Source of the DNA: Escherichia phage vB_EcoM-Pr121LW
Direction: 5' to 3' (one strand)
Length of the DNA: 64,000 nucleotides
Sequence record: MH752840.1
The notes under the pieces are model-generated. The model was not told the origin of the DNA. It saw only the letters and a list, made by a program, of their open reading frames with translations, and did no database searches. How positions within the stretch are numbered: position 1 is the stretch's first letter; each line of letters opens with the position of its first letter. This document shows positions 1 through 64,000 of the stretch, piece after piece. The translations under genes and the position numbers were made by a program.

Positions 1-228
1 AAGTGCAGCATTTTCTTGGGCACACGTTTTAACGGTTTTTAGATCAGAGCTTTCAGCTTTAGGTAGATTAAGCTCCCACCAACCCAACCAGTAAAGCTCT
101 GATTCCGACAGCTGCTCAGATTCAGACTTCCGATACAAGGCTTGCATACCTCTGATGATATCGTCCAAAGGTGTATCGAATACAAAAGCTGTCTTATCAA
201 ATTTCTCTTTTACAGGTTTCTTAGCCAT
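1..228 (-). CDS. hypothetical protein, partial (3' end lies beyond window start)
   Basis: Minus-strand ATG at 228-226 overlaps the stop of the upstream gene (ATGGCTAA); frame stays open to position 1. Confidence 0.3.
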   Translation of the reverse strand, partial: MAKKPVKEKFDKTAFVFDTPLDDIIRGMQALYRKSESEQLSESELYWLGWWELNLPKAESSDLKTVKTCAQENAAL

Positions 229-685
229 CAAGGTAACCCTCTATCCACGAAAAGTCAGTCTTCCATTCTGGAACTTTACTAAGCTCACGCCACTCTGCAA
301 AGCAGTCTCGGTAATAGGCCTCCGCCATACCCTTGGTGATCTTATTCACCTTAGCTAACTGACTAACTGCCTGAGCATACTTCCCACGGATATTTGCTAA
401 ACCAGGATGCACCGATGTGTGACAATCCGGGCACAACGCTATCAGTCCGACAAGCCGGATCACTCCCTCTTCGAAAGTGTAAAGTTCATGACACTCAACT
501 GGATGTTTGCTGCCTTTACCTCCGCACACCTCGCAAGTGTAGTTTGCTTCTCTGTAGCACTTCTTACGGATCTTATCCCACTCACTCTTCTTCACAGCGT
601 TTCGGAGGTTATTATACCAAGCTGTTTCTGGGATCAGTTGCACAATAAGCCTGCGTTCAGACTTCATTAAACGTCCGTCTTCCAC
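221..685 (-). CDS. HNH-like zinc-binding nuclease-family protein
   Basis: 154-aa ORF with paired Cys/His motifs (CEVCGG ... ECHELY ... CPDCH) typical of HNH/zinc-ribbon nucleases. Confidence 0.4.
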   Translation of the reverse strand: MEDGRLMKSERRLIVQLIPETAWYNNLRNAVKKSEWDKIRKKCYREANYTCEVCGGKGSKHPVECHELYTFEEGVIRLVGLIALCPDCHTSVHPGLANIRGKYAQAVSQLAKVNKITKGMAEAYYRDCFAEWRELSKVPEWKTDFSWIEGYLDG

Positions 686-694
686 GTATTCTCC

Positions 695-901
695 TCATTC
701 AAAGAAATGGGTGCGAGGACAAGATCCAGCCTCGCCTTGTTTCACAAGCTCGTAGAGCTCACCTTGACTTGTCTCATAAAGGCAAATACGTTTACCATTG
801 TCCCGATATACATCGACAAGATACGCTGTTTCACCTGCAAACACGACACCACAGGCCAGACATGCTGCCATGAACAAAATTGCCAACAGAAAATCTTTCA
901 T
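695..901 (-). CDS. small secreted protein or lipoprotein
   Basis: 68-aa ORF with AGGAGGG RBS; N-terminal signal peptide LLAILFMAACLAC with possible lipobox Cys; chosen over the overlapping plus-strand ORF 707-907. Confidence 0.45.
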   Translation of the reverse strand: MKDFLLAILFMAACLACGVVFAGETAYLVDVYRDNGKRICLYETSQGELYELVKQGEAGSCPRTHFFE

Positions 902-964
902 GGTTAAGCCCTCCTAAACATTTTATGAGGTAACAATACCACGTCCGTGTGGTTATGTCAATGA

Positions 965-1435
965 TCAATCAAGGACAACACCGCCTGCCTTTTTAAACAC
1001 CTCGATCAACTTCTCGATCTTCTGTTCATGCTGACCATATCCAGCACCAGGTAACGAAGCCCAGCGGGAACGGCATTTATGGATAGCCTCGTGGATACGC
1101 CCTTCGTCAATGTCGGCGAGAGCCTTGCACTCACGGATAAGTTGCAACGCAATCTTGTCCTGACTGGCAGGGCCAAAATCTGGCAATCCTAACTGTTCCA
1201 TGTAGTGTTTAGCAAACTTCTCCAAAACCTGGTAACGACCAGCAGCGGAGGAGGTAAGTTTAGCATTTAGCTTAACGTACACACCTGGATGCTTGCTGTA
1301 ATCGCTAAACAGCTTGCCACCAACTATGACATCGTATCCACGATCCTTAGTGGGTTGCCTACCATTATCTGTGCCTTCCGAATATGCGATCATATCCAAG
1401 AAAGCTTTTCGTTGAACATTTTTATCAAGTTTCAT
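965..1435 (-). CDS. endolysin, lambda R-like lytic transglycosylase
   Basis: 156 aa; near-colinear match to lambda R as I recall it (QRKAFLDMIAYSEGTDNGRQ, GYDVIVGG, RWASLPGAGYGQ). Confidence 0.85.
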   Translation of the reverse strand: MKLDKNVQRKAFLDMIAYSEGTDNGRQPTKDRGYDVIVGGKLFSDYSKHPGVYVKLNAKLTSSAAGRYQVLEKFAKHYMEQLGLPDFGPASQDKIALQLIRECKALADIDEGRIHEAIHKCRSRWASLPGAGYGQHEQKIEKLIEVFKKAGGVVLD

Positions 1436-1558
1436 TTTTCATACTCTCCAGTTTACTCATAACTAACACGATCAACAACACTACACAGTGTGGTTATGTA
1501 TGTGCCGATTGAAAACCATCATTCAATTGGCTACCGTTACCTACTGAACCTTCCTACA

Positions 1559-2842
1559 TCATTCAAGCACCTCCCAAGTGTCTGGGTTAACATTTCGGAC
1601 GCAGATACCGACAGGGAATTGGTAGTTGTTGTCTTCTGTCCTTGCTTGGTATTTGAAGGTGACAAACTTGCCGATCATTTCCTGCATCCTGTCATAGCTA
1701 CGCTCCTCGTGCGTGCCTTTCATCTTCATTTTAACAACAACACCTTCCTTGTCAACACAGATAAGAACACCTTCATCATTCTTATCTTTCTCAACGTCAA
1801 TAACTTTCACCTCTGCGTCGTTGAACTTTTTCCATTTCAATGCTTCAGATGTTCGCTGACCGTACTCGTATTTACCGCAGAAATTACGCATGATAGTACC
1901 TTCATATCCTTCGGACATGAATATACCAACAGATTCTTCGCAATGATCAACTGTGTACGCAAGCTCTGCGTCAACAACCTTGATATGATCAAGCATCAGA
2001 GTGGTAACGGTATCCTCTGCATCCATAAGATCCTTGCAGCGTCCAGACTCTGTTTCTGGATCCCACCACACCTTGTCGCTAGGAATATCAAAAATGTGAT
2101 ACTCCAGATCGTAGCTACAGTACCCACCGTAACGCAAATCATCACGAACAGGCTCAACATCGACAGGAATATCTACCTTGTTGAAGTTTTTGTATGTTGA
2201 TAAGCCTGCCTTAATTGCGGCATGACGGCGTTTTTTATCTGCCTCATAGTCTTTATCGATCTCGGCCTGAATCTCTTCCTGTGTGCGCCACCGTTTAGCA
2301 AGAGACACTATTTTCTGCAAAGGAAGACCATGAATGTATAGTTCCCCATCAAGTTGTTTAATACCAGTGGTAGAATGGAAAGAACGAAGTTGCTCTAAAA
2401 GCTTTCCTTGAATAGGGTAGGACTTATTACCACGGGAAATAAATTTAGGCTCACCATTTTGGAAAACAACAAGCAGACGAAGGCCATCTAACTTACGCAA
2501 GATCCAGCAAGGTAATTTAAGTGCCTTGCCACGCTTCAGGTAGTCATGCACCAGCATGGGTAAAAGGTCAACACCCTGCTCGCAATCTTCCATGTTTTCA
2601 ACATACCCCAGACGGACTTGTTTTTCCCACTTGCTGATAGCCTCAAGCTCGGCCTGTTGCTCAGCTGTAGTCTCATTGGCACGACCTACGTTCTTAGGTG
2701 TGCATACCGTCTCTTTGTACTGCAATTTACCGTCAAGCTTGCCAAACTCTACGATAACCTTTTCGCCATCAGTGAATACTTTCCACTGTTGGTAGCTGCC
2801 ATCTTTGTTCAGTGCGTACAGTGTTGTTTTGATTTGATGCAT
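1559..2842 (-). CDS. ATP-dependent DNA ligase
   Basis: 427 aa; nucleotidyltransferase motif I KxDG (LRKLDGLR); size and motif order fit the phage ATP-ligase family. Confidence 0.75.
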   Translation of the reverse strand: MHQIKTTLYALNKDGSYQQWKVFTDGEKVIVEFGKLDGKLQYKETVCTPKNVGRANETTAEQQAELEAISKWEKQVRLGYVENMEDCEQGVDLLPMLVHDYLKRGKALKLPCWILRKLDGLRLLVVFQNGEPKFISRGNKSYPIQGKLLEQLRSFHSTTGIKQLDGELYIHGLPLQKIVSLAKRWRTQEEIQAEIDKDYEADKKRRHAAIKAGLSTYKNFNKVDIPVDVEPVRDDLRYGGYCSYDLEYHIFDIPSDKVWWDPETESGRCKDLMDAEDTVTTLMLDHIKVVDAELAYTVDHCEESVGIFMSEGYEGTIMRNFCGKYEYGQRTSEALKWKKFNDAEVKVIDVEKDKNDEGVLICVDKEGVVVKMKMKGTHEERSYDRMQEMIGKFVTFKYQARTEDNNYQFPVGICVRNVNPDTWEVLE

Positions 2843-3111
2843 TACTCGGCCTCTTCCTTAAAAATTTTAAACATCTCTTCTTTACTCATTACCAACCAGT
2901 CTCCCATAAAGTCAACTAGCCAATCCCCCTGGTACAAGACAAGGTTACCAAAAGGCTCGACAAGCTCACACATGCGACGAAGATCTCTGGTCCGAACAGG
3001 TGACGATGTAAACACACCTGTATCAATCCACCGTTGCAGATCAGATACTGATGAAGAGCTTCCGTCAAACTGGTGGGCTTCTACAGGTTTAGCAAGATTA
3101 AATAACGGCAT
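2842..3111 (-). CDS. hypothetical protein
   Basis: 89-aa ORF, start overlaps stop of upstream gene, co-oriented in operon. Confidence 0.4.
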   Translation of the reverse strand: MPLFNLAKPVEAHQFDGSSSSVSDLQRWIDTGVFTSSPVRTRDLRRMCELVEPFGNLVLYQGDWLVDFMGDWLVMSKEEMFKIFKEEAE

Positions 3112-3406
3112 TGCAGTCCTCCTTCTGTAGTAGGTCTTTTATAGGATAAACAAGTAAGTGTGGATCGGAATAACGTATAGTCTTATTCTGCCACACTATG
3201 AACTTTATTACAACCAAATTTACAATATCTTTATCACCATGTAGCCCAACACACACATTTGTCCATATTTTGTGGTTGAAGATCTTGCTATCGATGTAGA
3301 TTTTAGTGTCAAACTTATCTTCCATTCTACCTATAAGTTTGATCAGCTCCTTCATCTGGTCGCCAAACACAGCATCTTTTTCAAGATCTCTGGAATGCTT
3401 GTACAT
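3098..3406 (-). CDS. hypothetical protein
   Basis: 102-aa ORF co-oriented in the minus-strand block. Confidence 0.4.
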   Translation of the reverse strand: MYKHSRDLEKDAVFGDQMKELIKLIGRMEDKFDTKIYIDSKIFNHKIWTNVCVGLHGDKDIVNLVVIKFIVWQNKTIRYSDPHLLVYPIKDLLQKEDCNAVI

Positions 3407-3468
3407 AACTAACTACCTCGCTGCATACTTTCCATAATAAGTAAAGCCGGGATTACCCGGCTATGTTG

Positions 3469-4182
3469 TCAAATAGACTCTGTTACATCCTTGAAGCTCG
3501 AAGGCTTCATGATCTTACCTTTACTGTCAAGGAATATGATAACTTTATTACCGTTGTAGAACTCTTCCTTAGCAACAAAACCTTCGTAGCGACCACCAAA
3601 ACGACGCTCAAGATCTTTAATCTCCAACTCGATGAGTTGTTCAGCAGGCATATCTGCACTGGCACCGTGTGAATGCCGTAGATGGTTGATCCGTGCAAAC
3701 TTACTGTCATTAGATTTGAGAACCTTCCGCATCATCCCACACACATCGCCGCGAAGCTGGAACAGCAAAGCTGTTGACAACTCCGCTAAGCGGTAAGCTG
3801 ACGCTCTTTGCTTGGATGTGTTTTTCGCAGCGATCAGTGTATCATAGAACTCACCAATCTTGAACTTAAGACCTCGTGGATTATCAAACAGGTTTGACCA
3901 CTTTTCGTGATTGTCATTAACAAGATAGGCGGCATAACTTGTGACAACGTGAAGATCGCAGGCCTCTTTTAACAGGTGATCTCCACCATCACCTTTCTCC
4001 AGCTCTTCCAAAACCTCATTGAACTCTTCCTCAATGAAGCTAAGCTGTAATTCGAATGGTGTGTATGATTTTTTCACTTTAGCTGCCACACGGTTCCAGT
4101 TTTCCACCCAGTTGGCAGACCAAAGGTAGTTTTCAGGCTGAGACAGTTTTTCCAGGTTGTCGATCAGTTTAGTATTCAGCAT
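3469..4182 (-). CDS. MazG-like nucleotide pyrophosphohydrolase domain protein
   Basis: 237 aa; acidic EExxE ... ExxD helix motif (FIEEEFNEVLEELEKGDGGDHLLKEACDLH) resembling all-alpha NTP pyrophosphatases. Confidence 0.4.
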   Translation of the reverse strand: MLNTKLIDNLEKLSQPENYLWSANWVENWNRVAAKVKKSYTPFELQLSFIEEEFNEVLEELEKGDGGDHLLKEACDLHVVTSYAAYLVNDNHEKWSNLFDNPRGLKFKIGEFYDTLIAAKNTSKQRASAYRLAELSTALLFQLRGDVCGMMRKVLKSNDSKFARINHLRHSHGASADMPAEQLIELEIKDLERRFGGRYEGFVAKEEFYNGNKVIIFLDSKGKIMKPSSFKDVTESI

Positions 4183-4195
4183 TAAAGGTCTCCTT

Positions 4196-4957
4196 TTAAA
4201 GTTCCATAAAGTTTTCTACAGTTTCAATAAATGCTTTATCAGAGAAAGCGTCAACAGCACCGTTAAACCATACAGGGATCCCGCGATCCTCATATTGATA
4301 AAGGTCGCTACGTGAAATGCCACTTCCATCTGCACTCTGCGAGTCATACTTGTTTACAATCAGCAGTTTTGTGCCTTTACAAGTAGCAGGAAACAATTCC
4401 CAGTTAAAATTAATAACTGTGTTAGAACAACCTACCAGGATCACCATATCATTGCTTGTGAGAGATGTCAACAGGTCATACATGTCTGTATACTTAGGAG
4501 CAACCTCACCGAAGAACACTACATTAGGCTTAACCCAGGTATACTTGCCTGTATCTACCTCCGTATATCCGATATTTTTAATTACATCGTTACCTTCAGC
4601 ATCTTCGTAGGTGATTTCAGGCAAATACCCGTGGACATGTAAAATATCTTCATGTTTTACACCAGCACGCTCCAGCAAATCATCTACATTGGTGGTAAGG
4701 TTGATCACACGACCAGACCAGCGGGAATACCACTCAGCGATCCGAAGATGTGCAAGGTTAGGATCAACACTGCCCAGAGCTACACGACGTGCATTGTAAA
4801 AGTCATGCACCTTATAGTAGTTCTTGGCAAAGGTGTGGATGTTGCACACCTCATCGATGCTGAAATTCTCCCACATTGCAGTGCTACCAGATCGGAAAGT
4901 GGGAATACCAGATTCAGCGCTCAAACCGGCACCGGAGATAATAATCAGTCGTCGCAT
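4196..4957 (-). CDS. Sir2-family NAD-dependent protein (sirtuin-like)
   Basis: 253 aa; GAGLSAESGIPTFR, TTNVDDL..AG, HVHG and VVFFGE motifs; no CxxC zinc-ribbon pairs seen after the HG motif. Confidence 0.8.
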   Translation of the reverse strand: MRRLIIISGAGLSAESGIPTFRSGSTAMWENFSIDEVCNIHTFAKNYYKVHDFYNARRVALGSVDPNLAHLRIAEWYSRWSGRVINLTTNVDDLLERAGVKHEDILHVHGYLPEITYEDAEGNDVIKNIGYTEVDTGKYTWVKPNVVFFGEVAPKYTDMYDLLTSLTSNDMVILVGCSNTVINFNWELFPATCKGTKLLIVNKYDSQSADGSGISRSDLYQYEDRGIPVWFNGAVDAFSDKAFIETVENFMEL

Positions 4958-4965
4958 AAGTGTCC

Positions 4966-5316
4966 TCAGTAGATGTTTTGTTTAATCTCTATTCCAAACT
5001 TCTTGAATGAGTCAGCAGCAAGCATAAATTTACGAGCTGCCGATGGATTAGAAGTATGTACGAAAATCTTCACGTTGTCAATCACTGGAGGCTTACCGAA
5101 TACAAATTTTTCCTCCAACATGGATAGGCAATCGTATCCTTCGAATACTTCTCCTAGGTCGTTGTCCATATGCCACTCAGAAACGCGTCTGTAGAGCTTT
5201 CCCTTATCGTTAATAAAATCCATAAACTCTGAGGAATTCTTCAGCCAAATAGCGTCTGGGAGTCCATAATTTGACGGATCTCTCAAATCATCCAGCCACA
5301 CAATCCACTTCTTCAT
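4966..5316 (-). CDS. hypothetical protein (possible RNA-repair-associated small domain)
   Basis: 116-aa ORF between the Sir2 and RNA ligase genes, overlapping the ligase stop; function inferred from context only. Confidence 0.4.
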   Translation of the reverse strand: MKKWIVWLDDLRDPSNYGLPDAIWLKNSSEFMDFINDKGKLYRRVSEWHMDNDLGEVFEGYDCLSMLEEKFVFGKPPVIDNVKIFVHTSNPSAARKFMLAADSFKKFGIEIKQNIY

Positions 5317-6248
5317 TGCATATAGTCCTCGTTGTGGAAATAGTAGTCCAGTATCTCACGACGCTCCTGCTCTAATAAGCAATTCCACACATCTTCTGTA
5401 TAGTTGCTACGAATAAATTTTACCATACCGTAAAACTCTTCGTCAACACGTTTAAAGATATCATCATCCCAAATCTTCCAAGCTTTACCCCTCATTACTG
5501 CCTTCCGTGCCAGATAGTATGGAGACTTGATCTTCAGCTGCAGATCATAAGGGTAGTAAGGCTTACGAATCATATACCCTTCACCTCTTGTTTCTGCAGC
5601 TAATTCTTTTGCATAGCTGAACGGAATTTCACGCACAGTGTGAGGACGTTTTGCACCAAGGTATTTGGCAATCCCATCTAAAGCTGCTTCTGGTAGCATT
5701 ATTCCAGAATCATTATATCTGCAACCTATCAAATATGCGCCATGATCTTCCTGAACAATATGCGGATCTGAAGGGTGGCAAATTTCAAACATGAATGTCA
5801 TGTTTTCATTGCCCATAACCTTCTTGATAAGATCTAAATTACCACATTGCTCCTTGATGGTTTCTTTTGCGAGGTTACAATATGGGGAATCAAGAGACCC
5901 GGTTGTTGAGAACAATAGTTCACCTTTATGAGATGATACCACACCGAGGAATCCGTTCTTTTTCTCTACCGCAGTAACAAGTTTACTGTCCGGTAGGTTG
6001 GTGGAGTTTTCTCCTAAGTTGAATACTTTTGTGAAAGGCCATGCCACAACATTCCCCTCATTGCCAACAACAATACCTCGGCACTCCAGTAAACGCGGAG
6101 ACAAATGCCACAGATCGTTGTAGAATACTTTTCTGGCATATTTATAGATCTTTAATCCAAGATCTGGATAATACCGACTGGTTACAAGACCTTTGTCTAC
6201 TAGGTCATCTGCATTAAAATACTTCATCATACGTTCCTCATTTGTCAT
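5313..6248 (-). CDS. RNA ligase 1 (T4 RnlA-like)
   Basis: 311 aa; LSPRLLECRGIVV and FTKVFNLGEN match T4 Rnl1 N-terminal motifs as I recall them; KxNG motif I (EKKNGFLG). Confidence 0.8.
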   Translation of the reverse strand: MTNEERMMKYFNADDLVDKGLVTSRYYPDLGLKIYKYARKVFYNDLWHLSPRLLECRGIVVGNEGNVVAWPFTKVFNLGENSTNLPDSKLVTAVEKKNGFLGVVSSHKGELLFSTTGSLDSPYCNLAKETIKEQCGNLDLIKKVMGNENMTFMFEICHPSDPHIVQEDHGAYLIGCRYNDSGIMLPEAALDGIAKYLGAKRPHTVREIPFSYAKELAAETRGEGYMIRKPYYPYDLQLKIKSPYYLARKAVMRGKAWKIWDDDIFKRVDEEFYGMVKFIRSNYTEDVWNCLLEQERREILDYYFHNEDYMQ

Positions 6249-6291
6249 TTTGTCAGTCTATCCTGCCACACAAATAACCTAGTGTCAACAC

Positions 6292-6320
6292 TTGAAATTA
6301 ACAAAACAGTTAGGTATACT
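6292..6320 (+). promoter_or_regulatory. sigma70-like promoter (TTGAAA-N17-TATACT)
   Basis: Consensus-like -35/-10 hexamers with 17-nt spacer upstream of the kinase gene. Confidence 0.45.
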
Positions 6321-6348
6321 ATCATTAAAATTAAAACGGAGGATTGCT

Positions 6349-6759
6349 ATGTCTAAAATGCTATATATCGTGCGTGGTCTGCCAGGGTCTGGCAAATCAA
6401 CACTGGCAAATGCGCTATCTTTAGAAGGTCTGTATCCACATTTTGAGAATGACATGTTTTGGTATGACGATGACGGCAATTACAACTGGGATGCAAGTAA
6501 AGTAACACTCGCAGCAAAATGGTGCAAAGATAACGTAGAAGATATGATGCGTATGGGATACGACCGTATCGTGGTAAGTAATACGTTTACAAAAGAAAAA
6601 CATGTGCAGGAATATGTTGACATGGCAATCAGTCATGGGTATAGTTATACCGTAATCGTGGTTGAAAACCGCCACGGTAATAAAAGCATTCATGATGTTC
6701 CAGACAAGGTTGTGGATCGTATGGAACGCCAGCTTAAAAACTGCATTAAACTTAAATGA
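6349..6759 (+). CDS. P-loop polynucleotide kinase-like protein
   Basis: Walker A GLPGSGKST near the N-terminus; start moved to the ATG at 6349 behind a GGAGG RBS. Confidence 0.6.
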   Translation: MSKMLYIVRGLPGSGKSTLANALSLEGLYPHFENDMFWYDDDGNYNWDASKVTLAAKWCKDNVEDMMRMGYDRIVVSNTFTKEKHVQEYVDMAISHGYSYTVIVVENRHGNKSIHDVPDKVVDRMERQLKNCIKLK

Positions 6760-6766
6760 GGAATGT

Positions 6767-7321
6767 ATGAAATACTTTGTAACAAGCGATACGCACTTTC
6801 TCCACCAGCGGGTCATGGAGTTTGATTCATGTCAAAAACACAGATCTCAATATGATCACAATCTTGACAGTATGAATGCGGGAATCATCACCGAGTGGAA
6901 CTCCGTTGTGTCACCTGCAGACACTGTGTTCCACCTGGGAGATATTGCGTGCACTAATGATAAGAATATCAACAACTTACTTCCAGATATTCTAAATATG
7001 TTGAACGGACATATTATTCTTGTTCGTGGCAACCATGACACAAGGACGACTGTCAGAATTATGAAAGAGTTCGGTCATGAGGTTGTAGATTATTACGAGC
7101 TTCGCCACAACAAGAATTTGATCTGTATGAGCCATTACCAGTTTGCAAAGTGGAACAGAAAGCCTCACGGATCAGTCCAACTGTTCGGTCATGCTCACGG
7201 AACCACACAACAGTTGTTTGGCAGGCAGCTTGATGTCGGTTGGGATGTGTGGGGGAGACTCTTACCATTAGAAGAGGCATACCGTATTGCAATGAGTTTT
7301 GATATTGACAGCAGGGAGTAA
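6767..7321 (+). CDS. calcineurin-like metallophosphoesterase
   Basis: VTSDTHF, HLGDIAC, GNHD and GHAH motifs; start moved to the ATG at 6767 behind a GAGGA RBS. Confidence 0.7.
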   Translation: MKYFVTSDTHFLHQRVMEFDSCQKHRSQYDHNLDSMNAGIITEWNSVVSPADTVFHLGDIACTNDKNINNLLPDILNMLNGHIILVRGNHDTRTTVRIMKEFGHEVVDYYELRHNKNLICMSHYQFAKWNRKPHGSVQLFGHAHGTTQQLFGRQLDVGWDVWGRLLPLEEAYRIAMSFDIDSRE

Positions 7322-7368
7322 TCCCTGCTATTTTAAAGAAAATTGCCACACAAGGAGAATCAGGAGAT

Positions 7369-7719
7369 ATGAAAGATGGGGATAAGCTGCTATATCTTAA
7401 AGTCCCCCTTGAAATACTATCTATGTCAAAAGTTTTGAATGACACAACTGGGGAGGTTGTTGTTCTTGACTTGTATGACAAGATTGTATACTGCTACCTG
7501 CACAACTGGTATAAGCTTGGAGGAAATTCCCGCTTCACACCAAGCACAAGGAAAATTGCAGCAGATGTTGGGATAAAGAAAACAAAAGCAGCAGCGTGCG
7601 TTAAAACTTTAGAATGTGCAGGAGTGGTTGAAACATCCACACAAGGGAGAGGTAAAAGATGCACATTTTCCAAAGTTTTGCCACCAGAAGAAGTTATTCG
7701 AATGTCAACAACTGGTTAG
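7369..7719 (+). CDS. HTH DNA-binding protein (candidate regulator or initiator)
   Basis: 116 aa with helix-turn-helix-like segment STRKIAADVGIKKTKAAACVKTLE; sits immediately upstream of the iteron array. Confidence 0.4.
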   Translation: MKDGDKLLYLKVPLEILSMSKVLNDTTGEVVVLDLYDKIVYCYLHNWYKLGGNSRFTPSTRKIAADVGIKKTKAAACVKTLECAGVVETSTQGRGKRCTFSKVLPPEEVIRMSTTG

Positions 7720-7794
7720 ACCAGTAAAAACTTAAATATCTGTACTATAAGGGTTTGTATGTTTTATGTTCACCATGGAACAGAAACTATTAAC

Positions 7795-7875
7795 TGTCCG
7801 TGATACGGACACCACTGTCCGTCACGCGGACACATCTGCCCGTAATACGGACACTAACTGTCCGTGATACGGACA
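7795..7875. repeat. four palindromic 17-bp sites at about 21-bp spacing
   Basis: TGTCCGTGATACGGACA at 7795-7811 and 7859-7875, variants at 7816-7832 and 7837-7853. Confidence 0.8.
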
Positions 7876-8010
7876 CATAAAGAATATAACTAAAATAACT
7901 AAATAATAAAAAATAAAAGATCTAGTACTTATGGTACTAAGTACATATACTTAACTTATGTAGAATATACTAGATCCTAAGTACCATGTTTTAAATTTAT
8001 TACTTTCTAT
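7876..8010. other. AT-rich tract with local palindromes (possible unwinding element)
   Basis: Strongly AT-rich stretch right after the iterons; contains GTACTTA ... TAAGTAC inverted repeats. Confidence 0.35.
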
Positions 8011-8013
8011 AGG

Positions 8014-8258
8014 TAGTGTCGGCCCTTCATTGGCACTCGCCTACGAGGGGCGAGATGCCGGGCCTCCATAGTGCACACATGCAGGTCTGTTAACATGTGT
8101 GGGAGCGAAGCGGCGCAGGCCAAAGGCCGAGCACTAATGTGGACCACCGACGAAAGCTTGCCAGCGCCGTAAGGAGTCGGTTGAGAGCCTCCCGCGCGAG
8201 TTTGGATAAAGTTTATGTGTGGAAACGGACAATGAGGCCCCTAAATCGCTCCACAGCC
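8014..8258 (+). ncRNA. candidate structured RNA or long structured leader
   Basis: GC-rich ORF-free segment with several perfect hairpins (CTCGCC/GGCGAG; CACACATG/CATGTGTG) in an otherwise AT-rich region. Confidence 0.25.
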
Positions 8259-8358
8259 ATATAAACTATACCAAGTAAGGCAATCGCACCAGTTTGATAG
8301 AAAAGCTCGTTACAAAGCGATACAGCGAGTTTTTCTATAACTTGAAGAGGAGGCAGCT

Positions 8359-8937
8359 ATGAGTCCACGCAAAGATGACCGTGAAAAGATTGCAAAACGT
8401 TATCAGAATGAAGAACAGATGGAGAAAACTTTCAAGTGGAAGCCAGGTTTCCAGCGTAATCATTCTAACGCTCGTGATCGTAAGCATCCGGATAAGTGGT
8501 TAACACCGCCAAATGATGGCATGCAGGTTGGTGATGAGAAGGAGCTGTCACCTGGAAAAGATGGCAACTACATTCGCACTAAGGAAGCAGGTCCAAAGGA
8601 TGACAGCTATCTTGTAGATAAGGTTCTTGATGGTATTGATGTGGATGTTGACACTGCACGAAACCTTTTTCTTGGTTGGTATCGTACAGGGTTTTTCGAC
8701 ATCAAGGCTATTCGTCGTGTTTGCGATATTAAAAAGTCTGCCTATGATGATGACTCTCTACATCGCACTCTGAGACAATACTCAGAGAGATACGGTCATC
8801 CAGTCATCACTATTGACGATATTAACGAAGTGATGTATCATGCAGAGGTTGTTGCAGGTAGATTCGGTGATGCATATCTCGGTATTCTTTCTGCAAAAGA
8901 TGAGGTAATGTTAAATAAAATTTACTATGAACGCTGA
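8359..8937 (+). CDS. hypothetical protein
   Basis: 192-aa ORF behind strong RBS GAGGAGG; basic N-terminus. Confidence 0.5.
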   Translation: MSPRKDDREKIAKRYQNEEQMEKTFKWKPGFQRNHSNARDRKHPDKWLTPPNDGMQVGDEKELSPGKDGNYIRTKEAGPKDDSYLVDKVLDGIDVDVDTARNLFLGWYRTGFFDIKAIRRVCDIKKSAYDDDSLHRTLRQYSERYGHPVITIDDINEVMYHAEVVAGRFGDAYLGILSAKDEVMLNKIYYER

Positions 8938-8947
8938 GGAGCGCTTA

Positions 8948-9136
8948 ATGAACAACCCGGTAGCAAAGAACTGTAATAAGTTCAACAAGTCTGCAATTCA
9001 CACTGACAGGAAAAAGAGCTGGTCTCCTGACATTGACGAGGAGCTTGAGAGTTACTTTGAAGACCTGGTCACTAATGCAGATGAGGTTGCGATTAAAGAA
9101 TACGCAGACAGGAAGGATAAGGCCGGAATCTGTTGA
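8948..9136 (+). CDS. hypothetical protein
   Basis: Small ORF; start chosen at ATG 8948 behind GAGGAG. Confidence 0.3.
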   Translation: MNNPVAKNCNKFNKSAIHTDRKKSWSPDIDEELESYFEDLVTNADEVAIKEYADRKDKAGIC

Positions 9137-9161
9137 CAAAAATAGTGTTACCTGATAAGAT
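9133..9161 (+). promoter_or_regulatory. sigma70-like promoter (TTGACA-N17-TAAGAT)
   Basis: Consensus -35 with 17-nt spacer upstream of the 9213 gene. Confidence 0.4.
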
Positions 9162-9212
9162 CTGCAATATGATGTGATGCAATTTTAACTTACGAGGTCT
9201 ACAGGTAATGCT

Positions 9213-9455
9213 ATGTTTAAGGTTAAGCTCGTTTTTCGTTCCATGAATGAGGATTATTTAGAAGATGAAGGTGAATTTCGTGCACTGGATGATGCAATAG
9301 ATTTTGCCAACGACTTAGCTTGTATGAATACAGGTTATGGGCTATGCTGTTGGGATGGTGGTGTTCAGATCGGTGATAGCAAGATCTTCTACTTCTACCC
9401 TGAGCCTGATAACAAACAAATTAAGTATGTTTTATTTATTTGTGCTTTACAATGA
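9213..9455 (+). CDS. hypothetical protein
   Basis: 80-aa ORF downstream of the promoter at 9133. Confidence 0.4.
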   Translation: MFKVKLVFRSMNEDYLEDEGEFRALDDAIDFANDLACMNTGYGLCCWDGGVQIGDSKIFYFYPEPDNKQIKYVLFICALQ

Positions 9456-9474
9456 GGTTGTTTTCGTGTATCAT
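9447..9474 (+). promoter_or_regulatory. possible promoter (TTACAA-N16-TATCAT)
   Basis: Promoter-like hexamers immediately upstream of the GC-rich structured segment. Confidence 0.25.
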
Positions 9475-9504
9475 GATGAATATCCAATTTAAAGATGAAT
9501 TTGA

Positions 9505-9743
9505 TGGCTTTATCTCCGGATGCTTTGAAACAGGGTTCGGAGAAGACTGAGTTCCCCTCAGAGGGCTTGATAGTGCACCACACTTAAAATGGTAGGGGCA
9601 GCCAGCACATGACGATGTGACCCCAGCCAACCTGTAACAAGGTCGAGCCGAAGCGCGGGTAATAGGCCTCTGGTAACCCACTTGTTGGGTCTTGCTGGTC
9701 CAGGACGCTGGACAAGTCGCAGGGAATACCACCCTGCGGCGAA
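9505..9743 (+). ncRNA. candidate structured RNA
   Basis: GC-rich intergenic segment with multiple perfect hairpins (CCCTC-A-GAGGG; CCAG-GACG-CTGG; CAGGG-AATACCA-CCCTG); only low-complexity antisense ORFs. Confidence 0.25.
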
Positions 9744-9744
9744 C

Positions 9745-9773
9745 TTGACAATCAGTATTTGCTATGATAAAAT
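9745..9773 (+). promoter_or_regulatory. sigma70-like promoter (TTGACA-N17-TAAAAT)
   Basis: Consensus hexamers with 17-nt spacer upstream of the 9802 gene. Confidence 0.5.
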
Positions 9774-9801
9774 CCACCTATCACGTGATAATGGAGGAAA
9801 C

Positions 9802-10140
9802 ATGGCGGATACAACTAAAAAGCGTCGCCGTAGAGGCAGACCTCTGAAAGAGGAGTCCAACGCCATTCAGCTAGAGAAGAACATCCTTGATATGAAGGAA
9901 TCTTTTATAGCGATGGTTCCAGAAGCTCACAAAGTTTTAAGAGAGCTGATGTTGGACCCGAAAACCAAACAAAATATTCGTCAAAGCATTGCAGAGTATG
10001 TTCTTGATAAGGCAGACCGAATGCAGGAAGAATATGATGAGATGTTTGGTGAAGAGGAAGAGGTGGTAGTAGAAGAGGCTGAAAAACCAGCACCTTTTAT
10101 GCCATTTACCACAGAAATACAACCTGTTAGCAATAGCTAA
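9802..10140 (+). CDS. AT-hook-like basic N-terminus, acidic C-terminus protein
   Basis: N-terminal KKRRRRGRPLKEE; C-terminal EEYDEMFGEEEEVVVEEAE; start at ATG 9802 behind GGAGG. Confidence 0.5.
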   Translation: MADTTKKRRRRGRPLKEESNAIQLEKNILDMKESFIAMVPEAHKVLRELMLDPKTKQNIRQSIAEYVLDKADRMQEEYDEMFGEEEEVVVEEAEKPAPFMPFTTEIQPVSNS

Positions 10141-10149
10141 AATATTTTC

Positions 10150-10178
10150 TTGACAAACTTTGCTTAACAGTGTAATAT
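10150..10178 (+). promoter_or_regulatory. sigma70-like promoter for the tRNA cluster (TTGACA-N17-TAATAT)
   Basis: Consensus hexamers about 60 nt upstream of the first tRNA. Confidence 0.5.
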
Positions 10179-10236
10179 TGTAAACATGGTCTCCCACCTT
10201 TTCTGGCGGCTAAGGTGTAAAAGAAAGCCACCCAGT

Positions 10237-10308
10237 GCCCTGTTAGCTTAGTGGATAAAGCAGCGGCCTTCTAAGCCGTTGACACTGGTTCGAGTCCAGT
10301 ACGGGGTG
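10237..10308 (+). tRNA. tRNA-Arg (anticodon TCT)
   Basis: Hand-folded cloverleaf: acceptor GCCCTGT/ACGGGGT with two G-U pairs, anticodon loop CTTCTAA, T-loop GGTTCGAGTCC, CCA encoded. Confidence 0.6.
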
Positions 10309-10442
10309 CCAAGTTCTTTTTAATGTAGCTTACTTTAGCAGAGTAAATCTTCGGCAAGTGGCGGTAACCACTTTTACCGATACCTCATAGTTAGTGGTGA
10401 GAACACTAGCTATTTTAAAAAGAATTTAAATATTAGTATTTA

Positions 10443-10527
10443 GGTGAGTTAATTCCGTAGGGGTAGCGGGGCAGACTGTAAATCTGTTATCATTGCGATT
10501 CGGGTGGTTCGACTCCATCACTCACCA
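10443..10527 (+). tRNA. tRNA-Tyr (anticodon GTA), long variable arm
   Basis: Anticodon arm GCAGACTGTAAATCTGT and variable arm resemble E. coli tRNA-Tyr; acceptor GGTGAGT/ACTCACC; CCA encoded. Confidence 0.65.
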
Positions 10528-10644
10528 CCAAATTTATATTTTTAAATGCATAAATTATACAGATAATGGCATTGATATTTATCGTCGTTTATACTAGTCA
10601 CTAACTGCTCGAAAATCAGTGTCATTATCAGTATTGTTTATAAA

Positions 10645-10732
10645 AGAGGGTAGGGAGCAATGGTGCTCAAGCGGTCTTGAAAACCGTCCCGTTGAGGATG
10701 ACTCGATGATGGTTCGATTCCATTACCCTCTG
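10645..10732 (+). tRNA. tRNA-Ser (anticodon TGA), long variable arm
   Basis: Acceptor AGAGGGT/ACCCTCT, anticodon loop CTTGAAA, T-loop GGTTCGATTCC, CCA encoded. Confidence 0.6.
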
Positions 10733-10833
10733 CCATATTGTTGACCTTGTAATTAAGCGAAAGCCGGAAGCAGAACCGGATTATCAAATGTTACAGTCGT
10801 CATCGCCGACTAGCAACATTGTCAACATACTGA

Positions 10834-10930
10834 GCTAGGTAAGCCCTTTGGCAAGGGCGAGGATTTTTAATCCTGAAAATAGACGAGGTAGTCGTTGAAT
10901 ACATAGGTGGTTCGATTCCACCACCTAGCA
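10834..10930 (+). tRNA. atypical tRNA-like element (anticodon possibly TTT; about 29-nt variable region)
   Basis: Acceptor GCTAGGT/ACCTAGC, D-arm GCCC..GGGC and T-arm GGTGGTTCGATTCCACC fold, but anticodon stem is 4 bp plus a mismatch and total length about 97 nt. Confidence 0.3.
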
Positions 10931-10937
10931 CCTTTTT

Positions 10938-11010
10938 GCTGATGTAGCACAATTGGTAGTGCAATTGATTTGTAATCAATAGGTTGCAGGTTCAAGTCCT
11001 GCCATCAGCA
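10938..11010 (+). tRNA. tRNA-Thr (anticodon TGT)
   Basis: Acceptor GCTGATG/CATCAGC, D-stem GCAC/GTGC, anticodon arm ATTGA-TTTGTAA-TCAAT, T-arm GCAGG-TTCAAGT-CCTGC, CCA encoded. Confidence 0.7.
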
Positions 11011-11014
11011 CCAT

Positions 11015-11086
11015 GGCCCTGTAGCTGGAAGGTTCAAGCAAGCGACTCATAATCGCCAGACGGTGGTTCAATTCCACCCAGGGCCA
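11015..11086 (+). tRNA. tRNA-Met or Ile2 (anticodon CAT)
   Basis: Acceptor GGCCCTG/CAGGGCC, anticodon loop CTCATAA, T-loop GGTTCAATTCC, CCA encoded. Confidence 0.65.
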
Positions 11087-11100
11087 CCAAATAGTAAATA

Positions 11101-11174
11101 CTCCGCGTAGCTCAGCTTGGTAGAGCGCCTGATTTGGGATCAGGAGGTCGAGTGTTCGAATCACTCCGTGGAGA
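11101..11174 (+). tRNA. tRNA-Pro (anticodon TGG)
   Basis: Acceptor CTCCGCG/CGTGGAG, anticodon arm CCTGA-TTTGGGA-TCAGG, T-loop GTTCGAATC, CCA encoded. Confidence 0.7.
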
Positions 11175-11223
11175 CCACTTTCAGTTATACTTTAAACATA
11201 TACACACAAAAGGAACCTTTAAA

Positions 11224-11493
11224 ATGTATACACTTAAAATTGTAGAGCGTGTAAATCCAACAAATACTGTAGATTTTCGTGACGATTTCAATCCTCTGGC
11301 TGTAAATCTTCGAGAGTCATATCATGAACTCAGCTGCGATGCAGTGGTGGTCTTTTTTGAAGACAACTCTGAAGGGGCGGTAGCTTGTGTTGTTGATAGT
11401 GAGCAGAAGTTTTATATTTACAGAGATGTAGATGCATACTTGATGAATGAAAATGCAGTTACTGTTAGAATCATCCACCGAGTGCCTCGATAA
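11224..11493 (+). CDS. hypothetical protein
   Basis: Start moved to ATG 11224 behind AAGGAA so that the CDS no longer overlaps tRNA-Pro. Confidence 0.45.
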   Translation: MYTLKIVERVNPTNTVDFRDDFNPLAVNLRESYHELSCDAVVVFFEDNSEGAVACVVDSEQKFYIYRDVDAYLMNENAVTVRIIHRVPR

Positions 11494-11543
11494 GTATTAG
11501 TCTCCTTTTAGTTAGTTTCGATCTATTTAGGTTACTAAATTTT

Positions 11544-11580
11544 AACCCGCCCCGTTAGCTGTATAGCTGCGGGGTTTTTT
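11544..11580 (+). terminator. rho-independent terminator
   Basis: GC stem CCCGC...GCGGG around an AGCTGTATAGCT palindrome followed by a T-run. Confidence 0.5.
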
Positions 11581-11598
11581 CGTTTCTGGAGCCTTAAA

Positions 11599-11997
11599 AT
11601 GATTTCAGGTTTAACATGGCTTAGTAGGTATAGAGGGATCATAAAAGGTTTAGTTTTTGCAGCGGCTATAGGTACAGCTTATCTTGGGGCCGTGTATTGG
11701 TTTAACTCTAAGCTTAATGATGCCTACCAAGAGGGTGTGTCAGCAACAGAGTTAAAGTGGGAACGGATCCTTGATCAGCAACAAAAGCAGGCCGACAAAA
11801 TTAAAATGGGCCACGCAGAGGAGGTTAAAAACCTTGAAAAATCTCTTTCTGATCTGCAGGATAAATTAAATATAGCTGAGAGGGCAGGTAGAGAAAAGCA
11901 GATTATCTACCTCCAATCACCTGAAGGTAAGAAGTCAACACTCCCTGATCAGCTTATAGATATTTATAATGAGAGTATCAATCAGGAGGATCTATGA
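11599..11997 (+). CDS. i-spanin (Rz-like)
   Basis: N-terminal transmembrane segment GLVFAAAIGTAYLGAVYWF followed by a coiled-coil periplasmic domain. Confidence 0.55.
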   Translation: MISGLTWLSRYRGIIKGLVFAAAIGTAYLGAVYWFNSKLNDAYQEGVSATELKWERILDQQQKQADKIKMGHAEEVKNLEKSLSDLQDKLNIAERAGREKQIIYLQSPEGKKSTLPDQLIDIYNESINQEDL

Positions 11998-12281
11998 GAG
12001 TTGCTGCACTGTTTATTGTGTGCTTTTTATTATGCGGGTGTGCAACCAGCGTTGAGAGAGAATACAAGATTGACCCTCCTGATGTAGGAAGGTTGATTGT
12101 TAAACCCCCGGAAGGTGCCATGAAACCACCTGCTAAAGCTATGCCTTTGAAGAAAGGTGCGCCAGATGCAGTGAATTCTGGCATTATGAGGGATAATAAT
12201 CTGTCTTGTAGCAATGATAGAGCTAAATTGATCATTTTGCAAGACTATATTAGAACACTGTTTCCAAAGGAGAGAGGTTAA
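11994..12281 (+). CDS. o-spanin (Rz1-like outer-membrane lipoprotein)
   Basis: Signal peptide with lipobox-like FLLCGC, proline-rich mature region; overlaps i-spanin stop; AGGAGG RBS. Confidence 0.55.
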   Translation: MRVAALFIVCFLLCGCATSVEREYKIDPPDVGRLIVKPPEGAMKPPAKAMPLKKGAPDAVNSGIMRDNNLSCSNDRAKLIILQDYIRTLFPKERG

Positions 12282-12706
12282 TGTCTAAGATTTACGGACC
12301 GTGTTCTGAAAAGCAGAAGATGATCCTCGAAAACGATGCAGATATTTTGGTAATCGGCGGTGCCGCAGGGTCTGGCAAGTCGTTCCTCTTGCAGTTGATG
12401 CCGCTTAAAATTATCGATGACCCCCACAGCTCTGTGGTTATGTTCCGAAGAACAACCCCACAGTTGGAAGGTGAGGGTGGACTATGGCCTAAAGCAGTAG
12501 CTATTTATAGCGATCTGCCTGAAAACATTAAGCCAAAGTTCAGAGAGAAGGATCATAAGTTCATTTTTCCACGGTTTGATCCGAACACTGGCAAGTGGGA
12601 TAGAAGCAAAAAGGGAGCTGTTGTAAAATACTGCCACATGGAGTATGTACAAGATAAGCTTAACCATCAAGGGCTTGAGTACACCATGGTTTGCTTCGAT
12701 GAGGGT
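12281..12706 (+). CDS. terL: terminase large subunit, exon 1 (ATPase domain)
   Basis: Walker A GGAAGSGKS, Walker B-like MVCFDE; ORF stops at TAA 12707-12709, taken as the first intron codon. Confidence 0.7.
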
Positions 12707-13023
12707 TAATTTGTAGCTCTCGTAAAACCTCCCTAATTGCGGGGAAATCTTTACTATTAATACCACCAACCTGTCATGGTAACATGATAGAGGCTTCGAA
12801 GAGAGATCGAAGGTATGGTAACAGTGTGTTAATTTAGATAATCCGCAGCGAAGCATCCGAGAGGATGAACGTTCAACGACTAGTCGAAAGACGTAGAATC
12901 AAGCGATTCGAAACGGGAGGGTAAGCGGTTGTTGTCGCTTATAAGATATAGTCTGGTCTGCATGGAGACATGCAGCTGCCTGAAAAATGGCGGGGCAAGA
13001 CTAGCGACCTTGCCCGAACATAG
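12707..13023 (+). ncRNA. group I self-splicing intron (no internal ORF); boundaries approximate
   Basis: Conserved core motifs GTTCAACGACTAGTCG (12871-12886) and AAGATATAGTC (12943-12953); splits terL; 5' exon ends in U, intron ends in G. Confidence 0.6.
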
Positions 13024-14148
13024 ACGACACAATTCGAATGGGAGCAGATAGACTATCTGATGTCTCGTCTGCGATCTCAGTCAAAGTATCCATCAAGGAT
13101 GGTTATCAGCTGTAACCCTGATTCAGAACACATGCTTGCCAAACTGGTTAGATGGTGGTTGGACGATGAAGGGTATCCAGATCCGGAGAAATGTGGTAAG
13201 AAAAGATATTTTATCCGACGCGACGGTGAATTTATTTGGGGGGACTCTAAGGAGGAGTTGATAGAGAAATACACCACGGTTAACGGACTGGGTGTAGAGA
13301 TCAAGCCAAGACCGTTGTCATTCTCGTTCATAGGCGCAACAATATTCGATAATCCTGTCTGTTTGAGAGACAACCCAGAATACCTTGCTTTCCTCGAAGG
13401 TCTACCAGAGCTGGAAAAAGCTCAGCTTCTCCATGGTAACTGGTTTGCAAAGCCTGAGGGTGCAAACTATTTTCAAAGATCTTTCCTTCGTGATGCCGAT
13501 AGAGTACCCCTTGGATCAGTATCTTGCAGGGCATGGGATAAGGCAGGAACCGAGAGAACTTCTGGCAATAAATTTCCTGACTTTACTGCCAGTATTAAGG
13601 TAAGTAAAGATAGCGACGGCTTTTATTACCTGTCAGGGGATTATTGTCCTGAAAACGTGGATGACGGGAGGTATTCCACAGGTCTGGAAGGCAAGTTCTG
13701 TAAAAAGGCTGGTGAACGAGATGTGATCATCAGGAAACAGGCGCAGTTTGATGGTGATGATTGCATAATCGTATTCTCTGTGGACCCTGGTCAGGCAGGT
13801 AAGAGTGAGTTCTTAACCTCATCCAGATCCTTGCTCGCAGAAGGGTTCAGGGTTGAAGAAGACCCAATGCCTTCCAACAAGTCTAAACTGACAAGGTTCT
13901 CACCTTTTGCCAATCTTGCCCAACAAGGGATGGTGAGGATTGTAAAATCCAGTTTCCATCCTGATACTCTGGAAGCATTTCTGACCGAACTTGAAAAATT
14001 CAACGGGGAAAGATCAACATTTAACAGAAAAGACGACTGGGCTGACTGTGTAGCTTCTGCAATTAATTTCCTGGAGAAAGAGGAGGTAGCACTTCCTTGT
14101 GTGATTCCATCAATCTCATCACCTTCTATGTTCAAGCGTTTTATCTAG
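13024..14148 (+). CDS. terL: terminase large subunit, exon 2 (nuclease domain)
   Basis: Frame opens at 13024 right after an in-frame TAG; encodes TTQFEWEQIDYLMSRLRS... continuing the TerL fold with acidic nuclease motifs (DPGQAGKSEF, DDWADC). Confidence 0.65.
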   Translation, partial: TTQFEWEQIDYLMSRLRSQSKYPSRMVISCNPDSEHMLAKLVRWWLDDEGYPDPEKCGKKRYFIRRDGEFIWGDSKEELIEKYTTVNGLGVEIKPRPLSFSFIGATIFDNPVCLRDNPEYLAFLEGLPELEKAQLLHGNWFAKPEGANYFQRSFLRDADRVPLGSVSCRAWDKAGTERTSGNKFPDFTASIKVSKDSDGFYYLSGDYCPENVDDGRYSTGLEGKFCKKAGERDVIIRKQAQFDGDDCIIVFSVDPGQAGKSEFLTSSRSLLAEGFRVEEDPMPSNKSKLTRFSPFANLAQQGMVRIVKSSFHPDTLEAFLTELEKFNGERSTFNRKDDWADCVASAINFLEKEEVALPCVIPSISSPSMFKRFI

Positions 14149-14151
14149 GTG

Positions 14152-14180
14152 TTGCCAATCTTAATTAGATGTGGTAGAAT
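14152..14180 (+). promoter_or_regulatory. sigma70-like promoter (TTGCCA-N17-TAGAAT)
   Basis: Consensus-like hexamers upstream of the portal gene. Confidence 0.4.
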
Positions 14181-14250
14181 AGATTAATCGGAGATACTAG
14201 CCCTCTAACACGAGGGCTATTTTGTTATACTGTTTTGAGGGGTAAAGCTT

Positions 14251-15807
14251 GTGTCCAAAAAGAACCGCAGGAAACACAACGCCACAGCCAAAACTGTGAA
14301 TAAATCTGGGAACGCAGGCGCACCAACTCATAATGTTCGTATGAGTGAGATCGGTTCTGGCGCACTTTCCCAAATTATGGCAGAATCGCAATCTATGATG
14401 GTTGAGGAATTGCGTTGGCCTCAGCTGATTGCCACAGTGGAGACTATGAAATGTGATTCCACAGTTGCTACTGCCTTAGATACAAAATACGTTTTCATCA
14501 CGAAAGCATTTAATGATTTTAAGATCCTTTATAATGTTAAAAGTGAAGACTCTAAGAAAGCTGCCGAGCTTATAGAGTATTCTTTGCGTAATTTGGCAAA
14601 CCAACAAACCCTTCGGGATATTGCAAGAAGCGCAGCTACCTTTAACGAGTATGGTTTTTCACTGTTTGAGAAAGTATACCGCAGAGAGAAAGAAGGTAAA
14701 TATGCTGGGATGCTTCTTATTGATAAAATTGCATTCCGACCTCAGGCCAGTCTGTCTAGATCAGAGCCGTTTGTCTTTGACAAGAATAGTAGAACGCTGA
14801 CAGGTATTTATCAGTCACCTAATGCATTTCTAAACACTCAGAATGCACGCTGGGCTGGACCTCTTGCTGCAATGCCTTCAAAAGGCTTTAATGAGCCTGA
14901 AATTTTCATCCCTGCTAAAAAGCTTATGCTCATGACCCTGTCAGGAACAGAATCTAACCCTGCAGGTGTGTCACCTATGATAGGTTGCTACAGATCTTTC
15001 CGTGAGAAAGTTCTGATTGAAAACCTTGAGGTTGTTGGCTGTTCCAAAGACCTTGGTGGTGTACTTGAGCTGAAAATTCCTTCCAATATTTTGAACAAGG
15101 CCAGCATTGACCCGAATTCAATGGAAGGGAGAATGGTTGCAGATCTTATGCTTGACGCAGCAAACGCCCATAGTGGTGAGCAAAGTTTCTTTATACTTCC
15201 GTCTGATAGAGATAAGTCTGGTAAAGAGCTTTACTCCATGACCCTGAAGGGGGTTGACGGTATGGGTAAGCAGTATTCCACTAAAGATTTGATTGATGCC
15301 CGTAAGAAGGCGATTCTTGACCGTTTCGGTGCTGGCTTTATTAACCTCGGTAACGATAACGTTGGATCCTTCTCTCTGTCTGAGTCAAAACAGTCTATCC
15401 ATGGTCATTTTGTTCAGCGTGATATAGATATTATCACTGAAGCCTTCAATAAAGATCTTATTCCACAGCTTCTGGCATTGAATGGTATCATCCTTGAAGA
15501 TGATGATATGCCTAAACTGAAACCTGGTCTGATTGAAGAGGTGGACATGGAGAGCTTCTCCAAGTTTGTCCAGAGGATCGGTGCTGTAGGTTACTTGCCA
15601 AAAACTCCTGCAGTAATTAATAAGATTCTTGAAGTAGGTGGGTTTGATGAAAGATTTGACGAGGACATGGATCAGGAAGAGCTGATGAAGCTCTTGGGCC
15701 AGGACATCAGTAGAGCTGGTGATGGAATGGCTGCAGGATCCACTGGTAACGGCACTTCTAAGATGTCATCAACCAGAGATAATTCCATATCCAACATGGA
15801 AAATTAA
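14251..15807 (+). CDS. portal protein
   Basis: 518-aa ORF immediately downstream of terL; GTG start after a purine-rich RBS; call rests on size and synteny. Confidence 0.6.
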   Translation: MSKKNRRKHNATAKTVNKSGNAGAPTHNVRMSEIGSGALSQIMAESQSMMVEELRWPQLIATVETMKCDSTVATALDTKYVFITKAFNDFKILYNVKSEDSKKAAELIEYSLRNLANQQTLRDIARSAATFNEYGFSLFEKVYRREKEGKYAGMLLIDKIAFRPQASLSRSEPFVFDKNSRTLTGIYQSPNAFLNTQNARWAGPLAAMPSKGFNEPEIFIPAKKLMLMTLSGTESNPAGVSPMIGCYRSFREKVLIENLEVVGCSKDLGGVLELKIPSNILNKASIDPNSMEGRMVADLMLDAANAHSGEQSFFILPSDRDKSGKELYSMTLKGVDGMGKQYSTKDLIDARKKAILDRFGAGFINLGNDNVGSFSLSESKQSIHGHFVQRDIDIITEAFNKDLIPQLLALNGIILEDDDMPKLKPGLIEEVDMESFSKFVQRIGAVGYLPKTPAVINKILEVGGFDERFDEDMDQEELMKLLGQDISRAGDGMAAGSTGNGTSKMSSTRDNSISNMEN

Positions 15808-15875
15808 AAATTATCAACACAGGGGGGTTGCAAAACCTCCTTTGGCGTGATAAAATAATCCACATGGGGAATAAG

Positions 15876-16295
15876 ATGCCACAGGAAGAAATGATTTCCT
15901 ACGAAATCATCTACGAACCTGACACTAAAGATGCTCACGGTGAGTGGATGAGTAAAGACACCATCAAAAAGGCTAAAGATAACTGGGACGCAGCATACGC
16001 CGCAGGCCTAGTTTCTGAGAACCTTTTCCACTTGACCTCTACAGATGCTTTCACCATTGAAAAGACGTGGATTCAAGAAGAGTTTGATGTTGTAGTGATT
16101 GGCACTGAGCAGGTCATCAAGGCTGGCTCTTGGGTTGCTAAAGTTAAATACAATAATCCTGAATTATGGGAAGCTAAGAAGGCTGGCATTGTTGGTGGCC
16201 TAAGCATTCAGGCAACAGGTAATGTTGATGAAGAAACTGGTGAAATTACCAACGTAAACTTCGGGATCAGTGTTGTAGAAGAGGGCAATGAATAA
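15876..16295 (+). CDS. head morphogenesis protein (function unresolved)
   Basis: Between portal and scaffold; start chosen at ATG 15876 behind GGGGA. Confidence 0.4.
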   Translation: MPQEEMISYEIIYEPDTKDAHGEWMSKDTIKKAKDNWDAAYAAGLVSENLFHLTSTDAFTIEKTWIQEEFDVVVIGTEQVIKAGSWVAKVKYNNPELWEAKKAGIVGGLSIQATGNVDEETGEITNVNFGISVVEEGNE

Positions 16296-17272
16296 TGTCT
16301 GAAAAAACGATTACTATTAAAGAGAAGGGGATTGCCCTGTGCCACAAGGCGCAAGGCTATAGCGCTAACAACAGACCTGTATCTCTTTTGATGAAGAGTG
16401 ATCTTAAGCCTGAGCAGTTAACAGACGATATTGTTAAGGCACTTCGTCAAGTTACTGTGGAGCTTAGTTTTGAAGAATACCTGCGTCGTTTCTTCGATAT
16501 GTGGTATGATGATGCTAAAGCACTTGCACATATGCTTGGCTTTGAGATTGAAGAAGAGGCTTGGGCTAAAGAGCATCCTGATTGGGAATGGGCGCAAGCT
16601 GACGCAGAGTCTTGTATTGCATGGCTGGAAGAGCGTTGTGATAACGTGACCATTCATAAAGCTGCAAAAGAAGGCAAGCAGCTTAGTGTGGTAGATCAGT
16701 ACAGTCTGTTAAAAACACAACAGATTTTTGAACAAGTAACCGCTGATCTCTTCGATAAAGAAGGGAACCTGATTAAGGCGGTACAGGAACCTGCTGAGGT
16801 GGATAAAACTACCGAGGTGGATGATGTTGCAAAATCCGCAAATACCGAGGAGAATCCGGTGGACGTAACCAAAACTAAAGAGTATCTGGATCTGCTGAAG
16901 CAAGTAGAAGAGCTGAAAGCAACCCAGAGTAAAGCTGAAGAAATCATCAAGGCCCAAGTTGAAGTTGAAAAAGCTAAAATGCTGACTAAGGCTCAAGCTT
17001 TAAGCTTTGTTGGTGAAGAAGATCATGCAACCCTGGTTGACTTCATGCTGGAAAAAGCTAACGAACCTATCGTAGCTATGCTGGAGAAAGCTCAAGCCAA
17101 AATTAAAGAGCTGGAAGCAGAGGTGCATAAAACCAAAGAAGAGTTTGCCACCACTGAACATGGTAATGATGGCGAACCTGTTGTGGATGATATTGCAAAA
17201 TCCGCAGAAGAAATTCTTGCTGAAAACGTTGCAAAAGCACTTGCTCGTGCACGTGCAGAATCTGCCAAATAA
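16295..17272 (+). CDS. scaffolding protein
   Basis: 325 aa, acidic and alpha-helical/coiled-coil, Ala/Glu/Lys-rich, directly upstream of capsid genes. Confidence 0.55.
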   Translation: MSEKTITIKEKGIALCHKAQGYSANNRPVSLLMKSDLKPEQLTDDIVKALRQVTVELSFEEYLRRFFDMWYDDAKALAHMLGFEIEEEAWAKEHPDWEWAQADAESCIAWLEERCDNVTIHKAAKEGKQLSVVDQYSLLKTQQIFEQVTADLFDKEGNLIKAVQEPAEVDKTTEVDDVAKSANTEENPVDVTKTKEYLDLLKQVEELKATQSKAEEIIKAQVEVEKAKMLTKAQALSFVGEEDHATLVDFMLEKANEPIVAMLEKAQAKIKELEAEVHKTKEEFATTEHGNDGEPVVDDIAKSAEEILAENVAKALARARAESAK

Positions 17273-17292
17273 GACATTAACGGGGGAAATAA

Positions 17293-17682
17293 ATGATTAC
17301 CGCTCAATATTCTGATATCGTGCTCGGCAAAGTTGATTCTAGCGATGCTGGCTACAATTTTAAAGAGATTAAGGTAACACTGACAGAGCATCACCACGCT
17401 GGCACTGTTGTAACAAAAACAGGTACCATCGCTAACGCAGACGGTTCTGATGTGTACGGCGTTCTTGTTGACCGTGCTCTTGTCAAAGATGCTGGTACGG
17501 TTCATCTTGCAAAACCTTTAGAAGTAGGTCAATCCTATAACCTGGTTGTTGCCGTCCATGGTGTTACCTTTGCAAAAGACATGCTGTTAGGTGCAGGTGG
17601 AACTAAAGCAGACCAAAGAATTCTGGATAAGTTGGAAGCTTTAGGTAACAAAGTTCACGTCCAGACTCTTGGTGATGAGTAA
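17293..17682 (+). CDS. capsid-associated protein (possible decoration protein)
   Basis: 129-aa ORF between scaffold and major capsid gene; GGGGG RBS. Confidence 0.4.
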   Translation: MITAQYSDIVLGKVDSSDAGYNFKEIKVTLTEHHHAGTVVTKTGTIANADGSDVYGVLVDRALVKDAGTVHLAKPLEVGQSYNLVVAVHGVTFAKDMLLGAGGTKADQRILDKLEALGNKVHVQTLGDE

Positions 17683-17730
17683 GCCCTAAATTGTTCGGGA
17701 AAATATTTAAGTTTTACTTTGGAGAAATAA

Positions 17731-18741
17731 ATGATTACTCGTAAAGATGAATTTGGCATTGTTGATTTAGGTGCTACTCTGGACCTTGTTCCGCGCCAAT
17801 TCCGACTGATTACCGGTATGGATCTGTTCGAAACCCGTCTCGGCACCTCAACGATTGCTCAGATCGAGCGTGTTGATGAAGTTGTAACCGACATTCCGGC
17901 ACGCCGTCGTGGTGGTGAGCGTAACTACGTTGGTAATGAACGTGCTCAGGTTAAAAACCTGAACATCCCGTTCTTCCCTCTGGACAAAGGCATCACCGCC
18001 GCAGATGTTCAGAACTTCCGTCGTTACTTCACCCCTGATGCTCCGAAAACTGTTCAGGACGTAGTAACCCGAGTTGTTCGCCGTATCCGTGTTTCCCATG
18101 AAGCACTGCGTGAGAAAGCGCTGTTCCAGGCTATTCTGGGTAAATCCTATGCACCTGGTGACGCTACCTGCCAGTATGATTACTACACTCTGTGGGGTGT
18201 GTCTCAGAAATCTGTAGAAATCGATCCAGCAAAAGCAGATCAGGACCCGATGGAAGTTCTGGAAGACGCTCGTCTGCATATCGCTCTGCAAGCTGGTGAC
18301 AACGCTGCTGGCTACCGTATCGTGGCTCTGTGCTCTCCTGAGTTCTTCAGTGCAGTCACTCACCACCCGCTGGTAGAGCTGGCATACACCTACTACGGCT
18401 CTGCTCAGGAACCTCTGCGTCGTCGTCTGGGTGCTGGCGGTCAGGACAGCGTTTATCGTGTGTTCGAACATAAAGGTATCACCTTTATCGAAGATATCTC
18501 TGGCAATATTCCTAAGAAAGAAGCTCGCATTCTGCCGATGGGTATTGATCAGATGTTCCAGCTGCACTTTGCTCCGGCAGATGATGTTAACGAAGCAAAT
18601 ACCCCAGCACAGGAACTGTATATGTGGTATAAACACTCTGCATACCTGCGTGAAGAGAAGATTGAATCTGAAACTTCTATGCTGGCAGTTAACACCCGTC
18701 CAGAGCTGGTTGTTAAAGCAACTCTGAAAGGTGGTGAATAA
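17731..18741 (+). CDS. major capsid protein
   Basis: 336 aa, strong RBS, followed by a very strong terminator; position after the scaffold gene. Confidence 0.65.
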   Translation: MITRKDEFGIVDLGATLDLVPRQFRLITGMDLFETRLGTSTIAQIERVDEVVTDIPARRRGGERNYVGNERAQVKNLNIPFFPLDKGITAADVQNFRRYFTPDAPKTVQDVVTRVVRRIRVSHEALREKALFQAILGKSYAPGDATCQYDYYTLWGVSQKSVEIDPAKADQDPMEVLEDARLHIALQAGDNAAGYRIVALCSPEFFSAVTHHPLVELAYTYYGSAQEPLRRRLGAGGQDSVYRVFEHKGITFIEDISGNIPKKEARILPMGIDQMFQLHFAPADDVNEANTPAQELYMWYKHSAYLREEKIESETSMLAVNTRPELVVKATLKGGE

Positions 18742-18765
18742 TCACTGAGGTGATTCATCCCATAT

Positions 18766-18795
18766 GGGGAGGGGGTTCTCCCCCTCCCCTTTTTA
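18766..18795 (+). terminator. rho-independent terminator
   Basis: Perfect hairpin GGGGAGGGGG-TTCT-CCCCCTCCCC followed by TTTTT. Confidence 0.8.
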
Positions 18796-18822
18796 TTTAT
18801 TAGGGTTTAACAGGAGTGCCCC

Positions 18823-19653
18823 GTGAAGAGAGCCGTATATCCAGTTGAGTATGATCCTCTATTAAGAGTTTTCAACAATCAGTTAAGTTTTTATCAATTT
18901 TTAGCACAATATAATCCAGAAATCAATGTTGGTTTATCAGCCCTTCTGCCACCAACAGAATTCGTTATTGGCAGTGTTCACTATCCATGTAGAACGATTG
19001 TAGACTTCTTCGAGAAGATTGCAAAACATACAGGCCTGCCAATTGATACTGGTATTTCAACTATCCGTATGGGTGTTATTCTTCTGTTCTTCACAGAAAA
19101 CCTTGATGAAAGCACTTTAACACTTCAAAGTGGTGATGTCAACATTACACTTACCCCTTCAGTGTTTAAAGAGGTAGATGCTGCTTTCAAGGTTTCCGTG
19201 GCAGAGGGCCATCTATGGGACCCTGCAGGAATGCCTAAAAAAGTGACCATAAACGATGAGCAATGCAACATTGTTTATGAAGAAGATACCCAAACTTTCA
19301 CCATTGAGTGGCCTAAGAAACGTTCTCAGGTTATAAATCTGGGTTTGACTTCTACAGTAGCACCTGAACCAGAACCTGAGCCTGAACCTGAACCAGAGCC
19401 TGAGCCGCCTGGAGAGGGTGACGGTGAAGGTCCTGCAGCAGATCCACAAGATGTGGCTGTAGCCTCTTTCGCATCTGCAGCTGTTGAGAATAAGGATGAA
19501 ATCCTTAAACAGGCCGCAGCTCTTAACAACGAAGATGACAAAAGTGGTTCAAAAGATGCACTCCAAACCTTCGCTAAAGAGTACGGTGTTACCTTAAGTA
19601 AGGCAAAAACTTTCCAAAATATGATGAAAGATTTTGAGGCTGCACTGGCATAA
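18823..19653 (+). CDS. structural protein with (Pro-Glu)n linker
   Basis: 276 aa, GTG start after AGGAG; internal PEPEPEPEPEPEPP repeat encoded at about 19365-19405. Confidence 0.45.
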   Translation: MKRAVYPVEYDPLLRVFNNQLSFYQFLAQYNPEINVGLSALLPPTEFVIGSVHYPCRTIVDFFEKIAKHTGLPIDTGISTIRMGVILLFFTENLDESTLTLQSGDVNITLTPSVFKEVDAAFKVSVAEGHLWDPAGMPKKVTINDEQCNIVYEEDTQTFTIEWPKKRSQVINLGLTSTVAPEPEPEPEPEPEPEPPGEGDGEGPAADPQDVAVASFASAAVENKDEILKQAAALNNEDDKSGSKDALQTFAKEYGVTLSKAKTFQNMMKDFEAALA

Positions 19654-19660
19654 TTTTGTT

Positions 19661-19697
19661 AAGGCCCCTTCCAAATCAGGAATGGGGCTTTATTTTT
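19661..19697 (+). terminator. rho-independent terminator
   Basis: Hairpin AAGGCCCC ... GGGGCTT followed by a T-run. Confidence 0.5.
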
Positions 19698-19712
19698 ACG
19701 AGGTATTTTCAA

Positions 19713-20333
19713 ATGGCATGGTATGAAGATGAAGAGATTATCCCGTCCCCGCCTAACCATGATGGTGTAGTCGATACCCCAGCAGAGCCACCAAAAGAAG
19801 ATCCTGTACCTCCGGAACATGATCCAGACCAACCTCTTATTAATATTATGAGGTTGTTGCTTGGCAATGTTGATGAGGAAACCCTCCCTGATGAGGTAAT
19901 TAAAACATTCCTTGACATGGAGAAGTTAAAACTAAATTATCCGGCAGATCCTGATAAGCTTCCCCTACTTAAGTACAATGTGCTTGTGCAGCTTGTGCGG
20001 TGGCTGATGATGCAGGAAGTGTCCAGCGGTAATGCAAGTATAACTTCCCGTCTGGAAAAAATAGGTGATGAGACCATAGAGATTCGTGGTGGATCTTCCT
20101 ACGCCCAATGGAAAGATTTCCTTGATTGGCTGCTGGCACACCCAGACTATGTAGATTCTGAGCTAGATGCTTACAGCAGAATGATTATTATTGGTGGTGT
20201 TCGTGTAGATGAAGGAATTCGGGTTAAATTTAATGAAAACAGCAACGGGCCGTTCGATGTCCAGGGTATTACACCTATCAGTGGTCTAAATAACCAACCT
20301 CCTCGCCACCCAAGACGCAAACGCAGTTTTTAA
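19713..20333 (+). CDS. hypothetical virion protein
   Basis: Start chosen at ATG 19713; acidic Pro-rich N-terminus. Confidence 0.4.
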   Translation: MAWYEDEEIIPSPPNHDGVVDTPAEPPKEDPVPPEHDPDQPLINIMRLLLGNVDEETLPDEVIKTFLDMEKLKLNYPADPDKLPLLKYNVLVQLVRWLMMQEVSSGNASITSRLEKIGDETIEIRGGSSYAQWKDFLDWLLAHPDYVDSELDAYSRMIIIGGVRVDEGIRVKFNENSNGPFDVQGITPISGLNNQPPRHPRRKRSF

Positions 20334-20340
20334 AAATTGT

Positions 20341-20369
20341 TGCTTTTGATGTATCTTTGTGGTAAAATA
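20341..20369 (+). promoter_or_regulatory. sigma70-like promoter (TTGCTT-N17-TAAAAT, TGGTAAAAT extended -10)
   Basis: Matches the recurring promoter pattern in this window. Confidence 0.4.
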
Positions 20370-20386
20370 CATTAGTGAGGGATATA

Positions 20387-20845
20387 ATGCTAAAGGTTAA
20401 ATGTCAAACAAGGTTCAACCTAAAGCGTTTAGATAGCTTCTACAAAGAACTTGTGAGACTTGAAAGTAAAACAATAACCTACGGCTTTTATGACGAACCT
20501 CACCCGTCAGGCTTAAATATGGCAACATTGGCAGCCATTCACAACTTTGGTTGGAACGGGCTGCCTGTTCGCAATTTCATGGAGACAGCCTTTGCATTTC
20601 ACAGCACTCAACTGCAGACCTTGACAGAAAAATTGTTGAGAGCTATGGCGAGAGGATCAAGTGCAGAGGCTATTCTTAAGCAGATGGGGGACACAGGGGC
20701 CAAAGCTATCCAGTTTGTTATTGAGGCTGGTCAGTTTAGTAATCCTACTGTTAGTGAGCAGTGGGCACAAGAAAAGGGCTTCAACGAGGCTATGCGGCAT
20801 TACGATGTGCTGCTTGAATCTGCAACCTTTAAAATCGGACAGTAA
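20387..20845 (+). CDS. head-tail joining region protein
   Basis: Start at ATG 20387 behind GAGGGA; position between head and tail genes. Confidence 0.4.
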   Translation: MLKVKCQTRFNLKRLDSFYKELVRLESKTITYGFYDEPHPSGLNMATLAAIHNFGWNGLPVRNFMETAFAFHSTQLQTLTEKLLRAMARGSSAEAILKQMGDTGAKAIQFVIEAGQFSNPTVSEQWAQEKGFNEAMRHYDVLLESATFKIGQ

Positions 20846-20861
20846 AAATAAGGGGGGTTGA

Positions 20862-21287
20862 GTGGCAGCAGGTTATAAGCTGATAGGAAAGAACAGACTA
20901 ATACCTCGTAAAACATTCAAAGGTCGCCACAGAGTGTATAACAAAACAGTTGGTGGTCCTTTTGTCAACGAGGGGTTAGAGCTTGAGTATGAAGAGTTTG
21001 ATGTCTTAGAGTGTGTTGTGCAGCCGTTGACAGGAAGGGCAGCTAAAGATTACTCCTCTCAAATAAACCCTGAAGGTGACAGACAGTACGAGGCTTTTAC
21101 AGTTTACTCCTCAACCAAGTTGTATAGTCCGGACGAAGGAACATATGCAATGGCTGACCAAATTCAGCTGCCTGACATCCGTGGTGACTTGAAATGGTTT
21201 ACCGTTTTAAAATGCGATGCATATGTTACCTCTGGTGGTGGGAGATATAGATTTTTTGTGGTAGAAGAGCCTGAAGGAGAGAACTGA
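20862..21287 (+). CDS. head-tail joining region protein
   Basis: 141-aa ORF, GTG start behind AGGGGGG. Confidence 0.4.
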   Translation: MAAGYKLIGKNRLIPRKTFKGRHRVYNKTVGGPFVNEGLELEYEEFDVLECVVQPLTGRAAKDYSSQINPEGDRQYEAFTVYSSTKLYSPDEGTYAMADQIQLPDIRGDLKWFTVLKCDAYVTSGGGRYRFFVVEEPEGEN

Positions 21288-21838
21288 TGGAAGCTTTCGA
21301 AAAAGTTTTTTCTGATCTTGAAACAACCATTGCTAAGCTCGTCAAGGTTGCCACAGGAAGAACTGTAGTTCTGGCAGAAAGCTCGACCATACCGAAGCCG
21401 GAAGGTGAGTTTGTACTTTTACAAACCTTGGCGATCAATCCCACCACTTGGGAAGATAATGAGTTTCAAGATGCGGAGGGTAATGCTTACGTCACCCACA
21501 GCTACACTGTTACTTATCTATTAACAGCTTATCGTGGCAGGGCATATGCTGCACTTAGCAGAGTATTGCAAGCAATAAACCTTCCAATGTTTTATGACAA
21601 GTATTTCCCTTTGGGATCGTGCTTTGCCTACTCTAACAATTCAACAATCTCACCTCAAAGAGTGCCGTTGAATAAGCAGACGTATGAAAATAGAGCCACT
21701 GTGATGCTGACATTTAACGTAAGGTTTGTTGAAACAGACATTGGGGCTTTTGAGGATCTTCAGGGAATTAAGGCTGAAATAACCACACACTTCCCTTCAC
21801 CCAATTCTGGTAAAGCGGTTACAGACAGTGGTCAGTAA
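21287..21838 (+). CDS. head-tail joining region protein (possible tail terminator)
   Basis: 183-aa ORF overlapping the upstream stop; immediately precedes the sheath-like gene. Confidence 0.4.
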   Translation: MEAFEKVFSDLETTIAKLVKVATGRTVVLAESSTIPKPEGEFVLLQTLAINPTTWEDNEFQDAEGNAYVTHSYTVTYLLTAYRGRAYAALSRVLQAINLPMFYDKYFPLGSCFAYSNNSTISPQRVPLNKQTYENRATVMLTFNVRFVETDIGAFEDLQGIKAEITTHFPSPNSGKAVTDSGQ

Positions 21839-21910
21839 TCGTTATAATTGTGTAGTGTAATGATTACACTGCGTGTTTGATATCCGTGCACAGATATTAA
21901 GAGGAAACAA

Positions 21911-23287
21911 ATGCCATATTTAGATAAAGTGGTAGATGTTACAGTTAACCTCGGAACCCAGCCTATCGACACTGTAGGTTTCGAAACTCCCCTGTTCATC
22001 GCTATCCACAATAACTTTACTGAGCGAGCTCGCGTATATGCGGAGCTGGATCAGATGGTGGAAGATGGTTTCGCACAAGGCTCTGCAGCGTATGAGTTTG
22101 CAGCAAAAGCTTTTGGTGGTGTATTCCCTCCACAATACGTTATGATCGGCAGACAGGCCAAAGAAAAGACCACTGTAGATTTTAAAGGTATTGCTGCCGC
22201 AGCTGATACCGATGTTGTAATGACTATTGCAAAAGGTGACTACAATACTGCCTTGATAGTCCCTATCTCTGGTGGAACAGGGGCAACCCAGATCGCAGAG
22301 GCAATGAAGGAAAAAATTGAGGCTGATGATAGCTTAGACGGTATCACCGTACAGGCCGAAGAAGGTGTTATCACCATCACTGGTGATTGTACTGTTGGTT
22401 ATCATACTGGTAACTACACGATCAAAAACATTGCTAATAGTGAAAAACCTTCTACCGTGATCGACAAGATCAACGCTGAGCAGGATAATTGGTACTTCTT
22501 GTGCCATGAAGACCACACAGATATTGAAGCATGTGCTAAGTGGGCTCAGGCTAACTACAAACTGCATGTCTACTCTACTGCAGAAGATGTGACTGGCAAA
22601 GACAGCAACATTGCCACTAAACTGAAAGCTGCAAAATATGACAGTATTGGTATGTACGACCCTCGCGCCGACAAAGACTTCCCAGAGGGCGGTATTATCG
22701 GTGCTATGGCATCCAACGATCCGTCCTACGGCGACAGCTTACACTTAAAACAGATGCCTGGTGTTCTTGCACCATCCCTGACCTTGACCCAGCGCATGGC
22801 GATTTGGGAGAACAACATTAACTTCTACAGAACAATCAACGGTGTTGGTGCTTTCTGGGAAGGTAAATGTGCTTCTGGTCAGTATGCAGATGCTATCCGC
22901 TTCGCCCACTGGATTAAATTCAGATCCGAAGAGTCTATGTTTGGATACATGCATCGCCGATCTAATATGGGTCTGAGCATGAAGATGTCTGATGATGATC
23001 TTCCGGTTATCAAGTCTGTCCTGATGAACAACCCAATTAATACTGGCATTAAGAATGGTGCGATCCTGACAGGTTTCGACGAAGACAATAATGTATTCTA
23101 CGACCCGATCATCACAGTTCCTAAACGTGCAGAAATCCCAACCAATCAGTTGGCTGCTCGTGTTCTGGAAGGTGTGAAAGTAGAACTGGTGTACAATAAC
23201 GCCCTGCACTTCGTTCGTATCCGGATCAACGTCCTTCTGGACAAAGTTGGTTCTAAATCCACCAATGCTGTTGCAATGACTGAATAA
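21911..23287 (+). CDS. tail sheath-like major tail protein
   Basis: 458 aa; followed by a 157-aa tube-like protein, a frameshifted chaperone pair and the tape measure, the P2/Mu-type gene order. Confidence 0.5.
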   Translation: MPYLDKVVDVTVNLGTQPIDTVGFETPLFIAIHNNFTERARVYAELDQMVEDGFAQGSAAYEFAAKAFGGVFPPQYVMIGRQAKEKTTVDFKGIAAAADTDVVMTIAKGDYNTALIVPISGGTGATQIAEAMKEKIEADDSLDGITVQAEEGVITITGDCTVGYHTGNYTIKNIANSEKPSTVIDKINAEQDNWYFLCHEDHTDIEACAKWAQANYKLHVYSTAEDVTGKDSNIATKLKAAKYDSIGMYDPRADKDFPEGGIIGAMASNDPSYGDSLHLKQMPGVLAPSLTLTQRMAIWENNINFYRTINGVGAFWEGKCASGQYADAIRFAHWIKFRSEESMFGYMHRRSNMGLSMKMSDDDLPVIKSVLMNNPINTGIKNGAILTGFDEDNNVFYDPIITVPKRAEIPTNQLAARVLEGVKVELVYNNALHFVRIRINVLLDKVGSKSTNAVAMTE

Positions 23288-23297
23288 GGAAGCCTAG

Positions 23298-23771
23298 ATG
23301 GAAACTCAAATTTTAACTCCTTATGCGTATGACCCTAAAAAGGTCAAACTGTATCTGATGCAGCAGCGTGTCACTGGCTTCGCTGCTGACACCAAGATTG
23401 TTGTTTCAAGAAACGAAGACAACATTTATCCTCACGTCGGTGTGGATGGTGAAATGTCTGCGGCTCTGTCCCGTAACCAATCTGGTGTTATGACTGTGTC
23501 TTTGCAGAACACTTCTGTATGGAACGCTTACCTTTCTGACTGGCAGAAACAGGCATCGATTACTGGTCTGGTATTCTTCCCAGTTCTGCTGGAAGGTAGC
23601 CAGGGCCCTGGTATTTCCACAATTGGTTGGATCCAGAAACAGCCTGACCTGACTTACGGAACCGAAGTAGGTCAGCTGGACTGGGATATCGGTATTCTGG
23701 ATGCATGGCTCAACCGTGATAACATCACTGGTGCTCTTACTGGCCTCGCAGGTCTTGCAGGTATTATCTAA
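23298..23771 (+). CDS. tail tube-like protein
   Basis: 157-aa ORF immediately after the sheath-like gene. Confidence 0.5.
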   Translation: METQILTPYAYDPKKVKLYLMQQRVTGFAADTKIVVSRNEDNIYPHVGVDGEMSAALSRNQSGVMTVSLQNTSVWNAYLSDWQKQASITGLVFFPVLLEGSQGPGISTIGWIQKQPDLTYGTEVGQLDWDIGILDAWLNRDNITGALTGLAGLAGII

Positions 23772-23787
23772 GGGCACACTTTAGCAT

Positions 23788-23816
23788 AAGCCTCACCTTC
23801 GGGTGGGGCTTTTTGC
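23788..23816 (+). terminator. rho-independent terminator
   Basis: Hairpin GCCTCACC-TTCG-GGTGGGGC followed by TTTTT. Confidence 0.6.
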
Positions 23817-23862
23817 TTTTATGGTTTTGACACACGTTCTTGAATTGCTTGAAAGGTTAAAT

Positions 23863-23891
23863 TGACAATGCACCATAATCATGGTAAAATA
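23863..23891 (+). promoter_or_regulatory. sigma70-like promoter (TTGACA-N17-TAAAAT)
   Basis: Consensus hexamers with TGGTAAAAT extended -10. Confidence 0.5.
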
Positions 23892-23933
23892 CACAAATAT
23901 GGTGCACAACATGACTAATAAGGATGCTATAAA

Positions 23934-24407
23934 ATGGCTATAAACTTTAGACCTACAACAGAGATTGATTTAGCAGGGCACAACTTTGTGATCACCCACT
24001 GGGGACCGATGAAAGCAATGAAAAACATGCCTAAAATCGGTAAGATTGTGGCTGTCCCGCTAGGTGCTATCGGTGGATCTATTATCTCTGGTGGTCAGAA
24101 TATGGCAGAGGTCCTTCCTACTGCTCTGGCTTACCTGTTCCAAGAACTTGATGATAGCTCTATTGAAGAGTTATTTAAAATCTTGTTCGAAGATATTACC
24201 GTAGATGGTGTGGATAAGCTTAACCCAGATGTTGTGTTTGCAGGGCATCTGCTGGAGATGATTAAGCTGGCAGGTAAGGTTCTGGAGGTTAACTACGGCT
24301 GTTTTTTCACACAAGACGGTTTAGGAAGCCTTCTGGAGATGTTACAGCAGATGGGTATGATTCAGCAGGTGAACAACCTGGATCAGACTCCGGAAGAGCA
24401 GGAATAA
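23934..24407 (+). CDS. tail assembly chaperone (in-frame product)
   Basis: 157-aa acidic protein directly upstream of the tape measure gene. Confidence 0.6.
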   Translation: MAINFRPTTEIDLAGHNFVITHWGPMKAMKNMPKIGKIVAVPLGAIGGSIISGGQNMAEVLPTALAYLFQELDDSSIEELFKILFEDITVDGVDKLNPDVVFAGHLLEMIKLAGKVLEVNYGCFFTQDGLGSLLEMLQQMGMIQQVNNLDQTPEEQE

Positions 24408-24667
24408 GCAAGGTTGTTGTGAGGGCCAGTGAGTGGGCAGCCAAGAACAGTTCACTCAACTGGTTCGACTTTCTTTGGTGCAGGGTGCTCAAGAATTTCA
24501 AAGGGGAAAATTTTGAATCGCTAAATCTTGCAGATATGGCGTATTTCCTGAAGCTCTGTGAGTATCTTGATATTGAAGAATTCCTAGATACCGTCCAAAA
24601 CAGGGAAATGGAGCGGGAGCAGAAGGCTGCCGCAGCTGCTGCGAAAGCTAAGCGCAGGAGAGGATAA
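23934..24667 (+). CDS. tail assembly chaperone, predicted -1 frameshift fusion product
   Basis: Slippery heptamer T-TTT-TTC at 24302-24308 in frame; the -1 frame is open from 24308 to the stop at 24667. Confidence 0.5.
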
Positions 24668-24672
24668 TCTAA

Positions 24673-24707
24673 GGGCCGGATTCCTTTTCTGGGATCTGGC
24701 CCTTTTT
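24673..24707 (+). terminator. possible terminator or attenuator
   Basis: 8-bp stem GGGCCGGA/TCTGGCCC followed by TTTTT, between the chaperone and tape measure genes. Confidence 0.35.
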
Positions 24708-24721
24708 ATTATGAGGAAACC

Positions 24722-27061
24722 ATGGCTACAAACAAAATAGTTGCCACAACAGTCAACAAGATTGGCTTTGAGATAGAGAACTCCTCCTACAAAAAAGCTG
24801 TAGAGAAAATTCGCAGTATTGGGAGGGAGTTCAGGAAACTAGGCGAGGATTTTAACTCAGCCAACCCCATGGGTAGATGGCAGGCGGTAGCTGTTAAAAC
24901 CCAGCAGACAATGCAGAGGGTTGCCAGACAGCAATCCCAGGCAAATGCTAAACTGCACAGGGAGAGCGTAACACAGGCTAAGAAAGAGGCTGCAGTAAGG
25001 GCTGCAATAGAACGTAGGGAGAATGCGAGACGTAAACAAGCTGTAGGTAATCTTACCGCTAAAAATCCAGAAATGGTTAGGATGCGTAAGTTCTATCAGC
25101 AGCAAGCTAAAGAGGCCAAAAAGGCTGCCAAATCTGCACCAGTGTCTTACGGTGGTTATAAGGCACCTAAGGCAAGAGTTCTGGCTAATGCCAAATCTTT
25201 CAAATATATCCCCGGTAACCCTAATATGGGTGGTGTGGCTTCCGACCCTAATCTTGTGAAAGCGCAGACAGCCGCTATGAATCGTTATCATAGACAGCTA
25301 AGAAGGGACGGTAAGGCTGGCATGGATAATAGGCTTATGTCGGATCGTGAGGCAAGGAGAACCCACCTCTACAACTCAGCGATAAGACTTTCTGCCAAGT
25401 ATGGTGCCGGATTCCGTGGAAGCTTGCCAGGATACTCAGAGTTAGAGTCCAGGTTTGCTCGTGGGGAGATGAAAAAGTCAACATTTAACGCCCACTTGTC
25501 AGCGCTGCAGTCTGGATTTAAAAGCGCCACCAGTCAAACGCTTACACTAGGCGATGCCATGAGAGACCTACGTAGGTCTGTTATTAATGCAACAGCTGCG
25601 TATACGGCTTTTTCTGGATTTACTGCTGTTAACAGATCCGGTCACATGATGGAGGGTGCAAGTGCTGCTCTTACTGCTGTTACTGGAGATCCAAACAAAG
25701 CCAACAGTGAGGTTGCGTTTGTCCAGCAAGAGGCTATGCGTCTTGGTTTTGATCTCAAATCTGGTCTTCAAGGTTACGCCCAGATGGCGGTAAACGCCAA
25801 AAACCAGATGACAAATCAGGAGGTTCATGAGCTGTTCTCTGCATACTCCCAGTATGCTGCTGCTTATGGTGCCGATGAGGTAAAATACCAGCGTGGTATC
25901 ATGGCAATCCAACAGATGCTAGGCAAGGGACAAGTAATGTCCGAAGAACTGAAGCAACAACTTGCTGAAGCATTGCCTGGTGCATACGAACCTTTTATCA
26001 AGGCCACCAAAGAGGCTTTTGGTCTTTCTGAACTCTCCATGGATCAGTTCATGGACATGATGAAGAAAGGTGAGGTTAAAACAGCTAAGATCATGAAGTA
26101 TGTGGCTAAGTACATGAACGAGGCATCTGCAGCTGGTTATGAAAGAATGCAGAAGTCTAACGTACTGGCAGAAAACAGACTGAAAACCTTCATCGAACTG
26201 TCTCGTCAGAAACTGTTCACCCGTTGGGCAGATGAATTGACAGAGTTCTACTACACCCTGATCCGCACAGGTGAGACTCTGCAATTTGTGTGGGATGCCT
26301 CAGGTGATTTTGTTAGCGGATTTATTAGAGGCCTTAACTGGGTTGTTGGTGAGCTAAACAACACTATAGTTAAGATCCGCCTGTTTTTCCTTGAGTGGGG
26401 CATCAAATGGGGGTTCATAACAGCTAAGACGAAGGAGTATTCCGAAGAGCTGCATGACACCTTCAGCACTGCCAAATGGGCAGGGTATGCTGCTGCCATT
26501 ATGCTGGTAGTGCACGCTCTTACAAAAGGGTTTGTCATGGCATCCATGCTTGTAAAAACTTTTAAGTTCCTTAGCACCCTGAAAGGTGCAGCTGGAGCTG
26601 CTGGCGCTGGTGCCATCACCACAGGGGGTTCTGTAGGTGGCGCAGCAGGAAAAGGTGGTGGAATAAAAGCACCAGGCATCAAAGGTACCGGTATGTTAGG
26701 CAAGTTGGGGATACTTGGGACATTATTGAGTGCTGGGGCTATGGTTAATGATCGTTTCAACCCTTTCAGTGAGAGAAATCAACAGCTGGATACTATTAGT
26801 GACATGATCCGCAAAGATATAGTATCGGGTGGCAACGGGTTTGTTAATCCTCTAGACACTTTACCTGGTGGAACCCTTCCGCTACCCGGTGGTCCTGGTT
26901 TTGCCTCTCAACTGAGAACCATGGAAATGTTACCTTTGGAGATCAGCGATGGTAAAATCACCATTTCGATAGATGAAGGTGAGTTTAGCAAAATACTTGA
27001 TGCAAAACTTGAGTGGGAGAATAGCAAAGATATTAACTTTATGTCAACAGATCTTTGGTAA
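24722..27061 (+). CDS. tail tape measure protein
   Basis: 779 aa, helical N-terminal half, Gly-rich segment, hydrophobic segment; follows the chaperone pair. Confidence 0.7.
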   Translation: MATNKIVATTVNKIGFEIENSSYKKAVEKIRSIGREFRKLGEDFNSANPMGRWQAVAVKTQQTMQRVARQQSQANAKLHRESVTQAKKEAAVRAAIERRENARRKQAVGNLTAKNPEMVRMRKFYQQQAKEAKKAAKSAPVSYGGYKAPKARVLANAKSFKYIPGNPNMGGVASDPNLVKAQTAAMNRYHRQLRRDGKAGMDNRLMSDREARRTHLYNSAIRLSAKYGAGFRGSLPGYSELESRFARGEMKKSTFNAHLSALQSGFKSATSQTLTLGDAMRDLRRSVINATAAYTAFSGFTAVNRSGHMMEGASAALTAVTGDPNKANSEVAFVQQEAMRLGFDLKSGLQGYAQMAVNAKNQMTNQEVHELFSAYSQYAAAYGADEVKYQRGIMAIQQMLGKGQVMSEELKQQLAEALPGAYEPFIKATKEAFGLSELSMDQFMDMMKKGEVKTAKIMKYVAKYMNEASAAGYERMQKSNVLAENRLKTFIELSRQKLFTRWADELTEFYYTLIRTGETLQFVWDASGDFVSGFIRGLNWVVGELNNTIVKIRLFFLEWGIKWGFITAKTKEYSEELHDTFSTAKWAGYAAAIMLVVHALTKGFVMASMLVKTFKFLSTLKGAAGAAGAGAITTGGSVGGAAGKGGGIKAPGIKGTGMLGKLGILGTLLSAGAMVNDRFNPFSERNQQLDTISDMIRKDIVSGGNGFVNPLDTLPGGTLPLPGGPGFASQLRTMEMLPLEISDGKITISIDEGEFSKILDAKLEWENSKDINFMSTDLW

Positions 27062-27066
27062 TAAAC

Positions 27067-27097
27067 TGCGGGGGGCTCCGGCCCCCTTTATTTTTAT
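27067..27097 (+). terminator. rho-independent terminator
   Basis: Hairpin GGGGGC-TCCG-GCCCCC followed by a T-run. Confidence 0.7.
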
Positions 27098-27102
27098 CGG
27101 TG

Positions 27103-27131
27103 TTGTAAAAACAGCTATTTTATGATACAAT
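27103..27131 (+). promoter_or_regulatory. sigma70-like promoter (TTGTAA-N17-TACAAT)
   Basis: Promoter-like hexamers upstream of the baseplate block. Confidence 0.35.
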
Positions 27132-27165
27132 ATCTAAATGGTATCGGAGTGTCCTGGAGAGGTTA

Positions 27166-28049
27166 TGCCAAATAATATAGTTGATGAAAAAGATCTGTAC
27201 AAGCCTCAAGAGGTTAAGTCTCCAAAGGCTGAAAAGGCTGAGCAGCAAACTGAAGGTGATGTAAAGTACACTATGTTTGTCAGCGGTCTTAACTATGGTG
27301 GTCGCAATACGGAGATGAAGGGTAAAAACTTTACTAACGATCTTGCTATTATCTTCGACCAGGTTGAGAACTATTCTTTCAAACATTCTGTTGATAAAAC
27401 TGGTTTTGCAGTGGAAGATAAATCTACCATGTCAGACCACGCTGTAATTAAAGATGGTGTATTTTCTTTTACTGGTAGGGTAAATACATCCCCACATATA
27501 ATTTATGAGCAAAACTACATTGATAGGAATACTGACTCTAAAAACCCTGCAGCATCTATGAGACCAGGCGCTGCATTGGAGGCTTTGACTGAGATTATCA
27601 ATAAGCGACAGTTGGTTTCCTTGGTTACCGAGGAGAGACTCCTTGAGAACTATATCATAACCAGCCTTTCTGCCAACAAGTCTGTTGGTGAAGGCGCTGC
27701 AATGGTGTTTGATGTGGAACTTACAGAGTTCCGCACATTCTACTTGAATAAGGTTGTTAATGCAACAGTGTACAGCAATCCTAAAAAAGTTGGGAAGACC
27801 CAGCAAAAAGGTGCTGTCAACGATTGCAAGAATGGTAGTAATGTAGGTAACAAGAGAGATACAGGGGCATTTGCAGACACTGCATCCACAAATGCTGCAG
27901 AAGAGTGGCAGCCATACAAGTCTATGATGTGGACAGATGAAAACGGTGTTACCCAGTCCGCTGCCGATTGGTACTATCAGGAATATGGAAGACCTTCCAC
28001 TATAGTTCCGTCAGAGCAGGGAAACTACGACAAAGTTAACGGAAAATAA
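27166..28049 (+). CDS. tail or baseplate protein
   Basis: First gene after the tape measure; start at ATG 27166 behind GGAGAGG. Confidence 0.4.
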
Positions 28050-28060
28050 GGGGAACAGTA

Positions 28061-28441
28061 ATGGAGCTTAAAGATTGGTGTGTAATCACTTTTGTGTGGG
28101 ACATTGATGGCTTTCCTGATCAAACCATGCGTGTTGTTTTAGATAACGAAACGTATGAAATGCGTATGCAGTGGAATGAAAGAGATGAGTCCTGGTGGCT
28201 ATCCCTTGGTCCGGTAGGGGATAGTCCTCTAGTAACCAGAAAGGTAACAGCTTGCCAAGATATTTTAGACGGTCTGCATTACAGAGACGATTTACCGAAA
28301 GGTAGATTGATGGCTTTGTCGTTTAAAGACGATCAATATTGGGGCAGGGTTGGAAGGTACAACCTTGGTGCGAGATCTGAGTTACAACTTGTGTACGGCA
28401 CCCCAGTTGATCTTTACAAGGAACAGCAAGGGTTAGACTAA
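28061..28441 (+). CDS. tail or baseplate protein
   Basis: 126-aa ORF in the baseplate operon. Confidence 0.4.
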   Translation: MELKDWCVITFVWDIDGFPDQTMRVVLDNETYEMRMQWNERDESWWLSLGPVGDSPLVTRKVTACQDILDGLHYRDDLPKGRLMALSFKDDQYWGRVGRYNLGARSELQLVYGTPVDLYKEQQGLD

Positions 28442-29445
28442 TGGCAGAGTACAGACGTAGAACATGGCGATTATTGTTTGGTCGTCCTGTAGAGCACGGT
28501 GGAAAATCAAAAACCAATATTCCGAAATCTGTTGAAAAGAAAGGTGAGAGTGATTCTGGAGTCTATGAGATTAGCTCAGACACAGGCGCTGCCAACATAG
28601 AGTTCGACATACAAAAGGATAATACAAAAGAGCCAAACAAAGGTTATGTGACAGTTTACAACCTGTCTGACGATACAGTTAACTATTTGGATATGCATCA
28701 GGCTGATGCCCTTGCAGTTATGTTTGAAGCTGGCTATGATAATGAGAACCAGTTGATATTCTCCGGAACTGTGGAGTTTGTTGAAGACAGATGGGAAGGT
28801 CCGACCAGAAAAACTAAGTTCATCTTTGGGGATGGCACTGAGAACATCATTAAGTGCCAAAGCACAAGATCGTATCAGAAAGGCACACCTCTGAACTCTG
28901 TGCTTAATGACCTACTGAAGGATATGAACTTGCCAAAGGGTAGGGTTGTTGGTTTTGGAAACCAGACTTTGCAATACTCTATGGCTTTCTCTGGAAACAC
29001 TGCAGAGAACCTCCGCAGGTTTGCAAGGCTGACCAACTCAACATTCAGCGTTCAGGATGGGGCTTTGTATTGGACCAAGGTTGGAAAAAGGTTCAAGGAC
29101 TCTGTGTTTGAAATAAGTGCAGAGTCTGGGATGCACGGATCTCCTACCCCTAAAAACCCAGAACCTGCTAAAAAACGAAAAGCTAAAGCTGCTGCCAAAG
29201 GTGGTTCGACATCTAAAAAGAAAAAGAAAAACCCGAGAGAGGATGTTGGCCTTACTGTAACCACATGCCTTAACGGGGCCATTCTTCCAGAATCCACCAT
29301 TTACCTTAAAAGCAGGCAATACACAGGTTTCTATAAGGTGATCACGGTGCATCATAAAGGTACCATAGAAGGTGGTGATTACACTACAGAGCTCGGCCTT
29401 GGGGAAACAGTGGGTGGAGTTGTTGACAAAACTGAGGAGGTATAA
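28441..29445 (+). CDS. baseplate hub-like protein
   Basis: 334 aa; position equivalent to P2 gpD or Mu gpP just upstream of the gpV-like spike; Lys-rich internal linker. Confidence 0.4.
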   Translation: MAEYRRRTWRLLFGRPVEHGGKSKTNIPKSVEKKGESDSGVYEISSDTGAANIEFDIQKDNTKEPNKGYVTVYNLSDDTVNYLDMHQADALAVMFEAGYDNENQLIFSGTVEFVEDRWEGPTRKTKFIFGDGTENIIKCQSTRSYQKGTPLNSVLNDLLKDMNLPKGRVVGFGNQTLQYSMAFSGNTAENLRRFARLTNSTFSVQDGALYWTKVGKRFKDSVFEISAESGMHGSPTPKNPEPAKKRKAKAAAKGGSTSKKKKKNPREDVGLTVTTCLNGAILPESTIYLKSRQYTGFYKVITVHHKGTIEGGDYTTELGLGETVGGVVDKTEEV

Positions 29446-30122
29446 TGGCAATAAACAGGAAAGATGCTGCTGTAAGATCCTTTATAGAAAAAATAATGAG
29501 GGACTACCACACCAGCATCAGGGCCAGAGTTGTCAGCGTAGATTACAGTATCCCCTCTGCAGCCGTGCAGCCAATAGCTGAAACCACGTTTGATGACGGA
29601 GATGTGGAGAGATACCCGCTTATCTATGACGTTCCAATTCAGGTGATGTCTGCAAACAGTGGGAAGGCAAGGTTAACACTTCCTATTAAGGCTGGAGATG
29701 TTGTAGGGCTGCAGTTTTCAGAGAGAAATGAAAACAATAACGATGATCAACAAACTCACGGCCTGTTTCCTGGGTGGGCAATCACCTCTGTTCATTCAGA
29801 CTCAAACGCTTTACAGATCGATCCTGATAACGTAGAGTTATGGAATGATAGGGTTTATTTTAAACTGACACCTTCTGGCGATTTTGAGCTTCAAACACCG
29901 GGTGGAACATTACGGTGCGACAGTAGCGGGGAGTTTTCTTTCACTAACGGTGCTGCCAATTTGCGAGCTGCTGTGGATGGAAATATCAGAATGAATGGTG
30001 CCACAATAGACCCATCTGGTAGAATTATAACTGCTGCTGGTGTGGATTTGGATTCATTCTATGCAGAATATAAAGGTCATACCCACTCTTGCCCTGATGG
30101 CGAGACAAGTGGACCGCACTAA
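29445..30122 (+). CDS. baseplate assembly protein V-like (spike)
   Basis: 225 aa; N-terminal OB-fold-like segment RARVVSVDYS ... KAGDVVGLQFSE resembling gpV-family spike proteins. Confidence 0.5.
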   Translation: MAINRKDAAVRSFIEKIMRDYHTSIRARVVSVDYSIPSAAVQPIAETTFDDGDVERYPLIYDVPIQVMSANSGKARLTLPIKAGDVVGLQFSERNENNNDDQQTHGLFPGWAITSVHSDSNALQIDPDNVELWNDRVYFKLTPSGDFELQTPGGTLRCDSSGEFSFTNGAANLRAAVDGNIRMNGATIDPSGRIITAAGVDLDSFYAEYKGHTHSCPDGETSGPH

Positions 30123-30134
30123 TAGAGGGCTTTC

Positions 30135-30851
30135 ATGGCTACGCTTTATAGTGATATATTAATGGACCCACAGACAGGCGATTTGGCGATAGACAAAGGT
30201 CTTGAGTTGATAGATTCAAACCAGGTAAGTCTGCGCCAGCGCTTGTGGATGAGGTTTAATACGTGGAAGGGGAGCTGGTACTTTGACGAGTTGTTTGGCT
30301 TCCCTTATATGGACTTTCTCAGTAAGAAGGTCATGAAGACTGTTCTTGATAACAAGATTATGGAAGTGGCAAGACAAGAGCCGGATGTGCTAAACATCAT
30401 AAACTTCCAGTCTACCATGGATCGAAGATCGAGAACATACCAAGCGTTCTTTGAGGTTGTTACCAAAGAGAACGAGATTGTAAGGCTGGCTTTCGTAGGT
30501 CTTGATCAGTTTACCTACCCACAGCCTGATTCTGGGACAACCTCTCTCTGTGATGATGAAGGTTGGATTAAGTGGGCTAATAAACTGTACTATCTGATCA
30601 ACTTCAGATTGCCCAGAACCGGAGATGCCACATGGTGGAACCAGTATGCTGGTCCTGAGATGGAAAACCCGATCCCTGTAGGCTCTCTGTTGACTCAGGA
30701 TAAAGATCTGCTGATGACTGAGGCAGAACAAACCATTAACCGCAATACCTGGACGCTTGCTCCAGATGAGCGCGAATACTCTGGTGTTATTGCTACCTCC
30801 AATGATGAGGCTATTGCCAACCAGTCTGGTCGTGCTATTGATGTTAACTAA
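30135..30851 (+). CDS. baseplate wedge protein
   Basis: 238-aa ORF following the gpV-like gene; assigned by position. Confidence 0.4.
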   Translation: MATLYSDILMDPQTGDLAIDKGLELIDSNQVSLRQRLWMRFNTWKGSWYFDELFGFPYMDFLSKKVMKTVLDNKIMEVARQEPDVLNIINFQSTMDRRSRTYQAFFEVVTKENEIVRLAFVGLDQFTYPQPDSGTTSLCDDEGWIKWANKLYYLINFRLPRTGDATWWNQYAGPEMENPIPVGSLLTQDKDLLMTEAEQTINRNTWTLAPDEREYSGVIATSNDEAIANQSGRAIDVN

Positions 30852-30860
30852 GGAGAAACC

Positions 30861-31529
30861 ATGGCTGTAGCTTATCCTACAATACCAATTCCAGATCTTG
30901 AAGATGCAGAAACAGTCCTGAGTGATGACTTCTTGGTTGTCAACCAGACTGATGGGACAAGAAAGGCTAAGATTGACGATGTTGTCAACGATCTTAGCAT
31001 CACTAAGATAGTCTATTTCACAGAGGGTGGTTATCTTAAGAGTAAGAAGGACTTTGCTTATGATCCAGAAACTAAGCGCTACTACACGTGGAACGGGGAT
31101 TATCCTAAAATAATCCTCCCAGACTCCACTGTAGAGGGTGCTGGAGGTGTGTCTGCAAATGCCTGGTCTGTTTTTGGTGAGCTTGCTGCAACTTCTTCTG
31201 GCAGAATAGTTGATTACGGATCTATCGGCGGTCAGCTTGATATGGATCTTGAAGTTGCGGATACTTTTAAGGTTCGACTAACTTCAAATACCACAATCTC
31301 TTTTGAAAATCAAACAGAAGGTCTTGAAGGGGTGGCGAGAACTATAACCGTATGCATTACTCAGACCTCTGGCGGCAACAAAGTCTATTGGCCTGGTAAT
31401 GTTAAATGGTCCTACGGAAGAGATCCTATCCTAACATTTACAGCTGGTGCAACAGATATTTTCAAGTTGGAAACCTACGACAACGGGTTAACTTGGTACG
31501 GGGCACTGATTATCGCAGGAGCTATCTAA
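30861..31529 (+). CDS. fibre or spike protein with shared N-terminal anchor domain
   Basis: N-terminus (DDFLVVNQTDGTRKAKIDDVV ... EGGYL ... DFAYDPE) is paralogous to the N-terminus of the 1268-aa fibre at 34164. Confidence 0.45.
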   Translation: MAVAYPTIPIPDLEDAETVLSDDFLVVNQTDGTRKAKIDDVVNDLSITKIVYFTEGGYLKSKKDFAYDPETKRYYTWNGDYPKIILPDSTVEGAGGVSANAWSVFGELAATSSGRIVDYGSIGGQLDMDLEVADTFKVRLTSNTTISFENQTEGLEGVARTITVCITQTSGGNKVYWPGNVKWSYGRDPILTFTAGATDIFKLETYDNGLTWYGALIIAGAI

Positions 31530-31530
31530 G

Positions 31531-34128
31531 ATGCGTATTCAACATAACATTGATAACGTATTTCAGATGATTGAGGGGCACAGGAAGTGCCTCGATAACA
31601 ACACAGGTATTACCAACACCCCTACACAAAATAAGCTAGTAAACCCTGATGGTCTTATAGCTGCAGGGTGGGCAGGTAATAAGATAAATAATGATTGGGC
31701 GATGCATGAGCCCCAAGCTGTGTTGATTCTGGGATACATTGAAGCATACAGGGCATCGAAAAGCGATTTCTATCTGGATAGGGCAAAAGATGCTTGGGAA
31801 GCTTACAATAGCCATCTTCTAGGTGCATATGCAGTAGAAAGTAAAATGCAAAGATTGTCCCACTACCCTCTATCTACAGATGGGGTTCCATCACATGGTG
31901 GGTTTAAAGATGTGGTGGTGTCTTTTACCAATGGTAGAGGAAAAATCCCAGCTGGATCTCCGACATGGGGGGAATACCTGGACAAGGCATTCCAAGCGTA
32001 TAACGGCGTGTTAGGAAGAAACACTGTAGACTCTGATGTTTACGGTGGCACAGATGATAACCCAGATTGGACAACATCCGGATTAAGTTGGTGGGTTGAG
32101 TGGTATATAGCATGGGATGGTAATCGCTATTGGGCTAACGGTAGCATAGCTGATAGTGGTCATACGTCTGTAGAGTTTGGCACAATCCAATTACAAGACA
32201 AGGGTGTTACAGGCAACCACAAAGTGACCTATTGTGTAAGATTACCTCAAGAGCAGGGTGGATCGGTGATCCCTGCTGGATCCCCTGTAATTGTGAATCC
32301 TATAAACGTGGTTGCAGACAATCAAGCCCCAGAGTTGGATGGGGAAGAAATGTGGTGTGACGCTTGTTATCAACTCTACACCTTGACAGGTGAGGAAAAG
32401 TATTACACCGCGTTTAAACAGTCTTACAACAAGTTGCTTAATTTCAGTGATATAAACGCTTACGACAAACTGTTTAGAAAGACCACGTTGATTAAGGCAC
32501 CATTTACAGATGGTACTTGTCTTGTTGCAGGAACAGTTCCTGTCACGAGCAGAGACAGTGACGGGTATATCAATTTTAGAATGAACGCACGCCAGCCTTG
32601 CGAAATAATTCAAAAAGGTACCACCTACAAAATAGGCAGAGATGCTGAAATTGTCATGAATTTCGGAGGAGAGGGGGTTCTGTTCCAGCCACATTTCATC
32701 CTTAATGATGGCAACAATAACAAAAAACAGTACAGGATAGGTGTCCCTTTTGGAGGTGCAGAGGTAACAGAAATAGTTGCCAAGGTTACTGATTTCGTAG
32801 AGGTAGTTGGTAAAGACGGTAATCCGTACCTCTTACCTAAAGAGGAAAACATTGCCGTGAGCGGTGGTGCCAGTGTTAGTATGCAGTACGATACTGACAT
32901 TTACAACCACTCTGACAACTTCACCCGTTGTAATATAGCAAGAGGCAAAGTAACTTTCAATTTTGGAAGAGAGATTTCTTTAAACTCAGTAACTTATCGA
33001 TCAGATGATGAGATGGTAAGGGTCAAATTTCTTGACAAAGATAGGTGGTTATGGTATGCTGATCTATATGCCACTAATGGACAATGGATAACAGAAACTC
33101 TTACTCTAGGAGATTTCAAACTAGATCCGACACAACCTCATCACACTGAAGAAGAGATTAAACCTTTCTTTGCTAATCCTAAGGGACTCACCTCTGTAGA
33201 TTTCAGCCTAAGCGACAGACAGATAGGTAATGGCTTGTTTGATCTATATTGCGTCAACACACTGCCGCAATTCTATATTGCAGATAGGGATGCTTATCTA
33301 ATCTGGTTTAGCGTATGGATGGCAAGCAAGACAGAATCAACCGCTAAGGTTGGTGATTGCTATGTCAGAAACTACAAGCAAGGTGCATACAGGCACACTC
33401 CTGGTGTGTTCCCTGCCGGAAAGGTGATAGATAAGGAAAATTACCTCTTGGAGGAAAAGCCAAATTGGCCATATCCAGGTATGCAATACCCCGCAGTCTA
33501 CTGTATGGGTGCAGAAAACATAGATCGCTATAGGTTGTCAAATACAATAGGCTTTCTGTATGACGCTCAAGTCTGGTATAATAACACATTTAAGACAGAG
33601 GGTCCAGTCGCCTCACGTTATGTATGGCAGAGAGGTAATGAAGGATTAACTGGTTGGTGGGAGATGGTAGATAACTCTAAGCTCCAGTCAAGATCTTTTG
33701 TTGCTGCGTGCCGCACAATCTATGAGCTCAAGAAACATAAAGAACCTGTTGATGAAAGATTATTCCTGTTCTGCCAGAAATGGGCATGGTTCCTCAACAG
33801 ATTCCAGTCATCTCATTCAGGAAATCTACCTACAGACTTTAACACCTCTGGGGGATATTCTTATCAAGACAGAGGAGACAGGATGTGGGTGGTAGGTGAA
33901 TGGCTTGCAGGCTGCTGCTGGCTAGGTCTGTGCGGGTATTCAGAGACAATACCACAAATAGATATTGTTGTAGAAGCCTGTGTGAAGCTACTGCAAAAGC
34001 ACCACTTCATTAATGGTGATAATGTTTTAAACGGCTGCTGGGCAGTTTCTGATCCGGTGGGCTATCACTCTGGCGAAATCCTTCGCGGTCTGGGACTTTA
34101 TGCTCAATACCGTGGATTGTACCTTTAA
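31531..34128 (+). CDS. large virion protein (probable receptor-binding or depolymerase-type)
   Basis: 865-aa ORF within the fibre block; no catalytic motif recognised. Confidence 0.4.
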   Translation: MRIQHNIDNVFQMIEGHRKCLDNNTGITNTPTQNKLVNPDGLIAAGWAGNKINNDWAMHEPQAVLILGYIEAYRASKSDFYLDRAKDAWEAYNSHLLGAYAVESKMQRLSHYPLSTDGVPSHGGFKDVVVSFTNGRGKIPAGSPTWGEYLDKAFQAYNGVLGRNTVDSDVYGGTDDNPDWTTSGLSWWVEWYIAWDGNRYWANGSIADSGHTSVEFGTIQLQDKGVTGNHKVTYCVRLPQEQGGSVIPAGSPVIVNPINVVADNQAPELDGEEMWCDACYQLYTLTGEEKYYTAFKQSYNKLLNFSDINAYDKLFRKTTLIKAPFTDGTCLVAGTVPVTSRDSDGYINFRMNARQPCEIIQKGTTYKIGRDAEIVMNFGGEGVLFQPHFILNDGNNNKKQYRIGVPFGGAEVTEIVAKVTDFVEVVGKDGNPYLLPKEENIAVSGGASVSMQYDTDIYNHSDNFTRCNIARGKVTFNFGREISLNSVTYRSDDEMVRVKFLDKDRWLWYADLYATNGQWITETLTLGDFKLDPTQPHHTEEEIKPFFANPKGLTSVDFSLSDRQIGNGLFDLYCVNTLPQFYIADRDAYLIWFSVWMASKTESTAKVGDCYVRNYKQGAYRHTPGVFPAGKVIDKENYLLEEKPNWPYPGMQYPAVYCMGAENIDRYRLSNTIGFLYDAQVWYNNTFKTEGPVASRYVWQRGNEGLTGWWEMVDNSKLQSRSFVAACRTIYELKKHKEPVDERLFLFCQKWAWFLNRFQSSHSGNLPTDFNTSGGYSYQDRGDRMWVVGEWLAGCCWLGLCGYSETIPQIDIVVEACVKLLQKHHFINGDNVLNGCWAVSDPVGYHSGEILRGLGLYAQYRGLYL

Positions 34129-34163
34129 CATAGGGGGCTGTTTGCCCCCTTTCAGGAGAAAGA

Positions 34164-37100
34164 ATGGCTGATATTAAAGTTGTCAGAATTGAATCTCTTC
34201 CTGCCACTACCGCAGTGACAGAGGATGATTACCTGGTTGTTCAACAACCAGACCTGACCCGTCGTGTAAAAATTGGCGATGTTGTCCATGTGGATGGGAC
34301 TGTTTCTCATGTAATCTCCTTTAAGGAAGGTGGTAAGTTAAACGGCCCAATGGATTTTGCCTACTTCGAAGAGGAAGACCTCTACCTGCGTTGGAAAGGC
34401 GAATTTCCACACACCGTTCCTGCATTGTCTTCACCGTACTCAGATGGTGGGATTACTGACGCTGCATGGATGGTATATACTGATCCGTCCTTAAGGGAGG
34501 AGCTGGAATCTACCATTGGCGCATCCATGATTATGACAGCTGAAGGTCAGTCTGTCCAGGATGTAATGGATGTTACAGTTAAGACCGCCAACGATGCTAA
34601 AGCACTTGCACAGCGGGTAGATTTTGGTACCGTGCACACTGTAGGCGATGTTATTCACCTTGTCAATTTTGTTGGCCCTGCAGTTATTGAAGAGGGAAGA
34701 ACTACTAACTACCCTTCTGTAGCAGCTGGTGAAAAATTCCTGAACGGTGTGGTATCTCGTCGTGATACTACAACTGTTGATGGTATTTTCCGTGGCGCTA
34801 CCTCCGGAGCTATGTATACCATTGCAGTAACCAACGGTGTAGCAACAACAAAAAGAATAGCACTTCGTGATGAATTTAAACGCCTAGAGGCAAACAACCC
34901 AACAAGAACCATTATTCGTGCTGGCGATGATGTAAACACAGCCGGGTACTTGCAGCTTGATGCAACAGGTCGTTGGGGCATGTGGAACCAACAGACATCT
35001 TCATGGCAACCTCTTGCTGTAGAGCAAGGTGGTACAGGTGCCAGAGATGCCGCAGGTGCACGTATTAATTTAGGAACTTTTTATAAACAACGTGCAGCCC
35101 TTGAGGCAAATTTCAATATCAATAATTTGACGGGTAATCAGGATGGTGTATACTACCAGCCGATGACTGCTAATGCAACTGAGGAAAATGGCTACCCTGC
35201 AGGTTCTGGTGCTGGTCACTTAATTGTTTGGCAGAACAATGCTAACGGCGGTGCAGGTTGTCGTCAGGAATACTATCCATTCTCTAACGTAGATGTTTGG
35301 TATTTGAGAACCTATCAGGCCAACACAAATCAGTGGACTGCATGGCAGCCTATGGTCAGACCTCGTAACGATGACACCTTCAGATCTCATATCGGCCTTG
35401 GTAAAAACAACTCACCAGCATTCGGGCACCTTTACTTAGCTCAATACTCTGGAGATGTTAAATCGGCCTCAGGTATTGTACACGGTGACAAGTATAATCG
35501 AGAAGGTACTCTTGAGCATGGATATCGTATCTACTCTGAAGTAAGAAACGATAATAAAGCTTGGTTAACAATACACCTCCATAAGGGAGCTACTGGTGCA
35601 GAAACACATAGATACCTCGGATTCAGAGAGGATGGTGTTTTAGATTGTCCTAAATATATGCAGGTTGGCGATCTAAATGGTCAGCTGGCAAACTGGGGAC
35701 TGGCAGAGTGGATCCGTAGTTCAGGCGCTGAAAGAGGTTTCTGGGGTTCCAAGAAAGCAGCCAAAATGGTTATCTGGGACGGAGGCATGGATGAGTCTGG
35801 TAACGGCACTCTGGAATGGGGTGTTTATAACAACCGGAAGGCCAAGTGGGAACCTTTACCTCAAGCCGCAGGTGGTACTGGAGCTACAACTCTGGCAGAA
35901 GCTCAAAACCTGTTTAGAATACCTATGGCAGCAGGTGTAAAAGATTTCTTAACACTGCCAAGAACAGCAGCCATGGTGGATGGTAAATATTACCCTGTTA
36001 TTGTAAGAACAGATCCGTACTATGCACCAGCTGTTGGTACAGATATTACAATAGTTACAAGATCCTCTTCTGGCAACGATCCTATGAACTGCGCAACACT
36101 CCAGTGTCATTACAGAACTGGTGGTTGGACAGACCGTGGAGACTCTTTTACTGGTGTTATAAACTTCTACCAGAACGAAAGAGCAATACTTGGTTGTGTT
36201 GCTCCTACTCGCGGAAAACAAGAGTATGTTGCTTTTTATGTAGAGGCCAGAGCTTTCCCAGTAAGCGTATATACAAGCCGAAACGTGCTTGAGGTATTTA
36301 CCAGGGAAAATGACTGGCAGGTAGGGAATGTAACTGACAATCAGGACGGTGTTAAGTTTTGTGCTCCGTTAGAGTCAGCAGACTTAAATCTTGCGATAAA
36401 GGGTGATAATGTAACTAACACCAGATCTCTTGCGGAGTTTAAAGGAACATCAGGTTTTTACACAGGCGGTGGTACTCAGTGGCACTACATCGGCACACCT
36501 GAACGCTATGCGGTCATGAGTAAAATGACCATGCCTAAAGTTGAGCTGTGGGCAGATGGTATCGACTACCTATGCCCTGGTAGCCAGACCACAAGGAAAG
36601 CACTGTTCTCTAATGCTGGATTCCAGGCAGCATCTGAAGGTACAGAGGACTTAATTAACAACACATTTACTTCCAAATGCGGCAAGGGTGCAGGTCTGAA
36701 AGGCCAGTCAGAGTTCAGGTCTACCCCAGAGGCTGGACAGGTAATTGTCAGAGATGTTGTTGGTTCTGCACATAAATTCTTTAACTTCAACAAAGACGGC
36801 ACATTCTACCCTCCTGGAGGTTATGTTTGCCAGACAGGTGCGGATTGGAACAATCAGTTTGGTAACACGAACCCGTCAAAAATAATGGCTGGTAATGTTA
36901 ACGGACCTGAAGGTTCCATGGTTGTAGCAGGGTTGTCGGTCGGTTTTTCTGGAAATTATGCATTCCAGATGGCTGGTCGTCTTGATCAGTTATACACTAG
37001 GTCTATTGAGGGTGGCAATCACAGAGCGTGGAACAAGGTAATCCAACACCGTGGTCAGGGCCTAGGGACAAACGATCTTAATGACTACAAGGGCGATAGA

Positions 37101-37970
37101 GAGGGTTTTTATCATCAAGAGGCCAACTCTCAAGCCACACCTGAGAGAAACTACCCATGCGGACAGGCAGGTACTCTCCTTATCTATAGAAACTATGCTA
37201 ACGTTCCAGAGAGTTGCGTACAGGAATATACAACATATCTTGGAGAAAAATTCCTGCGTTATGGAACAACGATAGGTGGTGTTTTCACATGGGGCCATTG
37301 GCAGCAGCTTGGTGGTAAGGGTATCACTTTAAAAACTCAAGGGTCCAATCTTGAACCTGAGTTCACAATACACACAGGTGGCGGTACTGATGTTACCAAC
37401 ACTTCAAACATGCCTTCTAATACAGGCAGGTTGTACTATTGGGGTAATGGCGCGGATAGGAAGAATGTGCTGGAGTTCCAGATAAGTGATGACTCAACAG
37501 CCGCCAGCTGGGTATTCCACTGTGGAGCTAAGACAGATGAGGCTAAATCAAGATATTTTGCTGTCAACGGCACGGTAGAATGTACCACTGTTAGCCAAAG
37601 TTCCGATAGAGACCTGAAGGATAATATAGAGGTCATACCTAACGCTCTGGAAGCAATTAGAAAGATGAAAGGCTATACCTACACCTTGAAAGAGAATGGT
37701 ATGCCTTATGCAGGCGTGATTGCTCAAGAGGTTATGGAAGCATTGCCAGAGGCAGTAGGATCTTTCGTGAAAAGGAAGGAAATAGAAGGTCCTACTCAAG
37801 ACGGTACTCCTCTGATGACCGAGGAAAGGTTCTATAACGTTGACTACGCAGCCGTAACAGGCTTGCTTGTCCAGGTTTGCAGGGAGCAGGATGATAAAAT
37901 AACTGCCCTTGAGGAGCAGGTTAAAAAATTAACGGAGGTTGTTACTGGGTTGCAAGAGAAACTGAAGTAA
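34164..37970 (+). CDS. long tail fibre with C-terminal intramolecular chaperone (peptidase S74-like)
   Basis: 1268 aa; C-terminal SDRDLKDNIEVIPNALEAIRKMKGYTY motif with Ser/Lys dyad, then a coiled coil. Confidence 0.6.
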   Translation: MADIKVVRIESLPATTAVTEDDYLVVQQPDLTRRVKIGDVVHVDGTVSHVISFKEGGKLNGPMDFAYFEEEDLYLRWKGEFPHTVPALSSPYSDGGITDAAWMVYTDPSLREELESTIGASMIMTAEGQSVQDVMDVTVKTANDAKALAQRVDFGTVHTVGDVIHLVNFVGPAVIEEGRTTNYPSVAAGEKFLNGVVSRRDTTTVDGIFRGATSGAMYTIAVTNGVATTKRIALRDEFKRLEANNPTRTIIRAGDDVNTAGYLQLDATGRWGMWNQQTSSWQPLAVEQGGTGARDAAGARINLGTFYKQRAALEANFNINNLTGNQDGVYYQPMTANATEENGYPAGSGAGHLIVWQNNANGGAGCRQEYYPFSNVDVWYLRTYQANTNQWTAWQPMVRPRNDDTFRSHIGLGKNNSPAFGHLYLAQYSGDVKSASGIVHGDKYNREGTLEHGYRIYSEVRNDNKAWLTIHLHKGATGAETHRYLGFREDGVLDCPKYMQVGDLNGQLANWGLAEWIRSSGAERGFWGSKKAAKMVIWDGGMDESGNGTLEWGVYNNRKAKWEPLPQAAGGTGATTLAEAQNLFRIPMAAGVKDFLTLPRTAAMVDGKYYPVIVRTDPYYAPAVGTDITIVTRSSSGNDPMNCATLQCHYRTGGWTDRGDSFTGVINFYQNERAILGCVAPTRGKQEYVAFYVEARAFPVSVYTSRNVLEVFTRENDWQVGNVTDNQDGVKFCAPLESADLNLAIKGDNVTNTRSLAEFKGTSGFYTGGGTQWHYIGTPERYAVMSKMTMPKVELWADGIDYLCPGSQTTRKALFSNAGFQAASEGTEDLINNTFTSKCGKGAGLKGQSEFRSTPEAGQVIVRDVVGSAHKFFNFNKDGTFYPPGGYVCQTGADWNNQFGNTNPSKIMAGNVNGPEGSMVVAGLSVGFSGNYAFQMAGRLDQLYTRSIEGGNHRAWNKVIQHRGQGLGTNDLNDYKGDREGFYHQEANSQATPERNYPCGQAGTLLIYRNYANVPESCVQEYTTYLGEKFLRYGTTIGGVFTWGHWQQLGGKGITLKTQGSNLEPEFTIHTGGGTDVTNTSNMPSNTGRLYYWGNGADRKNVLEFQISDDSTAASWVFHCGAKTDEAKSRYFAVNGTVECTTVSQSSDRDLKDNIEVIPNALEAIRKMKGYTYTLKENGMPYAGVIAQEVMEALPEAVGSFVKRKEIEGPTQDGTPLMTEERFYNVDYAAVTGLLVQVCREQDDKITALEEQVKKLTEVVTGLQEKLK

Positions 37971-37977
37971 CTGTTTT

Positions 37978-38003
37978 GCCCTCGCTTCGGCGGGGGCTTT
38001 TTT
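37978..38003 (+). terminator. rho-independent terminator
   Basis: Hairpin GCCCTCGC-TTCG-GCGGGGGC followed by TTTTTT. Confidence 0.7.
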
Positions 38004-38010
38004 GTTTGTA

Positions 38011-38039
38011 TTGCGTATTAACTCAAAATCTGGTAAAAT
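38011..38039 (+). promoter_or_regulatory. sigma70-like promoter (TTGCGT-N17-TAAAAT)
   Basis: TGGTAAAAT extended -10 pattern upstream of the J-like module. Confidence 0.4.
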
Positions 38040-38070
38040 AACTATCATGATTGTTTAACCTGGAGGCACA

Positions 38071-38661
38071 ATGTTTTTATGGGAAAGGCCTAGATACCTT
38101 CCAGATATTAGATTGGAGCTGCTGGCAGATATTGTTACGTTTAAAAGTCCGTTTACAGGTAAAACGCAAAAAGTAACCTATGCCACACCTAACTGGAAAG
38201 GCACTTTGACGGTTTCCAATATCAGCGAGTCACAGTTGCTAGAGCTTAAGAGCTTTGTTGATCAGGTGTATAAAGATGGGAACATATTTCTCATTAAAAC
38301 TTACGGTCACTCAGTAACAGCTAATGAGCCAATCGCCCTTGGGCCTACTGGTAACGACGATTTTTTGAAGACGGTTGGGTGGGAGCCAAACAGAGACATA
38401 GCTAGAGCTGGGGATAAAATATCTGTCAATGATGAATTGAAAGTGGTAACAGCTCCAGTACGCAGCGATGGTGTTGGGTCTGCTGTTATAAGCATATCTC
38501 CAAGACTTAGAAAACCTATTGCCGCAGGGGATACTATGAAGATAATAACTCAATCCCCAAAGGGTAGGTTTCATATCAGAGATATTTATAAAATTAAGCA
38601 AAAAGTCGATGCTATGCAAAAAGGTGATAATATAGTTATCAACTTCTTTGAGGATTTCTAA
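38071..38661 (+). CDS. minor tail protein (possibly lambda M-like)
   Basis: 196 aa; first gene of a four-gene block ending in the J-like gene. Confidence 0.35.
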   Translation: MFLWERPRYLPDIRLELLADIVTFKSPFTGKTQKVTYATPNWKGTLTVSNISESQLLELKSFVDQVYKDGNIFLIKTYGHSVTANEPIALGPTGNDDFLKTVGWEPNRDIARAGDKISVNDELKVVTAPVRSDGVGSAVISISPRLRKPIAAGDTMKIITQSPKGRFHIRDIYKIKQKVDAMQKGDNIVINFFEDF

Positions 38662-38662
38662 G

Positions 38663-39214
38663 ATGATTAGAGCGCCATTAGATAATTTATTTCTTGAGAA
38701 GCTGGAGCTTGATGGTGTTGAGATCTTAATTGCTGCAAAGCTAGAGCTACCGACAGGGACTGTCAGGGTGTGCTCAGGCACTGGTGTTGTAGTAATTGAG
38801 GGTCAACATTTTATAGGGATAGGTGGATCAGCAACATTAACTGCTGTGTCTGAGAAAGATGCCACCAACTTCGGATCTGTGGTAGCAACATTGAACGGGT
38901 TTGATCCTAAGTATGTTGGTGATCTACTGAAGACGGAGTATTCTGGTTGTCGTGCCACGTTGTACATTACCGCTATGGAGAATGGTCTGCCTGTTACAAC
39001 TAATGGTTTGTTTGACGGCCTTATAACAGATATGGCTATTCAGACAGGTGAGAACAGTGCTTTGTCCATATCCATCTCTTCCATCTTCAACAGTTGGTTA
39101 AGAGGTTTTCCTTATCGGTACACGGAGGAAAGCCACAGCTCAAGAAACGATAATGACAGATTTTTTAAATATGTGGATCAGGTGGCGAGCCGCCCGATCA
39201 TTTGGGAGGTTTAA
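38663..39214 (+). CDS. minor tail protein (possibly lambda L-like)
   Basis: Start at ATG 38663 behind GAGGA; second gene of the J-like block. Confidence 0.35.
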   Translation: MIRAPLDNLFLEKLELDGVEILIAAKLELPTGTVRVCSGTGVVVIEGQHFIGIGGSATLTAVSEKDATNFGSVVATLNGFDPKYVGDLLKTEYSGCRATLYITAMENGLPVTTNGLFDGLITDMAIQTGENSALSISISSIFNSWLRGFPYRYTEESHSSRNDNDRFFKYVDQVASRPIIWEV

Positions 39215-39639
39215 TGAGCACACATCCTCGTTTAGTAGATTGGCAAGAAAGATTGTGGAAAGTGTTTGACGAAGAGGCCACCATACCTTTTGAATGGGGA
39301 TTCCACGATTGTTGCACCTTTGCAGCCAAGTGTGTTGATGCCCAGTACGGAACAGATTTTCTTTCTAACTTCGAAGGAACGTATAAAACAGAGTTGGAAA
39401 GCAAAAGATGGTGCATGCTCCGTTTCAAAACCACACACCTGCCTACTATTTTTGATCTCTTTATGACTCGGCTGGATACTCATAAACAGGTTCAGCGTGG
39501 AGATATTGTCATTTTCGAAGGTCTGAACGGGCTCACCGCTGGTGTGTTCTGGAACAACCAGATTTGGGCGAAAGGTGATAAAGGGGTCTTTATGTTCGAC
39601 ATGAAAGATTCTATCGTTGTTGATGTCTGGAGGTATTAA
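39214..39639 (+). CDS. tail-tip protein (possibly lambda K-like)
   Basis: Start at ATG 39214 behind GGGAGG; Cys/His segment FEWGFHDCCTF; position just upstream of the J-like gene. Confidence 0.35.
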   Translation: MSTHPRLVDWQERLWKVFDEEATIPFEWGFHDCCTFAAKCVDAQYGTDFLSNFEGTYKTELESKRWCMLRFKTTHLPTIFDLFMTRLDTHKQVQRGDIVIFEGLNGLTAGVFWNNQIWAKGDKGVFMFDMKDSIVVDVWRY

Positions 39640-42600
39640 TGCCAATTGCAATGATTGATAACATCGTTGCTTCTGCAAGATCTTCAAGTTATGACTGGAA
39701 CGCATCCAAGGCAGCTCTGGCTGACAGCCTGAACACTGTTACCACCAGAACTCTGGATAAGATTTTTGAGGGCAACAAATCTTACAGAAGTCAGCAAGAT
39801 AGACAAAAGCTTCTCAGATCTTCTGCTGCACCCTGCTCTGTAGTGTATGGGAAGACACGCACGTCTGGGCTGCTTGCGTTTTTGGAGCAGGACAGAGACA
39901 GAACCCTCCATTGTGCCATTGTTCTTGCTAATCATCCTCTGGAAGGTATAGAAGACATACTCATCGACGGTAATCCTATTTCCTCGTATGGAGATCTGGT
40001 ATCGTGGGAGCTACATAACGACAGAAAAACATCTGATCCTTTCATGGGTACACACTGCCCATCGTGGTCACCAGATATGATAGGCAGAGGTATCAGTTGG
40101 CTGCGTGCCAGCTTCAAGTTTGACCCCAGTAAGTTTCCTTTTGGGTTGCCAAACGTTACACTGGTCAAGGTTGGTAAAAAATGCTATGACCCCCGCATCA
40201 GTAAAGAGGTGTATACCAATAACGCGGCCTTGGTGATCCTGGACTATTTAAGAACGTACCTTAAATGTCCTGACGAAACCATCAACTGGGAGTCCTTTAG
40301 GGAGGCTGCCAATATATGCGACGAGGCGGTAAAAAACGCTGACGGAACCAGTGAGCGACGTTACACCATTAACGGTGAGTTTGACATGGATGAGGCCCCA
40401 GCAAGTATTATGGCAGAAATGCTGAAAGCTTGCGGTGCAGACCTTAGTTATGTTGCTGGTAAGTATGGTTTGCTGGTTGGTGCATACTATGGCCCAGCAA
40501 CAATGACACTGAGTGAGGATTGTGTCTGTGGTGAGGTCAAGATCTATCCGGAAGCCTCCTTTGACAAGAGATCCAACACAATAACTGGCAGATTCACTAG
40601 TCCGACCAAAGGGTATTCTGAAACAGATTTTCCATCAGTGTTTGTCCCAGAGTGGATAGAGAAGGATGGAGAAAGAAAGATAATTGATATAGACTATCGC
40701 TTTGTTACCAGTCCTTATCAAGCTCAGCGTGTTTCTGCAATCTTCTTAAGACGTGCTAGAGCTGGCAGGATTATTGAAGTCACCTGCAATATGCGAGGTT
40801 TTAAATTTAAACCTGGCCGTTACGTTACAATGGACCTTCCAAGTATTGGTATAGTAGGCCAAGAAATGAGGGTTCTTGAATGGGAGTTCACCAAAAAGGG
40901 CGGTGTCAAGGTAAAACTTCGTCAAGATGCTAAAGAGTGGAATGATGCCACAGGGCAACTTCCGGATTCTGGTGATGTAGATATTCCGATATCTCCATCT
41001 GGTGTAGCTCAACCGCAAAACTTCAGATATTCCGTTCTCCAAGCCGGGGAAGTAACTCACGGTGTTTTGGCTTGGGACAACGTTGGAACTTACGCTCAAA
41101 ATATTGTGCAGGTAAGAAAGAACGGAGAGATTGTTTGGACAGCACAGACAGTTGAGCAGTTTGTCCGAGTAGAAGGCTTGACCAAAGGATCATACACAGC
41201 AACCGTGGTTGCAACATCTTATAAAGGTGGTGTATCTCCAGAAGCGTACTGCGAGTTCAACATTCAGGCACCTGAAGCTCCTGTTTCTGTGGAGGTTAAG
41301 CAGGGATACTTTGCTATTACCCTGATCCCGCACAGCAGAGACTTGGCTAGTGTAAGCACCCAGTACGACTTTTGGACATCTGGGATGACAAGATTGCCAG
41401 ATACCAGTGATGTAACAGTTACTTCAAAAGCCACTCGTATGGGTGTTGGTTCAACTTGGACATCTGAAGGTCTGCAGAACGATAAGATTTATTACTGGTA
41501 TATCAGGACAACAAATGCTTTTGGTTCATCTGCTTTTGTGGAGTGTGCAGCCCACTGTTACACATCCATAGAAGATCTTATGCCACAGATTGATGCTGAG
41601 TTCAAAAAGACAGAGACTTATAAAGAGCTTACCGCCAATCTTGATAATGCAGTCAAGGAAATGGATAAAAATGTTGGTGCAGTCAATGACCGTGTTACTA
41701 GCATTTTTGAAGAGCTTGGGGATACAATAGAGGGTGTTGTCAGAGAGACGACAGAAAAATTTACAGGGGTTAATGGAGAAATTTCTGCCCTTAACAGTAA
41801 GCTGGTAGCAGCTCAGCAATCCTTTGACGATAAACTTGCAGCAGAGTCTGGTAGGCTTGGGTCACTAATCGAGACAACAAATAGATCAACCGTTGATCTT
41901 GTTAATCGTAAAACTCAAGCATTGAGTGAGCAAATAACTGCAACTCAAGGTGCTCTGCGGGAAGAGTTGAAGAACACTGAGAGCAAACTTAACTCCTCTA
42001 TTCAAGAAACCAACAAGGCAACAACCGATCTGCTAAATAAGACAACGGAAGCTATTAAGCAGGATCTGGTGGCAGCTACAGGGAAGATCACCAAGCTGGA
42101 AGATGATGTGCAGAAAGAGGTTGCCAATCTGCAAGCATCTATTCAAGAAACTAATAGTACAACAGTTGATCTTGTTAATAATACAGCCACAGCGATCCGT
42201 CAAGAACTTACCTCTGCAAAACAAGAAATTGTTGACGAAATGGGTAATATTGATGAGCTCAGGGCTACAGTATCTAATACCTCTAAAGCTGTAACAACAC
42301 TTGAGGGTAAAATAGATGCTCAGTGGGGAGCTAAGATTCAGGTTGACAGCCATGGTAATAAATATGTGGCAGGTATCCAGCTGGGCATGGAGGGGTCTGG
42401 AGGACAAGTTCAATCATACTTCATGGTTAGTGCAAACAACTTTGCGGTATACAACCCCGGAAATGGAACAGCAACCCTTGCTTTCGCAATCAAGAACAAC
42501 CAAGCGTTCTTGAAAGACGCTTTTATAGAGAATGGCACGATCTCCTCTGCCAAGATCGCACAAGAAATTTCGTCAAACAACTACGATGGCAACGGGTACC

Positions 42601-43058
42601 ATAAATACGGTTGGTATATTAACAAGAACGGGCATGCCCAATTTATGGATGTGTGGGTGAAAGGCAACATCAACGCCAGTTCTGGTAACTTCACAGGGGC
42701 AGTTAATGCCACCAGTGGTACCTTCCGTGGAGATGTTTATGCCAATAATGGTAGCTTTAGAGGCACCATAGATGCAACCGGAGGTACATTCCGTGGTCGT
42801 GTAGAAGCTTCTGTTATCCGTGCTAACCAGTTCGAAGGTGCAATTGTTGCACACAGGACTTACGGAGATTGTGCTCCAGTGCATAACTCCCAGCAGAGGG
42901 TTTGCCGTTGGAGGTGGAGATACGTAGATAACGTTTCAGGTCAAGGTAAGAACGTAACATTCTTCTTTAAACTGAACGGTACTCGTGCCAACTCCCAACT
43001 AAATGCGTGGATAGCTGGTCATCAACTCCTTGCTGGCAAGAAGTACGGGAACGGATAA
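39639..43058 (+). CDS. lambda J-like central tail fibre protein, truncated by a tandem duplication
   Basis: 1139 aa; segments (YYWYIRTTNAFGSSAFVE; QWGAKIQVDSHGNKYVAGIQLGMEG ... NNFAVYNPGNG) match lambda J as I recall it; stop falls at the junction of the 127-bp repeat. Confidence 0.7.
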   Translation: MPIAMIDNIVASARSSSYDWNASKAALADSLNTVTTRTLDKIFEGNKSYRSQQDRQKLLRSSAAPCSVVYGKTRTSGLLAFLEQDRDRTLHCAIVLANHPLEGIEDILIDGNPISSYGDLVSWELHNDRKTSDPFMGTHCPSWSPDMIGRGISWLRASFKFDPSKFPFGLPNVTLVKVGKKCYDPRISKEVYTNNAALVILDYLRTYLKCPDETINWESFREAANICDEAVKNADGTSERRYTINGEFDMDEAPASIMAEMLKACGADLSYVAGKYGLLVGAYYGPATMTLSEDCVCGEVKIYPEASFDKRSNTITGRFTSPTKGYSETDFPSVFVPEWIEKDGERKIIDIDYRFVTSPYQAQRVSAIFLRRARAGRIIEVTCNMRGFKFKPGRYVTMDLPSIGIVGQEMRVLEWEFTKKGGVKVKLRQDAKEWNDATGQLPDSGDVDIPISPSGVAQPQNFRYSVLQAGEVTHGVLAWDNVGTYAQNIVQVRKNGEIVWTAQTVEQFVRVEGLTKGSYTATVVATSYKGGVSPEAYCEFNIQAPEAPVSVEVKQGYFAITLIPHSRDLASVSTQYDFWTSGMTRLPDTSDVTVTSKATRMGVGSTWTSEGLQNDKIYYWYIRTTNAFGSSAFVECAAHCYTSIEDLMPQIDAEFKKTETYKELTANLDNAVKEMDKNVGAVNDRVTSIFEELGDTIEGVVRETTEKFTGVNGEISALNSKLVAAQQSFDDKLAAESGRLGSLIETTNRSTVDLVNRKTQALSEQITATQGALREELKNTESKLNSSIQETNKATTDLLNKTTEAIKQDLVAATGKITKLEDDVQKEVANLQASIQETNSTTVDLVNNTATAIRQELTSAKQEIVDEMGNIDELRATVSNTSKAVTTLEGKIDAQWGAKIQVDSHGNKYVAGIQLGMEGSGGQVQSYFMVSANNFAVYNPGNGTATLAFAIKNNQAFLKDAFIENGTISSAKIAQEISSNNYDGNGYHKYGWYINKNGHAQFMDVWVKGNINASSGNFTGAVNATSGTFRGDVYANNGSFRGTIDATGGTFRGRVEASVIRANQFEGAIVAHRTYGDCAPVHNSQQRVCRWRWRYVDNVSGQGKNVTFFFKLNGTRANSQLNAWIAGHQLLAGKKYGNG

Positions 43059-43180
43059 CGTTTCAGGTCAAGGTAAGAACGTAACATTCTTCTTTAAACT
43101 GAACGGTACTCGTGCCAACTCCCAACTAAATGCGTGGATAGCTGGTCATCAACTCCTTGCTGGCAAGAAGTACGGGAACG
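42927..43180 (+). repeat. perfect tandem direct duplication, 2 x 127 bp
   Basis: 42927-43053 and 43054-43180 are identical base for base; 127 is not a multiple of 3. Confidence 0.9.
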
Positions 43181-43365
43181 CCAACGATGGCATGTGTGCA
43201 ATTGGGATAACAGGTCTAGGTGAACAAACTATAGACATTATTATTGAAATCTACACCCCGTGGTCAACGTCAAACGTGACAGGTGTCACAATCTCCTGTC
43301 CCACTGTGATCGTTAGTCGTTCTAACTCAAGCTTCCAGGGACCTTGGAACGAGTCTCACGACTAA
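43054..43365 (+). pseudogene. displaced C-terminal coding segment of the J-like gene (+1 frame)
   Basis: Frame +1 re-encodes DNVSGQGKNVTFFF...KKYGN from repeat copy 2 and continues ANDGMCAIGITG... to a stop at 43365; no independent RBS or ATG. Confidence 0.5.
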
Positions 43366-43370
43366 CCTTT

Positions 43371-43398
43371 AAAGCCCCGCTTCGGCGGGGTTTATTTT
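43371..43398 (+). terminator. rho-independent terminator
   Basis: Hairpin GCCCCGC-TTCG-GCGGGGT followed by a T-run. Confidence 0.7.
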
Positions 43399-43408
43399 TA
43401 TGCTCAGA

Positions 43409-43437
43409 TTGACTATTGTTACAAAATTTGGTAAAAT
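43409..43437 (+). promoter_or_regulatory. sigma70-like promoter (TTGACT-N17-TAAAAT)
   Basis: TGGTAAAAT extended -10 upstream of the baseplate J-like gene. Confidence 0.45.
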
Positions 43438-43470
43438 ACCTTGTAGAGATTTTCATACCGGAGGAGTGAC

Positions 43471-44961
43471 GTGGCTAAGTATGGATTGACAGAGGCTGGT
43501 TTCGTTATACCAACCCTAAATGACCTAATCGTTGAAACTAAGCAAAGCCTGATCCGTGCTTTTGGCGAAAACTTCAACGTACAGAGTAACTCCGTTGCAG
43601 ATAAGCTGACCACTATCTTCAACGAGCGAGAGTATCAACTTATTCTTATGGCAGCATCTGTATACGCATCACAGACGCTGTATGGGGCAGAAGGTATTTA
43701 CCTAGACGAACTTCTTGGAAGACGGGGTATTTACCGAAGAGGCCGTTCTAAATCATCAGGTACCTGCCAGTTGACGATCAACACAACTGTTCCGTACAAT
43801 ATGATTTACGATTCCAAAACTTATACGTTGGATAGTGGCAACTTTGTTCTTAGCAATGATGTGCAAGTAGCAGGGAATCTTATTGCTCACAGAATAAATG
43901 CTCCAGACCTAAGGATTGGTAAATACAACTTTCAAATTACCAACCAGACAGATGGAAGTATCAAAACAAAAAGTCTGGTTTTAACAGATAAGGCTCTGGA
44001 CTCTTCTGATCTGCCAAGCTTTTACGGAGAGATTAAGCAATTCATTGTCGATAATACAACTCTGTTGAACGACGATTTGATTCAGATCGATATGTTGACA
44101 GGAACGTTGTGGATAGGGTACAATTCGAATCTTGACCAAGTTGGACTTAATAGTAGGGTAGATTTCAGAGTATCCCCGATTGTAGGGGAAAGAACTATCA
44201 CCCTAGATGTTATCGCTAACGAGGCTGGTGAGCTGTCAAGAGAGGCAGAAACCGTGACAACAATGTCACCTACTCCCAGTGGATTTATCAAGCTTACCAA
44301 CCGAGAAAGATTCAATGAGGGAAGGGATGTTGAGAAAGACTCAGAGTACCGCTTAAGAGCTTCCAGCACAAAACAGTTAACATCTAAGGCTACCCGTCCT
44401 GCAATCCTTAGCGCTGTAAGCGAGGTGAAAGGTGTTGAGAAAGTGAGAGTGTTCTCTAACAATACCGATAAAACTGATGCTAAAGGTATACCTCCTTACA
44501 AGTTCCAAGTGGTTGTGTTTGGTGGTGCAACAGAGGACATTTGCCAAGCACTTTACCAAACTATAGCCTGTACGAACAGGACTTATGGTAATATTTTCTA
44601 CGATGTAACTACATCTGACGGTCAAACTGAAAGAATTTATTATTCCAAGGCAAATACCTACCGCCTGGATGTAAGAATTACCTACTCCGGTGCTGCGCTT
44701 TCCACAACCGAAAAAGATGCCATTGTAGAGGCTCTTTTGCAGGTTGTTAACGGACTGGATGTTGCAGATACGTTGTACAATATCCAATTGGTCGGTGCTG
44801 CATCTGCTGCTGTGTCGATAGGTAGATTTAATAGACTGGTAATTCAAGTTAAACCTGTGGGTGCTTCTGATGAAGCTTACACTGCAAACGATATTGTTGC
44901 AAACATGACCGAGGTGTTTGACCTCGATGAAAGTAATATAACTTTCCAACAAACTATTTAG
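43471..44961 (+). CDS. baseplate J-like protein
   Basis: 496 aa, GTG start behind GGAGGA; N-terminal region resembles P2 gpJ / Mu gp47 family. Confidence 0.5.
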   Translation: MAKYGLTEAGFVIPTLNDLIVETKQSLIRAFGENFNVQSNSVADKLTTIFNEREYQLILMAASVYASQTLYGAEGIYLDELLGRRGIYRRGRSKSSGTCQLTINTTVPYNMIYDSKTYTLDSGNFVLSNDVQVAGNLIAHRINAPDLRIGKYNFQITNQTDGSIKTKSLVLTDKALDSSDLPSFYGEIKQFIVDNTTLLNDDLIQIDMLTGTLWIGYNSNLDQVGLNSRVDFRVSPIVGERTITLDVIANEAGELSREAETVTTMSPTPSGFIKLTNRERFNEGRDVEKDSEYRLRASSTKQLTSKATRPAILSAVSEVKGVEKVRVFSNNTDKTDAKGIPPYKFQVVVFGGATEDICQALYQTIACTNRTYGNIFYDVTTSDGQTERIYYSKANTYRLDVRITYSGAALSTTEKDAIVEALLQVVNGLDVADTLYNIQLVGAASAAVSIGRFNRLVIQVKPVGASDEAYTANDIVANMTEVFDLDESNITFQQTI

Positions 44962-44972
44962 GGCGGTGAGAT

Positions 44973-45659
44973 ATGGCAGAGATTAAGTCGGATGTTAACC
45001 ACATCCACACTCTGCCAGATTTTGTTCAGGGGGGTCTTGACTACCTGCCTGGAGATTTTCTGGCTGAGAAGGTTAATTTAGTCACATTCTTAACCGTGTA
45101 CCTTAAAAGGTTGGAGGATGTTGATAAGATGCTGGTAGGTTTGGCTGAAGGAAGATTGCTTAACAATGCCAGCGGAAGATACCTTGACGAAGTTGGTAAT
45201 CAACTCGGTATTCTTAGGAATGGACTTTCAGATGCTGATTTTCGTGCCACACTAATTATTCAGCAGGCCGCAGCATCAAGGGGCGGGACTCGCGAAGATG
45301 TCATCTCCACCTTGCGACAATTGTTCGGAAGAGACAATTTCGATACGTGGAAAGGAGACAACTTCAGGTTTGACATAAATATTAGAAAAACTTGCTTTGA
45401 CATATTGCAGTCTATTGATCAGATCTTAGACATGCTACCACTGCCTTGTCATTTGCGTCTTACAGAATCGCAAGGGCAAGCTTTTGGTTTTGAAGGTGAC
45501 TCTACAGCTCTTGGCTTCGGATCAGTGTGGGAAGAAAACCAATTCGGAGTTGGTGGGCTGGCTACTTTGCTGTATGTTCCTGACGTAAGACCTGATTGGG
45601 ACACCACAACCATTTATTGTGAAAGCATTACAGTAAACGCAACTAGACAGGAGGGTTAA
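44973..45659 (+). CDS. baseplate protein (gpI-like position)
   Basis: 228-aa ORF immediately after the baseplate J-like gene. Confidence 0.4.
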   Translation: MAEIKSDVNHIHTLPDFVQGGLDYLPGDFLAEKVNLVTFLTVYLKRLEDVDKMLVGLAEGRLLNNASGRYLDEVGNQLGILRNGLSDADFRATLIIQQAAASRGGTREDVISTLRQLFGRDNFDTWKGDNFRFDINIRKTCFDILQSIDQILDMLPLPCHLRLTESQGQAFGFEGDSTALGFGSVWEENQFGVGGLATLLYVPDVRPDWDTTTIYCESITVNATRQEG

Positions 45660-47731
45660 TGGCAACAGCTGTTTTTAAACCTTACCGTGATTACTCTACA
45701 ATGGCTGCACGGTTTCATTACCGCACAGTTCAGGATACTGCCGTTCCTGGTAGGGATTATGATCATGTTGAGGGCGATATAACTATCCCAGTTGGGGCAA
45801 CCAGTATTGAGATTCCAGTGGAAATTGTTGACAAATTACCCAACAGGTTACCAAGAAGCTTCTTTATGGAGTTTTCATCAAAATCTCAAGGGGTGATGAT
45901 TGGAACACAAAGGGCGAAATGCACAATAGTTTCAGATGAGAATCTTGACAGGATATCTTGGGATACTGTCGAGGAGAGAATGTTTCACCCAAGATATTGG
46001 GTTACAACTACTCAGCAGACTGAAAGTACCTGTATTGTTGCAGATGACAACTGTTGTATTAACCGTTTAGTGTCAAGAACATATGGAGGTATGGCTGGGT
46101 GCATTTGGGAAACAGTTGACAAGTATGACCATTTCGGTATTGGGTTTGATGATCACTATGAGATGAGAAACACCAAGCTTTGGTTCAGAATGTCAATAAC
46201 CAATGCCAGCAACTTCTCCACTCCTGAAAAGATGATTATGACTGTAGACCTTGTTGATGGTACAATCATCTATGTTCCTTTAGCTCAATATGCTGTCAGC
46301 ATCTCAGAGGATAAGAATGTTGCAGAGATTCATATTGATTTCGAGGACTGCGTCGGGATGGATCAGAACAACAACATGATGGGTGTTGATCCTCGACAGG
46401 TGAGAAGAATTTTAATACCGCTTATGCCTAAAGACTGGGTAAGTAATAGCACAGACCCGAGAACGGAAAATGTAGAGTGTGAGTTGCGCCTAGATCTGCT
46501 TCAGCCAGACACGGGCTGGAAAATGATGCAACTTAACAATATTCAGGTTAAAGAGCACGACGTTGGGATCTGCACCGCATATGACGATATGTGGAACGTA
46601 TCTCCTTTAAGGGTGTTGAACAATATCAAGCGTCTGGGCTATACCGGAACCATAAACCATTATGTTGGTATGAGTCATTATTATGACTACACATGGTCAG
46701 GAACCCAATGGTCTATAAACAGAACAGGGGCGCTAAACGCTGCAGCTTATAAATGGCATGATGATTTTATGTACAATGCCAAACGACATAACTTCGACGT
46801 TATGCAGTCTGTAAGTTTTGAGCTTTACAGCGATGCCTGCCCGTTGGAATGGACCCAAAGAGACTGGAATGATAACTACGCTAAAACAGGATATACACCT
46901 TGTAGCTACCTCCTGTCTCCAACCATTGAAGAGGGTATGAATTTCCTTACTGCAGTATTTAAGAATTTTGCATCAGCCGCTATGAGAAACAACCTGCCAG
47001 TGATTATGCAGGTTGGTGAACCGTGGTGGTGGTACAATACCGATACTCGTAGACCTTGTATTTATGATTACCCTACAAAACAGGCGTTTTATGATGAGAC
47101 AGGCGAGTATGCCTTAGATATTGGGACTATTGACGATCCTAAAACTGGAGGTGTTTACGACAAGTATGTAGCATTTTGTCGTGGTAAGCTTGGCGCTCGT
47201 ATTGCGGCTATTTCAAAGGCAATAAAGGCGCATGCTGCATCAGCTAAGATGACAGCTCTGCTGTTTTTCCCAACCATTATGGAAACCGAACTTACGCAAA
47301 AGCTTAACCTTGCTGACCAATATAAAAAAGAAGCAGGTGCTCTTGATTTCTTCTGCACTGAGTGCTACGATTGGGTGATGCAGGGAGGTATTGAAAAGGC
47401 AAAAGAGTCTGTAAACATACCTATCGTTAAGTTAGGTTGGCAACCGTCTGAAATACAATACCTTGCAGGGTTCGTTCCTAGTAAAGAGCTTGCTCCGGTA
47501 TATGGATACGACCCAACTAGGAATTACCAAGAATTTTTATGGAGATGTATTTGCGGAAACATGGCAACTATAGAGTATAGATACCCTGAGGTAAAACAGT
47601 ATGTGTGGGCATACCCGCAAGTAATGTCTGACAGCATCACTGTTACCGCTAGAGATTCTACCGTGCTTCATATGGGGCAGGTTGCTCTGAAAGGGTATGT
47701 AGAAGATGTTGTCCCGCCAGACTTCTCATAA
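45659..47731 (+). CDS. virion protein with N-terminal Calx-beta-like domain
   Basis: 690 aa; N-terminal motif TAVPGRDYDHVEGDITIPVGATSIEIPVEIVD ... FFMEF fits the Calx-beta pattern. Confidence 0.45.
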   Translation: MATAVFKPYRDYSTMAARFHYRTVQDTAVPGRDYDHVEGDITIPVGATSIEIPVEIVDKLPNRLPRSFFMEFSSKSQGVMIGTQRAKCTIVSDENLDRISWDTVEERMFHPRYWVTTTQQTESTCIVADDNCCINRLVSRTYGGMAGCIWETVDKYDHFGIGFDDHYEMRNTKLWFRMSITNASNFSTPEKMIMTVDLVDGTIIYVPLAQYAVSISEDKNVAEIHIDFEDCVGMDQNNNMMGVDPRQVRRILIPLMPKDWVSNSTDPRTENVECELRLDLLQPDTGWKMMQLNNIQVKEHDVGICTAYDDMWNVSPLRVLNNIKRLGYTGTINHYVGMSHYYDYTWSGTQWSINRTGALNAAAYKWHDDFMYNAKRHNFDVMQSVSFELYSDACPLEWTQRDWNDNYAKTGYTPCSYLLSPTIEEGMNFLTAVFKNFASAAMRNNLPVIMQVGEPWWWYNTDTRRPCIYDYPTKQAFYDETGEYALDIGTIDDPKTGGVYDKYVAFCRGKLGARIAAISKAIKAHAASAKMTALLFFPTIMETELTQKLNLADQYKKEAGALDFFCTECYDWVMQGGIEKAKESVNIPIVKLGWQPSEIQYLAGFVPSKELAPVYGYDPTRNYQEFLWRCICGNMATIEYRYPEVKQYVWAYPQVMSDSITVTARDSTVLHMGQVALKGYVEDVVPPDFS

Positions 47732-47743
47732 TCAGGAGATAAA

Positions 47744-48784
47744 ATGTCAAAACCTAGTTTTCCATTAGAGATTTGGGCAGAGGAGGATCAGGTTCTGCCT
47801 AACACCCACAGACAGAACAGGCTACGCCCGATTGATGATTTGTGGAGAAAAGGTTGGGATCTTGGTCAAAAGCCCTCATGTGAAGAACTTAACTATATTT
47901 TCAATATGCTCGGAACTTGGGCAAAATATATTGCTGACGAGCAGATCCCCGCTCAAGAAGGCCGTTATCTGGTACGCGATAATAACTTGAGTGATCTTTT
48001 GAACATTCCTGTTGCCCGTAGAAACCTTGGGATTATTACTAAGGAAGAGGCAGACGCCAGGTATGTAAAAGTTACAGGTGATACAATGACAGGCCCACTG
48101 GGTTTGCAACGTATCAACTTTAAAGCTGCCGAGACAGATAAGGCTTGGATAGAGACAACTATTGGCCCAGATAAGACAACTCTCGACTTTGGGTTAAGTG
48201 ATAATACCGGGTCGTTTGATGATGGTGGTACATCTACAGTAGATGCGTTTCGTTGGAGATTCCAGCCAACTCAACCGGATATCAATCCGGAGTTCACTTT
48301 GATGTACCTTAACGCGATCACGGCTAACCGTGCGCTGTTGAAAGTGATAGGCAATGTTGAAGTTGTCGATAACATGAGGTGCAATAACCTTACTATCAGC
48401 AATACAGCAACATTCACCAACTGTAATGTGGCTAGTCAGTTGACGGCTGGGTCAGTGTATGTTAATGGTGGTACAAGTTGTGACAGTATGGTTGTAAGAA
48501 GTCAGCACTGTGTTGTCGGTAACAGAAATGTGGTGCGCTCTGTGAATGGAGTGACGGCTAACGGTAACGGTGATGTAACAATCACTATCCCGCAGACAGG
48601 TGTGCAAGACATCAGAATCGGTGCAAGACTTGTTGACGGCGTTTCTGAATCTCCAATTCGCAACGGCTACGTTGTCACAGGCTGGCATTTCGGTGACAAA
48701 AAAGAGATGCGTGGTTCAACCTACTGGGCAGGACCTTTACAAAAACTTGTAAATGGTCAATGGATCACTGTTAATTATGCATAG
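47744..48784 (+). CDS. tail fibre protein, P2 gpH-like C-terminus
   Basis: 346 aa; C-terminal GPLQKLVNGQWITVNYA resembles the P2 gpH C-terminus; paralogue of the 49799 gene. Confidence 0.6.
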   Translation: MSKPSFPLEIWAEEDQVLPNTHRQNRLRPIDDLWRKGWDLGQKPSCEELNYIFNMLGTWAKYIADEQIPAQEGRYLVRDNNLSDLLNIPVARRNLGIITKEEADARYVKVTGDTMTGPLGLQRINFKAAETDKAWIETTIGPDKTTLDFGLSDNTGSFDDGGTSTVDAFRWRFQPTQPDINPEFTLMYLNAITANRALLKVIGNVEVVDNMRCNNLTISNTATFTNCNVASQLTAGSVYVNGGTSCDSMVVRSQHCVVGNRNVVRSVNGVTANGNGDVTITIPQTGVQDIRIGARLVDGVSESPIRNGYVVTGWHFGDKKEMRGSTYWAGPLQKLVNGQWITVNYA

Positions 48785-48798
48785 ATCGGAGGACTAGC

Positions 48799-49383
48799 AT
48801 GAAAATACTTCAAGAGTTTAAACTTTACCAACCGGGATCTGGCGAATACCACCCTAACAAGGGAACCAAGGAGCTGACCCCTCAAGAGGTTGAGGATTAC
48901 ACCGCATACACTGGGTATTTTTTACGTAATGATGATGGCGATTGGTATGTGCAGTCACGAACATTGCGACAAGAAAATCCGGGTTGTATCTTCCTACTTG
49001 TTGACGAGAAGGGAATTCTTAAGACATCTACAGAAGAACCTGATGCCCTATGGCCTGCTCCAGGTCTTCGTGTGGTTATCGCCAAAAAAGAAGAGGTACC
49101 AGAAAACATTATGCTTCACCACGACGCTTTGCGTTTAGTTGGTGATGAATTTGTCACAGACAATGAATTCTTTGTTCAACAGGCAGAGGGTGTCATAGAG
49201 ACAGAACTTGCTTGGGCTACTGCTAGAATTGGTGCCTATCAAGACATGATTGACCTTGAATATGATCTTACTGATGACCAGAAACGTAACATCAGAGATT
49301 TGAAAATGTACAGGGTAAAACTTCTTGAAATAGATACATCTAAAGCCCCTGACATTTTCTTCCCGGAGCGACCTACCCTCTAA
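48799..49383 (+). CDS. tail fibre assembly chaperone (Tfa-like)
   Basis: 194 aa immediately downstream of the gpH-like fibre; C-terminal region ends APDIFFPERP, typical of Tfa proteins. Confidence 0.55.
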   Translation: MKILQEFKLYQPGSGEYHPNKGTKELTPQEVEDYTAYTGYFLRNDDGDWYVQSRTLRQENPGCIFLLVDEKGILKTSTEEPDALWPAPGLRVVIAKKEEVPENIMLHHDALRLVGDEFVTDNEFFVQQAEGVIETELAWATARIGAYQDMIDLEYDLTDDQKRNIRDLKMYRVKLLEIDTSKAPDIFFPERPTL

Positions 49384-49394
49384 GAGGAGGTGTT

Positions 49395-49709
49395 GTGGAG
49401 TTGGATTTGGCGGCATTGTACGGTATCTGCATGGGTACCGTTGTCCCGATCTGTGTATGGGCTTTCAACCAGTGGCACACCAAATGGAAAGGCATTTCCA
49501 AGAGGTTGGATGAACTGGAGAAAGACCTCATCTTAGTGAAAAACAGTATGGTTACAAAAGATAAACTTGATTCCGTTATCGAGACCCGGTTAAGCAAGCT
49601 AGAGGCCGATATTAACGACCTTAAGCAGGATGTCAGGACAGATGTCTCCGGTATCCGAGCTGATGTACAAAAGATTTTGCACATGCTCGTAGAGCATAGT
49701 AAAAGGTAA
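49395..49709 (+). CDS. small membrane protein with coiled coil
   Basis: 104 aa, GTG start behind GAGGAGG; N-terminal hydrophobic segment LAALYGICMGTVVPICVWAF. Confidence 0.4.
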   Translation: MELDLAALYGICMGTVVPICVWAFNQWHTKWKGISKRLDELEKDLILVKNSMVTKDKLDSVIETRLSKLEADINDLKQDVRTDVSGIRADVQKILHMLVEHSKR

Positions 49710-49739
49710 ACAAAGGTCAGGACGGAAAGGACTCCGTTC

Positions 49740-49768
49740 TTGCATTTTGTTCACTAAAGTGTTAAAAT
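49740..49768 (+). promoter_or_regulatory. sigma70-like promoter (TTGCAT-N17-TAAAAT)
   Basis: Promoter-like hexamers upstream of the second gpH-like fibre gene. Confidence 0.4.
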
Positions 49769-49798
49769 AGTCCTAAGGAATTTTCTCAGGAGAACGTG

Positions 49799-50842
49799 AT
49801 GACTAAACCAGTTATCCCTCTTGATATTTGGGCCAATCAGGATGTTGTGCTTGAAAATACGGGAGAATTGAATAAGTCCCAACCAAAAAAAGAAGAGAGA
49901 CTGAAAGGTTGGGATATGACACAAAGAGTGGCATGTGAAGTTGTTAACTTTGAACTTCACATGCTTTCTGCGTGGTTAAAGCATTTAACAGAAGATGTTG
50001 TCCCAGGATGGGATAATAGATTCTTAAGGGTCACTAATAATCTGGCAGACGTTCCAGACAAAGCTGCTGCACGTCAAGTTCTCAATGTATACTCGCCTGA
50101 AGAAATGGATGACCTTTATGTTGACAAGGCTGGAGACACAATGATCCAGACTCAAACTTTAGGTCTTCAAAGAATCGAGTTTGCATCCGCGTCAACAGAC
50201 AATGCGGCGATATACACCACCATAACTTCAGACAAGACGATGATGGATTTCTGGATTATGGACAACATCGGTGGTGCTGACGGCACAGACCTTGATGATC
50301 CCTCTCACCAAATAGACGGTTTCCGTTGGAGATTTCAACCTTCTGGTGGGCAGCCTGTGTTTTCAGCTATGAAGCTCAATGCTATAACTGCCAACCGTGC
50401 AAGACTGGCTATCCAAGGAAATCTTGAATGCAACGACGCAAAAAGTTCCTCTACAAATGCCAATGCAGCTACTATACCAAGAGCCACTGTTAATGGACAA
50501 CAATCCTGTGGAAGCGCTCAAATAGGTGGAAGAGTTGATTGCAACGATGAAACCGTCAGGGGCCAATATGCAACAGTTGGTGGAAGAAACGTGGTCCGCA
50601 GGGTAAATGGTAACAGCGCAGACGGTAGTGGTAACCTTACTATCCCTATGCCCAGCAGAGGGGTTGATGATGTGAGGATAGCAAACCGTTTCAAAACCAC
50701 CTACAGAGAGTCAAGAGTCTACCCTGGACATGTGATGTGCTCGGGTAACTACGCTTATAAACACCCTTATCAAGGTGATTACTGGACAGGTGCTATCCAA
50801 AAACTTGTAAATGGTCAATGGATCACTATATCTTATGCTTAA
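49799..50842 (+). CDS. tail fibre protein, second P2 gpH-like paralogue
   Basis: N-terminus PLDIWANQD and C-terminus GAIQKLVNGQWITISYA parallel the 47744 gene; start at ATG 49799 behind AGGAGA. Confidence 0.6.
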   Translation: MTKPVIPLDIWANQDVVLENTGELNKSQPKKEERLKGWDMTQRVACEVVNFELHMLSAWLKHLTEDVVPGWDNRFLRVTNNLADVPDKAAARQVLNVYSPEEMDDLYVDKAGDTMIQTQTLGLQRIEFASASTDNAAIYTTITSDKTMMDFWIMDNIGGADGTDLDDPSHQIDGFRWRFQPSGGQPVFSAMKLNAITANRARLAIQGNLECNDAKSSSTNANAATIPRATVNGQQSCGSAQIGGRVDCNDETVRGQYATVGGRNVVRRVNGNSADGSGNLTIPMPSRGVDDVRIANRFKTTYRESRVYPGHVMCSGNYAYKHPYQGDYWTGAIQKLVNGQWITISYA

Positions 50843-50853
50843 AAAGAGGGTAA

Positions 50854-51120
50854 ATGAAACTAACTCAGTTTTTATGGGGACTGGTTGCGGCATCTGATGA
50901 CCCTACGAAAGTGTCCCAATCTAAGCTATGGTCAAACATAGGTATGGCGGTGATGACTGGGGTGTTTATTCATATGGGGTATAATGATACGCTTCCTGAA
51001 TGGTATGCGTGGATATATGCGCCTTCGGTAGCTTGCCCCCAGCTTATTAGCAAATTCATCTCGCTCCGGTGGGGTTGCCAGCACCCTGACCACGTTAAAA
51101 ACGAAGAGCAAAAAGCTTAA
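50854..51120 (+). CDS. small membrane protein
   Basis: 88-aa ORF with two hydrophobic segments; behind an AGAGGG RBS. Confidence 0.4.
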   Translation: MKLTQFLWGLVAASDDPTKVSQSKLWSNIGMAVMTGVFIHMGYNDTLPEWYAWIYAPSVACPQLISKFISLRWGCQHPDHVKNEEQKA

Positions 51121-51129
51121 GGAGAGATC

Positions 51130-52875
51130 ATGGCGCAAGACATGACAAGCTTTGAGCAGGCGGTAGATCAAGTAATTGTTGATTCTGAACGTTTGCACCT
51201 GATTGTCAACGGTAACGCTGTGGATGAGGTTGTCGTAGAGGATGGGACCACCATCCCTACGGTACGAAAAGCCATGCTTGACACCCTTTATTTTAAAACG
51301 CCGCCGATCCCTTGGGCGTATGGTGCATCCACAACAGTTTTTAACCAGCTATATGAGTTTAAAGGGGACACAGGGCCCCAGTGGTGGTACGCTCCCGCAG
51401 CATCAAAATCTAACCCGGTTAGAATGCCAGCAGATCCTTCACAATCCCCAAACTGGAGATTATATACTGACTCTGCAGTAATGGCAAAATACTACGCAAA
51501 ACTTAACAGCCCAAGGTTCGAAGGTGACCCGCGAGCACCTACACCCCCAATGGACGATAAGTCAGAGTCTATAGCAAACACAGAGTTTGTTGTTGACTAT
51601 GTTGATAGCATATTTAAAGCCATGGAGGGGATGAAAGTTACTGTAGGATCTTTGGTGGTAAAAGGTCTTACAGAACTCGCTAACACCATAGTTGGTGGCA
51701 CCCTTACCTTACATGGACCTGTTAATGGGGCAGATTCTACTGCACGCTTTAGGAATCTAATCCTCACGGCAAATACTTCTACACTTACTTTTGCGTGGAG
51801 CGATCCTAAGCATGCAGACTGGAGAAGTACAGAGCTGCAACCTCATGAAGTGTCCACCCACAGGGTTATAGCTGACACTATAACTTCTGGGAAACCAGTG
51901 GCTAATAATAACGATGTACATTTTGATGGTCTGGGTAATAACTTTTTTGACTACGTGTACATTCGTGGTAATGCCATGAAGGCAGCAACCGAACCGACAT
52001 TGCAGGTCGATGGGACCACCAGGGTTAAGAACCTTGAGGTGACAGGTACCGTTACAGGGATAACCTACTCTGTTGATGGCACCATGATCTACCCTAGCTA
52101 TATCGAAAGCACGGGTGATGCATTGATAAATGGCGATTTGGAGGTTGGCGGGTCTGTAGTTATTCGAGGTACAGCCTCTATCCAAAATATAGCTCTGAAT
52201 ACTCTAAGGGTCAATGAGCGTGCAACTTTTGAAGGAGAAGGGCTTACAGCCAATAAAGGTACAATTACCGAGCTGACCTCCACCACTTTGACTGCAACAA
52301 CTGCAAACTCTGAAAACTGCAACATTACCAGAAACTTGCAGGTAAATGGAGATGTTAGTTTAAACGCCGCAGGGACTGGCACCACCTACCTTCACAATCT
52401 TGAAATATCCGGCACAGTGACCGGGTGGCTGCCAGACTTCTCTAATGTCAACTTTGTCTGTAATGGTATTAACTCCAGTGGTAAGATAACCACCTCTCAA
52501 GAAATTGAGGCTGGTAAAACCATCACTGCCCCTACTTTCCACGCAGGGAAGGTAGATTTCGATTTAGAGGAGGTTGACGCGTCCAGTGGGACATGGACAC
52601 CTAACGGGCAGGCCAGTATGTATGTTGTCCACGCTAAAGGGGATTTTACAATAGGGCAGTGGCCTGGGACATCAGCGGAAGATAAACCTTATCCATTTAC
52701 TGCGGTTATCTATGTAATTCAGGATGCTGTAGGTCACAACGTGACTTTGCACGATAAGTATGCTATCCTGTCGGCAACACCTGTTATTAACAACAAGGCT
52801 AACAGTGTTACCTTGCTGCAATTAACGTATTGTGGTGTTGGTGATATCGTAGATGTAGTAATTGCACAACGTTAA
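51130..52875 (+). CDS. tail fibre or tail collar protein
   Basis: 581 aa; APTPPMDDKSESIANTEFVVDYV resembles the conserved N-terminal collar motif of phage fibres. Confidence 0.5.
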   Translation: MAQDMTSFEQAVDQVIVDSERLHLIVNGNAVDEVVVEDGTTIPTVRKAMLDTLYFKTPPIPWAYGASTTVFNQLYEFKGDTGPQWWYAPAASKSNPVRMPADPSQSPNWRLYTDSAVMAKYYAKLNSPRFEGDPRAPTPPMDDKSESIANTEFVVDYVDSIFKAMEGMKVTVGSLVVKGLTELANTIVGGTLTLHGPVNGADSTARFRNLILTANTSTLTFAWSDPKHADWRSTELQPHEVSTHRVIADTITSGKPVANNNDVHFDGLGNNFFDYVYIRGNAMKAATEPTLQVDGTTRVKNLEVTGTVTGITYSVDGTMIYPSYIESTGDALINGDLEVGGSVVIRGTASIQNIALNTLRVNERATFEGEGLTANKGTITELTSTTLTATTANSENCNITRNLQVNGDVSLNAAGTGTTYLHNLEISGTVTGWLPDFSNVNFVCNGINSSGKITTSQEIEAGKTITAPTFHAGKVDFDLEEVDASSGTWTPNGQASMYVVHAKGDFTIGQWPGTSAEDKPYPFTAVIYVIQDAVGHNVTLHDKYAILSATPVINNKANSVTLLQLTYCGVGDIVDVVIAQR

Positions 52876-52880
52876 TATAT

Positions 52881-52906
52881 CTAACCGCTCCTGACGGGGC
52901 GGTTTT
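52881..52906 (+). terminator. rho-independent terminator
   Basis: Hairpin AACCGC-TCCTGACGG-GGCGGTT followed by a T-run. Confidence 0.6.
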
Positions 52907-52923
52907 CTTATCTGGAGAACACA

Positions 52924-55900
52924 ATGCTTCCAATCCCTTTGCTAAAACTTGGTCGTCATTTCCTCGATAAGAGGGGTGGAATTAAGGAACTTGCTGTTCT
53001 GTCATACCCAATAGACAACAGTGATGGTACAAGCAATACAGTATCCTATGTAAATAGCTTAGCTATACTTTTTGATGATGGTCAGCTTAATATTACTGGC
53101 TATAATAGGTTCGGAGAGTGTCGGACTGGAGATCTTGATACAATAAACTATCCTAATGAGGCAGCTTGGAACGTAGACCATGTTTGGAGAGCTGACCGTG
53201 CATTTGTAATCCGCACATTCGATAATAAATTTTTCTATATTGGTTGCACAGCTGGTCTTATCGGATCTGAGGCAGCAGGTGGAAACGATGTTTGTGTCAG
53301 AGAGTGGACACCTTTGCCGGAACAGATTGTAACAGGGTTGCATTTGGACACCCATCCTGAGAGACTTGTTGAAGTAATGGGTGGCGTAAACAATACAGTG
53401 TGGGTAATTGCTGCACCAGAGGCTGATGGTATGCTTCACCTGTACGGCTCTGGCAATAATACTTACGGCTCTCTTCATGTTGACAAAAATCAACACGCTA
53501 CTCCAGTTAAGATTGGTGAAACATCTGAAAGTCCAGAGACAGGTCCTTGGAAAAATCCAAGAATTAATTGTGAAGTTCATGACAACTCGGTTATTTTTGG
53601 TGGTCCTAACGGATTCTGGATTGCAGGTTACGATTTCTTAAGAAATAACAGCAAAAACGCACTAGTTTATCCAGCCGAGCATGTGACTCTTGACCAGTTT
53701 AAAGGCATCCCAGTGGGCGAGACATGGAAAGGGTTCATGTGTGGGCCTAATGGTGCAATTATAGCCACAGAAAGGATGCACAAACCTGATGACCAACAGC
53801 TTGTTAATGTGTTTTATGGTCAGGATGTTTGGGGTGACGACACGTGGAGAAGCCTTAACATCACCTATACCCATGAAGTAATTATGGCTCGCGGGTACGG
53901 GACTAGTGGAATTTTCTTCAATAATGGTACAAAACAGTACCGTGGTTTCTCCAGAAACCTGTGTAACGATATTGGTGCTCAATCTGCTAATAATAATCCT
54001 AGGGCCAATTTTATTCATTACAGAGCGCTGGCAACAGCTAAGTTTGTTGAACAGACAGAGCCAGTAAGCTGGACAGAAAGCGTTTATTTTCAAGGGATCC
54101 ACAGGGAAGGTTTCTTAGGCACATTTTGTGTGGTAAATGGAAAGCTTTGGTGGTCAGGAATACCACGTGGTAGTTTTTCAGGATCTAATAACCTCTTTGG
54201 CGGCAGACTTAACAGCCAAGGGTTCACAGAGATTCCGGAGAATTGGTATAAAAATGTCCCGGTAGATAGCTGGGGTATCGAAGACATCTTTGATGTCAAT
54301 GGTGTGAGCAATGCTAGCAACATTTACATTGGAGATACTGTCAAGATGAAATTGAAACCTCAGCCGGAGGGTGCTACGTTCATTATTGACAAGATTGAGT
54401 TGGTAAATGCTGCAGGCACTGTTGTTACAGATGCAAACTATCAGTTCTCCACTAACTGGAACCATGGTGGTGCTAACGAAGTTGTGGTTACCCAGTATAA
54501 CCGTAACATCAACAGACGTGGTTTGTATTCTATCAAGATCACCTACCATGACAAGCATGGCACTGGAAGAACCTATACGACAAGGACTTTGAACTGGAAC
54601 ACTATAGTTCCTGCGTATCCGTCCGACGGCAAGTGGCATACCGTTGGTAGAAACAAGCAGTTCCATGTTAACGATACTGTATACTTTGGGCTGAATGGGA
54701 CCCAGCCTGCAGTAGAAGGGGATACATCGTATATGGTCAGACTCCACAGAATGGATGCTGGATCAGTCACTTATGATGTGACCCAAGAGATCTACGATCA
54801 AAGACGCGCCACGTATGACAATATTGTGAAAACACAAGCCTTGTGGGAGTTCAATCCCAATGGCAAGGGTGGTAAAATGTTGCAGGTTAATGAGCAGAAC
54901 GGAACGTCGTTGACTGTTCACGAACACCCAGACCCTTGGCCTGATCCTGGAAAACCTCACCCGGGAGCTCGTACACTGAAAATTGTCAGCCATGATGCAG
55001 GATATTTCGGAATACGCTGGGAAGCCACAGTAAGATATGCCGACGGGACAACAAACAACATAGGGATCACCCTTGGTGGCACTAGTGAGGATAACTCACT
55101 GAAAATTGCCTATACCCCTAGAGGCATCTCTATTGATAATATGGATGTTGTTCGCAACGGTTACGGTGATGTAAATGTCAAAGTTACTCTTGGTGAACAT
55201 CTCGGTGGGGAAAGGATCATCATGTATGCCTTTGATCATGATCCTCGCACCAACGGAACCTATGCAAATCAGGCGTGGAGTTACCTGATAAATGCACCTG
55301 AGCCGAATACTAAAGAGTTTTATTACGGTATGAAGCGGGATGTGTGCAAGAAAACAGGGACACATGATTGGATTGCTATCTGCGTTAAAGATGAACGAAC
55401 CGCTTGGGACGAGCCTGTTAACCGATGGTTCATAGGGATTCCCACCAGAAGTGATAAGTATGTCGCAGAATATATTGTGTGCATGGGCGGCACCAACCTG
55501 AACTTGTGTTGGAACGAGGATGCAAATAAATACTCTGATTATGACTATATGAGGGATATCTCTTGCAATCAGTGGTTTAGCCAATCAACAGGTTACCCTC
55601 CAAGACAGGCGAGAGTAAACCCTGCAATCTTCACAGACACGCAGGTTTTCTTGACAAAACAGGCCAACGAGGTTCAGACATTCAAGAATAAATACGATCC
55701 TAACAAGTGGTTCTACAACTGTTACGGCGCATTTTTCTGGGGACCTGGTGAGTTACCTGGTGGAGGATCTTGCTTGAATGAGGCAACTTACGCCAGTGAC
55801 TACATCATGGGGCAGGTCAAGAAGTATAAGATAATCCCCGGTCCTGAGACTTTGGGCAATGCCGTTGACCCTTATATCATCATGACTGCACTGAGATCAA

Positions 55901-58560
55901 ACATGGATGGGACATCCATGTCCATGCAAATTCCGGTAACAAACGGATACAAACGTGTTGTGATGATCATTAAGTGCGACCTGATAGGTAAACAAGTTCT
56001 TGCAGAAAACGGGACATCCACACATCCTTTTGAGATCGCTCTACACTATCAGTTTGCTGACTCACCTTTTGCAGGGGATAAGAGAATATCTGATACAGAC
56101 GCACAGCGTTGTAAGAAAGTATTGTTGGGTGCAGGTTGGTGGTGGTATGAGTTTGATTTAACAGATAAATTCACCGACACGTCTAAAGTTGTAACAGGAC
56201 TTCGTCTAGACTTTGGCGAGAACATGCACAAAGCTGTTTGTGATGGCACCTATGGTGACCCTACAATATACCTAAAATATGTTTCTTTTGAGCATCCGGA
56301 AGATGTTGTCTACGGTCCAAAACTGAGATTGTTTGGCAGCTGGATTGCAAAAGATAGGGTAGGTATGGGTAAGAAGGTAAGAGGGTTCTTGGTTGATGCA
56401 GGAACAGAAGACATGCTGGTTAATGCAGTATGGCCTGAATTACCTGGGACTCAGTGGGACAACTCAGCCAAATCTGTAAACTGGTTTAACATTCATAGGG
56501 CCATGTGGACCACTAACTGCTACTTGTGGAGAGAGCTTAACGATCAGGCCTTTGGCTTCAGCGATGGTAGAAGGATGGCGATCATTTGCTGGACAACACT
56601 GCAAAGATGTTATGACCATAACTATGAGATTGGAGGCAGGGAATGGAAAAATATCAGGGACAGAATCATAACCAATTTTGCAGACGACAACGGTGGCGGA
56701 GCACATAACTTTGGCACAAGCCGACTCATCCATTTGAACGGATCCTCAGCCTACAAGAAAGAAGGATACTCTGGGTCCATGATTGAGTGGGGTCTGGTAA
56801 AAGATGCTCGTGTGTTGATGGGTCAGCAACTTGCTGCTGCAATAGGGCCGAACGCAGTACAATCTGTTAAACCAGCGTGGTTCGATATCCCATTATGGTC
56901 ATCTGGAACACCAGGAACTGCTGCAATCAACCCTGCCACTGGGGATTTGGAAATCTCCTGGGAAGACTTGAAGCAGGTCGGTGGTTGGGACAAAACAGGG
57001 TATCAGGTTCAGTGGTGGAGAGCTGACGGATCTTTAGCCGCTGATGAGTTTGTTAAGGACAATTTCTACACCATGTCCTCTGCAAAAGCACAGGAATTGT
57101 TCGGTCAGGCAACTCCGTCAACGATCACCATGTCCATGTGCTGTAAAGACAACAGGACTGGAGCTTTGGGGCCAAGGGTTGCTAAGGTTTTCTCAGGTAT
57201 TAAATGGAATCCCTCTGTTCAAAGTGTTTCATGGAAGCAAATAGGTGATAACAAGCTGCTAGTTACCCCCGCCTGTCAGTTCAACGCAACTCTTAACGTT
57301 GATCCTGCTGCTGCGGCAAACTCAGCTAAAGCTTCTGACTTCTCTGTGTCTAACACTGCTATGGCAGATGTGAGGAAGATTGACACGCTGAACGCCAGAA
57401 TTACCTGTAAAAACACTTATGGCACATTCCAGATCATCAACAACTTCACAGATGCTGATTCTAAGGTAGTGAGGACAGCAAGCCAGACTCTGAGTTTAGG
57501 AACTCTGGCCTATGCAGCCCTGATCACTGAACAGTCGGCAACACTCCAAGGAGGTGGTGTAGGCAAGTCTATTACAACACCTGTGTGGAAGCCAAATGAG
57601 TGGGTTGTGTTTGATTTGACTGTGGACTTCTCCAGTGATAATAACTGGACATGGGTAAGGGATTGCTTGTCACAACTGATGGGTGGTCCAAGCTCCGTTA
57701 GTGATAGCCACGACTCCACTGACCCGAGTGTGTTTCAGGTGGGTAAAACTCACCCGGAGACTGGAGCAACTTTGCCTGACAGGAAGTATGCTTTGGTTTG
57801 CATCTCTTACGGAAAAGCAGATGTCACCTTCTCAGGAACACACACTTATAACGGTACATATAACTTCTCAAGGAAGTATAGTCTCAAGGCAGGGAACATT
57901 ATAGATGAGGTTGGTCCGTTATATAACCCTGGCAACGGGATAGGGATTGTAGGCGGCAAACTGCAGATGCAGGAACCTTCTATTACTCCTTCCAACGTGT
58001 CTGGGATCAGGAAGACTTGGGAAAGTAACAATACTGGCATCGCAACTGTGGATGCTACCACCGGACTGGTAACATTTAAAGCTCCCGGTGATGTCACTAT
58101 AACGTTTATAGTTACTGATGATGCAGGGCGCAAAACGTCTTCAACATCTTTTACTGTCAAACAGATGGCACCACAGTGGAGAATGTGGATAGGTACAGCA
58201 ACAAACGGGGCATACCCTAATCCGGCAGGTACTTCTGGTATGAAGACTTTCTCTACAAGCGAACCGATGGAGTACGGCAGCGGTCCTAAGGTAGGACAGA
58301 TGGTATACTTTGGTGCGTATATTCCTGAAATTATAGGGCTTCCGAGAAGTCAGCTTCAGTTGCTGTTTGGGGCTGGTGTTGACGATCTTGCCACTTTCGG
58401 GTATAGCGACAACATCGAGGCTGCAAGGAGTTCAGGATGGGTAGGGTTCAGAATGGAGTCTGGAAAGGAAGGCAGGATTCTAGGGACAGCCTCTATAGGT
58501 GTTATGTTCCCTGGTGACCAGCAGTATCGCCTGAAAGCCTACGCAACTTTCTCTCTTTAA
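52924..58560 (+). CDS. giant virion-associated protein with Ig-like (Big_2-type) domain
   Basis: 1878-aa uninterrupted ORF behind a GGAGAA RBS; Ig-like segment SGIRKTWESNNTGIATVDATTGLVTFKAPGDVTITFIVTDDAGRKTSSTSFTV near the C-terminus. Confidence 0.55.
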   Translation: MLPIPLLKLGRHFLDKRGGIKELAVLSYPIDNSDGTSNTVSYVNSLAILFDDGQLNITGYNRFGECRTGDLDTINYPNEAAWNVDHVWRADRAFVIRTFDNKFFYIGCTAGLIGSEAAGGNDVCVREWTPLPEQIVTGLHLDTHPERLVEVMGGVNNTVWVIAAPEADGMLHLYGSGNNTYGSLHVDKNQHATPVKIGETSESPETGPWKNPRINCEVHDNSVIFGGPNGFWIAGYDFLRNNSKNALVYPAEHVTLDQFKGIPVGETWKGFMCGPNGAIIATERMHKPDDQQLVNVFYGQDVWGDDTWRSLNITYTHEVIMARGYGTSGIFFNNGTKQYRGFSRNLCNDIGAQSANNNPRANFIHYRALATAKFVEQTEPVSWTESVYFQGIHREGFLGTFCVVNGKLWWSGIPRGSFSGSNNLFGGRLNSQGFTEIPENWYKNVPVDSWGIEDIFDVNGVSNASNIYIGDTVKMKLKPQPEGATFIIDKIELVNAAGTVVTDANYQFSTNWNHGGANEVVVTQYNRNINRRGLYSIKITYHDKHGTGRTYTTRTLNWNTIVPAYPSDGKWHTVGRNKQFHVNDTVYFGLNGTQPAVEGDTSYMVRLHRMDAGSVTYDVTQEIYDQRRATYDNIVKTQALWEFNPNGKGGKMLQVNEQNGTSLTVHEHPDPWPDPGKPHPGARTLKIVSHDAGYFGIRWEATVRYADGTTNNIGITLGGTSEDNSLKIAYTPRGISIDNMDVVRNGYGDVNVKVTLGEHLGGERIIMYAFDHDPRTNGTYANQAWSYLINAPEPNTKEFYYGMKRDVCKKTGTHDWIAICVKDERTAWDEPVNRWFIGIPTRSDKYVAEYIVCMGGTNLNLCWNEDANKYSDYDYMRDISCNQWFSQSTGYPPRQARVNPAIFTDTQVFLTKQANEVQTFKNKYDPNKWFYNCYGAFFWGPGELPGGGSCLNEATYASDYIMGQVKKYKIIPGPETLGNAVDPYIIMTALRSNMDGTSMSMQIPVTNGYKRVVMIIKCDLIGKQVLAENGTSTHPFEIALHYQFADSPFAGDKRISDTDAQRCKKVLLGAGWWWYEFDLTDKFTDTSKVVTGLRLDFGENMHKAVCDGTYGDPTIYLKYVSFEHPEDVVYGPKLRLFGSWIAKDRVGMGKKVRGFLVDAGTEDMLVNAVWPELPGTQWDNSAKSVNWFNIHRAMWTTNCYLWRELNDQAFGFSDGRRMAIICWTTLQRCYDHNYEIGGREWKNIRDRIITNFADDNGGGAHNFGTSRLIHLNGSSAYKKEGYSGSMIEWGLVKDARVLMGQQLAAAIGPNAVQSVKPAWFDIPLWSSGTPGTAAINPATGDLEISWEDLKQVGGWDKTGYQVQWWRADGSLAADEFVKDNFYTMSSAKAQELFGQATPSTITMSMCCKDNRTGALGPRVAKVFSGIKWNPSVQSVSWKQIGDNKLLVTPACQFNATLNVDPAAAANSAKASDFSVSNTAMADVRKIDTLNARITCKNTYGTFQIINNFTDADSKVVRTASQTLSLGTLAYAALITEQSATLQGGGVGKSITTPVWKPNEWVVFDLTVDFSSDNNWTWVRDCLSQLMGGPSSVSDSHDSTDPSVFQVGKTHPETGATLPDRKYALVCISYGKADVTFSGTHTYNGTYNFSRKYSLKAGNIIDEVGPLYNPGNGIGIVGGKLQMQEPSITPSNVSGIRKTWESNNTGIATVDATTGLVTFKAPGDVTITFIVTDDAGRKTSSTSFTVKQMAPQWRMWIGTATNGAYPNPAGTSGMKTFSTSEPMEYGSGPKVGQMVYFGAYIPEIIGLPRSQLQLLFGAGVDDLATFGYSDNIEAARSSGWVGFRMESGKEGRILGTASIGVMFPGDQQYRLKAYATFSL

Positions 58561-58571
58561 CAAGCGGTAAA

Positions 58572-58601
58572 TAAAAAGGGGCCAAATGGCCCCTTTCTTT
58601 T
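58572..58601. terminator. bidirectional rho-independent terminator
   Basis: Palindrome AAAAAGGGGCC-AAAT-GGCCCCTTTCTTTTT between convergent gene blocks. Confidence 0.75.
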
Positions 58602-58606
58602 TATAA

Positions 58607-58807
58607 TTAGTAATATTCCCAACACGACCCATCTTCAGACGGCTGGACACGCTTGCCTTCATGATCGACATAGGTGTAACCGCAACCTTCGCAGATAACA
58701 GGTGCCGCATAACCTTCCTTCCACTGATCTTCTGTGATCAATCCTTCCAGATCTCTACAGTTAAAACCAAACAACTCTTCAGAACAATCTTTGCAAAAAT
58801 CAGCCAT
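58607..58807 (-). CDS. small zinc-ribbon protein
   Basis: 66 aa with CKDC ... CEGC cysteine pairs. Confidence 0.45.
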   Translation of the reverse strand: MADFCKDCSEELFGFNCRDLEGLITEDQWKEGYAAPVICEGCGYTYVDHEGKRVQPSEDGSCWEYY

Positions 58808-58810
58808 TTC

Positions 58811-59257
58811 TCAGTCCTCGCATTTAACAAATTTTTCTACAGATCCGCCAAGCACAGCTTGTTGCTTGATGGCACTTGCTTCATCATAGTGGATAGACTT
58901 ATGTTCCGTACCTCCAAACTTACCTGTGTGGAAGGTGTGCACCCAAATCTCTTTAGGAAGGGATTTATTCTCTTCCTCCACCAACTCCCACATACCCCAC
59001 AAGTGATCTGTGATATCTTTGATGAAATATCCCTCTCCTAGGTTTGTATTCACACTATAGGCCGATTCGTGATTTCCGCAAATATAACGGAAGGCAGTGT
59101 ACTCTTTTCCTGGTGTGAAGTGGGTATCCATTAGTATAGCTGTTAAAGAATAAGGGTCTCGAAAGCCCAAGAACTTTAGTTTAACAATTTCGACATTTAC
59201 ATCTGCAAGATTGTCCATGACGATCTCCTCTGTTTGGTTGGTGAGATAATCATACAT
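58811..59257 (-). CDS. hypothetical protein
   Basis: 148-aa ORF in the minus-strand block. Confidence 0.4.
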   Translation of the reverse strand: MYDYLTNQTEEIVMDNLADVNVEIVKLKFLGFRDPYSLTAILMDTHFTPGKEYTAFRYICGNHESAYSVNTNLGEGYFIKDITDHLWGMWELVEEENKSLPKEIWVHTFHTGKFGGTEHKSIHYDEASAIKQQAVLGGSVEKFVKCED

Positions 59258-59382
59258 AGATCTGATGTTAGGGTCAAGCTTAATTTTAAACTATTTTGGA
59301 GAGGTATTTTGTTCAGGAGGGTAATCACATAGGATAGGGCAATTTATGAAGGCACAGGCCTCTTTTGAGGCCTTAAAATCGA

Positions 59383-59763
59383 TTATGACACTTTGACGTA
59401 GCGCTCCGACAGAGCTGGAAAGCCAAAAGCAGTACCTATACTACCGTATGCTACCCACCATTGAAGTTCATCGTGACACCATTTTCCGATCAGGAAGGTG
59501 CTGGGGTAGCGGGTCAGTATTTTGGCATAAGCTTTAGGGTCTGCATCCTCTGGGATAATGATGCTTGGAACATCTTTGTTATGACCACAGCAGCAGTTTA
59601 GAGTTTTCAGTCCTGCCGCCCATAGACTCATGATAGGCTTAGCCATGCACTTATCAAGGCACACACGTTTTTTGCCGTCTCGAAGTTTTTTAGGCACATC
59701 AACGATAACATTTGGATGCTTGGCACCTTTCACTTTCCAATTATAGGATTTACACTTGCACAT
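59383..59763 (-). CDS. Cys-rich hypothetical protein
   Basis: 126 aa with CKCK ... CLDKC ... NCCCGH motifs. Confidence 0.4.
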   Translation of the reverse strand: MCKCKSYNWKVKGAKHPNVIVDVPKKLRDGKKRVCLDKCMAKPIMSLWAAGLKTLNCCCGHNKDVPSIIIPEDADPKAYAKILTRYPSTFLIGKWCHDELQWWVAYGSIGTAFGFPALSERYVKVS

Positions 59764-59795
59764 CGTTTAATCAGTCTCCATCTAGAAAGCAATAC

Positions 59796-59967
59796 TTTAC
59801 TTAAAATCTTTGTCACCTATTACGATTGCACGAATCCACTCATTGTGATGTTCAATGGCGGTAAGGTGTAACATAATGTAGTGATTGTCATTACTAAACA
59901 CGGTGCGGTAAGCTTTAGCAGCACCATGATATAACTTCCACATCAGGTAATGATATCTTCGCCTCAT
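59796..59967 (-). CDS. small hypothetical protein
   Basis: 56-aa minus-strand ORF behind GGAG, filling the gap between flanking genes; below the ORF-track size cutoff. Confidence 0.25.
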
Positions 59968-59972
59968 GGCTC

Positions 59973-60443
59973 TTACTCCGGTTCAGGATCTGGGTAATCT
60001 TCAATAATAAAGGTCCATCCGTTCCGCTTAGCCTCAGACTTATACTCAATCTCCTTCATTGCGAACTCTAACTGATTTTTAGCCGGAATACATGCCGGAG
60101 AATCATCAATCCAAATATCCGGGTAGATATCAAACTGCGCCAGATAGGCTGCCTTCTGAACACCGCCAGTATAAAACACACCAACATCGAGCTCCTTGCG
60201 CCAATACTCAATGTCCACGTTGTCTTGAGTGATGAATCGGGAAGTCACAAGGTATACTGTCCACCCTTCCTTTTTCAAGTCCCTAATCAGGCGGGAGAAG
60301 ATGAAAGGACTCGCATTAAATGTTCCATCAAAGTCAATGGCAATGATGTGTGTGCCGTGGCGAGTCTCGTATGGATTGCTTGTGGTAAGATTACTGTAGT
60401 TAAAAGGAACTTCTTCCCCGCAGTAGCTGTAGTCCATATTCAC
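59973..60443 (-). CDS. HAD-superfamily phosphatase
   Basis: Motif I IAIDFDGTF (DxDGT), motif II LVTSR, motif IV IWIDDSP. Confidence 0.55.
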   Translation of the reverse strand: MNMDYSYCGEEVPFNYSNLTTSNPYETRHGTHIIAIDFDGTFNASPFIFSRLIRDLKKEGWTVYLVTSRFITQDNVDIEYWRKELDVGVFYTGGVQKAAYLAQFDIYPDIWIDDSPACIPAKNQLEFAMKEIEYKSEAKRNGWTFIIEDYPDPEPE

Positions 60444-60715
60444 ACCTTCTCGTTGATAAATTTACGGGCGGTTTGGTGAGTTGTTTCTGCTGTCTTCAGA
60501 ATGATATTAATTTTATTGTCAAGATCATTCATCTCTGCAGTTAATTCAGGAATCTCTCCAGCATGCATAGTGAAATCATACATAGACATGCCCAGAATCT
60601 CATTGATGCGACGGTTGCATTCTGCAGCACGCTGGTTCATTTTCCAAGCTAACACCAAAGCCTCCTGCGTAGCCTCTAGTGCAAAATCTAATACGTCTGC
60701 CTCTTCTTTCGTCAT
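60440..60715 (-). CDS. hypothetical protein
   Basis: 91-aa ORF overlapping the downstream start; helical. Confidence 0.4.
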   Translation of the reverse strand: MTKEEADVLDFALEATQEALVLAWKMNQRAAECNRRINEILGMSMYDFTMHAGEIPELTAEMNDLDNKINIILKTAETTHQTARKFINEKV

Positions 60716-60773
60716 CTCAGTCTCTCCTGTTGTATTGTTGGTAGGTGTATGAATACCTTATAACTCACCTTTT

Positions 60774-61340
60774 TTATTCAAACTGCAATAGTAAGTCCAC
60801 CACCGCGCTAGGTCTGTCAACAAATTCCCCAGGTCCACATGCCCACAGAGGGTATCCGTCCACATACCGCCAAATCCAACCTGCAGTGTGGAGTTCGAGC
60901 AGGGCAGTACCGTCCTTACTGTCAACCACTCTTTCCCACAGTGTTGGGCAGCGAAGCTTGAGAATCGGATCACCTCCCTTATACCCGTCCATGTAGATAC
61001 CTATTGCAAAGTTCAGCATCATCTTTTTGTGCACTGATCTCTTACTGAGGGTGCTCATCACTTCCTCTTTGTGAATGTTTGTAAGCTTCTCTTTGGCTAC
61101 CCGCAGATCGTTGCAACCATTGTTCAGCAGATCTTCCAGACACTTGATCCGGAGGTCGTGAATGTCTTTGTCGTGTACCGTTGGCACAGGGTCGTAGCGG
61201 TATAGCACTGTTGATACAAGGTTGCTCGGGTGTGGGTCTGACAGCAACCCATAACCCCAATACTCTTCTGTATCTGAAAGGACAAGACACCCAATGTCTC
61301 TGTCAAGCTTTCCTGTGTTGTAAGCCACATTGACCGCCAT
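60774..61340 (-). CDS. hypothetical protein
   Basis: 188-aa ORF in the minus-strand block. Confidence 0.4.
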   Translation of the reverse strand: MAVNVAYNTGKLDRDIGCLVLSDTEEYWGYGLLSDPHPSNLVSTVLYRYDPVPTVHDKDIHDLRIKCLEDLLNNGCNDLRVAKEKLTNIHKEEVMSTLSKRSVHKKMMLNFAIGIYMDGYKGGDPILKLRCPTLWERVVDSKDGTALLELHTAGWIWRYVDGYPLWACGPGEFVDRPSAVVDLLLQFE

Positions 61341-61342
61341 GA

Positions 61343-61588
61343 CTATAGCTCCACTAGCAAAGTGCTTTCAAAGTGCCGTTCATGCAGACCGTTGTAAGGG
61401 ACCACTTCCACAACACCATCACGGACATACGGGGCCATCATCGTGGTATAATCTCCAAACGGGTTGGTATTGTCACTAACCACAACCACCTTCTGCCCTT
61501 CCTTAGCAGAGTGCCAAATAGATCTACACTTCATCAGGTGTTCGAGAGCTCCAGGTAAAATTTTGTTACGTTCTTTACGGGTCTTCAT
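61343..61588 (-). CDS. hypothetical protein
   Basis: 81-aa ORF tightly packed with neighbours. Confidence 0.35.
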   Translation of the reverse strand: MKTRKERNKILPGALEHLMKCRSIWHSAKEGQKVVVVSDNTNPFGDYTTMMAPYVRDGVVEVVPYNGLHERHFESTLLVEL

Positions 61589-62034
61589 AACAGATATAGC
61601 TCCTTATGAAAGTGGTCTTTTAATTTCTCACTGAGAAACTTCTTGATACCTTCCTCTAAAGTGTTTTCGATGTAGTCCAGCTTAACTGCTTCGATGGACA
61701 TATCATAGATTGCCAGCTCTAAGCTGTCAAGTCCCATCATAGCATGAACCATAAGATTTTCATCTTCAGATACATTCAGGGGACTTCCTATAACATCTGG
61801 AGGCAGAATAGTTTCCCAATTATTCTGGGTGGTAGTTCTCCCGCCATCTACTTTACGGCGCAGTTCGAATGTGTTCTTAGTGTAGAACACTTCATAAGAA
61901 ACGATACGACTGTCACTCTCATAATAAACGAAGTTCAGGTAGGAGCCTAGCCGCAGTCGGCAAACTTCTACCCCAAACCATTGTTTCTTATAAGAATTCA
62001 GGCTAATGCTGTCGCATTCACGCTTGCTCAACAC
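61585..62034 (-). CDS. hypothetical protein
   Basis: 149-aa ORF overlapping the downstream start. Confidence 0.4.
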   Translation of the reverse strand: MLSKRECDSISLNSYKKQWFGVEVCRLRLGSYLNFVYYESDSRIVSYEVFYTKNTFELRRKVDGGRTTTQNNWETILPPDVIGSPLNVSEDENLMVHAMMGLDSLELAIYDMSIEAVKLDYIENTLEEGIKKFLSEKLKDHFHKELYLL

Positions 62035-62050
62035 GGCTATCTCCTTTTTG

Positions 62051-62284
62051 TTAATCTTCGTAAATCAGGATTTCTGCTTTAGGTTTTCGTGCTTTCAAGT
62101 CCAGCTCTATCCAGTGCACCATGGCTGTTTCAAGAAAAACAGCTTGGATGCATCCGTCCTCAGCGTGCCCCACCAACATAACAAGATCTTCACCTTCATC
62201 ATCTGCATCACGAACATACAGAATCTCTCCAGATTCAAAGTCTTTCACAACCTGATTGCTGGATAATTTACGAATTTTTGCCAT
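62051..62284 (-). CDS. hypothetical protein
   Basis: 77-aa ORF. Confidence 0.35.
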   Translation of the reverse strand: MAKIRKLSSNQVVKDFESGEILYVRDADDEGEDLVMLVGHAEDGCIQAVFLETAMVHWIELDLKARKPKAEILIYED

Positions 62285-62285
62285 A

Positions 62286-62549
62286 TCAGAAACCCTCTAA
62301 AAAGCTCTTGTAGAAAATAATTTCAGTGTCCACACCTGTCACGATCTTATCGTTTCGGATCTCATCTGTGAGGTAGGTATCGAAACGTAGTACTTGTGTG
62401 GTATTGTCACACATCCACTCAGCTGTGACCATAGCGAAAATCTTAGCATCTTCATTATCTGGTGTGAATGTTACCACCTCGCCGCATTTAAACTTTTCGA
62501 TAGGTTGTGTGTTAGCTTTCGGTTCTGCAATAGTGATTTTCGTGGTCAT
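62286..62549 (-). CDS. hypothetical protein
   Basis: 87-aa ORF. Confidence 0.35.
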   Translation of the reverse strand: MTTKITIAEPKANTQPIEKFKCGEVVTFTPDNEDAKIFAMVTAEWMCDNTTQVLRFDTYLTDEIRNDKIVTGVDTEIIFYKSFLEGF

Positions 62550-62809
62550 TGCTCTTCCTCCATAGTTTCACCAAATACTTCGATACGAGCATCGAGCTCG
62601 GTTGCTTTCAGCTCCCCAACAAAATATTTTAGTTCTTTCTCGTCCAGATCGTAAGCCCACACACAAGAAGAACATGCCACAATCAGTAGCGTAGATACAC
62701 GACCTGGCTCTGTGATCATGCTCACAATGGTTCCCACAGGGAACGTGTTGATAGCTTTTTTAACTGGGCGTTCAGCTTTAATTACTACCTCTGTTGCCAT
62801 AAATAACAT
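62546..62809 (-). CDS. hypothetical protein
   Basis: 87-aa ORF overlapping the downstream start. Confidence 0.35.
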   Translation of the reverse strand: MLFMATEVVIKAERPVKKAINTFPVGTIVSMITEPGRVSTLLIVACSSCVWAYDLDEKELKYFVGELKATELDARIEVFGETMEEEQ

Positions 62810-62815
62810 CCTCTC

Positions 62816-63982
62816 TTACTTAGCGTACTCGATTAATTCCACAGTTTTACCAAAGCTAGGGATATAATTTTTATTATACCCTTCGGTTAGAACCCATAAA
62901 GTATCGTACTTTTTCCACTTGTTGTCAACAGCCTTTTGTTCAAAGTTATGCTCAAAGTATAGGTCGGTCAGGACGATGACATCTTTTGCATTCGGTATGT
63001 TAGCATCCAGATACTCGAACACGCAAGCAGCTGTTGTGCCCCATGTTGAGTGGACCTCATAGTTGATCATCTCGTCTATGTTGCCGCGAGTGTATACTTT
63101 AACCTCTCCAACCTCAGTTGACCAACAGAACATTGTAACCTTAAACTCTTTATACAGATTGCACAATCCTGTGATTTCATTGAACATTTTCTTTAAAGTT
63201 CTTTGAGAGATCGAGCCAGAAACGTCCAAAGCCACCACAATATCTATAGTGTTTTCCGGATTACGACCAGGAACAATAACGTGTTGGTTCTTGTTTATAG
63301 CTCCGACTTTTCGCATTGTGCTGGTCAAAGACCCAGATCGGCGACCAGGTTTTCTGTAGGTCAGTTCGGCCTTTCTTTTAGACAACATACGCTGCTTGAT
63401 GATGTCTATATAATTGATTACAGGCTTACCTCTATTCTTGACAAACTCACGAACCGCCTCAGGGCAACGACCTCCGGAAGCTTGCATTGCTGCCTCAAGC
63501 ATGTCACCAGAGTCCTGCATGGCCTGATCTTTATCAGATTGGCTGATTACAGGTTGTGGCTGATCATACCCCATCGCCTTTCCAAGATCATCACTAGTGC
63601 CACCGTTACCACTCATGTGATCGTCGGTTTGTCGTTTATCTCCTTGAGAGTTCTCGCCTTTACCGCTCTTACTTTTACCGTTATTCTGATCTCTTTGCTT
63701 ATCAAGAACTGCATAAACGTTCTCAGCAATCCATCCATGAAACTTCATGTCGCAGTAGCAGCTGGCTAAGAAGCCAAAAGGCTTACCTTTCACGAACGTA
63801 GTGCTTTTCCCCTTCGGGAAGAAAACACAAGGAGGTTTGCTAAAGTCAACCACAAGGCCTGTGTTGATAACGTGATCACAAGCAATATTGAACAGTTCCG
63901 GCTCAAAGCTTTTACCACGGACCAGGTGATCACAGATAATATGCCCCACCTCATGTGACAGAAGGAAGGCCACCTCTTTCAC
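62816..63982 (-). CDS. metallopeptidase-like plus von Willebrand factor A domain protein
   Basis: N-terminal HEVGHIICDH (HExxH-like) and C-terminal MIDAS-like motif ALDVSGSIS; 388 aa. Confidence 0.55.
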   Translation of the reverse strand: MKEVAFLLSHEVGHIICDHLVRGKSFEPELFNIACDHVINTGLVVDFSKPPCVFFPKGKSTTFVKGKPFGFLASCYCDMKFHGWIAENVYAVLDKQRDQNNGKSKSGKGENSQGDKRQTDDHMSGNGGTSDDLGKAMGYDQPQPVISQSDKDQAMQDSGDMLEAAMQASGGRCPEAVREFVKNRGKPVINYIDIIKQRMLSKRKAELTYRKPGRRSGSLTSTMRKVGAINKNQHVIVPGRNPENTIDIVVALDVSGSISQRTLKKMFNEITGLCNLYKEFKVTMFCWSTEVGEVKVYTRGNIDEMINYEVHSTWGTTAACVFEYLDANIPNAKDVIVLTDLYFEHNFEQKAVDNKWKKYDTLWVLTEGYNKNYIPSFGKTVELIEYAK

Positions 63983-64000
63983 AGATTTTGGGGAATAGAA

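Follow-up and report, generated by a model that had tools for sequence, protein, structure and literature searches.

The closest described counterparts of this locus lie in rV5 (gp40–gp37), CM1, HeinrichReichert (Bas58) and Murica, which carry the same genes in the same order, with the same P040 promoter and terminators, at 94–96% nucleotide identity. Annotations of gp37 in these rV5-type loci read host-specificity tail fibre or central tail fiber J, and a 2013 description of rV5 already included the genes, promoter and terminator. Queuovirinae siphoviruses (Seurat gp16–gp19, JenK1 gp17–gp20) and related prophages also carry the four genes, colinear and matching in size; there the module lies behind the tape measure gene, a non-contractile tube nucleates on it, and the genes directly after J often encode receptor-binding proteins. 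The tip of lambda contains gpM, gpL, gpK, gpI and gpJ (PDB 8IYK); T5 and DT57C use pb9, pb3 and pb4, and in T5 the hub is one polypeptide and the fibre a separate protein. The contractile-tailed phage phi92 (PMC13450770) has a homologous tube initiator, plug, hub, spike, sheath initiator and two wedge proteins, with fibre genes between sheath initiator and wedge, but lacks a block of Dit, hub subunit, DUF6950 and J genes. Its cryo-EM structure places hub gp137 and spike gp138 at the baseplate centre and gives the role of the tube initiator gp135.

The window analysed here, a 64,000-nucleotide stretch of Escherichia phage vB_EcoM-Pr121LW (MH752840.1), is about 95% identical at the nucleotide level over 20 kb to at least 110 published Vequintavirus (rV5-like) genomes, which identifies the phage as an rV5-like myovirus and the region as its tail, baseplate and adsorption locus. 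Within the baseplate cluster of this contractile-tailed coliphage lies a conserved four-gene tip cassette of a kind normally confined to non-contractile phages. The preliminary description of this arrangement, a non-contractile tip module inside a contractile cluster and hence a mosaic adsorption apparatus, was largely correct: the four genes have Seurat homologues at 32, 40, 45 and 54% identity.

The contractile-tail genes, all on the plus strand, match the phi92/rV5 set, and Pfam, PHROG and phi92 comparisons confirm the proposed myovirus order from sheath to wedge. The set begins with the sheath (from 21911; DUF3383), tube (23298), chaperone (23934; Phage_TAC_15) and tape measure (24722; TMP_3), the first two being the sheath and tube proteins originally proposed. 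They are followed by a tail tube initiator of the phi92 gp135 type (27138–28049; Pfam Dit_like, 2.6e-22; annotated likewise in HeinrichReichert), a baseplate plug of the Pam3 gp18/phi92 gp136 type (28061–28441; Pam3_gp18, 2.9e-18) and a baseplate hub of the gp27/phi92 gp137 type (28441–29445; phrog_196 'baseplate hub', 3e-83). The predicted gpV-like spike is upheld as a central spike of the P2 gpV/phi92 gp138 type (29445–30122; Pfam spike N-terminal domain, 1.4e-9). Its tip carries an HTH motif, and its 27% identity to phi92 gp138 (3e-25) extends to the HxH motif. The gene at 30135–30851, first described as a wedge, retains its gp25/gpW kinship (phrog_4233, phrog_120; 25% identity to phi92 gp139, 7e-17) but its product is a sheath initiator and, strictly speaking, no wedge protein. 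The two wedge genes occupy 43471–45659 (phrog_6 and phrog_4056) and bear out the earlier baseplate J-like and gpI-like assignments: a 496-aa Baseplate_J-type protein (43471; Baseplate_J, 3e-9; 32% identity to phi92 gp145) and a 228-aa gpI-like second wedge protein (44973; 29% identity to phi92 gp146).

Transcription signals on the plus strand, among them three strong terminator hairpins, divide the region into operons. After the tape measure gene, an intrinsic terminator (27070–27087; 7-pair stem with 6 G-C, then a T run) identical in sequence to rV5 t049 precedes a promoter-like site (27103–27131; TTGTAA-17-TACAAT with TG, 9/12 matches), which overlaps the sequence of the putative rV5 late promoter P048 and leads into the hub, spike and fibre operon. 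This operon ends at a terminator at 37978–37997 (8 pairs, 7 G-C, then TTTTTTGTTT; rV5 t041). The four-gene block at 38071–43365 is a separate late operon, with its own late promoter at 38011–38040 (TTGCGT-17-TAAAAT with TG and the TGGTAAAATA motif; rV5 P040) and a terminator at 43372–43393 (9 pairs, 6 G-C) built like that of the upstream cassette. The wedge operon then starts from a late promoter at 43409–43438 (TTGACT-17-TAAAAT with TG, 10/12 matches; rV5 P036). The 2013 rV5 paper lists P040, P036 and t041 as the same sequences at the same positions. The terminator/late-promoter cassettes on the two sides of the module resemble each other and also match the only such cassette of SSE121. Generic sigma-70-like sites are not above chance (38 found, 33 ± 6.6 expected). 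In the window, TGGTAAAATA with at most one mismatch occurs 23 times against 5.9 ± 2.5 expected, and each of its four exact copies is upstream of structural genes.

The three fibre genes at 30861–37970 (plus strand), between the sheath initiator and the four-gene block, encode a 222-aa adaptor (Tail_spike_N), an 865-aa tail protein and a 1268-aa fibre with Tail_spike_N and a Peptidase_S74 chaperone domain. It had been suggested that this block and the four-gene block are comparable insertions, each with its own promoter and terminator. This holds for the four-gene block only. The fibre block begins 10 nt past the preceding gene, without a promoter or terminator at its 5' end, and belongs to one transcription unit with hub and spike. 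SSE121, phi92 and Ro1 have equivalent fibre genes at this site, and by comparative sequence the block is ancestral, common to several relatives and not specific to Vequintavirus.

The first module gene (38071–38661, plus strand; rV5 gp40) encodes a 196-aa distal tail protein (Dit) of the T5 pb9 type (phrog_1302 'distal tail protein', 2e-50), 31–32% identical to the Seurat Dit. Its structure model (pLDDT 82) best matches DT57C and T5 pb9 (E = 1e-8, TM 0.67). The second gene (38663–39214, plus strand; rV5 gp39; phrog_2048) encodes a 183-aa hub subunit of the gpL/T5 pb3 N-terminal/GTA g13 type, 39–40% identical to a Seurat tail protein; its longest ORF begins at a TTG at 38648. Its profile matches T5 pb3 residues 48–178 (E = 0.008), and T5 pb3, the T1 tip chain, lambda gpL (2.2e-4) and the GTA hub are the structural matches of its model. 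With only two cysteines in the alignment with Seurat, this protein is unlikely to hold a gpL-like Fe-S site. The third gene (39214–39639, plus strand; rV5 gp38), in the gpK/GTA g14 position, encodes a 141-aa DUF6950 protein (2e-32) that is 45% identical to its Seurat counterpart; here the longest ORF begins at a TTG at 39202. An Asp-Cys pair is invariant in this protein and a conserved His is absent, and comparisons with NlpC/P60 and lambda K yield weak signals and nothing stronger.

The fourth gene (39639–43365, plus strand; rV5 gp37) encodes a J-type tail-tip/fibre protein, and its proposed kinship with J is borne out by Pfam Phage_Tail_Tip (1.4e-38), Ig_J_second (3.2e-30) and PHROG 31 'central tail fiber J' (6e-165). 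The protein comprises a hub region (about aa 137–496), Ig/FN3 domains (497–665), a long helical segment (about 660–880), the Phage_Tail_Tip region (875–1036) and a C-terminal domain. The claimed match to lambda J along much of its length needs narrowing: the direct pairwise match (1.8e-27) is limited to aa 497–665 and 875–1036, and it takes profiles to add the hub region. The hub, Ig and tail-tip regions align to lambda J 266–485, 666–832 and 842–991. The N-terminus matches the hub domains of pb3, T1 J and lambda J, and together with the hub subunit it covers T5 pb3 residues 48–178 and 430–766; unlike T5, this phage divides its hub over a small subunit and J, an arrangement shared with lambda. 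Homology to Seurat J (54% identity) extends over aa 48–1044. J is 1199 aa long here (duplication removed, see below) and in HeinrichReichert and 1279 aa in rV5, and its C-terminal region varies within the genus.

Outside Vequintavirus, the module genes are colinear, one for one, with the Seurat genes for Dit, hub subunit, DUF6950 and J, and the same gene-by-gene homology and synteny recurs in eight further siphovirus loci. The four genes keep this order in 79 of 80 IMG/VR relatives, on contigs of at most 61 kb that encode nothing related to the sheath, tube or wedge of this phage. In 72 of 74 IMG/VR loci, the 1.5 kb ahead of the module contains the end of a gene of 600 aa or more, as long as a tape measure; here, the upstream neighbour is instead a fibre gene with a terminator behind it. 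The module is absent from sister genera: in Certrevirus and Septuagintavirus the wedge gene directly follows the sheath initiator, and in Seunavirus, Mydovirus and phi92 only fibre genes lie between the two. This synteny comparison, suggested at the outset, shows that a common ancestor of Vequintavirus took up the whole four-gene tip module from a Queuovirinae-like siphovirus. The module entered at a variable site between accessory fibre and wedge genes, together with a separate copy of the phage's terminator/late-promoter cassette. Relative to Queuovirinae, it has no tape measure or tube partner, forms its own operon and has a longer J helical segment and an unusually diverged Dit and hub subunit. 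Identities of these two to Seurat are 31% and 39%, versus 50% and 56% for a siphovirus pair with equal J divergence, an estimate drawn from few pairwise comparisons; the extra divergence fits changed binding partners.

About 116 Vequintavirus records carry all four module genes in intact form, with conservation of 95% or more. Compared with HeinrichReichert, dN/dS is 0 for Dit (8 synonymous, 0 non-synonymous changes) and for the hub subunit (12 and 0), 0.08 for DUF6950 and 0.04 for J, with 0.01–0.05 for essential baseplate genes; these values point to strong purifying selection on all four genes. Mass spectrometry of rV5 virions detected 19 proteins, among them gp37 (4 peptides, 4.2% coverage) but not gp38, gp39 or gp40, and the gp37 peptide GYSETDFPSVFVPEWIEK is identical to the sequence in this window. 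In cryo-EM of two Vequintavirus phages, only three fibre types were located, and the J-like fibre was not among them.

The locus is probably best explained as an acquired siphovirus tip module in an rV5-like baseplate locus that supplies a peripheral extra fibre. The module would be expressed late, and its products would self-assemble without a siphovirus tube or a tape measure, which is involved in lambda tip assembly, into a closed tip made up of a ring of Dit plus trimers of the hub and of J, with DUF6950 as an assembly or accessory factor. This complex may sit on the periphery of the contractile baseplate as an additional long receptor-binding fibre whose variable C-terminal domain binds the host, while the phage's own hub and iron-tipped spike retain the central membrane-piercing position. 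A less likely but possible arrangement is that only J enters the virion, as a lateral fibre anchored by its hub-like N-terminus, and that the other three products are chaperones or adaptors, absent or present in traces in the mature particle. In lambda, gpK holds the position that DUF6950 has here; it acts in assembly and is absent from the virion. The rV5 proteome, in which J alone of the four was found, also agrees with this arrangement, as does the BASEL curators' label of J as a lateral tail fibre. Against it, Dit-like and hub-like folds form structural rings in every solved siphovirus tip, neither gene has acquired a non-synonymous change relative to HeinrichReichert, and an rV5 run of that depth would miss small, low-copy proteins.

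The preliminary description treated the module as lambda-type and J as a central fibre. A strict lambda M/L/K/I/J tip with J as the true central tail fibre is very improbable, even though J and lambda J have Ig, tail-tip and hub regions in common, the hub subunit resembles gpL at the fold level, and both systems follow the logic of Dit, hub, assembly protein and J. The first protein is a two-domain pb9-type Dit rather than the 109-aa gpM, no gpI gene is present, searches with the module profiles reveal no sequence kinship with lambda M or L, and DUF6950 is a single domain lacking the JAB domain of the two-domain gpK. The pb9-type Dit, the phi92-type spike and the missing M/L profile similarity thus largely refute a lambda-type tip. 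A central position for J is likewise unlikely, by analogy with phi92, because this phage keeps a complete hub and an HxH-tipped gpV-type spike of its own, homologues of gp137 and gp138, which hold the baseplate centre in phi92. There is equally little reason to regard the block as a decaying relic of past recombination whose broken J marks it as dispensable, a very doubtful reading despite the viability of sister genera without the module and the interrupted J frame in this window; the conservation and dN/dS values above speak against it, as does the confinement of the interruption to this assembly. The block had been taken to end with J at 43058, but a perfect tandem duplication of 2 × 127 bp (42927–43180; 42927–43053 and 43054–43180 are 100% identical) breaks the frame, splitting J into ORFs at 39639–43058 (1139 aa) and 43030–43365 (111 aa), the latter being its displaced C-terminus. 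In silico removal of one copy restores a J ORF of 1199 aa. The segment is single-copy in HeinrichReichert, the split is confined to this window in comparison with rV5, CM1, HeinrichReichert and Murica, and the duplication junction is absent from all phage records searched, relatives included. The split is most likely an assembly artefact, since untrimmed assembler overlaps typically leave perfect repeats of this kind; at 127 bp, the overlap is as long as the largest default SPAdes k-mer.

The region of vB_EcoM-Pr121LW between bases 27000 and 47000 matches over 100 phage records with identities of 90-99%, and 110 records cover at least 80% of this 20-kb query. The top matches, Shigella phage CM1 and Escherichia phage HeinrichReichert (Bas58), are each about 95% identical over 100% of the 20 kb. 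These records belong to Vequintavirus, the rV5-like myoviruses, and share the gene order of the window. By nucleotide identity and by the synteny of its structural region the window thus belongs to Vequintavirus, and the structural locus is one that has been sequenced many times in a known phage genus. Eighteen records of the phage collection labelled as Campylobacter phages (MG0656xx, such as A147, of about 140 kb, and A135, of similar size) share 97-99% identity with the Vequintavirus sequence of the window, which suggests that they are mislabelled or contaminating E. coli phages.

Pfam and PHROG scans of the contractile-tail genes, all on the + strand, identify a sheath (21911; DUF3383), tube (23298; KPP10_Orf10), chaperone (23934; Phage_TAC_15), tape measure (24722; TMP_3), tube initiator (27138; Dit_like), plug (28061; Pam3_gp18), hub (28441; phrog_196), spike (29445), sheath initiator (30135; phrog_4233 and phrog_120), Baseplate_J wedge (43471) and second, gpI-like wedge protein (44973; phrog_4056). 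Homologues in the contractile-tailed phage phi92 are gp138 for the spike, gp139 for the sheath initiator and gp146 for the second wedge protein (27, 25 and 29% identity; E = 3e-25 to 8e-30), and gp145 for the Baseplate_J wedge. This full set is, by sequence, that of a 'simple' contractile-tail baseplate of the P2/Mu/phi92 type, and the myovirus tail assigned to the phage in the preliminary description is confirmed by both family matches and phi92 homology. Cryo-EM of phi92 has solved the roles of homologues of the window's baseplate proteins, placing the hub and spike centrally in the baseplate and wedge heterotrimers at its periphery (2026, PMC13450770). The tape measure belongs to the contractile tail and is the only one in the window; a second tape measure, or a siphovirus tube gene, was sought among the other ORFs and in the annotation of relatives, and none was present.

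The chaperone gene carries a canonical -1 slippery heptamer, T_TTT_TTC (24302-24308), about 100 nt ahead of the Phage_TAC_15 stop, and the -1 frame from the heptamer (24305-24667) is open through an 82-aa ORF ending at 24667. A programmed frameshift of the G/GT type is likely at this site, which leaves the earlier label of 'frameshifted chaperone' plausible.

Four genes lie between the fibre genes and the Baseplate_J wedge (38071-43365, +), corresponding to rV5 gp40, gp39, gp38 and gp37. They encode a Dit-like protein (38071-38661; 196 aa; PHROG 'distal tail protein'), a hub-like protein (38663-39214; 183 aa; PHROG 'tail protein'), a DUF6950 protein (39214-39639; 141 aa; an unnamed PHROG equivalent to Pfam DUF6950) and J (39639 onward; PHROG 'central tail fiber J', E = 6e-165). 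The longest ORFs of the hub-like and DUF6950 genes open at TTG codons (38648 and 39202) that overlap the preceding gene; rV5 and HeinrichReichert annotate ATG starts (38663 and 39214 here), which give the 183-aa and 141-aa products and start-stop coupling.

In tblastn searches, residues 1-500 of J match about 116 Vequintavirus records, all with identities of at least 95%. After these, with no intermediates, come siphoviruses at no more than 56% identity: Seurat, a Queuovirinae phage, SLUR76, Aeromonas SD04 and JenK1, together with Pseudomonas, Serratia and Vibrio phages. Downstream of its tape measure, Seurat has genes for a 194-aa distal tail protein, a 194-aa tail protein, a 138-aa hypothetical protein and a 1040-aa central tail fibre J. 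To these the four proteins of the window are, in the same order, 32, 40, 45 and 54% identical, J aligning over residues 48-1044. A tape measure followed by the same four genes occurs in eight further siphovirus loci. Relatives in IMG/VR were retrieved with an alignment of the J N-terminus; the Dit alignment contained no conserved stretch. All four genes are present and colinear in 79 of the 80 best of these relatives, on contigs no longer than 61 kb that contain nothing related to the sheath, tube or wedge of the window. In 72 of the 74 evaluable loci, the 1.5 kb upstream includes the end of an ORF of 600 aa or more (median 1085 aa). The Queuovirinae-type module and the block in the window thus agree gene by gene and in order; the former normally follows the tape measure of a non-contractile cluster, whereas the latter is preceded by a Peptidase_S74 fibre gene and then a terminator. 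Homology and synteny with siphovirus loci, together with their upstream gene of tape-measure size, indicate that the block is a complete siphovirus tail-tip module separated from its tape measure.

Because sequence profiles of the small proteins give weak matches, the assignments of the Dit and hub subunits depend on predicted structures. Single-sequence PDB searches of the three small proteins returned no match, and Pfam at E up to 10 returned nothing for Dit or the hub subunit. Small-profile searches found DT57C Dit for the first protein (E = 0.11, weak), T5 pb3 residues 48-178 for the second (E = 0.008, weak) and no match for the DUF6950 protein. Searching for homologues with the Dit sequence alone retrieved only seven near-identical proteins; alignment queries succeeded. 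The Dit model, built on a 52-sequence alignment (pLDDT 82), matches the DT57C and T5 pb9 proteins over its full length (E = 1e-8; TM 0.67 and 0.64), and the first module protein is accordingly predicted to be a two-domain Dit of the T5 pb9 type. The hub subunit model (pLDDT 75) resembles the N-terminal hub domain of T5 pb3, tip chains of T1, JBD30 and Sf11, the GTA hub protein and, as a fold, lambda gpL (E = 2.2e-4, TM 0.49). The profile of the J N-terminus matches T5 pb3 residues 430-766 (4e-17), T1 J (1e-12) and lambda J 266-485 (2.6e-7). Since the hub subunit corresponds to pb3 48-178 and J to pb3 430-766, the pair together make up a pb3-like hub, divided between two proteins as it is in lambda.

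The resemblance to lambda is closest for J. Its Pfam domains are Phage_Tail_Tip, Ig_J_second and Ig_J, and direct comparison with lambda J also matches residues 666-832 and 842-991; the hub domains, Ig/FN3 domains and tail-tip fibre domain of lambda J all have counterparts. These matches and the PHROG assignment bear out the J relationship proposed for the 39639 product, but the further proposal of a 'lambda-type' module holds for its overall logic and for J and not for the families of the other three genes. Lambda gpM is a Phage_min_tail protein of about 109 aa, whereas its counterpart here is the two-domain pb9-type Dit, which has no Pfam match to that family and no significant profile match to lambda M. 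The hub subunit resembles lambda gpL in fold, and lacks sequence similarity to lambda L by profile, a Phage_tail_L Pfam match and a cysteine cluster for an Fe-S centre. Lambda gpK combines JAB/MPN and NlpC/P60 domains, whereas the third protein is a single 141-aa DUF6950 domain with weak similarity to NlpC/P60 (E = 0.088, through the Seurat homologue) and to lambda K (4.9 bits). No gene occupies the gpI position in the window. In the DUF6950 family alignment an Asp-Cys pair is invariant and an R-G-D motif is kept, and no conserved His occurs at the position of the NlpC/P60 catalytic His. The DUF6950 protein may be inactive or have a different mechanism.

Gene order in related genera indicates where the module was added. 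In the Certrevirus POP15 the wedge gene directly follows the sheath-initiator gene, an order also found in the virion protein table of the Septuagintavirus W70. In the Seunavirus SSE121, the Mydovirus Ro1 and phi92, this interval contains fibre genes only. On this comparison the four-gene block is evidently an insertion, added in Vequintavirus alone among the genera compared. The fibre block (30861-37970) had also been described as an inserted unit with a promoter of its own. That description fails: the fibre block starts 10 nt past the previous gene without 5' signals of its own and is common to other genera, and is therefore not an insertion comparable to the four-gene block.

On either side of the four-gene block lie similar cassettes, in which a CGCTTCGGCGGGG hairpin terminator precedes a CAAAAT(C/T)TGGTAAAATA promoter; SSE121 has a single such cassette, at the equivalent fibre-to-wedge junction. 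TGGTAAAATA has four exact copies in the window (20360, 23882, 38031 and 43429; + strand), all just upstream of structural genes, and is enriched fourfold when one mismatch is allowed. It matches the MEME-derived putative late promoters P040, P036 and P056 of rV5, and in Table S4 of the rV5 genome paper (2013) the same cassette sequences appear under the names P040 and P036, both putative late promoters, and t041, a terminator. The promoter and terminator claimed for the block therefore stand, and the cassettes together with the rV5 table make the module an independent late transcription unit, already published for rV5. A generic sigma-70 scan was set aside as promoter evidence in favour of this phage-specific motif and the rV5 table, as it showed no enrichment over shuffled sequences.

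Relative to HeinrichReichert, the Dit, hub subunit, DUF6950 and J genes carry 8/0, 12/0, 9/3 and 111/17 synonymous/non-synonymous changes (dN/dS of 0, 0, 0.08 and 0.04), a range equal to that of the hub, spike and wedge genes. Identity to the Seurat counterpart is 31% for Dit and 39% for the hub subunit, against 50 and 56% in a siphovirus pair of equal J divergence (Seurat and Opt-155), in what is a small comparison; DUF6950 has no excess divergence. In siphoviruses, Dit and the hub subunit contact the tube and tape measure, so their excess divergence, over these few comparisons, fits a change of partners. The rV5 virion proteome includes gp37 at low coverage (4 peptides, 4.2%), and its virion peptide GYSETDFPSVFVPEWIEK occurs verbatim in the window's J. 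The other three products, gp38, gp39 and gp40, are absent among the 19 proteins detected, and a paper on O177 phages holds no proteomic data bearing on the module. A reasonable rival to the tip complex described next is that J alone is structural and that the Dit-like, hub-like and DUF6950 proteins are assembly factors.

Beyond the module's established origin, composition, transcriptional autonomy and conservation, and the at least trace presence of J in virions, its products most likely build a self-contained tip complex that consists of a Dit ring with trimers of the hub subunit and of J. Such a complex would be carried at the baseplate periphery as an additional receptor-binding fibre, a role suited to the J helical segment (about aa 660-880) and C-terminal region, whose length varies within the genus. 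The central tail fibre implied by the J annotation is less easily accommodated, since the phage's own phi92-type hub and spike hold the baseplate centre. In two Vequintavirus phages, cryo-EM located only three types of fibre; the J-like one was not among them and was mentioned only for its resemblance to central tail fibres. We tentatively suggest, as a possibility somewhat short of even likelihood, that Vequintavirus virions bear autonomous siphovirus-type tips, assembled without tape measure or tube and docked at the baseplate periphery as receptor-binding appendages. If so, a whole tail-tip machine has been re-used as a side fibre, and Dit and the hub subunit have re-evolved to bind baseplate or fibre proteins in place of the tail tube.

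The genes, their annotations (host-specificity fibre, central tail fiber J, distal tail protein), the promoter and the terminator are in public records and the 2013 rV5 paper. The feature is thus already known, with a modest structural question attached, and the window itself adds nothing beyond the more than 100 public genomes. In the open-access papers and preprints searched, the block is nowhere explicitly described as a complete siphovirus tip module within the baseplate cluster of a myovirus, nor is it assigned a place on the virion. A complete siphovirus tip cassette under strong purifying selection in a myovirus, with its J unplaced by cryo-EM, raises the question of where a tip complex goes when it has no non-contractile tube to cap. 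Phages of the rV5 type rank among the most often isolated coliphages and are candidate agents for therapy and biocontrol, yet the components of their many-fibred adsorption apparatus are not fully catalogued. Locating the module would identify another host-range determinant and show how modules pass from one tail type to another.

The locus contains a second cross-morphotype module, of podovirus type. A 690-aa protein (45659-47731), the homologue of phi92 gp142, has a Calx-beta domain and two domains shared with the N4 gp65-type 'non-contractile tail sheath protein' (1.7e-79), the N-terminal one and the TIM barrel. It represents a podovirus-type receptor-binding module.

The J gene of the window is split by identical 127-bp tandem copies (42927-43053 and 43054-43180), a junction found in no record of the phage collection searched. 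As assembled, J lacks its last 60 residues, and a 111-aa ORF (43030-43365) is the displaced C-terminus. HeinrichReichert has one copy of the segment and an intact 1199-aa J ORF, and deleting one copy from the window restores a J ORF of 3600 nt. The repeat length equals the largest default SPAdes k-mer, and an untrimmed end overlap of a circular contig assembled at k = 127 would presumably leave just such a perfect repeat. This agreement suggests an untrimmed circularisation overlap, and the duplication is probably an assembly artefact.

Follow-up and report, generated by a model that had tools for sequence, protein, structure and literature searches.

What do the three adjacent genes at positions 30861-37970 of a 64,000-nucleotide stretch of DNA from Escherichia phage vB_EcoM-Pr121LW (record MH752840.1; this whole stretch is the window) contribute to the virion, and do the first and the last of them encode a common means of attachment to it? 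The window is about 92% identical at the nucleotide level to known Vequintavirus isolates, and by sequence it is a Vequintavirus, that is, an rV5-like myophage. The block itself is 92.7% identical at the nucleotide level to that of Bas58 and other Vequintavirus genomes, with syntenic annotation. Taken together with the mechanism proposed below, the best explanation is that the block is probably the conserved gp43-gp42-gp41 lateral-fibre cassette of an rV5-like myophage. As a three-gene side-fibre block it is ordinary and largely known; rV5 gp41, gp42, and gp43 are all among the virion proteins detected by mass spectrometry (PMC3606486). The features of the block are as follows.

30861-31529, + strand: 222-aa small fibre protein, orthologue of rV5 gp43 (open reading frame)
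30861-31175, + strand: shared adaptor, copy 1, residues 1-105 of the 222-aa protein (BLASTP E=3e-18 to copy 2, alignment)
31531-34128, + strand: 865-aa conserved tail protein, orthologue of rV5 gp42 and phi92 gp141 (open reading frame)
34132-34150, + strand: GC-rich hairpin, 7 bp stem, 5-nt loop, -15.1 kcal/mol (sequence, fold)
34164-37970, + strand: 1268-aa long lateral tail fibre, precursor, orthologue of rV5 gp41 (open reading frame)
34164-34478, + strand: shared adaptor, copy 2, fibre residues 1-105 (BLASTP, Pfam)
35115-35354, + strand: internal repeat copy 1, fibre residues 318-397 (segment BLASTP)
37074-37310, + strand: internal repeat copy 2, fibre residues 971-1049 (segment BLASTP)
37164-37601, + strand: most variable part of the fibre, residues ~1001-1146 (allele comparison)
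37602-37967, + strand: predicted C-terminal intramolecular chaperone, Peptidase_S74, fibre residues 1147-1268 (Pfam PF13884)
37978-37997, + strand: intrinsic terminator, 8-bp stem with 7 GC pairs plus a T-run, -16.9 kcal/mol

The terminator ends a transcription unit that spans the tube-initiator and hub genes through the fibre gene, and a strong matching terminator lies upstream at 27070-27087. Within the block, the 222-aa and 865-aa genes are translationally coupled across a 1-nt gap. The hairpin at 34132-34150 sits between the 865-aa and fibre genes, directly upstream of the fibre ribosome-binding site; it has no complete U-tract, and it is nearly identical in rV5, Bas58, SophiaRose, LL12, and ECP32 and absent in FENT2.

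The preliminary description of this block had proposed that the 222-aa and 1268-aa proteins begin with a related domain of roughly 70 residues. In a BLASTP alignment, residues 8-105 of the former and 7-105 of the latter share 38 identities over 99 positions (38%, E=3e-18), a likeness far beyond chance. The relationship therefore stands, but the region is about 105 residues long and has two parts: an N-peptide of ~45 residues (1-45) and a Tail_spike_N head domain (46-105; 46-103 in the fibre), which in the fibre is followed by a neck-like segment up to about residue 140. Among the motifs quoted earlier, EGG-x-L, DFAY, SDRDLKDN, and GYTYTLKENG are present, while TR-x-KI was off by one and reads TR-x-x-KI. 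Pfam Tail_spike_N matches both N-termini, with 41 and 40.9 bits against a cut-off of 25 (residues 51-105 in the 222-aa protein, E=2.1e-10), and the fibre adaptor also matches the head/neck regions of solved tailspikes (9OCC, 9D84, 4QNL, 5W6H, and 4OJ5). We regard the adaptor as bipartite because phi92 gp140 and gp143 keep only the N-peptide part, their likeness to the window proteins being confined to the first ~40 residues (24.9 and 21.2 bits), and phi92 gp151 keeps only the Tail_spike_N part; this peptide is short, and the scores of its matches in phi92 are modest and come from a small search set. The first ~40 residues of gp140 and gp143 are also common to each other (E=1e-4). A profile of both window N-termini found no third copy among the 134 open reading frames of the window.

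The proposal that this region is a common virion-docking module carrying different distal parts is supported by the Tail_spike_N match, by conservation, and by the unrelated cargos on which the adaptor occurs. Among rV5-like phages the fibre adaptor keeps 98-100% identity, against 53-65% for the distal fibre, and it is at least 99% identical in 111 phage records. Elsewhere, the adaptor is found on a colanidase-type spike (FENT2), and the N-peptide alone is found on the phi92 endosialidase. Experiments on CBA120 have established that TSP1 and TSP3 dock onto partner spikes via their head domains (PMC8825819), and residues 4-59 of Sf11 gp13, upstream of its homologous domain, bind the tail adaptor (PMC12724387). 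The shared region could instead be a generic trimerisation or neck scaffold, with virion attachment through other surfaces or proteins, given that the Tail_spike_N part is very widespread (1425 phage records, often internal rather than N-terminal) and that CBA120 TSP4 has D1-D2 heads yet anchors by separate AD/XD domains. We consider this improbable. The adaptor lies at the extreme N-terminus of both proteins, neither of which has another upstream anchor candidate; the docking elements of CBA120 TSP1 and TSP3 are their head domains; and in three genera the small protein and its cargo partner have both specifically kept the first ~45 residues, even in phi92, where Tail_spike_N has been lost.

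Beyond the adaptor, the 222-aa protein consists of a small distal domain (residues 109-222) for which neither Pfam nor PDB sequences gave a match. This domain is homologous to residues 44-157 of phi92 gp140 (42% identity, E=1.5e-28). The whole protein belongs to PHROG 7760, 'tail fiber protein' (E=8e-120), and is 98.9% conserved across four other rV5-like phages. Rather than an independent mini-fibre, it may be an adaptor or connector that connects the baseplate with the (α/α)6 protein or with the long fibre, in which case the N-terminal likeness would permit co-assembly with the long fibre, for example at adjacent sites of one branched fibre. The translational coupling to the 865-aa gene, the near-invariance of both proteins (about 98-99%), and the lack of a recognisable receptor-binding homologue of the C-terminal domain are in keeping with such a role, as is the second fibre of phi92, which branches off the base of fibre I and has no assigned protein (PMC13450770). 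However, the C-terminal domain is found at the distal C-termini of the PHROG 'tail fiber' families phrog_9017, 32568, 22179, and 3904, a location that suits a tip domain better than a connector. We judge the connector role less likely than not and treat the 222-aa protein as a small fibre.

The arrangement of the block recurs in Seunavirus and phi92, as a cassette in which the genes of a small protein and of a large middle protein precede that of a receptor-binding protein open to exchange. In FENT2 the order is a 224-aa protein, a 929-aa protein, and a 712-aa colanidase-type spike, and the N-termini of the small protein and the spike are 50% identical (E=4e-30). In phi92 the order is gp140, gp141, [gp142], and the endosialidase gp143. 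In the rV5-like phages, Seunavirus, and phi92, the receptor-binding protein of the cassette has its N-terminus in common with the small protein.

The 865-aa protein had been described as having no recognised motif. This is correct for Pfam, which gave no match, but the protein belongs to PHROG 2871, 'tail protein', and its predicted fold is recognisable. Structure prediction gives it a six-hairpin-glycosidase-like (α/α)6 fold, with the barrel helices modeled at residues 59-96, 269-306, and 663-863 and interrupted by two β-rich inserts at about 100-265 and 320-650. Relatives of this protein carry fused NCTSP_N and TIM-barrel_NCTSP domains, both of which also occur in the window's 690-aa gp34/gp142-type protein. 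The 865-aa protein may be a purely structural arm, with the (α/α)6 fold serving in glycan binding or as a scaffold without enzymatic activity, a reading to which we give somewhat less than an even chance. The sequence matches no CAZy-type or glycoside-hydrolase family, its best profile match is a single 28-residue helix hairpin (E=1.3e-3), no catalytic residues were identified in it, and it is extremely conserved whatever the host O or K type. On the other hand, the polar residues E60, Q62, D270, W274, N671, R721, and E849 are invariant or nearly so family-wide, and in the model they would fall at or close to the points where barrel helices begin, which is where the active site is located in six-hairpin enzymes. 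A glycosidase function was also predicted by earlier authors for phi92 gp141 (table, PMC5380687) and for the Bas58 orthologue.

The 1268-aa fibre (PHROG 6578, 1700 bits; 85% amino acid identity to rV5 gp41) is, by its sequence matches, a mosaic of a lineage-specific adaptor, a ~1000-residue body of the T5-like L-shaped-fibre type, a variable tip, and an S74 chaperone. Homology to lateral fibres of siphophages, T5-like phages among them, covers residues ~168-1263 and leaves out the adaptor, and Kuttervirus and Seunavirus proteins match only residues 1-134 (Kuttervirus at about 37% identity). The two internal repeat copies are 31% identical over 80 residues (E=3e-10); a 'GGTGA' collar-type motif lies ahead of copy 1, at residue 289, and the collar segment 266-300 resembles 547-581 (E=2e-5). 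Identity to four other rV5-like alleles is 0.96-1.00 over residues 1-250 and 0.53-0.65 over about 1001-1150, and in LL12-type alleles all sequence beyond residue 1048 is replaced. Residues ~1001-1146 are presumed to be the receptor-binding region, forming the tip that is exposed once the chaperone is gone.

That the fibre ends in an S74-type chaperone, as had been noted from its motifs, was borne out by a profile search. Peptidase_S74 (PF13884) matches residues 1147-1198 (E=7.6e-15, 55.4 bits against a cut-off of 22), with profile position 1 at Ser1147. The predicted scissile Ser1147 and general base Lys1152 are intact within S-D-R-D-L-K. The same S-D-x-x-L-K opens the C-terminal product of phi92 gp143 as annotated (S757...K762), and T5 pb1 Ser1264/Lys1269 has the same spacing (PMC4690869). 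The domain ends in a heptad-rich helix and resembles the chaperone region of S16 gp37 (6F45). We infer that the chaperone cleaves the fibre before Ser1147, giving a predicted mature fibre of 125.5 kDa (residues 1-1146) and a released chaperone of 13.7 kDa (residues 1147-1268). Were the domain instead a degenerate, uncleaved remnant, it would be kept as the distal end of the mature fibre. Cleavage of rV5-like gp41 is indeed a prediction, and the rV5 SDS-PAGE bands (288, 174, 52, 26, and 9.7 kDa) include no obvious 125-kDa species (PMC3606486). Nevertheless, the profile score, the intact Ser and Lys in register with proven cleavage sites, and the lower variability of the S74 domain than of the preceding tip (identity 0.72-0.83 versus 0.53-0.65 among rV5-like alleles) make a remnant very improbable. 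The eight gp41 peptides from rV5 virions map to residues 434-1073 and none to the chaperone, which is weak evidence for cleavage since a count of zero has a 45% chance expectation at that coverage.

Given a cleaved fibre and a shared adaptor, we propose the following mechanism. The genes of the block would be transcribed late, in one unit with the baseplate hub genes. The C-terminal chaperone would nucleate trimerisation of the distal fibre end and then cleave itself off before Ser1147. The mature fibre left behind would have 1146 residues, and its variable tip may bind a strain-variable surface structure. Trimers of the 222-aa protein and of the fibre would plug into equivalent acceptor sites on a conserved peripheral baseplate/fibre scaffold by the shared adaptor. 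Contact would be made mainly by the N-peptide, and the head and neck would serve as the unit of trimerisation and as a hinge. The third gene position would thus be an exchangeable receptor-binding 'slot'. The likeliest acceptor would be the conserved arm that the (α/α)6 protein (gp42/gp141) forms, perhaps jointly with the gp34/gp142-type protein, and the next likeliest the wedge protein. In the 2026 phi92 cryo-EM study, fibres I and II were unresolved and gp140, gp141, and gp142 were not placed (PMC13450770).

The closest known systems are rV5 and the BASEL phage Bas58, whose orthologous genes match those of the window in order and size (222, 865, and 1272 aa; PMC3606486, PMC8594841). Amino acid identity of the two smaller proteins is 98-99% among rV5-like phages, and the window has its own allele of the variable distal fibre. 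The 2013 rV5 paper (Kropinski et al.) annotates gp41 as 'L-shaped tail fiber protein; PF13884 Peptidase_S74' (Table S3, PMC3606486), and the gp43 N-terminus was likened to that of the P22 tailspike. An explicit statement of a common gp43/gp41 adaptor, or a fold assignment for gp42, was not found in the accessible literature. Our analysis adds the bipartite adaptor, the recurrence of the cassette, and a fibre that is invariant N-terminally and most variable just before the predicted cleavage site.

Comparison with the six-hairpin glycosidases and epimerases (GH8, GH105/YteR, GH76, GH88, and the AGE superfamily) shows 9-13% identity to the 865-aa protein, with no family-level sequence match, and the two large β-rich inserts split its predicted barrel. 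CBA120 (Kuttervirus), with its branched tailspike complex TSP1-4, resembles the window in that several receptor-binding proteins per virion have homologous N-terminal Tail_spike_N heads (PMC8825819). It differs in its D1-D2 tandem, where the window has one Tail_spike_N copy per protein, and in its cargos, which are β-helix depolymerases rather than a fibre and a 114-residue domain; T4 gp10-like XD acceptor domains, as in CBA120, were not detected in the block. The best solved-structure match to the shared adaptor is the tailspike gp13 of the Shigella siphophage Sf11 (9OCC; fibre 51-138 versus gp13 67-157, E=1.3e-10). It attaches by a segment N-terminal to the homologous domain, followed by a hinge, but that segment is helical and binds a distal tail protein helix, whereas the window N-peptide is proline- and β-rich in sequence.

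The T5-like fibres are likewise long and trimeric, and the intramolecular chaperone at their end likewise has a Ser...Lys dyad (i, i+5). Those of Salmonella phages align to residues ~168-1263 of the window fibre at 33-40% identity, while its N-terminal ~167 residues are unrelated to them; the T5-like fibres attach at a siphovirus collar and the window fibre presumably at the periphery of a myovirus baseplate. In phi92 (Justusliebigvirus; Schwarzer et al. 2012; Chen et al. 2026, PMC13450770), gp140-gp143 occupy the same position after the sheath-initiator gene, and gp141 is 35% identical to the 865-aa protein over its full length. There, gp140 and gp143 have no Tail_spike_N domain, and gp142 lies inside the block, whereas its homologue in the window is at 45659-47731. 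Where the window has a long fibre as cargo, phi92 has an endosialidase spike, gp143, which shares the N-peptide and whose S74 C-terminal product has been annotated experimentally.

The observation of a three-gene fibre block proved real and its first reading correct: the block is ordinary tail-fibre biology, largely already annotated. All three genes lie on the + strand, and the coordinates assigned to them in the preliminary description are exact:

30861-31529, + strand, ORF of the 222-aa protein (proposed mini-fibre)
31531-34128, + strand, ORF of the 865-aa protein
34164-37970, + strand, ORF of the 1268-aa long fibre

A single nucleotide separates the 222-aa and 865-aa genes. At the nucleotide level, the block shares 92-93% identity with many genomes of Vequintavirus (rV5-like) myophages; at least 80% of its length is covered in 113 phage records. 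Gene order is the same in Bas58, SophiaRose, LL12, ECP32, and rV5. In rV5 and the curated BASEL phage Bas58, the sheath-initiator-like gp44 is followed by gp43 (222 aa), gp42 (865 aa), and gp41 (1266-1272 aa). By sequence comparison, the block is thus a member of the syntenic Vequintavirus gp43-gp42-gp41 cassette. All three products are listed among the rV5 virion proteins, and the gp43 N-terminus has been likened to that of the P22 tailspike (PMC3606486). Some 18-25 near-identical rV5-like entries carry the name 'Campylobacter phage' and list Campylobacter jejuni as host. For a genus of coliphages this is surprising, and contamination or mislabelling of those entries may be the cause.

Two strong intrinsic terminators flank the region from the tube initiator through the fibre gene, suggesting one late transcription unit, and a hairpin lies within it:

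27070-27087, + strand, strong intrinsic terminator, upstream bracket, from the tube initiator
34132-34150, + strand, GC-rich hairpin (-15.1 kcal/mol) directly downstream of the 865-aa stop codon and shortly before the ribosome-binding site of the fibre
37978-37997, + strand, strong intrinsic terminator, downstream bracket, after the fibre gene

Terminator-like sites in the region number 19, roughly twice the 8.9 expected from shuffling, and a scan for sigma-70-like promoters was uninformative (27 sites versus 23.6 expected). The hairpin is near-identical in six Vequintavirus genomes and absent from Enterobacter phage FENT2 (Seunavirus). Since it does not have a full U-tract, it could act as an attenuator or RNA-stability element that sets the ratio of 865-aa protein to fibre.

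Downstream of the fibre gene, we observed a lambda-like tail-tip module (38071-43365) inside this myovirus fibre locus; nothing equivalent is present at that position in phage phi92. Its genes are as follows:

38071-38661, distal-tail-protein-like gene, directly after the fibre gene
38648-39214, PHROG 2048 tail protein
39202-39639, DUF6950 protein, annotated as 'cell wall hydrolase' in Bas58
39639-43058, gpJ-like protein with Ig_J and Phage_Tail_Tip domains
43030-43365, overlapping 111-aa ORF encoding gpJ residues 1097-1199 in a second frame

The gpJ-like gene contains a perfect 127-nt tandem duplication (42927-43053 and 43054-43180). Because 127 is not a multiple of 3, the duplication shifts the frame: the Bas58 orthologue is one 1199-aa ORF, and in the window residues 1-1138 are in one frame and residues 1097-1199 in another. 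The duplication may be genuine, truncating the gene, or may have arisen as an artefact of assembly.

The 222-aa protein and the long fibre had been proposed to begin with a related domain of about 70 residues. Pairwise comparison bears this out, with BLASTP aligning residues 8-105 of the former to residues 7-105 of the latter at 38% identity (E=3e-18); the shared domain is real and, at about 105 residues, longer than proposed. The motifs originally quoted are all present, with one spacing off by a residue (TR-x-x-KI). Pfam places Tail_spike_N (PF18668; curated cut-off, 25 bits) at residues 51-105 of the 222-aa protein and 46-103 of the fibre, scoring 41.0 and 40.9 bits, respectively, and gives no match in the approximately 45 residues upstream. 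Each protein has one Tail_spike_N stretch, not the tandem D1-D2 head found in CBA120 TSP1, TSP3, and TSP4. The tandem arrangement is not strictly defining, however, because CBA120 TSP2 also has only one head domain (PMC8825819). A profile built from the two N-termini detected no third copy of the module among the 134 window ORFs that encode 80 aa or more.

The first 40 or so residues form an N-peptide with the consensus I-x-x-L-P-x4-V-x3-D-Y/F-L-V-x2-Q-x3-T-K/R, which is common to four proteins: the 222-aa protein, the long fibre, and phi92 gp140 and gp143 (endosialidase). A profile made from the window pair scores 24.9 bits against gp140 and 21.2 bits against gp143, and the N-peptides of the two phi92 proteins match one another at E=1e-4. 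The Tail_spike_N part (residues ~46-105) is present in phi92 gp151 and absent from gp140 and gp143. Given that the two parts occur separately in phi92 proteins, we describe the module as an N-peptide (residues 1-45), a head (residues 46-105), and a neck-like segment, the last of which aligns with solved tailspike head/neck regions (9OCC, 9D84, 4QNL, 5W6H, and 4OJ5). The rest of the 222-aa protein also has a phi92 counterpart: residues 109-222 are 42% identical to gp140 residues 44-157 (E=1.5e-28). Neither PDB nor Pfam yields a match to this C-terminal domain when thresholds are permissive, and a word-indexed search yielded only four relatives of the whole protein.

A recent duplication within the genome was rejected as the origin of the shared N-terminus: identity between the two copies is just 38%, yet each stays about 99-100% conserved from phage to phage, and the pairing recurs in Seunavirus and phi92.

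Conservation within the block follows a gradient. Relative to four other Vequintavirus alleles, identity is 98.9% for the 222-aa protein, 98.4% for the 865-aa protein, and 96-100% for fibre residues 1-250; it is 53-65% over fibre residues 1001-1150 and 72-83% over the chaperone (residues 1151-1268). Across 111 phage records, the first 136 fibre residues show at least 99% identity. LL12-type alleles retain residues 1-1048 and then carry a different tip of approximately 430 residues without S74:

4001-8440 of LL12 segment L004, fibre allele with residues 1-1048 in common, then the other tip
8440-8772 of LL12 segment L004, extra 110-aa ORF directly after the fibre gene, with no Pfam match

The 110-aa ORF may encode a separate assembly factor that replaces the intramolecular chaperone. 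Fibres of siphophages, T5-like and others, match long-fibre residues ~168-1263, chaperone included, and none of these matches covers residues 1-167. Those of T5-like Salmonella phages align to residues 168-1263 or 237-1263 with 33-37% identity. Conversely, matches to Kuttervirus and Seunavirus proteins are limited to residues 1-134. Such a division into adaptor-only and body-only matches would be expected if an attachment adaptor specific to the lineage had been joined to distal parts acquired by horizontal exchange. The fibre body itself contains two sets of repeats, found by segment comparison (whole-protein self-BLAST returned the identity match alone):

fibre residues 266-300 and 547-581, two collar-type GGTGA segments (E=2e-5)
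fibre residues 318-397 and 971-1049 (35115-35354 and 37074-37310), internal duplication of about 80 residues (31% identity, E=3e-10)

The suggestion that the fibre ends in an S74-type intramolecular chaperone was upheld by a profile search, which placed Peptidase_S74 (PF13884; curated cut-off, 22 bits) at residues 1147-1198 with a score of 55.4 bits (E=7.6e-15). A catalytic-type dyad, S1147-D-R-D-L-K1152, stands at the start of the domain with Lys five residues after Ser. The same spacing is found in T5 pb1 (Ser1264/Lys1269), in which S1264A blocks processing (PMC4690869). The chaperone comprises the last 122 residues of the 1268-aa fibre, matching S74 chaperones in its extreme C-terminal position and its length. 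We read the terminal segment, ITALEEQVKKLTEVVTGLQEKLK, directly from the sequence and counted it as the end of a putative coiled-coil helix; PCOILS likewise indicates a coiled coil in rV5 gp41 (PMC3606486). In profile, dyad, and position, the long-fibre C-terminus is therefore of the S74 type as judged from its primary structure. Cleavage would yield a 1146-residue mature chain of 125.5 kDa and a 13.7-kDa fragment. When published rV5 virion mass spectrometry data are re-mapped, all eight gp41 peptides fall at residues 434-1073 and none in residues 1151-1272; with a chance probability of 0.45 at this peptide coverage, the distribution is consistent with cleavage but is not evidence for it.

The preliminary description saw no recognised motif in the 865-aa protein. 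This holds for Pfam, which gives no match and places the protein in no defined glycoside-hydrolase sequence family, but not for its predicted structure, which has a six-hairpin fold. The protein is homologous to phi92 gp141 over its full length (35% identity, E=4e-176). A word-indexed search found only five relatives, so an exhaustive search was needed, and a first AF2 model built from six sequences was discarded (pLDDT 51.7). We are confident that the predicted model conforms to an (α/α)6 barrel. Only 2 of 34 relatives touch GH76 (E=0.003), and against PDB the family profile scores no better than E=1.3e-3, over 28 residues. The invariant residues of the family are candidates for a catalytic acid/base of a putative enzyme. 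We also looked for the anchor module within the 865-aa family itself; no member carries it, including those with N-terminal extensions of approximately 270 aa, so there is no support for a gene fusion linking the anchor to the (α/α)6 protein. A different fusion involves the following window gene:

45659-47731, 690-aa gp34/gp142-type protein with Calx-beta, NCTSP_N, and TIM-barrel_NCTSP domains

In two cluster representatives (P0023 and P0028), NCTSP_N and TIM-barrel_NCTSP are fused to the C-terminus of 865-aa relatives, a hint from sequence that the 865-aa and gp34/gp142-type proteins may physically associate. Another relative, the 1250-aa P0018, has a large insert at roughly residues 430-770 with repeated motifs that, by eye, are reminiscent of RCC1-type β-propeller blades.

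The arrangement of the block extends beyond Vequintavirus. In phi92, the syntenic block is gp139, gp140, gp141, gp142, and gp143. The cassette recurs in FENT2 at the corresponding genomic position, with the wedge genes directly after it:

FENT2 cassette: 224-aa protein (PHROG 7760), 929-aa protein (PHROG 2871), and 712-aa 'colanic acid degradation' spike

Over their first 103 residues, the small protein and the spike of FENT2 are 50% identical (E=4e-30). Thus, three genera keep a small protein, a large middle protein, and a receptor-binding protein with an N-terminus matching that of the small one. The cargo at the third position is a long fibre in Vequintavirus, a colanidase-type spike in Seunavirus, and an endosialidase in phi92.

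Taken with the conservation gradient and the module swapping, precedents in other phages indirectly suggest that the module docks a partner in the adsorption apparatus. CBA120 TSP1 and TSP3 bind their partners via D1-D2 head domains, as determined by analytical ultracentrifugation (PMC8825819). The best solved match to the module is the Sf11 tailspike gp13 (E=1.3e-10). In the cryo-EM structure, Sf11 gp13 is attached by a segment (residues 4-59) that precedes the homologous domain and forms a bundle with an adaptor helix of the distal tail protein; a hinge follows at residue 162 (PMC12724387). The window N-peptide is, by analogy, most likely the main contact, with head and neck serving as trimerisation unit and hinge. 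The cassette genes would be expressed late, jointly with the hub genes. The fibre would trimerise from its C-terminal chaperone, which would then cut itself off before Ser1147 and expose the variable, presumably receptor-binding, tip. Fibre and mini-fibre would plug via the shared adaptor into equivalent sites on a conserved peripheral scaffold, most plausibly an arm of the (α/α)6 protein, to which the gp34-type protein may contribute, or failing that the wedge.

A broader and more doubtful reading is that the cassette of small protein, (α/α)6 protein, and cargo builds a single branched appendage in Vequintavirus, Seunavirus, and phi92-like phages. The proximal arm would consist of the non-fibrous (α/α)6 protein (gp42/gp141) and the N4-gp65-like TIM-barrel protein (gp34/gp142), and would present the N-peptide with two acceptor sites, of which the invariant mini-fibre would occupy one and the exchangeable receptor-binding protein the other. 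If true, this tentative scheme would account for the proximal part of fibre I, and for fibre II, in phi92 cryo-EM maps, and would provide an adaptor, about 45-105 residues long and portable, with which these broad-host-range phages could be retargeted. In the 2026 phi92 cryo-EM study, fibres I and II are beyond resolution and gp140, gp141, and gp142 are not placed (PMC13450770). The predicted fold of the middle protein and the gp34/gp142 fusion link supply concrete candidates to fit these densities.

Phages of the rV5-like and phi92-like groups are broad-host-range therapy candidates whose multi-fibre adsorption apparatus is only partly assigned to genes. One adaptor carried by both a variable fibre and a small invariant protein suggests a rational boundary for host-range engineering, set at approximately residues 1-105 or extended to about residue 167, and the exchangeable third gene position in three genera belongs to the same rationale. 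Our additions are modest: the bipartite adaptor, the three-genus pairing, the predicted gp42/gp141 fold, and the gp34/gp142 fusion link. Their value lies chiefly in the hypotheses they offer for assigning the phi92 and rV5 fibres.

The principal facts have been in print or in annotations for years, and it is a familiar theme that several receptor-binding proteins share an N-terminal adaptor. rV5 gp41 is annotated as an 'L-shaped tail fiber protein' (PMC3606486). The window fibre has a body and C-terminal chaperone homologous to those of the T5 pb1-like L-shaped fibre but differs from it in the N-terminal attachment region. The annotated C-terminal product of phi92 gp143 begins S757-D-G-T-L-K762, the pattern seen in the window S74 domain, and the D1-D2 heads of CBA120 belong to the domain family modelled by Tail_spike_N, as do the heads of both window proteins.

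Follow-up and report, generated by a model that had tools for sequence, protein, structure and literature searches.

The 64,000-nt stretch of DNA analysed here (the window, from Escherichia phage vB_EcoM-Pr121LW, MH752840.1) contains a perfect 127-bp tandem repeat within the gene of a J-like tail-tip/fibre protein, and we infer, rather than prove, that this repeat is very likely an untrimmed contig overlap left by an assembler operating at k=127. The second copy is most probably not present in the phage DNA, and the J-like gene is most likely intact and ordinary. The direct observations behind this reading are the repeat itself, its exact length and identity, its absence in relatives, and the intact, conserved coding sequence that is obtained once one copy is removed.

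The 127-bp repeat and the frame it interrupts

Tandem Repeats Finder reported positions 42927-43180 as a single array with a period of 127, 2.0 copies, 100% matches and no indels, and alignment of copy 1 (42927-43053, plus strand) with copy 2 (43054-43180, plus strand) gave 127 of 127 matching positions. A repeat search of the 64-kb window returned this array as the only long exact direct repeat, and the identity of the two segments claimed in the first-pass annotation is thus confirmed by both programs and by the bases themselves. The window belongs to the genome, approximately 137 kb in full, of an rV5-like E. coli myovirus of the genus Vequintavirus. Reading of the bases revealed that neither edge of the array can be extended, with A at 42926 set against G at 43053 on the left and C at 43181 set against G at 43054 on the right. 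The array thus amounts to two units of exactly 127 bp, and base-by-base inspection of both edges found no flanking microhomology. A perfect repeat of 127 nt cannot have originated by chance.

The J-like gene as read (39639-43058, plus strand) encodes a product of 1139 aa ending in ...KKYGNG*, as compared to 1199 aa in relatives with one copy. Copy 1 begins with the first base of codon 1097 and covers all codons up to 1138 plus one base, copy 2 is displaced by +1, and the join between the two (AAC GGA TAA) creates the TAA stop at 43056-43058 (plus strand) which closes the frame. The frame that runs through copy 2 is open up to a stop at 43363-43365, and its translation consists of the repeated 42-aa peptide followed by 61 further residues, ANDGMCAIG...WNESHD. 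The first-pass annotation had described both the junction stop, with the protein ending at 1139 aa, and a 61-residue C-terminus displaced into the +1 frame and reaching 43365; the former is corroborated by the ORF list and the translation, the latter by the translation. Deletion of one copy produces an open frame of 1199 aa, which upholds the accompanying proposal that collapse of the repeat restores a full-length protein while amending its length, given there as approximately 1198 aa, to that of the best 120 protein homologues listed, all of which are exactly 1199 aa.

Beyond the array, the native 3' end of the gene (43181-43365, plus strand) comprises 61 codons, including the one begun at 43180, and the stop, and nothing but the extra copy puts it out of frame with the upstream ORF. 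Directly past the native stop lies an intrinsic terminator (43372-43400, plus strand) with a 9-bp stem containing six GC pairs and a subsequent T-run, which was graded as strong (43372-43393 plus the T-run). The next gene (43471-44961, plus strand), which encodes 496 aa and is annotated in relatives as a baseplate wedge or baseplate protein, begins after a gap of 105 nt from 43365, a spacing that matches all relatives.

Among 11 relatives, the 61 displaced codons contain 41 variable nucleotides, 30 of which occupy third positions; 23 variable codons are synonymous-only and 10 are amino acid-changing. Stops over the same segment in these relatives number zero in the native frame and 38-66 in the other two frames. 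This substitution pattern indicates purifying selection on the displaced codons in relatives across the genus, and points to the displaced segment as the true C-terminus of the J-like protein. When the C-termini of homologues were compared, as the first-pass annotation had proposed, all relatives were found to run on as far as the position equivalent to 43365, with variation concentrated at third positions, and none ends at residue 1139.

A single copy in relatives

The region is matched by 116 phage records at 80-99% identity, the best being phiWec196 at 99%, and one copy of the unit is present in about 111-116 phage genomes. Relatives among the matches listed have approximately 950 nt where the window has 1081 nt, in none of 111 records did a 100-nt probe centred on the junction find an unbroken match, and the annotated J gene of phiWec196 is 3600 nt in length. 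Eight independent contigs of 130-141 kb, drawn from ENA, Logan and NCBI, have J genes that encode 1199 or 1279 aa and invariably end 105 nt before the next gene, and a plasmid BLAST returned one 89%-identical relative, likewise with one copy. BLAST of E. coli genomes gave no hits, and look-ups of the exact 1139-aa, 690-aa, 346-aa and 581-aa products gave no matches. Two-copy alleles were encountered in none of the 111-116 phage genomes, the 10 long contigs or the best 120 homologues listed.

Following removal of one copy, the window aligned without gaps to two Logan contigs, L013 and L014 (99.3-99.4% identical to it), over 14,280 nt and 12,057 nt, respectively, and to phiWec196 across 11,354 nt with just one gap, which is intergenic and 1 nt long. 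The gap-free alignment after removal identifies the extra 127 nt as the only structural difference.

The J protein nearest to that of the window (P0001, encoded on two Logan metagenome contigs) was considered as a possible re-assembly of the same strain, a notion which was rejected as six residues differ, including D at position 1139; P0001 is therefore just a close one-copy relative. The junction-specific 14-mer GGGAACGGATAACG, which is not present in a one-copy genome, yielded no matches in IMG/VR, GTDB genomes or JGI metagenomes; control patterns showed that these collections are nearly devoid of vequintavirus (0, 0 and 2 contigs, respectively), and these negative scans consequently carry little weight.

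The distribution of alleles also bears on the suggestion in the first-pass annotation of a programmed, reversible ON/OFF or host-range switch, in which recombination would interconvert a one-copy (full-length) and a two-copy (truncated) allele. The 127 bp of perfect homology would, as a formal possibility only, permit frequent collapse, and the location in the distal part of a fibre protein is in keeping with such a role. However, no second example was found among related genomes, metagenome contigs and protein sets, in which neither recurrence of both alleles nor variable copy number was seen; neither a recombinase nor repeat-prone sequence accompanies the array, the TTG/ATG candidate starts of the displaced ORF (43030, 43192) are not preceded by an evident ribosome-binding site, and every argument in favour of an assembly origin counts against a switch as well. 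With the second allele in 0 other genomes, the claim is unsupported and we regard such a switch as extremely improbable.

Origin of the repeat

The period of the repeat, 127, equals a k-mer size of SPAdes, being the largest default among the values considered (21, 33, 55, 77, 99 and 127) and the one employed for long Illumina or Ion Torrent reads, and 127-bp overlaps have been called an assembly artefact in several phage papers. In one phage study, 127-bp terminal repeats were removed, after which the genome was re-opened to match a reference (PMC8104045). Vequintaviruses are reported to be circularly permuted and are commonly assembled using SPAdes (PMC8407724), and by virtue of this permutation they assemble as cycles. 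From a genome of this kind, circular or circularly permuted, a de Bruijn assembler at k=127 produces a linear contig that begins and ends with the same 127-base k-mer. If this contig were subsequently re-opened at a conventional start, or if graph-adjacent contigs were joined, and the overlap were left untrimmed, a perfect 127-bp tandem repeat would be generated.

For the present record we infer that SPAdes was used at k=127, that the contig was re-opened and that the lysate was polymorphic at 43181. Copy 1 would accordingly represent the end of the original contig and copy 2 its start, and the seam would land within the 3' part of the J-like gene, where the overlap, as 127 is 3n+1, would look like a frameshift that brings in an early stop; the gene would in reality be 39639-43053 joined to 43181-43365, encoding 1199 aa. 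Untrimmed re-opening predicts a perfect repeat of length k that lacks microhomology, occurs singly and is found in no relative, and all of these features are observed, the single occurrence within the 64-kb window. The repeat is absent from independent assemblies of close relatives, and colinearity with these is regained upon its removal. An assembly artefact, which the first-pass annotation had listed last among its explanations, is thus favoured by the match between length and k, the 100% identity, the lack of microhomology and the absence from relatives, and also because the extra 127 nt is the only indel with respect to the closest relatives.

A physical 127-bp terminal repeat was also considered and rejected, since vequintaviruses are reported to be circularly permuted/headful and an end within a conserved gene is implausible. 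With regard to other members of the group (MT884008-MT884011), phages bov10K2 and bov11CS3 were given as 135,960 nt (PMC8407724), while the current GenBank.2 versions are 135,883 nt; the difference of 77 nt corresponds to another SPAdes k and suggests an overlap that was trimmed later. Escherichia phage BpE1AUH is a further Vequintavirus assembled using SPAdes, reported in 2026 with a CheckV 'DTR' (PMC13211470).

The repeat might instead be a real and very recent 127-bp tandem duplication in the stock, by which the J-like protein is cut at residue 1139 and its last 61 residues are lost, an explanation that we consider improbable. Such a duplication would constitute a loss-of-function or host-adaptation mutation that is prone to revert by recombination between the copies. 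It is present in the sequence as given, the zero divergence between copies suits a recent event, the decay of fibre genes during laboratory propagation is a known phenomenon, and the fibres of this family are redundant; this redundancy (PMC8594841) may tolerate the loss of a fibre tip on a laboratory host, and viability would therefore be compatible with a real mutation. A real duplication of exactly 127 bp is improbable yet possible, as its length would have to equal a SPAdes k by a coincidence of approximately 1 in several hundred. Moreover, its junction lacks microhomology, it is unseen in more than 110 relatives and in the best 120 homologues listed, and the segment lost is under purifying selection genus-wide.

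Alignment to 11 relatives identified 16 private substitutions in 10,380 comparable sites of the window (0.15%), of which two are located no more than 5 nt from the right edge of the unit (43176-43181, plus strand), a non-random clustering that is far beyond chance. The first, G at 43176, is synonymous, and the same private G is found in copy 1 at 43049, as would follow from an untrimmed overlap because the two copies would be one physical sequence. The second, C at 43181, is the first base past the unit and replaces Asp with Ala at position 1139 of the restored protein, where 11 of 11 aligned relatives and the closest protein have Asp. An 80-mer spanning this edge had no exact match among phage records, the best match being 97.5%. 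Asp1139Ala, which lies in the distal domain of the fibre, may reflect adaptation to a host within the stock that was sequenced. Were the duplication genuine, the two private substitutions at its edge, of which Asp1139Ala is non-synonymous, could mark selection on the distal domain or error-prone repair within it; the identical private SNP in both copies would, however, require that the SNP arose first and was followed by a duplication ending 1 nt before another.

An untrimmed overlap would account for the position of the seam if the de Bruijn cycle had been cut at a branching vertex, that is, at the 127-mer just before a site at which the reads vary. In a stock polymorphic at 43181, the contig would be expected to begin and end with the 127-mer 43054-43180. 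Against this argument, the cut would be expected 5 nt further to the left if 43176 and 43181 were both polymorphic and linked, and the argument therefore needs variation at 43181 alone. Two further candidates were rejected: opening of the loop at the lexicographically smallest k-mer, as the unit and its reverse complement rank mid-list in plain and byte-wise orders, and templating of the edge substitutions from nearby sequence, as GGGAACGCC occurs just once in the window.

Two other records are opened near the same spot. MG065652.1, 'Campylobacter phage C11', is a 58,772-bp contig, the record header of which is marked UNVERIFIED, and is actually a vequintavirus approximately 94-95% identical to the window. 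This contig (positions 1-129 aligned), which is independent and represents a different strain, ends 2 nt beyond the right edge of the unit, at the equivalent of window position 43182. Chance cannot account for so close an agreement, which may stem, for instance, from branching of the graph at a variable fibre tip. MW883061.1 (vB_EcoM_SYGMH1) is opened within the J-like gene, 172 nt upstream of the unit (equivalent to 42754/42755 of the window); the record has no terminal overlap, and its J gene is split over the record ends and unannotated. In MG065635-MG065690, approximately 18 unannotated 'Campylobacter phage' records are 90-98% identical to E. coli vequintaviruses, and these are probably mislabelled or contaminant phages.

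The clustered openings fit the idea of a fibre tip that may often be polymorphic in lysates or mixed samples. It is conceivable, albeit unlikely, that the duplication, or the heterogeneity that placed it, is real in the sense that the stock was polymorphic in the distal J domain (Asp1139Ala, with or without a revertible 127-bp duplication) and that independent vequintavirus assemblies would break at recurrent fibre-tip variation under host selection.

Significance and comparison with known systems

An assembly overlap (k=127) that escaped trimming, and not biology, most probably explains the feature, and the main value of this analysis is in the quality control of a phage genome record. Taken at face value, the record would lead to the annotation of a truncated fibre gene and an orphan ORF, and could give rise to false claims of a host-range switch. 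Perfect internal tandem repeats of 55, 77, 99 or 127 bp in phage genomes warrant a check of the reads before they are interpreted. If the lesion were true, it would represent a modest case of laboratory loss or modulation of one among several fibres in an rV5-like phage.

The J-like protein resembles the lambda gpJ/tail tip attachment family in carrying both Phage_Tail_Tip (PF09327; residues 878-1017, 132.1 bits against a cut-off of 22) and Ig_J_second (PF24489; residues 547-652, 104.6 bits against a cut-off of 27), and the scores of both J domains exceed the Pfam gathering scores, which supports membership of this family. In relatives, the protein is annotated as host specificity protein J, central tail fiber J or lateral tail fiber with FN3 domain. 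Matches to solved J-like chains, including lambda J, span residues of approximately 900-1033 and reach no further than approximately 1033, and the last ~165 aa, within which the repeat is situated, produced no matches in PDB sequences or Pfam; no counterpart of the C-terminal receptor-binding domain of lambda J was detected. The homologues available for the distal domain are 98-99% identical, and an alignment of them would lack the depth for a reliable structure model. In contrast to lambda gpJ, the protein possesses this extra C-terminal region of ~165 aa with the repeat inside it, and its host phage is a myovirus with several fibre sets, in which it is a putative central fibre or lateral fibre anchor.

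In close relatives (L003-L010) the J-like protein falls into two length classes, of 1199 aa and 1279 aa; the 80-aa difference is located upstream of the C-terminal region, and the position of the stop is the same in both classes. Vequintaviruses have three lateral fibre sets, for which the gene-to-fibre assignments are unclear (BASEL paper, PMC8594841). Elsewhere in the window, a 62-nt direct repeat of 84% identity (48722-48783 and 50780-50841) is found at the 3' ends of paralogous fibre-like genes of approximately 346-348 aa (47744-48784 and 49796-50842), which probably correspond to the paralogous short tail fibre genes that have been described in Vequintavirinae.

Laboratory lambda PaPa carries a single-base frameshift in stf, which was confirmed by sequencing and phenotype. 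Were the duplication real, it would be similar in that a frame-disrupting lesion affects a dispensable fibre gene of a laboratory-propagated phage; unlike the stf mutation, the lesion described here is of the length that marks an assembler overlap and is known from assembled sequence alone. The second comparison is with the SPAdes terminal overlap, the '127 bp artefactual DTR'. In that case the copies are positioned at opposite ends of the contig, whereas here they are adjacent and internal, and an extra step of re-opening, rotation or joining without trimming is consequently needed. The two are alike in that both concern a repeat of 127 bp with 100% identity that is absent from relatives, in a genome of the circularly permuted type that assembles as a cycle; the present repeat occurs only once within the 64-kb window.

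Follow-up and report, generated by a model that had tools for sequence, protein, structure and literature searches.

An rV5 gp34-type virion protein with a glycosidase-like barrel, a probable binder and candidate hydrolase of the NGR exopolysaccharide

We analysed a 64,000-nucleotide stretch of Escherichia phage vB_EcoM-Pr121LW (MH752840.1; hereafter, the window) around a gene encoding a 690-aa protein. The genes and signals at this locus are as follows.

43471-44961, + strand: upstream Baseplate_J-like gene (PF04865, 3.1e-9; phrog_6)
44973-45659, + strand: upstream gene for a 228-aa PHROG 'baseplate protein' (phrog_4056, 2.5e-103)
45650..45661, + strand: GGAGGG ribosome-binding site, then TAATG, read off the sequence
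45659..47731, + strand: complete gene for an rV5 gp34-type virion protein, 690 aa, stop codon included (ORF list, translation)
47744-48784, + strand: downstream short tail fibre gene, same operon (phrog_4465, 4.3e-171)
48799-49383, + strand: downstream Caudo_TAP fibre chaperone gene, same operon (PF02413, 1.3e-11)

The 690-aa frame opens with an ATG, and its ribosome-binding site GGAGGG occupies 45650-45655. This ATG shares one base with the TAA stop codon that closes the upstream gene; i.e., the 228-aa baseplate protein gene terminates within the start codon of the 690-aa frame. This layout suggests translational coupling with the upstream baseplate gene. The short tail fibre and chaperone genes are the counterparts of rV5 gp33 and gp32. 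A first-pass annotation had placed the gene in a baseplate/fibre operon between a 'gpI-like' and a 'gpH-like' gene. The operon setting agrees with the Baseplate_J-like, PHROG baseplate, short tail fibre and chaperone genes on its flanks; the two neighbour names fit by position only, as neither was confirmed by profile.

Megablast matched 116 phage records, which were rV5-like, and 109 of these had at least 95% nucleotide identity (95-99%); the source is a contractile-tailed rV5-like myovirus. The 690-aa protein is 99% identical in amino acid sequence to gp34 of coliphage rV5 (Vequintavirus; ABI79105.1). It is the same protein at 690 aa with no substantial difference, the coordinates of rV5 ORF 34 being identical and the gene neighbours alike, and it is called gp34 below. 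Gene 34 of rV5 was listed as 'structural protein (MS evidence)' in Table S3 of Kropinski et al. 2013, and mass spectrometry found its product in virions with 4 peptides, 18 spectra and 10.3% coverage (Table S5; PMC3606486), which bears out the earlier description of a virion protein. The same study had already annotated gene 34 with Calx-beta (PF03160/smart00237; PMC3606486); thus, the Calx-beta observation of the first-pass annotation repeats a known result. The 2013 annotation missed the C-terminal barrel. Orthologues of the phi92 Gp142 and phAPEC8 type (Justusliebigvirus, Phapecoctavirus) share approximately 42-43% identity over 99% of the length and the same three domains; they differ in belonging to other genera, in their divergence and in N-domains that are nearer to the Calx-beta consensus ('DGTAVAGRDY'). 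One GenBank record names an orthologue of this type 'Calx-beta domain protein', and a review citing Schwarzer 2012 calls phi92 Gp142 a 'glycosidase'.

The protein is composed of three domains.

45659..45958, + strand: Calx-beta beta-sandwich, aa 1 to approximately 100, lacking the first strand of the canonical fold and most of the calcium-ligating carboxylates
45980..46510, + strand: middle beta-sandwich, Pfam NCTSP_N, aa 108-284 (PF23844, 6.7e-13)
46553..47632, + strand: (beta/alpha)8 TIM barrel, Pfam TIM-barrel_NCTSP, aa 299-658, with a glycoside-hydrolase-like fold

Across aa 299-658, the Pfam profile PF23845 matched the 690-aa protein at 1.7e-79 over profile positions 2-346 of 348. PF23844 and PF23845 both scored above their cut-offs and in the correct order for an NCTSP module. 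The AlphaFold model of the whole protein reached a pLDDT of 93.6 and a pTM of 0.90, and aa 108-284 were all-beta at high confidence. In the C-terminal approximately 590 residues, for which the first-pass annotation had proposed structure prediction to look for hydrolase or lyase folds, the barrel has a glycosidase-like TIM fold. Fold matches of the barrel were glycosidases, including GH42, GH5 and GH164, together with the hydrolase domain of a PgaB orthologue, and all the closest folds were active glycosidases. The earlier reading had overlooked that these 590 residues consist of NCTSP_N and TIM-barrel_NCTSP, the family of phage N4 gp64/gp65. The family name 'non-contractile tail sheath' describes N4 and not this gene of a myovirus baseplate/fibre operon.

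We compared the window protein with 74 cluster representatives of varied protein architectures (26-49% identity; 75 sequences in total). D309, D310, E388, E454, D470, D563, E568 and D571 were 92-99% conserved in this alignment. In the barrel, carboxylates and aromatic side chains form a highly conserved group. The principal sites in the barrel are listed below.

46583..46588, + strand: D309-D310, a pair of carboxylates where the first barrel strand ends, 97% and 96% conserved
46667..46681, + strand: GMSHY k-mer, aa 337-341 (translation)
47018..47020, + strand: E454 in QVGEPWWW, predicted to lie where a barrel strand ends, 99% conserved in the 75 sequences and invariant in alignment A1
47360..47362, + strand: E568 in TECYDW, the second conserved glutamate, 96% conserved; D571 also 96%

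G337, M338 and S339 were invariant in alignment A1, and in the 75 sequences G337 was 100% and S339 95% conserved. In N4, gp65 bears 'IGMSHYW' at approximately aa 408-414, and gp64 carries 'QIGEPWWW' as the counterpart of the E454 motif and 'QIEDYDW' at the E568 motif.

The gp34 barrel could be superposed on the (beta/alpha)8 barrel of PgaB/BpsB; it is GH153-like in fold. CAZy families are defined by sequence, and gp34 does not belong to the GH153 sequence family: it shares 7% identity with the PgaB/BpsB C-terminal domain (PDB 6AU1) with no significant profile match, and Pfam GHL13 had no match in the 690-aa protein. Relatedness to E. coli PgaB was not significant in hhalign of the family alignment (probability 0.9%); therefore, the catalytic residues were mapped by linear spacing and conservation only. 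E454 is a candidate general acid, matching catalytic D474 of BpsB by linear spacing only: G453-E454 lies at +155 from the domain start vs +156 for the catalytic His-Asp H473-D474 of BpsB (linear count only). The D309-D310 pair is a candidate substrate-binding or catalytic site, analogous to BpsB D326/D328 by linear spacing only, and E568 may serve as nucleophile or base, or in sugar binding. In GH clan A, the acid/base Glu lies in Asn-Glu-Pro on strand 4 and the nucleophile Glu on strand 7. In gp34, the residue preceding E454 is Gly instead of the Asn typical of clan A, giving 'GEP' and leaving 'NEP' incomplete, and a count along the DSSP string assigns E568 to strand 6 or to strand 7, according to whether a barrel strand is formed by aa 416-419. 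D474 of BpsB lies structurally where DspB (GH20) has its catalytic aspartate (PgaB paper), the position of this residue in GH20 and GH18 enzymes. The two systems differ in that the candidate acid is a Glu after Gly in gp34 and an Asp after His in PgaB/BpsB. Moreover, PgaB is a periplasmic biosynthesis enzyme whose substrate is dPNAG, whereas gp34 is a virion protein whose substrate would presumably be a ManNAc-containing polymer.

Published genetics, which include related Vequintavirus isolates, point to the likely ligand. Vequintavirinae, phi92-like phages and N4 all require wecB and nfrB (PMC8669472), and this fibre protein is kept while other fibre genes vary (PMC8594841). A preprint (10.64898/2026.04.02.716166) named phi92 Gp142 the receptor-binding protein for NGR (the N4 glycan receptor, a surface polysaccharide) and reported that the GMSHY k-mer is perfectly conserved in NGR-targeting phages and predicts NGR use; gp34 carries this motif in the common domain that the preprint describes. 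NGR has been described in a preprint as primary receptor, with GlcI of the LPS core as the terminal one. On these genetics and this co-occurrence, which are correlative, NGR would be the ligand of gp34. We consider it rather likely that gp34 is a baseplate-borne protein that binds the NGR exopolysaccharide and probably cleaves it, the hydrolase activity and the roles of single residues being predictions. Copies of gp34 on the baseplate would bind the NfrA/NfrB/WecB-dependent NGR exopolysaccharide; the barrel would then probably act as a glycosidase and cut it, E454 serving as the acid. In this way the phage would cross the O-antigen layer, and its short fibres would reach the LPS core. The 'enzymatic receptor-interaction role' suggested in the first pass would fit the glycosidase-like barrel and the published family link to this glycan. 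O-antigen bypass by rV5-like and phi92-like phages has been attributed to NGR recognition; these phages infect a broad range of hosts and are candidate agents for therapeutic and biocontrol use. If the proposed activity is correct, gp34 would also serve as a reagent for NGR chemistry.

The barrel might instead bind glycans without catalysis, in the manner of a lectin, or be a 'sheath-like' part of the baseplate with a purely architectural role. This would parallel how the PgaB C-terminal domain was first seen, as a polymer binder, and N4 gp64/gp65 build a structural sheath round the tail; furthermore, publications report no enzymatic activity for the gp34 family, most of the conserved carboxylates in BpsB bind substrate and do not catalyse, and the Gly before E454 departs from the clan A motif. 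However, residues that bind a ligand usually change along with it, and catalytic residues do not. The carboxylates of the gp34 barrel were 92-99% conserved across E. coli phages, Acinetobacter phages, a Sphingomonas GTA-like cluster and a Deinococcus plasmid, whose surface glycans presumably differ; this conservation counts against a non-catalytic barrel, as do its closest folds, all of them active glycosidases. We regard this explanation as unlikely, although it deserves some weight.

The BASEL and NGR papers labelled a gp34-type protein as a 'deacetylase', which would make it a tailspike that walks along its glycan by deacetylation, as does the tailspike of phage G7C. Pfam returned no deacetylase family even at E<=10, and the structural matches were to glycosidase barrels and the hydrolase domain of the PgaB orthologue; neither search revealed a CE4/NodB-type domain with an Asp-His-His metal site. 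A deacetylase tailspike is therefore very improbable, and if gp34 represents a glycoside hydrolase family, the published label is wrong.

The 690-aa protein matched the solved N4 Gp64 at E 1.2e-23, and aa 57-130 of N4 gp65 carry NCTSP_N (Pfam). The gp34 family profile aligned with aa 45-129 and 362-417 of gp65 and with aa 109-410 of gp64; the profile coordinates on gp65 (67-319) and gp64 (332-638) were consecutive and non-overlapping, and Pfam concurred. By these profile comparisons, the second and third domains of gp34 are the module that N4 builds from two chains, namely the N-terminal third of gp65 and most of gp64. In the N4 sheath heterodimer (PDB 9LC0, 9YF4, 9YF5), the module is divided over two polypeptides with a break after the second strand, gp65 has an additional approximately 965 residues, and the assembly is wrapped around the tail of a podovirus. 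In gp34, by contrast, one chain holds the whole module behind an N-terminal Calx-beta domain and is encoded in a myovirus baseplate operon. The N4 structural papers describe gp64/gp65 as a structural sheath around the tail and give the NGR-binding role to the gp66 appendages, which counts against NGR as the ligand of gp34. In N4, strands 1-2 of the barrel, including GMSHY, may come from gp65 and the rest from gp64. We tentatively propose, as a possibility that falls short of a probability, that the rV5 gp34 family is a new virion-borne glycoside hydrolase sequence family (GH153-like in fold only; its enterobacterial substrate would be the uncharacterised ManNAc-dependent NGR) and that N4 gp65-gp64 is held by a TIM barrel assembled in trans. 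Convergent evolution has been proposed for the similarity of the myovirus and podovirus NGR binders (2026 preprint). If the N4 barrel does assemble in trans, this likeness would be homology of one module instead of convergence. Two other candidates for a split barrel, P0231 and P0152, among representatives starting at barrel positions 43-65, proved to be truncations at a contig edge; thus, only N4-type phages support the split.

Finally, we assessed the N-terminal domain. The motif on which the first-pass annotation had based a Calx-beta domain, PGRDYDHVEGDITIPVGATSIEIPVEIVD...FFMEF, corresponds to aa 30-58 and 68-72. Against the curated cut-off of 27 bits for Pfam PF03160, the whole protein scored slightly below (24.7 bits, E 2.4e-5) and the isolated N-domain above (29.1 bits, E 1.1e-6). 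All eight orthologous N-domains matched the Calx-beta profile (best E 2.4e-12), and a profile built from these eight matched PDB sequences of NCX1 CBD12 (8.1e-18), Drosophila CALX (1.2e-16) and the integrin beta4 Calx-beta domain (1.8e-7). These matches lie far beyond chance. The N-domain has the Calx-beta type of beta-sandwich fold, and this part of the earlier claim holds.

The associated proposal of a calcium-binding domain that would attach the phage to its host in a calcium-dependent way is not supported. In the HMMER alignment, the E-F loop 'IIDDDIFEEDxNF' of NCX1 CBD1 was paired with 'IVDKLPNRLPRSF' of gp34, the acidic 'DDDIFEED' becoming 'DKLPNRLP'. Only D58 is retained in this loop, with K59, R63 and R66 where acidic ligands stood, and the Asp of 'EDGTA' in NCX1 is Q25. 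The match covers positions 39-117 of 119 in PF03160; i.e., the domain begins at the second strand and lacks the first, which in NCX1 bears ligand E385. Acidic residues persist at three former ligand positions only (D58, D93 and E94), and no conservation of the ligand positions was found among the eight orthologues. Most of the ligand cluster of the E-F loop, A-B loop and C-terminal end seen in NCX1/CALX (CBD1, CBD2) is absent from gp34, its acidic loop replaced by basic or neutral residues. Integrin beta4 has the Calx-beta fold and is not known to bind calcium; with its acidic loop replaced, the gp34 N-domain resembles it. Despite genuine family membership and the three residual acidic positions, calcium-dependent adhesion is hardly credible because the acidic E-F loop ligands are replaced and the first strand is absent; additionally, relatives that keep the barrel exchange the N-domain for unrelated domains, and receptor genetics favour glycan recognition by the GMSHY-bearing barrel region. 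A glycosidase-type barrel in place of a deacetylase fold, and a Calx-beta domain that is very unlikely to sense calcium, guide the choice of assays and mutants.

The N-domain is most likely a structural domain or a putative virion adaptor. In the model (pTM 0.90), it appears to pack rigidly on the enzyme body, which fits an accessory domain and an adaptor equally well. When the six-frame ORFs of the window were all scanned with hmmsearch for a second Calx-beta domain of the gp34 type, which would have pointed to a shared adaptor, none came up. In relatives, DUF7941 or DUF2460, the latter a domain of distal tail proteins, stands at the place of Calx-beta, and DUF7941 is common to three tail genes of one prophage.

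The gene follows a GGAGGG ribosome-binding site, which lies immediately 5' of the ORF, and its ATG shares one base with the TAA that ends the upstream gene. Pfam assigned most of the product to two domains of the phage N4 sheath protein family.

45659-47731, + strand: gene under study, an ATG-initiated ORF encoding 690 aa
aa 108-284: NCTSP_N (Pfam, 6.7e-13)
aa 299-658: TIM-barrel_NCTSP (Pfam, 1.7e-79, nearly the whole profile)

Among the phage records matching the gene DNA, 109 of 116 showed 95-99% identity; nearly all were rV5-like Vequintavirus genomes, with Escherichia phage MiataMamis as the top match (99.1%). The rV5 counterpart is ORF 34 (ABI79105.1), and peptides of the gene 34 protein were found in rV5 virions (4 peptides, 18 spectra, 10.3% coverage; PMC3606486, Additional file 5), confirming the first-pass annotation of a virion protein. 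Sixteen unannotated records (21 in the protein search) named 'Campylobacter phage' (MG0656xx; stated host Campylobacter jejuni) also contained the gene, ~98% identical at the nucleotide level to that of E. coli rV5-like phages; the host label is probably wrong, or a phage collection was contaminated.

A very confident full-length AlphaFold model based on 32 homologues (pLDDT 93.6, pTM 0.90) placed a beta/alpha barrel C-terminal to two beta-sandwiches. Phage N4 Gp64 is the only relative by sequence with a solved structure (9LC0, 9YF4, 9YF5; E 1.2e-23). We searched the barrel region against 1.84 billion cluster representatives (E<=1e-3) and obtained just 328 relatives; those among the matches listed were 155 to 2953 aa long, and the place of the barrel within the protein differed greatly among them, which fits a mobile tail module. 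Their sources included E. coli phages, Acinetobacter phages, a Sphingomonas gene-transfer-agent-like cluster and a Deinococcus plasmid. In an alignment of 75 sequences (the window barrel and 74 relatives with a full-length barrel, 26-49% identical to it), D309, D310, E388, E454, D470, D563, E568 and D571 were 92-99% conserved, and the aromatic residues Y308, Y335, W366, W456, W458, Y469, Y570, W628 and W650 were likewise conserved. Each of these carboxylates and aromatics lay either at the C-terminal end of a predicted barrel strand or immediately behind it, the location of active sites in TIM-barrel enzymes. Because the carboxylates stay constant across hosts whose surface glycans presumably differ, the set would fit catalysis better than ligand specificity. 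By linear offset, E454, within "QVGEPWWW", may correspond to catalytic D474 of the polysaccharide enzyme BpsB (+155 versus +156 residues from the domain start), D309/D310 to BpsB D326/D328, and E568 to BpsB E585.

Published genetics showed that wecB, nfrA and nfrB, i.e., the NGR (N4 glycan receptor) exopolysaccharide, are required by Vequintavirinae, phi92-like phages and N4 alike (PMC8669472), and the protein is kept across phages while large fibre genes vary (PMC8594841). The motif GMSHY, reported to predict NGR use better than any other sequence feature (preprint 10.64898/2026.04.02.716166), was found at aa 337-341. Vequintaviruses are described in a preprint as engaging NGR initially and the LPS core glucose GlcI afterwards. 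We propose that the protein is borne on the baseplate, binds NGR and probably cleaves it. This statement as a whole appears reasonably likely, and actual hydrolysis is put forward more tentatively. A barrel acting as a non-catalytic binder or a structural component is the best-surviving alternative; the constancy of the carboxylates speaks against it, and we regard it as unlikely, though worth weighing.

Later papers have reused the label "glycan deacetylase tailspike" for this protein family (PMC8669472; preprint 10.64898/2026.04.02.716166). Nevertheless, the barrel appears to resemble the hydrolase half of PgaB rather than its CE4 deacetylase half, as indicated by the hydrolase-only chain giving the best match, by the lack of any Pfam deacetylase family in the 690-aa protein even at E<=10, and by the sole hhalign segment (not significant) falling at PgaB 503-567, within the hydrolase domain. 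The older annotation of phi92 Gp142, a diverged orthologue, as "glycosidase" (review citing Schwarzer 2012) and that of the rV5_ev146 protein as "baseplate protein with EPS depolymerase activity" agree better with the barrel fold than the deacetylase label does. A deacetylase is therefore improbable, and the enzyme class has probably been mislabelled in the literature.

In N4, Pfam and the family profile located the NCTSP_N plus TIM-barrel module on two proteins, whereas the window phage carries it on a single chain.

L004:1532-6966 (N4 comparison locus): gp65 and gp64 genes
gp65 aa 45-130: NCTSP_N
gp65 aa 362-417: first barrel segment, "GMTSGFDDGYN...YIGMSHYW"
gp64 aa 109-410: rest of the barrel

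The family-profile coordinates were consecutive without overlap (gp65 67-319, then gp64 332-638), and neither motif of the first barrel segment was present in the N-terminal 96 residues of gp64. Homology had been reported separately to N4 Gp64 (PMC8594841) and to a 59-76 aa piece of N4 Gp65 (preprint 10.64898/2026.04.02.716166); these reports are reconciled because they concern two halves of one domain. That preprint proposed "convergent evolution" of NGR binders; the split module would instead argue for common descent. The division of one barrel between gp65 and gp64 also predicts that the N4 gp64-gp65 sheath heterodimer holds a barrel assembled from both chains.

The Calx-beta domain noted in the first pass is real. 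The Pfam match was marginal for the whole protein (E 2.4e-5, 24.7 bits; cut-off, 27 bits) and reached 29.1 bits for the N-domain alone. All 8 orthologous N-domains (35-80% identical to that of the window) matched Calx-beta (best E 2.4e-12), and their profile matched the solved Calx-beta domains of NCX1 (8.1e-18), Drosophila CALX (1.2e-16) and integrin beta4 (1.8e-7), with no significant match beyond these. The residues originally quoted were found at aa 30-58 and 68-72. The observation stands because the profile search succeeds and the protein is detected in virions; it is correct but was already published in 2013, and the orthologue is labelled "Calx-beta domain protein" in one GenBank entry for a phAPEC8-like phage. 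What is added here is the probable mislabelling of enzyme class and the split-barrel relationship to N4.

We mapped calcium sites using NCX1 ligand numbering. In the HMMER alignment, the NCX1 CBD1 E-F loop "IIDDDIFEEDxNF" paired with "IVDKLPNRLPRSF"; D58 is the sole ligand kept in this loop, and K59, R63 and R66 place positive charge at ligand sites. The Asp of NCX1 "EDGTA" is replaced by Q25, and just D93 and E94 are left of the C-terminal Asp triplet. The protein starts at the canonical second strand (Pfam profile positions 39-117 of 119 matched); therefore, the loop with the first NCX1 ligand is absent. Ligand positions were likewise not conserved among orthologues. The Calx-beta domain of integrin beta4 is not known to bind calcium, and, judged by these residues, that of the window protein very probably does not bind it canonically. 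The earlier reading of a receptor-interacting virion protein, possibly enzymatic, is favoured by the virion peptides, NGR genetics and hydrolase-like barrel, but its emphasis on calcium was wrong; a calcium-dependent adhesin, despite the genuine domain, is the least credible alternative.

Because relatives retain NCTSP_N and the barrel with differing N-termini, the N-terminal domain may be an exchangeable part fitting the enzyme to a given tail. One E. coli prophage relative has a DUF7941 N-terminus, which also starts two adjacent tail-fibre-like genes, and Sphingomonadales relatives combine the module with DUF2460 (distal tail protein) in one fusion, encoded at position g12 of an RcGTA-like cluster. 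The position of the 690-aa gene, directly downstream of baseplate wedge genes and probably translationally coupled to them, agrees with such a part. The high pTM suggests that the Calx-beta domain sits tightly against the protein body; therefore, a simple accessory or stabilising role would be equally possible. No second domain of this type was found elsewhere in the 64-kb window.

The three DUF7941 tail genes of the prophage (L006:1-10613, GCA_025812035.1) encode the 870-aa homologue, a 584-aa DUF285 protein and a 175-aa protein, the pattern expected of a virion-docking adaptor shared by alternative receptor-binding proteins. The DUF2460 fusion, as in Sphingomonas arenae (L008:7001-9301, gene-transfer-agent cluster), was present in dozens of Sphingomonadales genomes.

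Other features were observed in the window.

42927-43180: perfect (100%) 127-nt tandem duplication (42927-43053 and 43054-43180) in the lambda-J-like central tail fibre gene
43030-43365: 111-aa ORF after the frameshifted central tail fibre ORF
47744-48784 and 49796-50842: paralogous short tail fibre genes (both phrog_4465; 346 and 348 aa)
52924-58560: 1878-aa ORF, counterpart of rV5 ORF 27 ('cell wall surface anchor', structural protein with Ig domain)

The duplication, missing from rV5 and rV5_ev146, shifts the frame, so that the ORF already ends at 43058, after 1139 aa (rV5 gp37, 1279 aa). Its repeat length equals the largest k-mer that SPAdes uses by default (127), which makes it look like an untrimmed circular-contig overlap, i.e., an assembly artefact. 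A Caudo_TAP chaperone gene and a small ORF lie between the short fibre genes, which are counterparts of rV5 gp33 and gp30, earlier described as T4 gp12-like. According to the BASEL paper (PMC8594841), this locus shows considerable allelic variation in its three largest lateral tail fibre genes, of which the 1878-aa ORF may be one.
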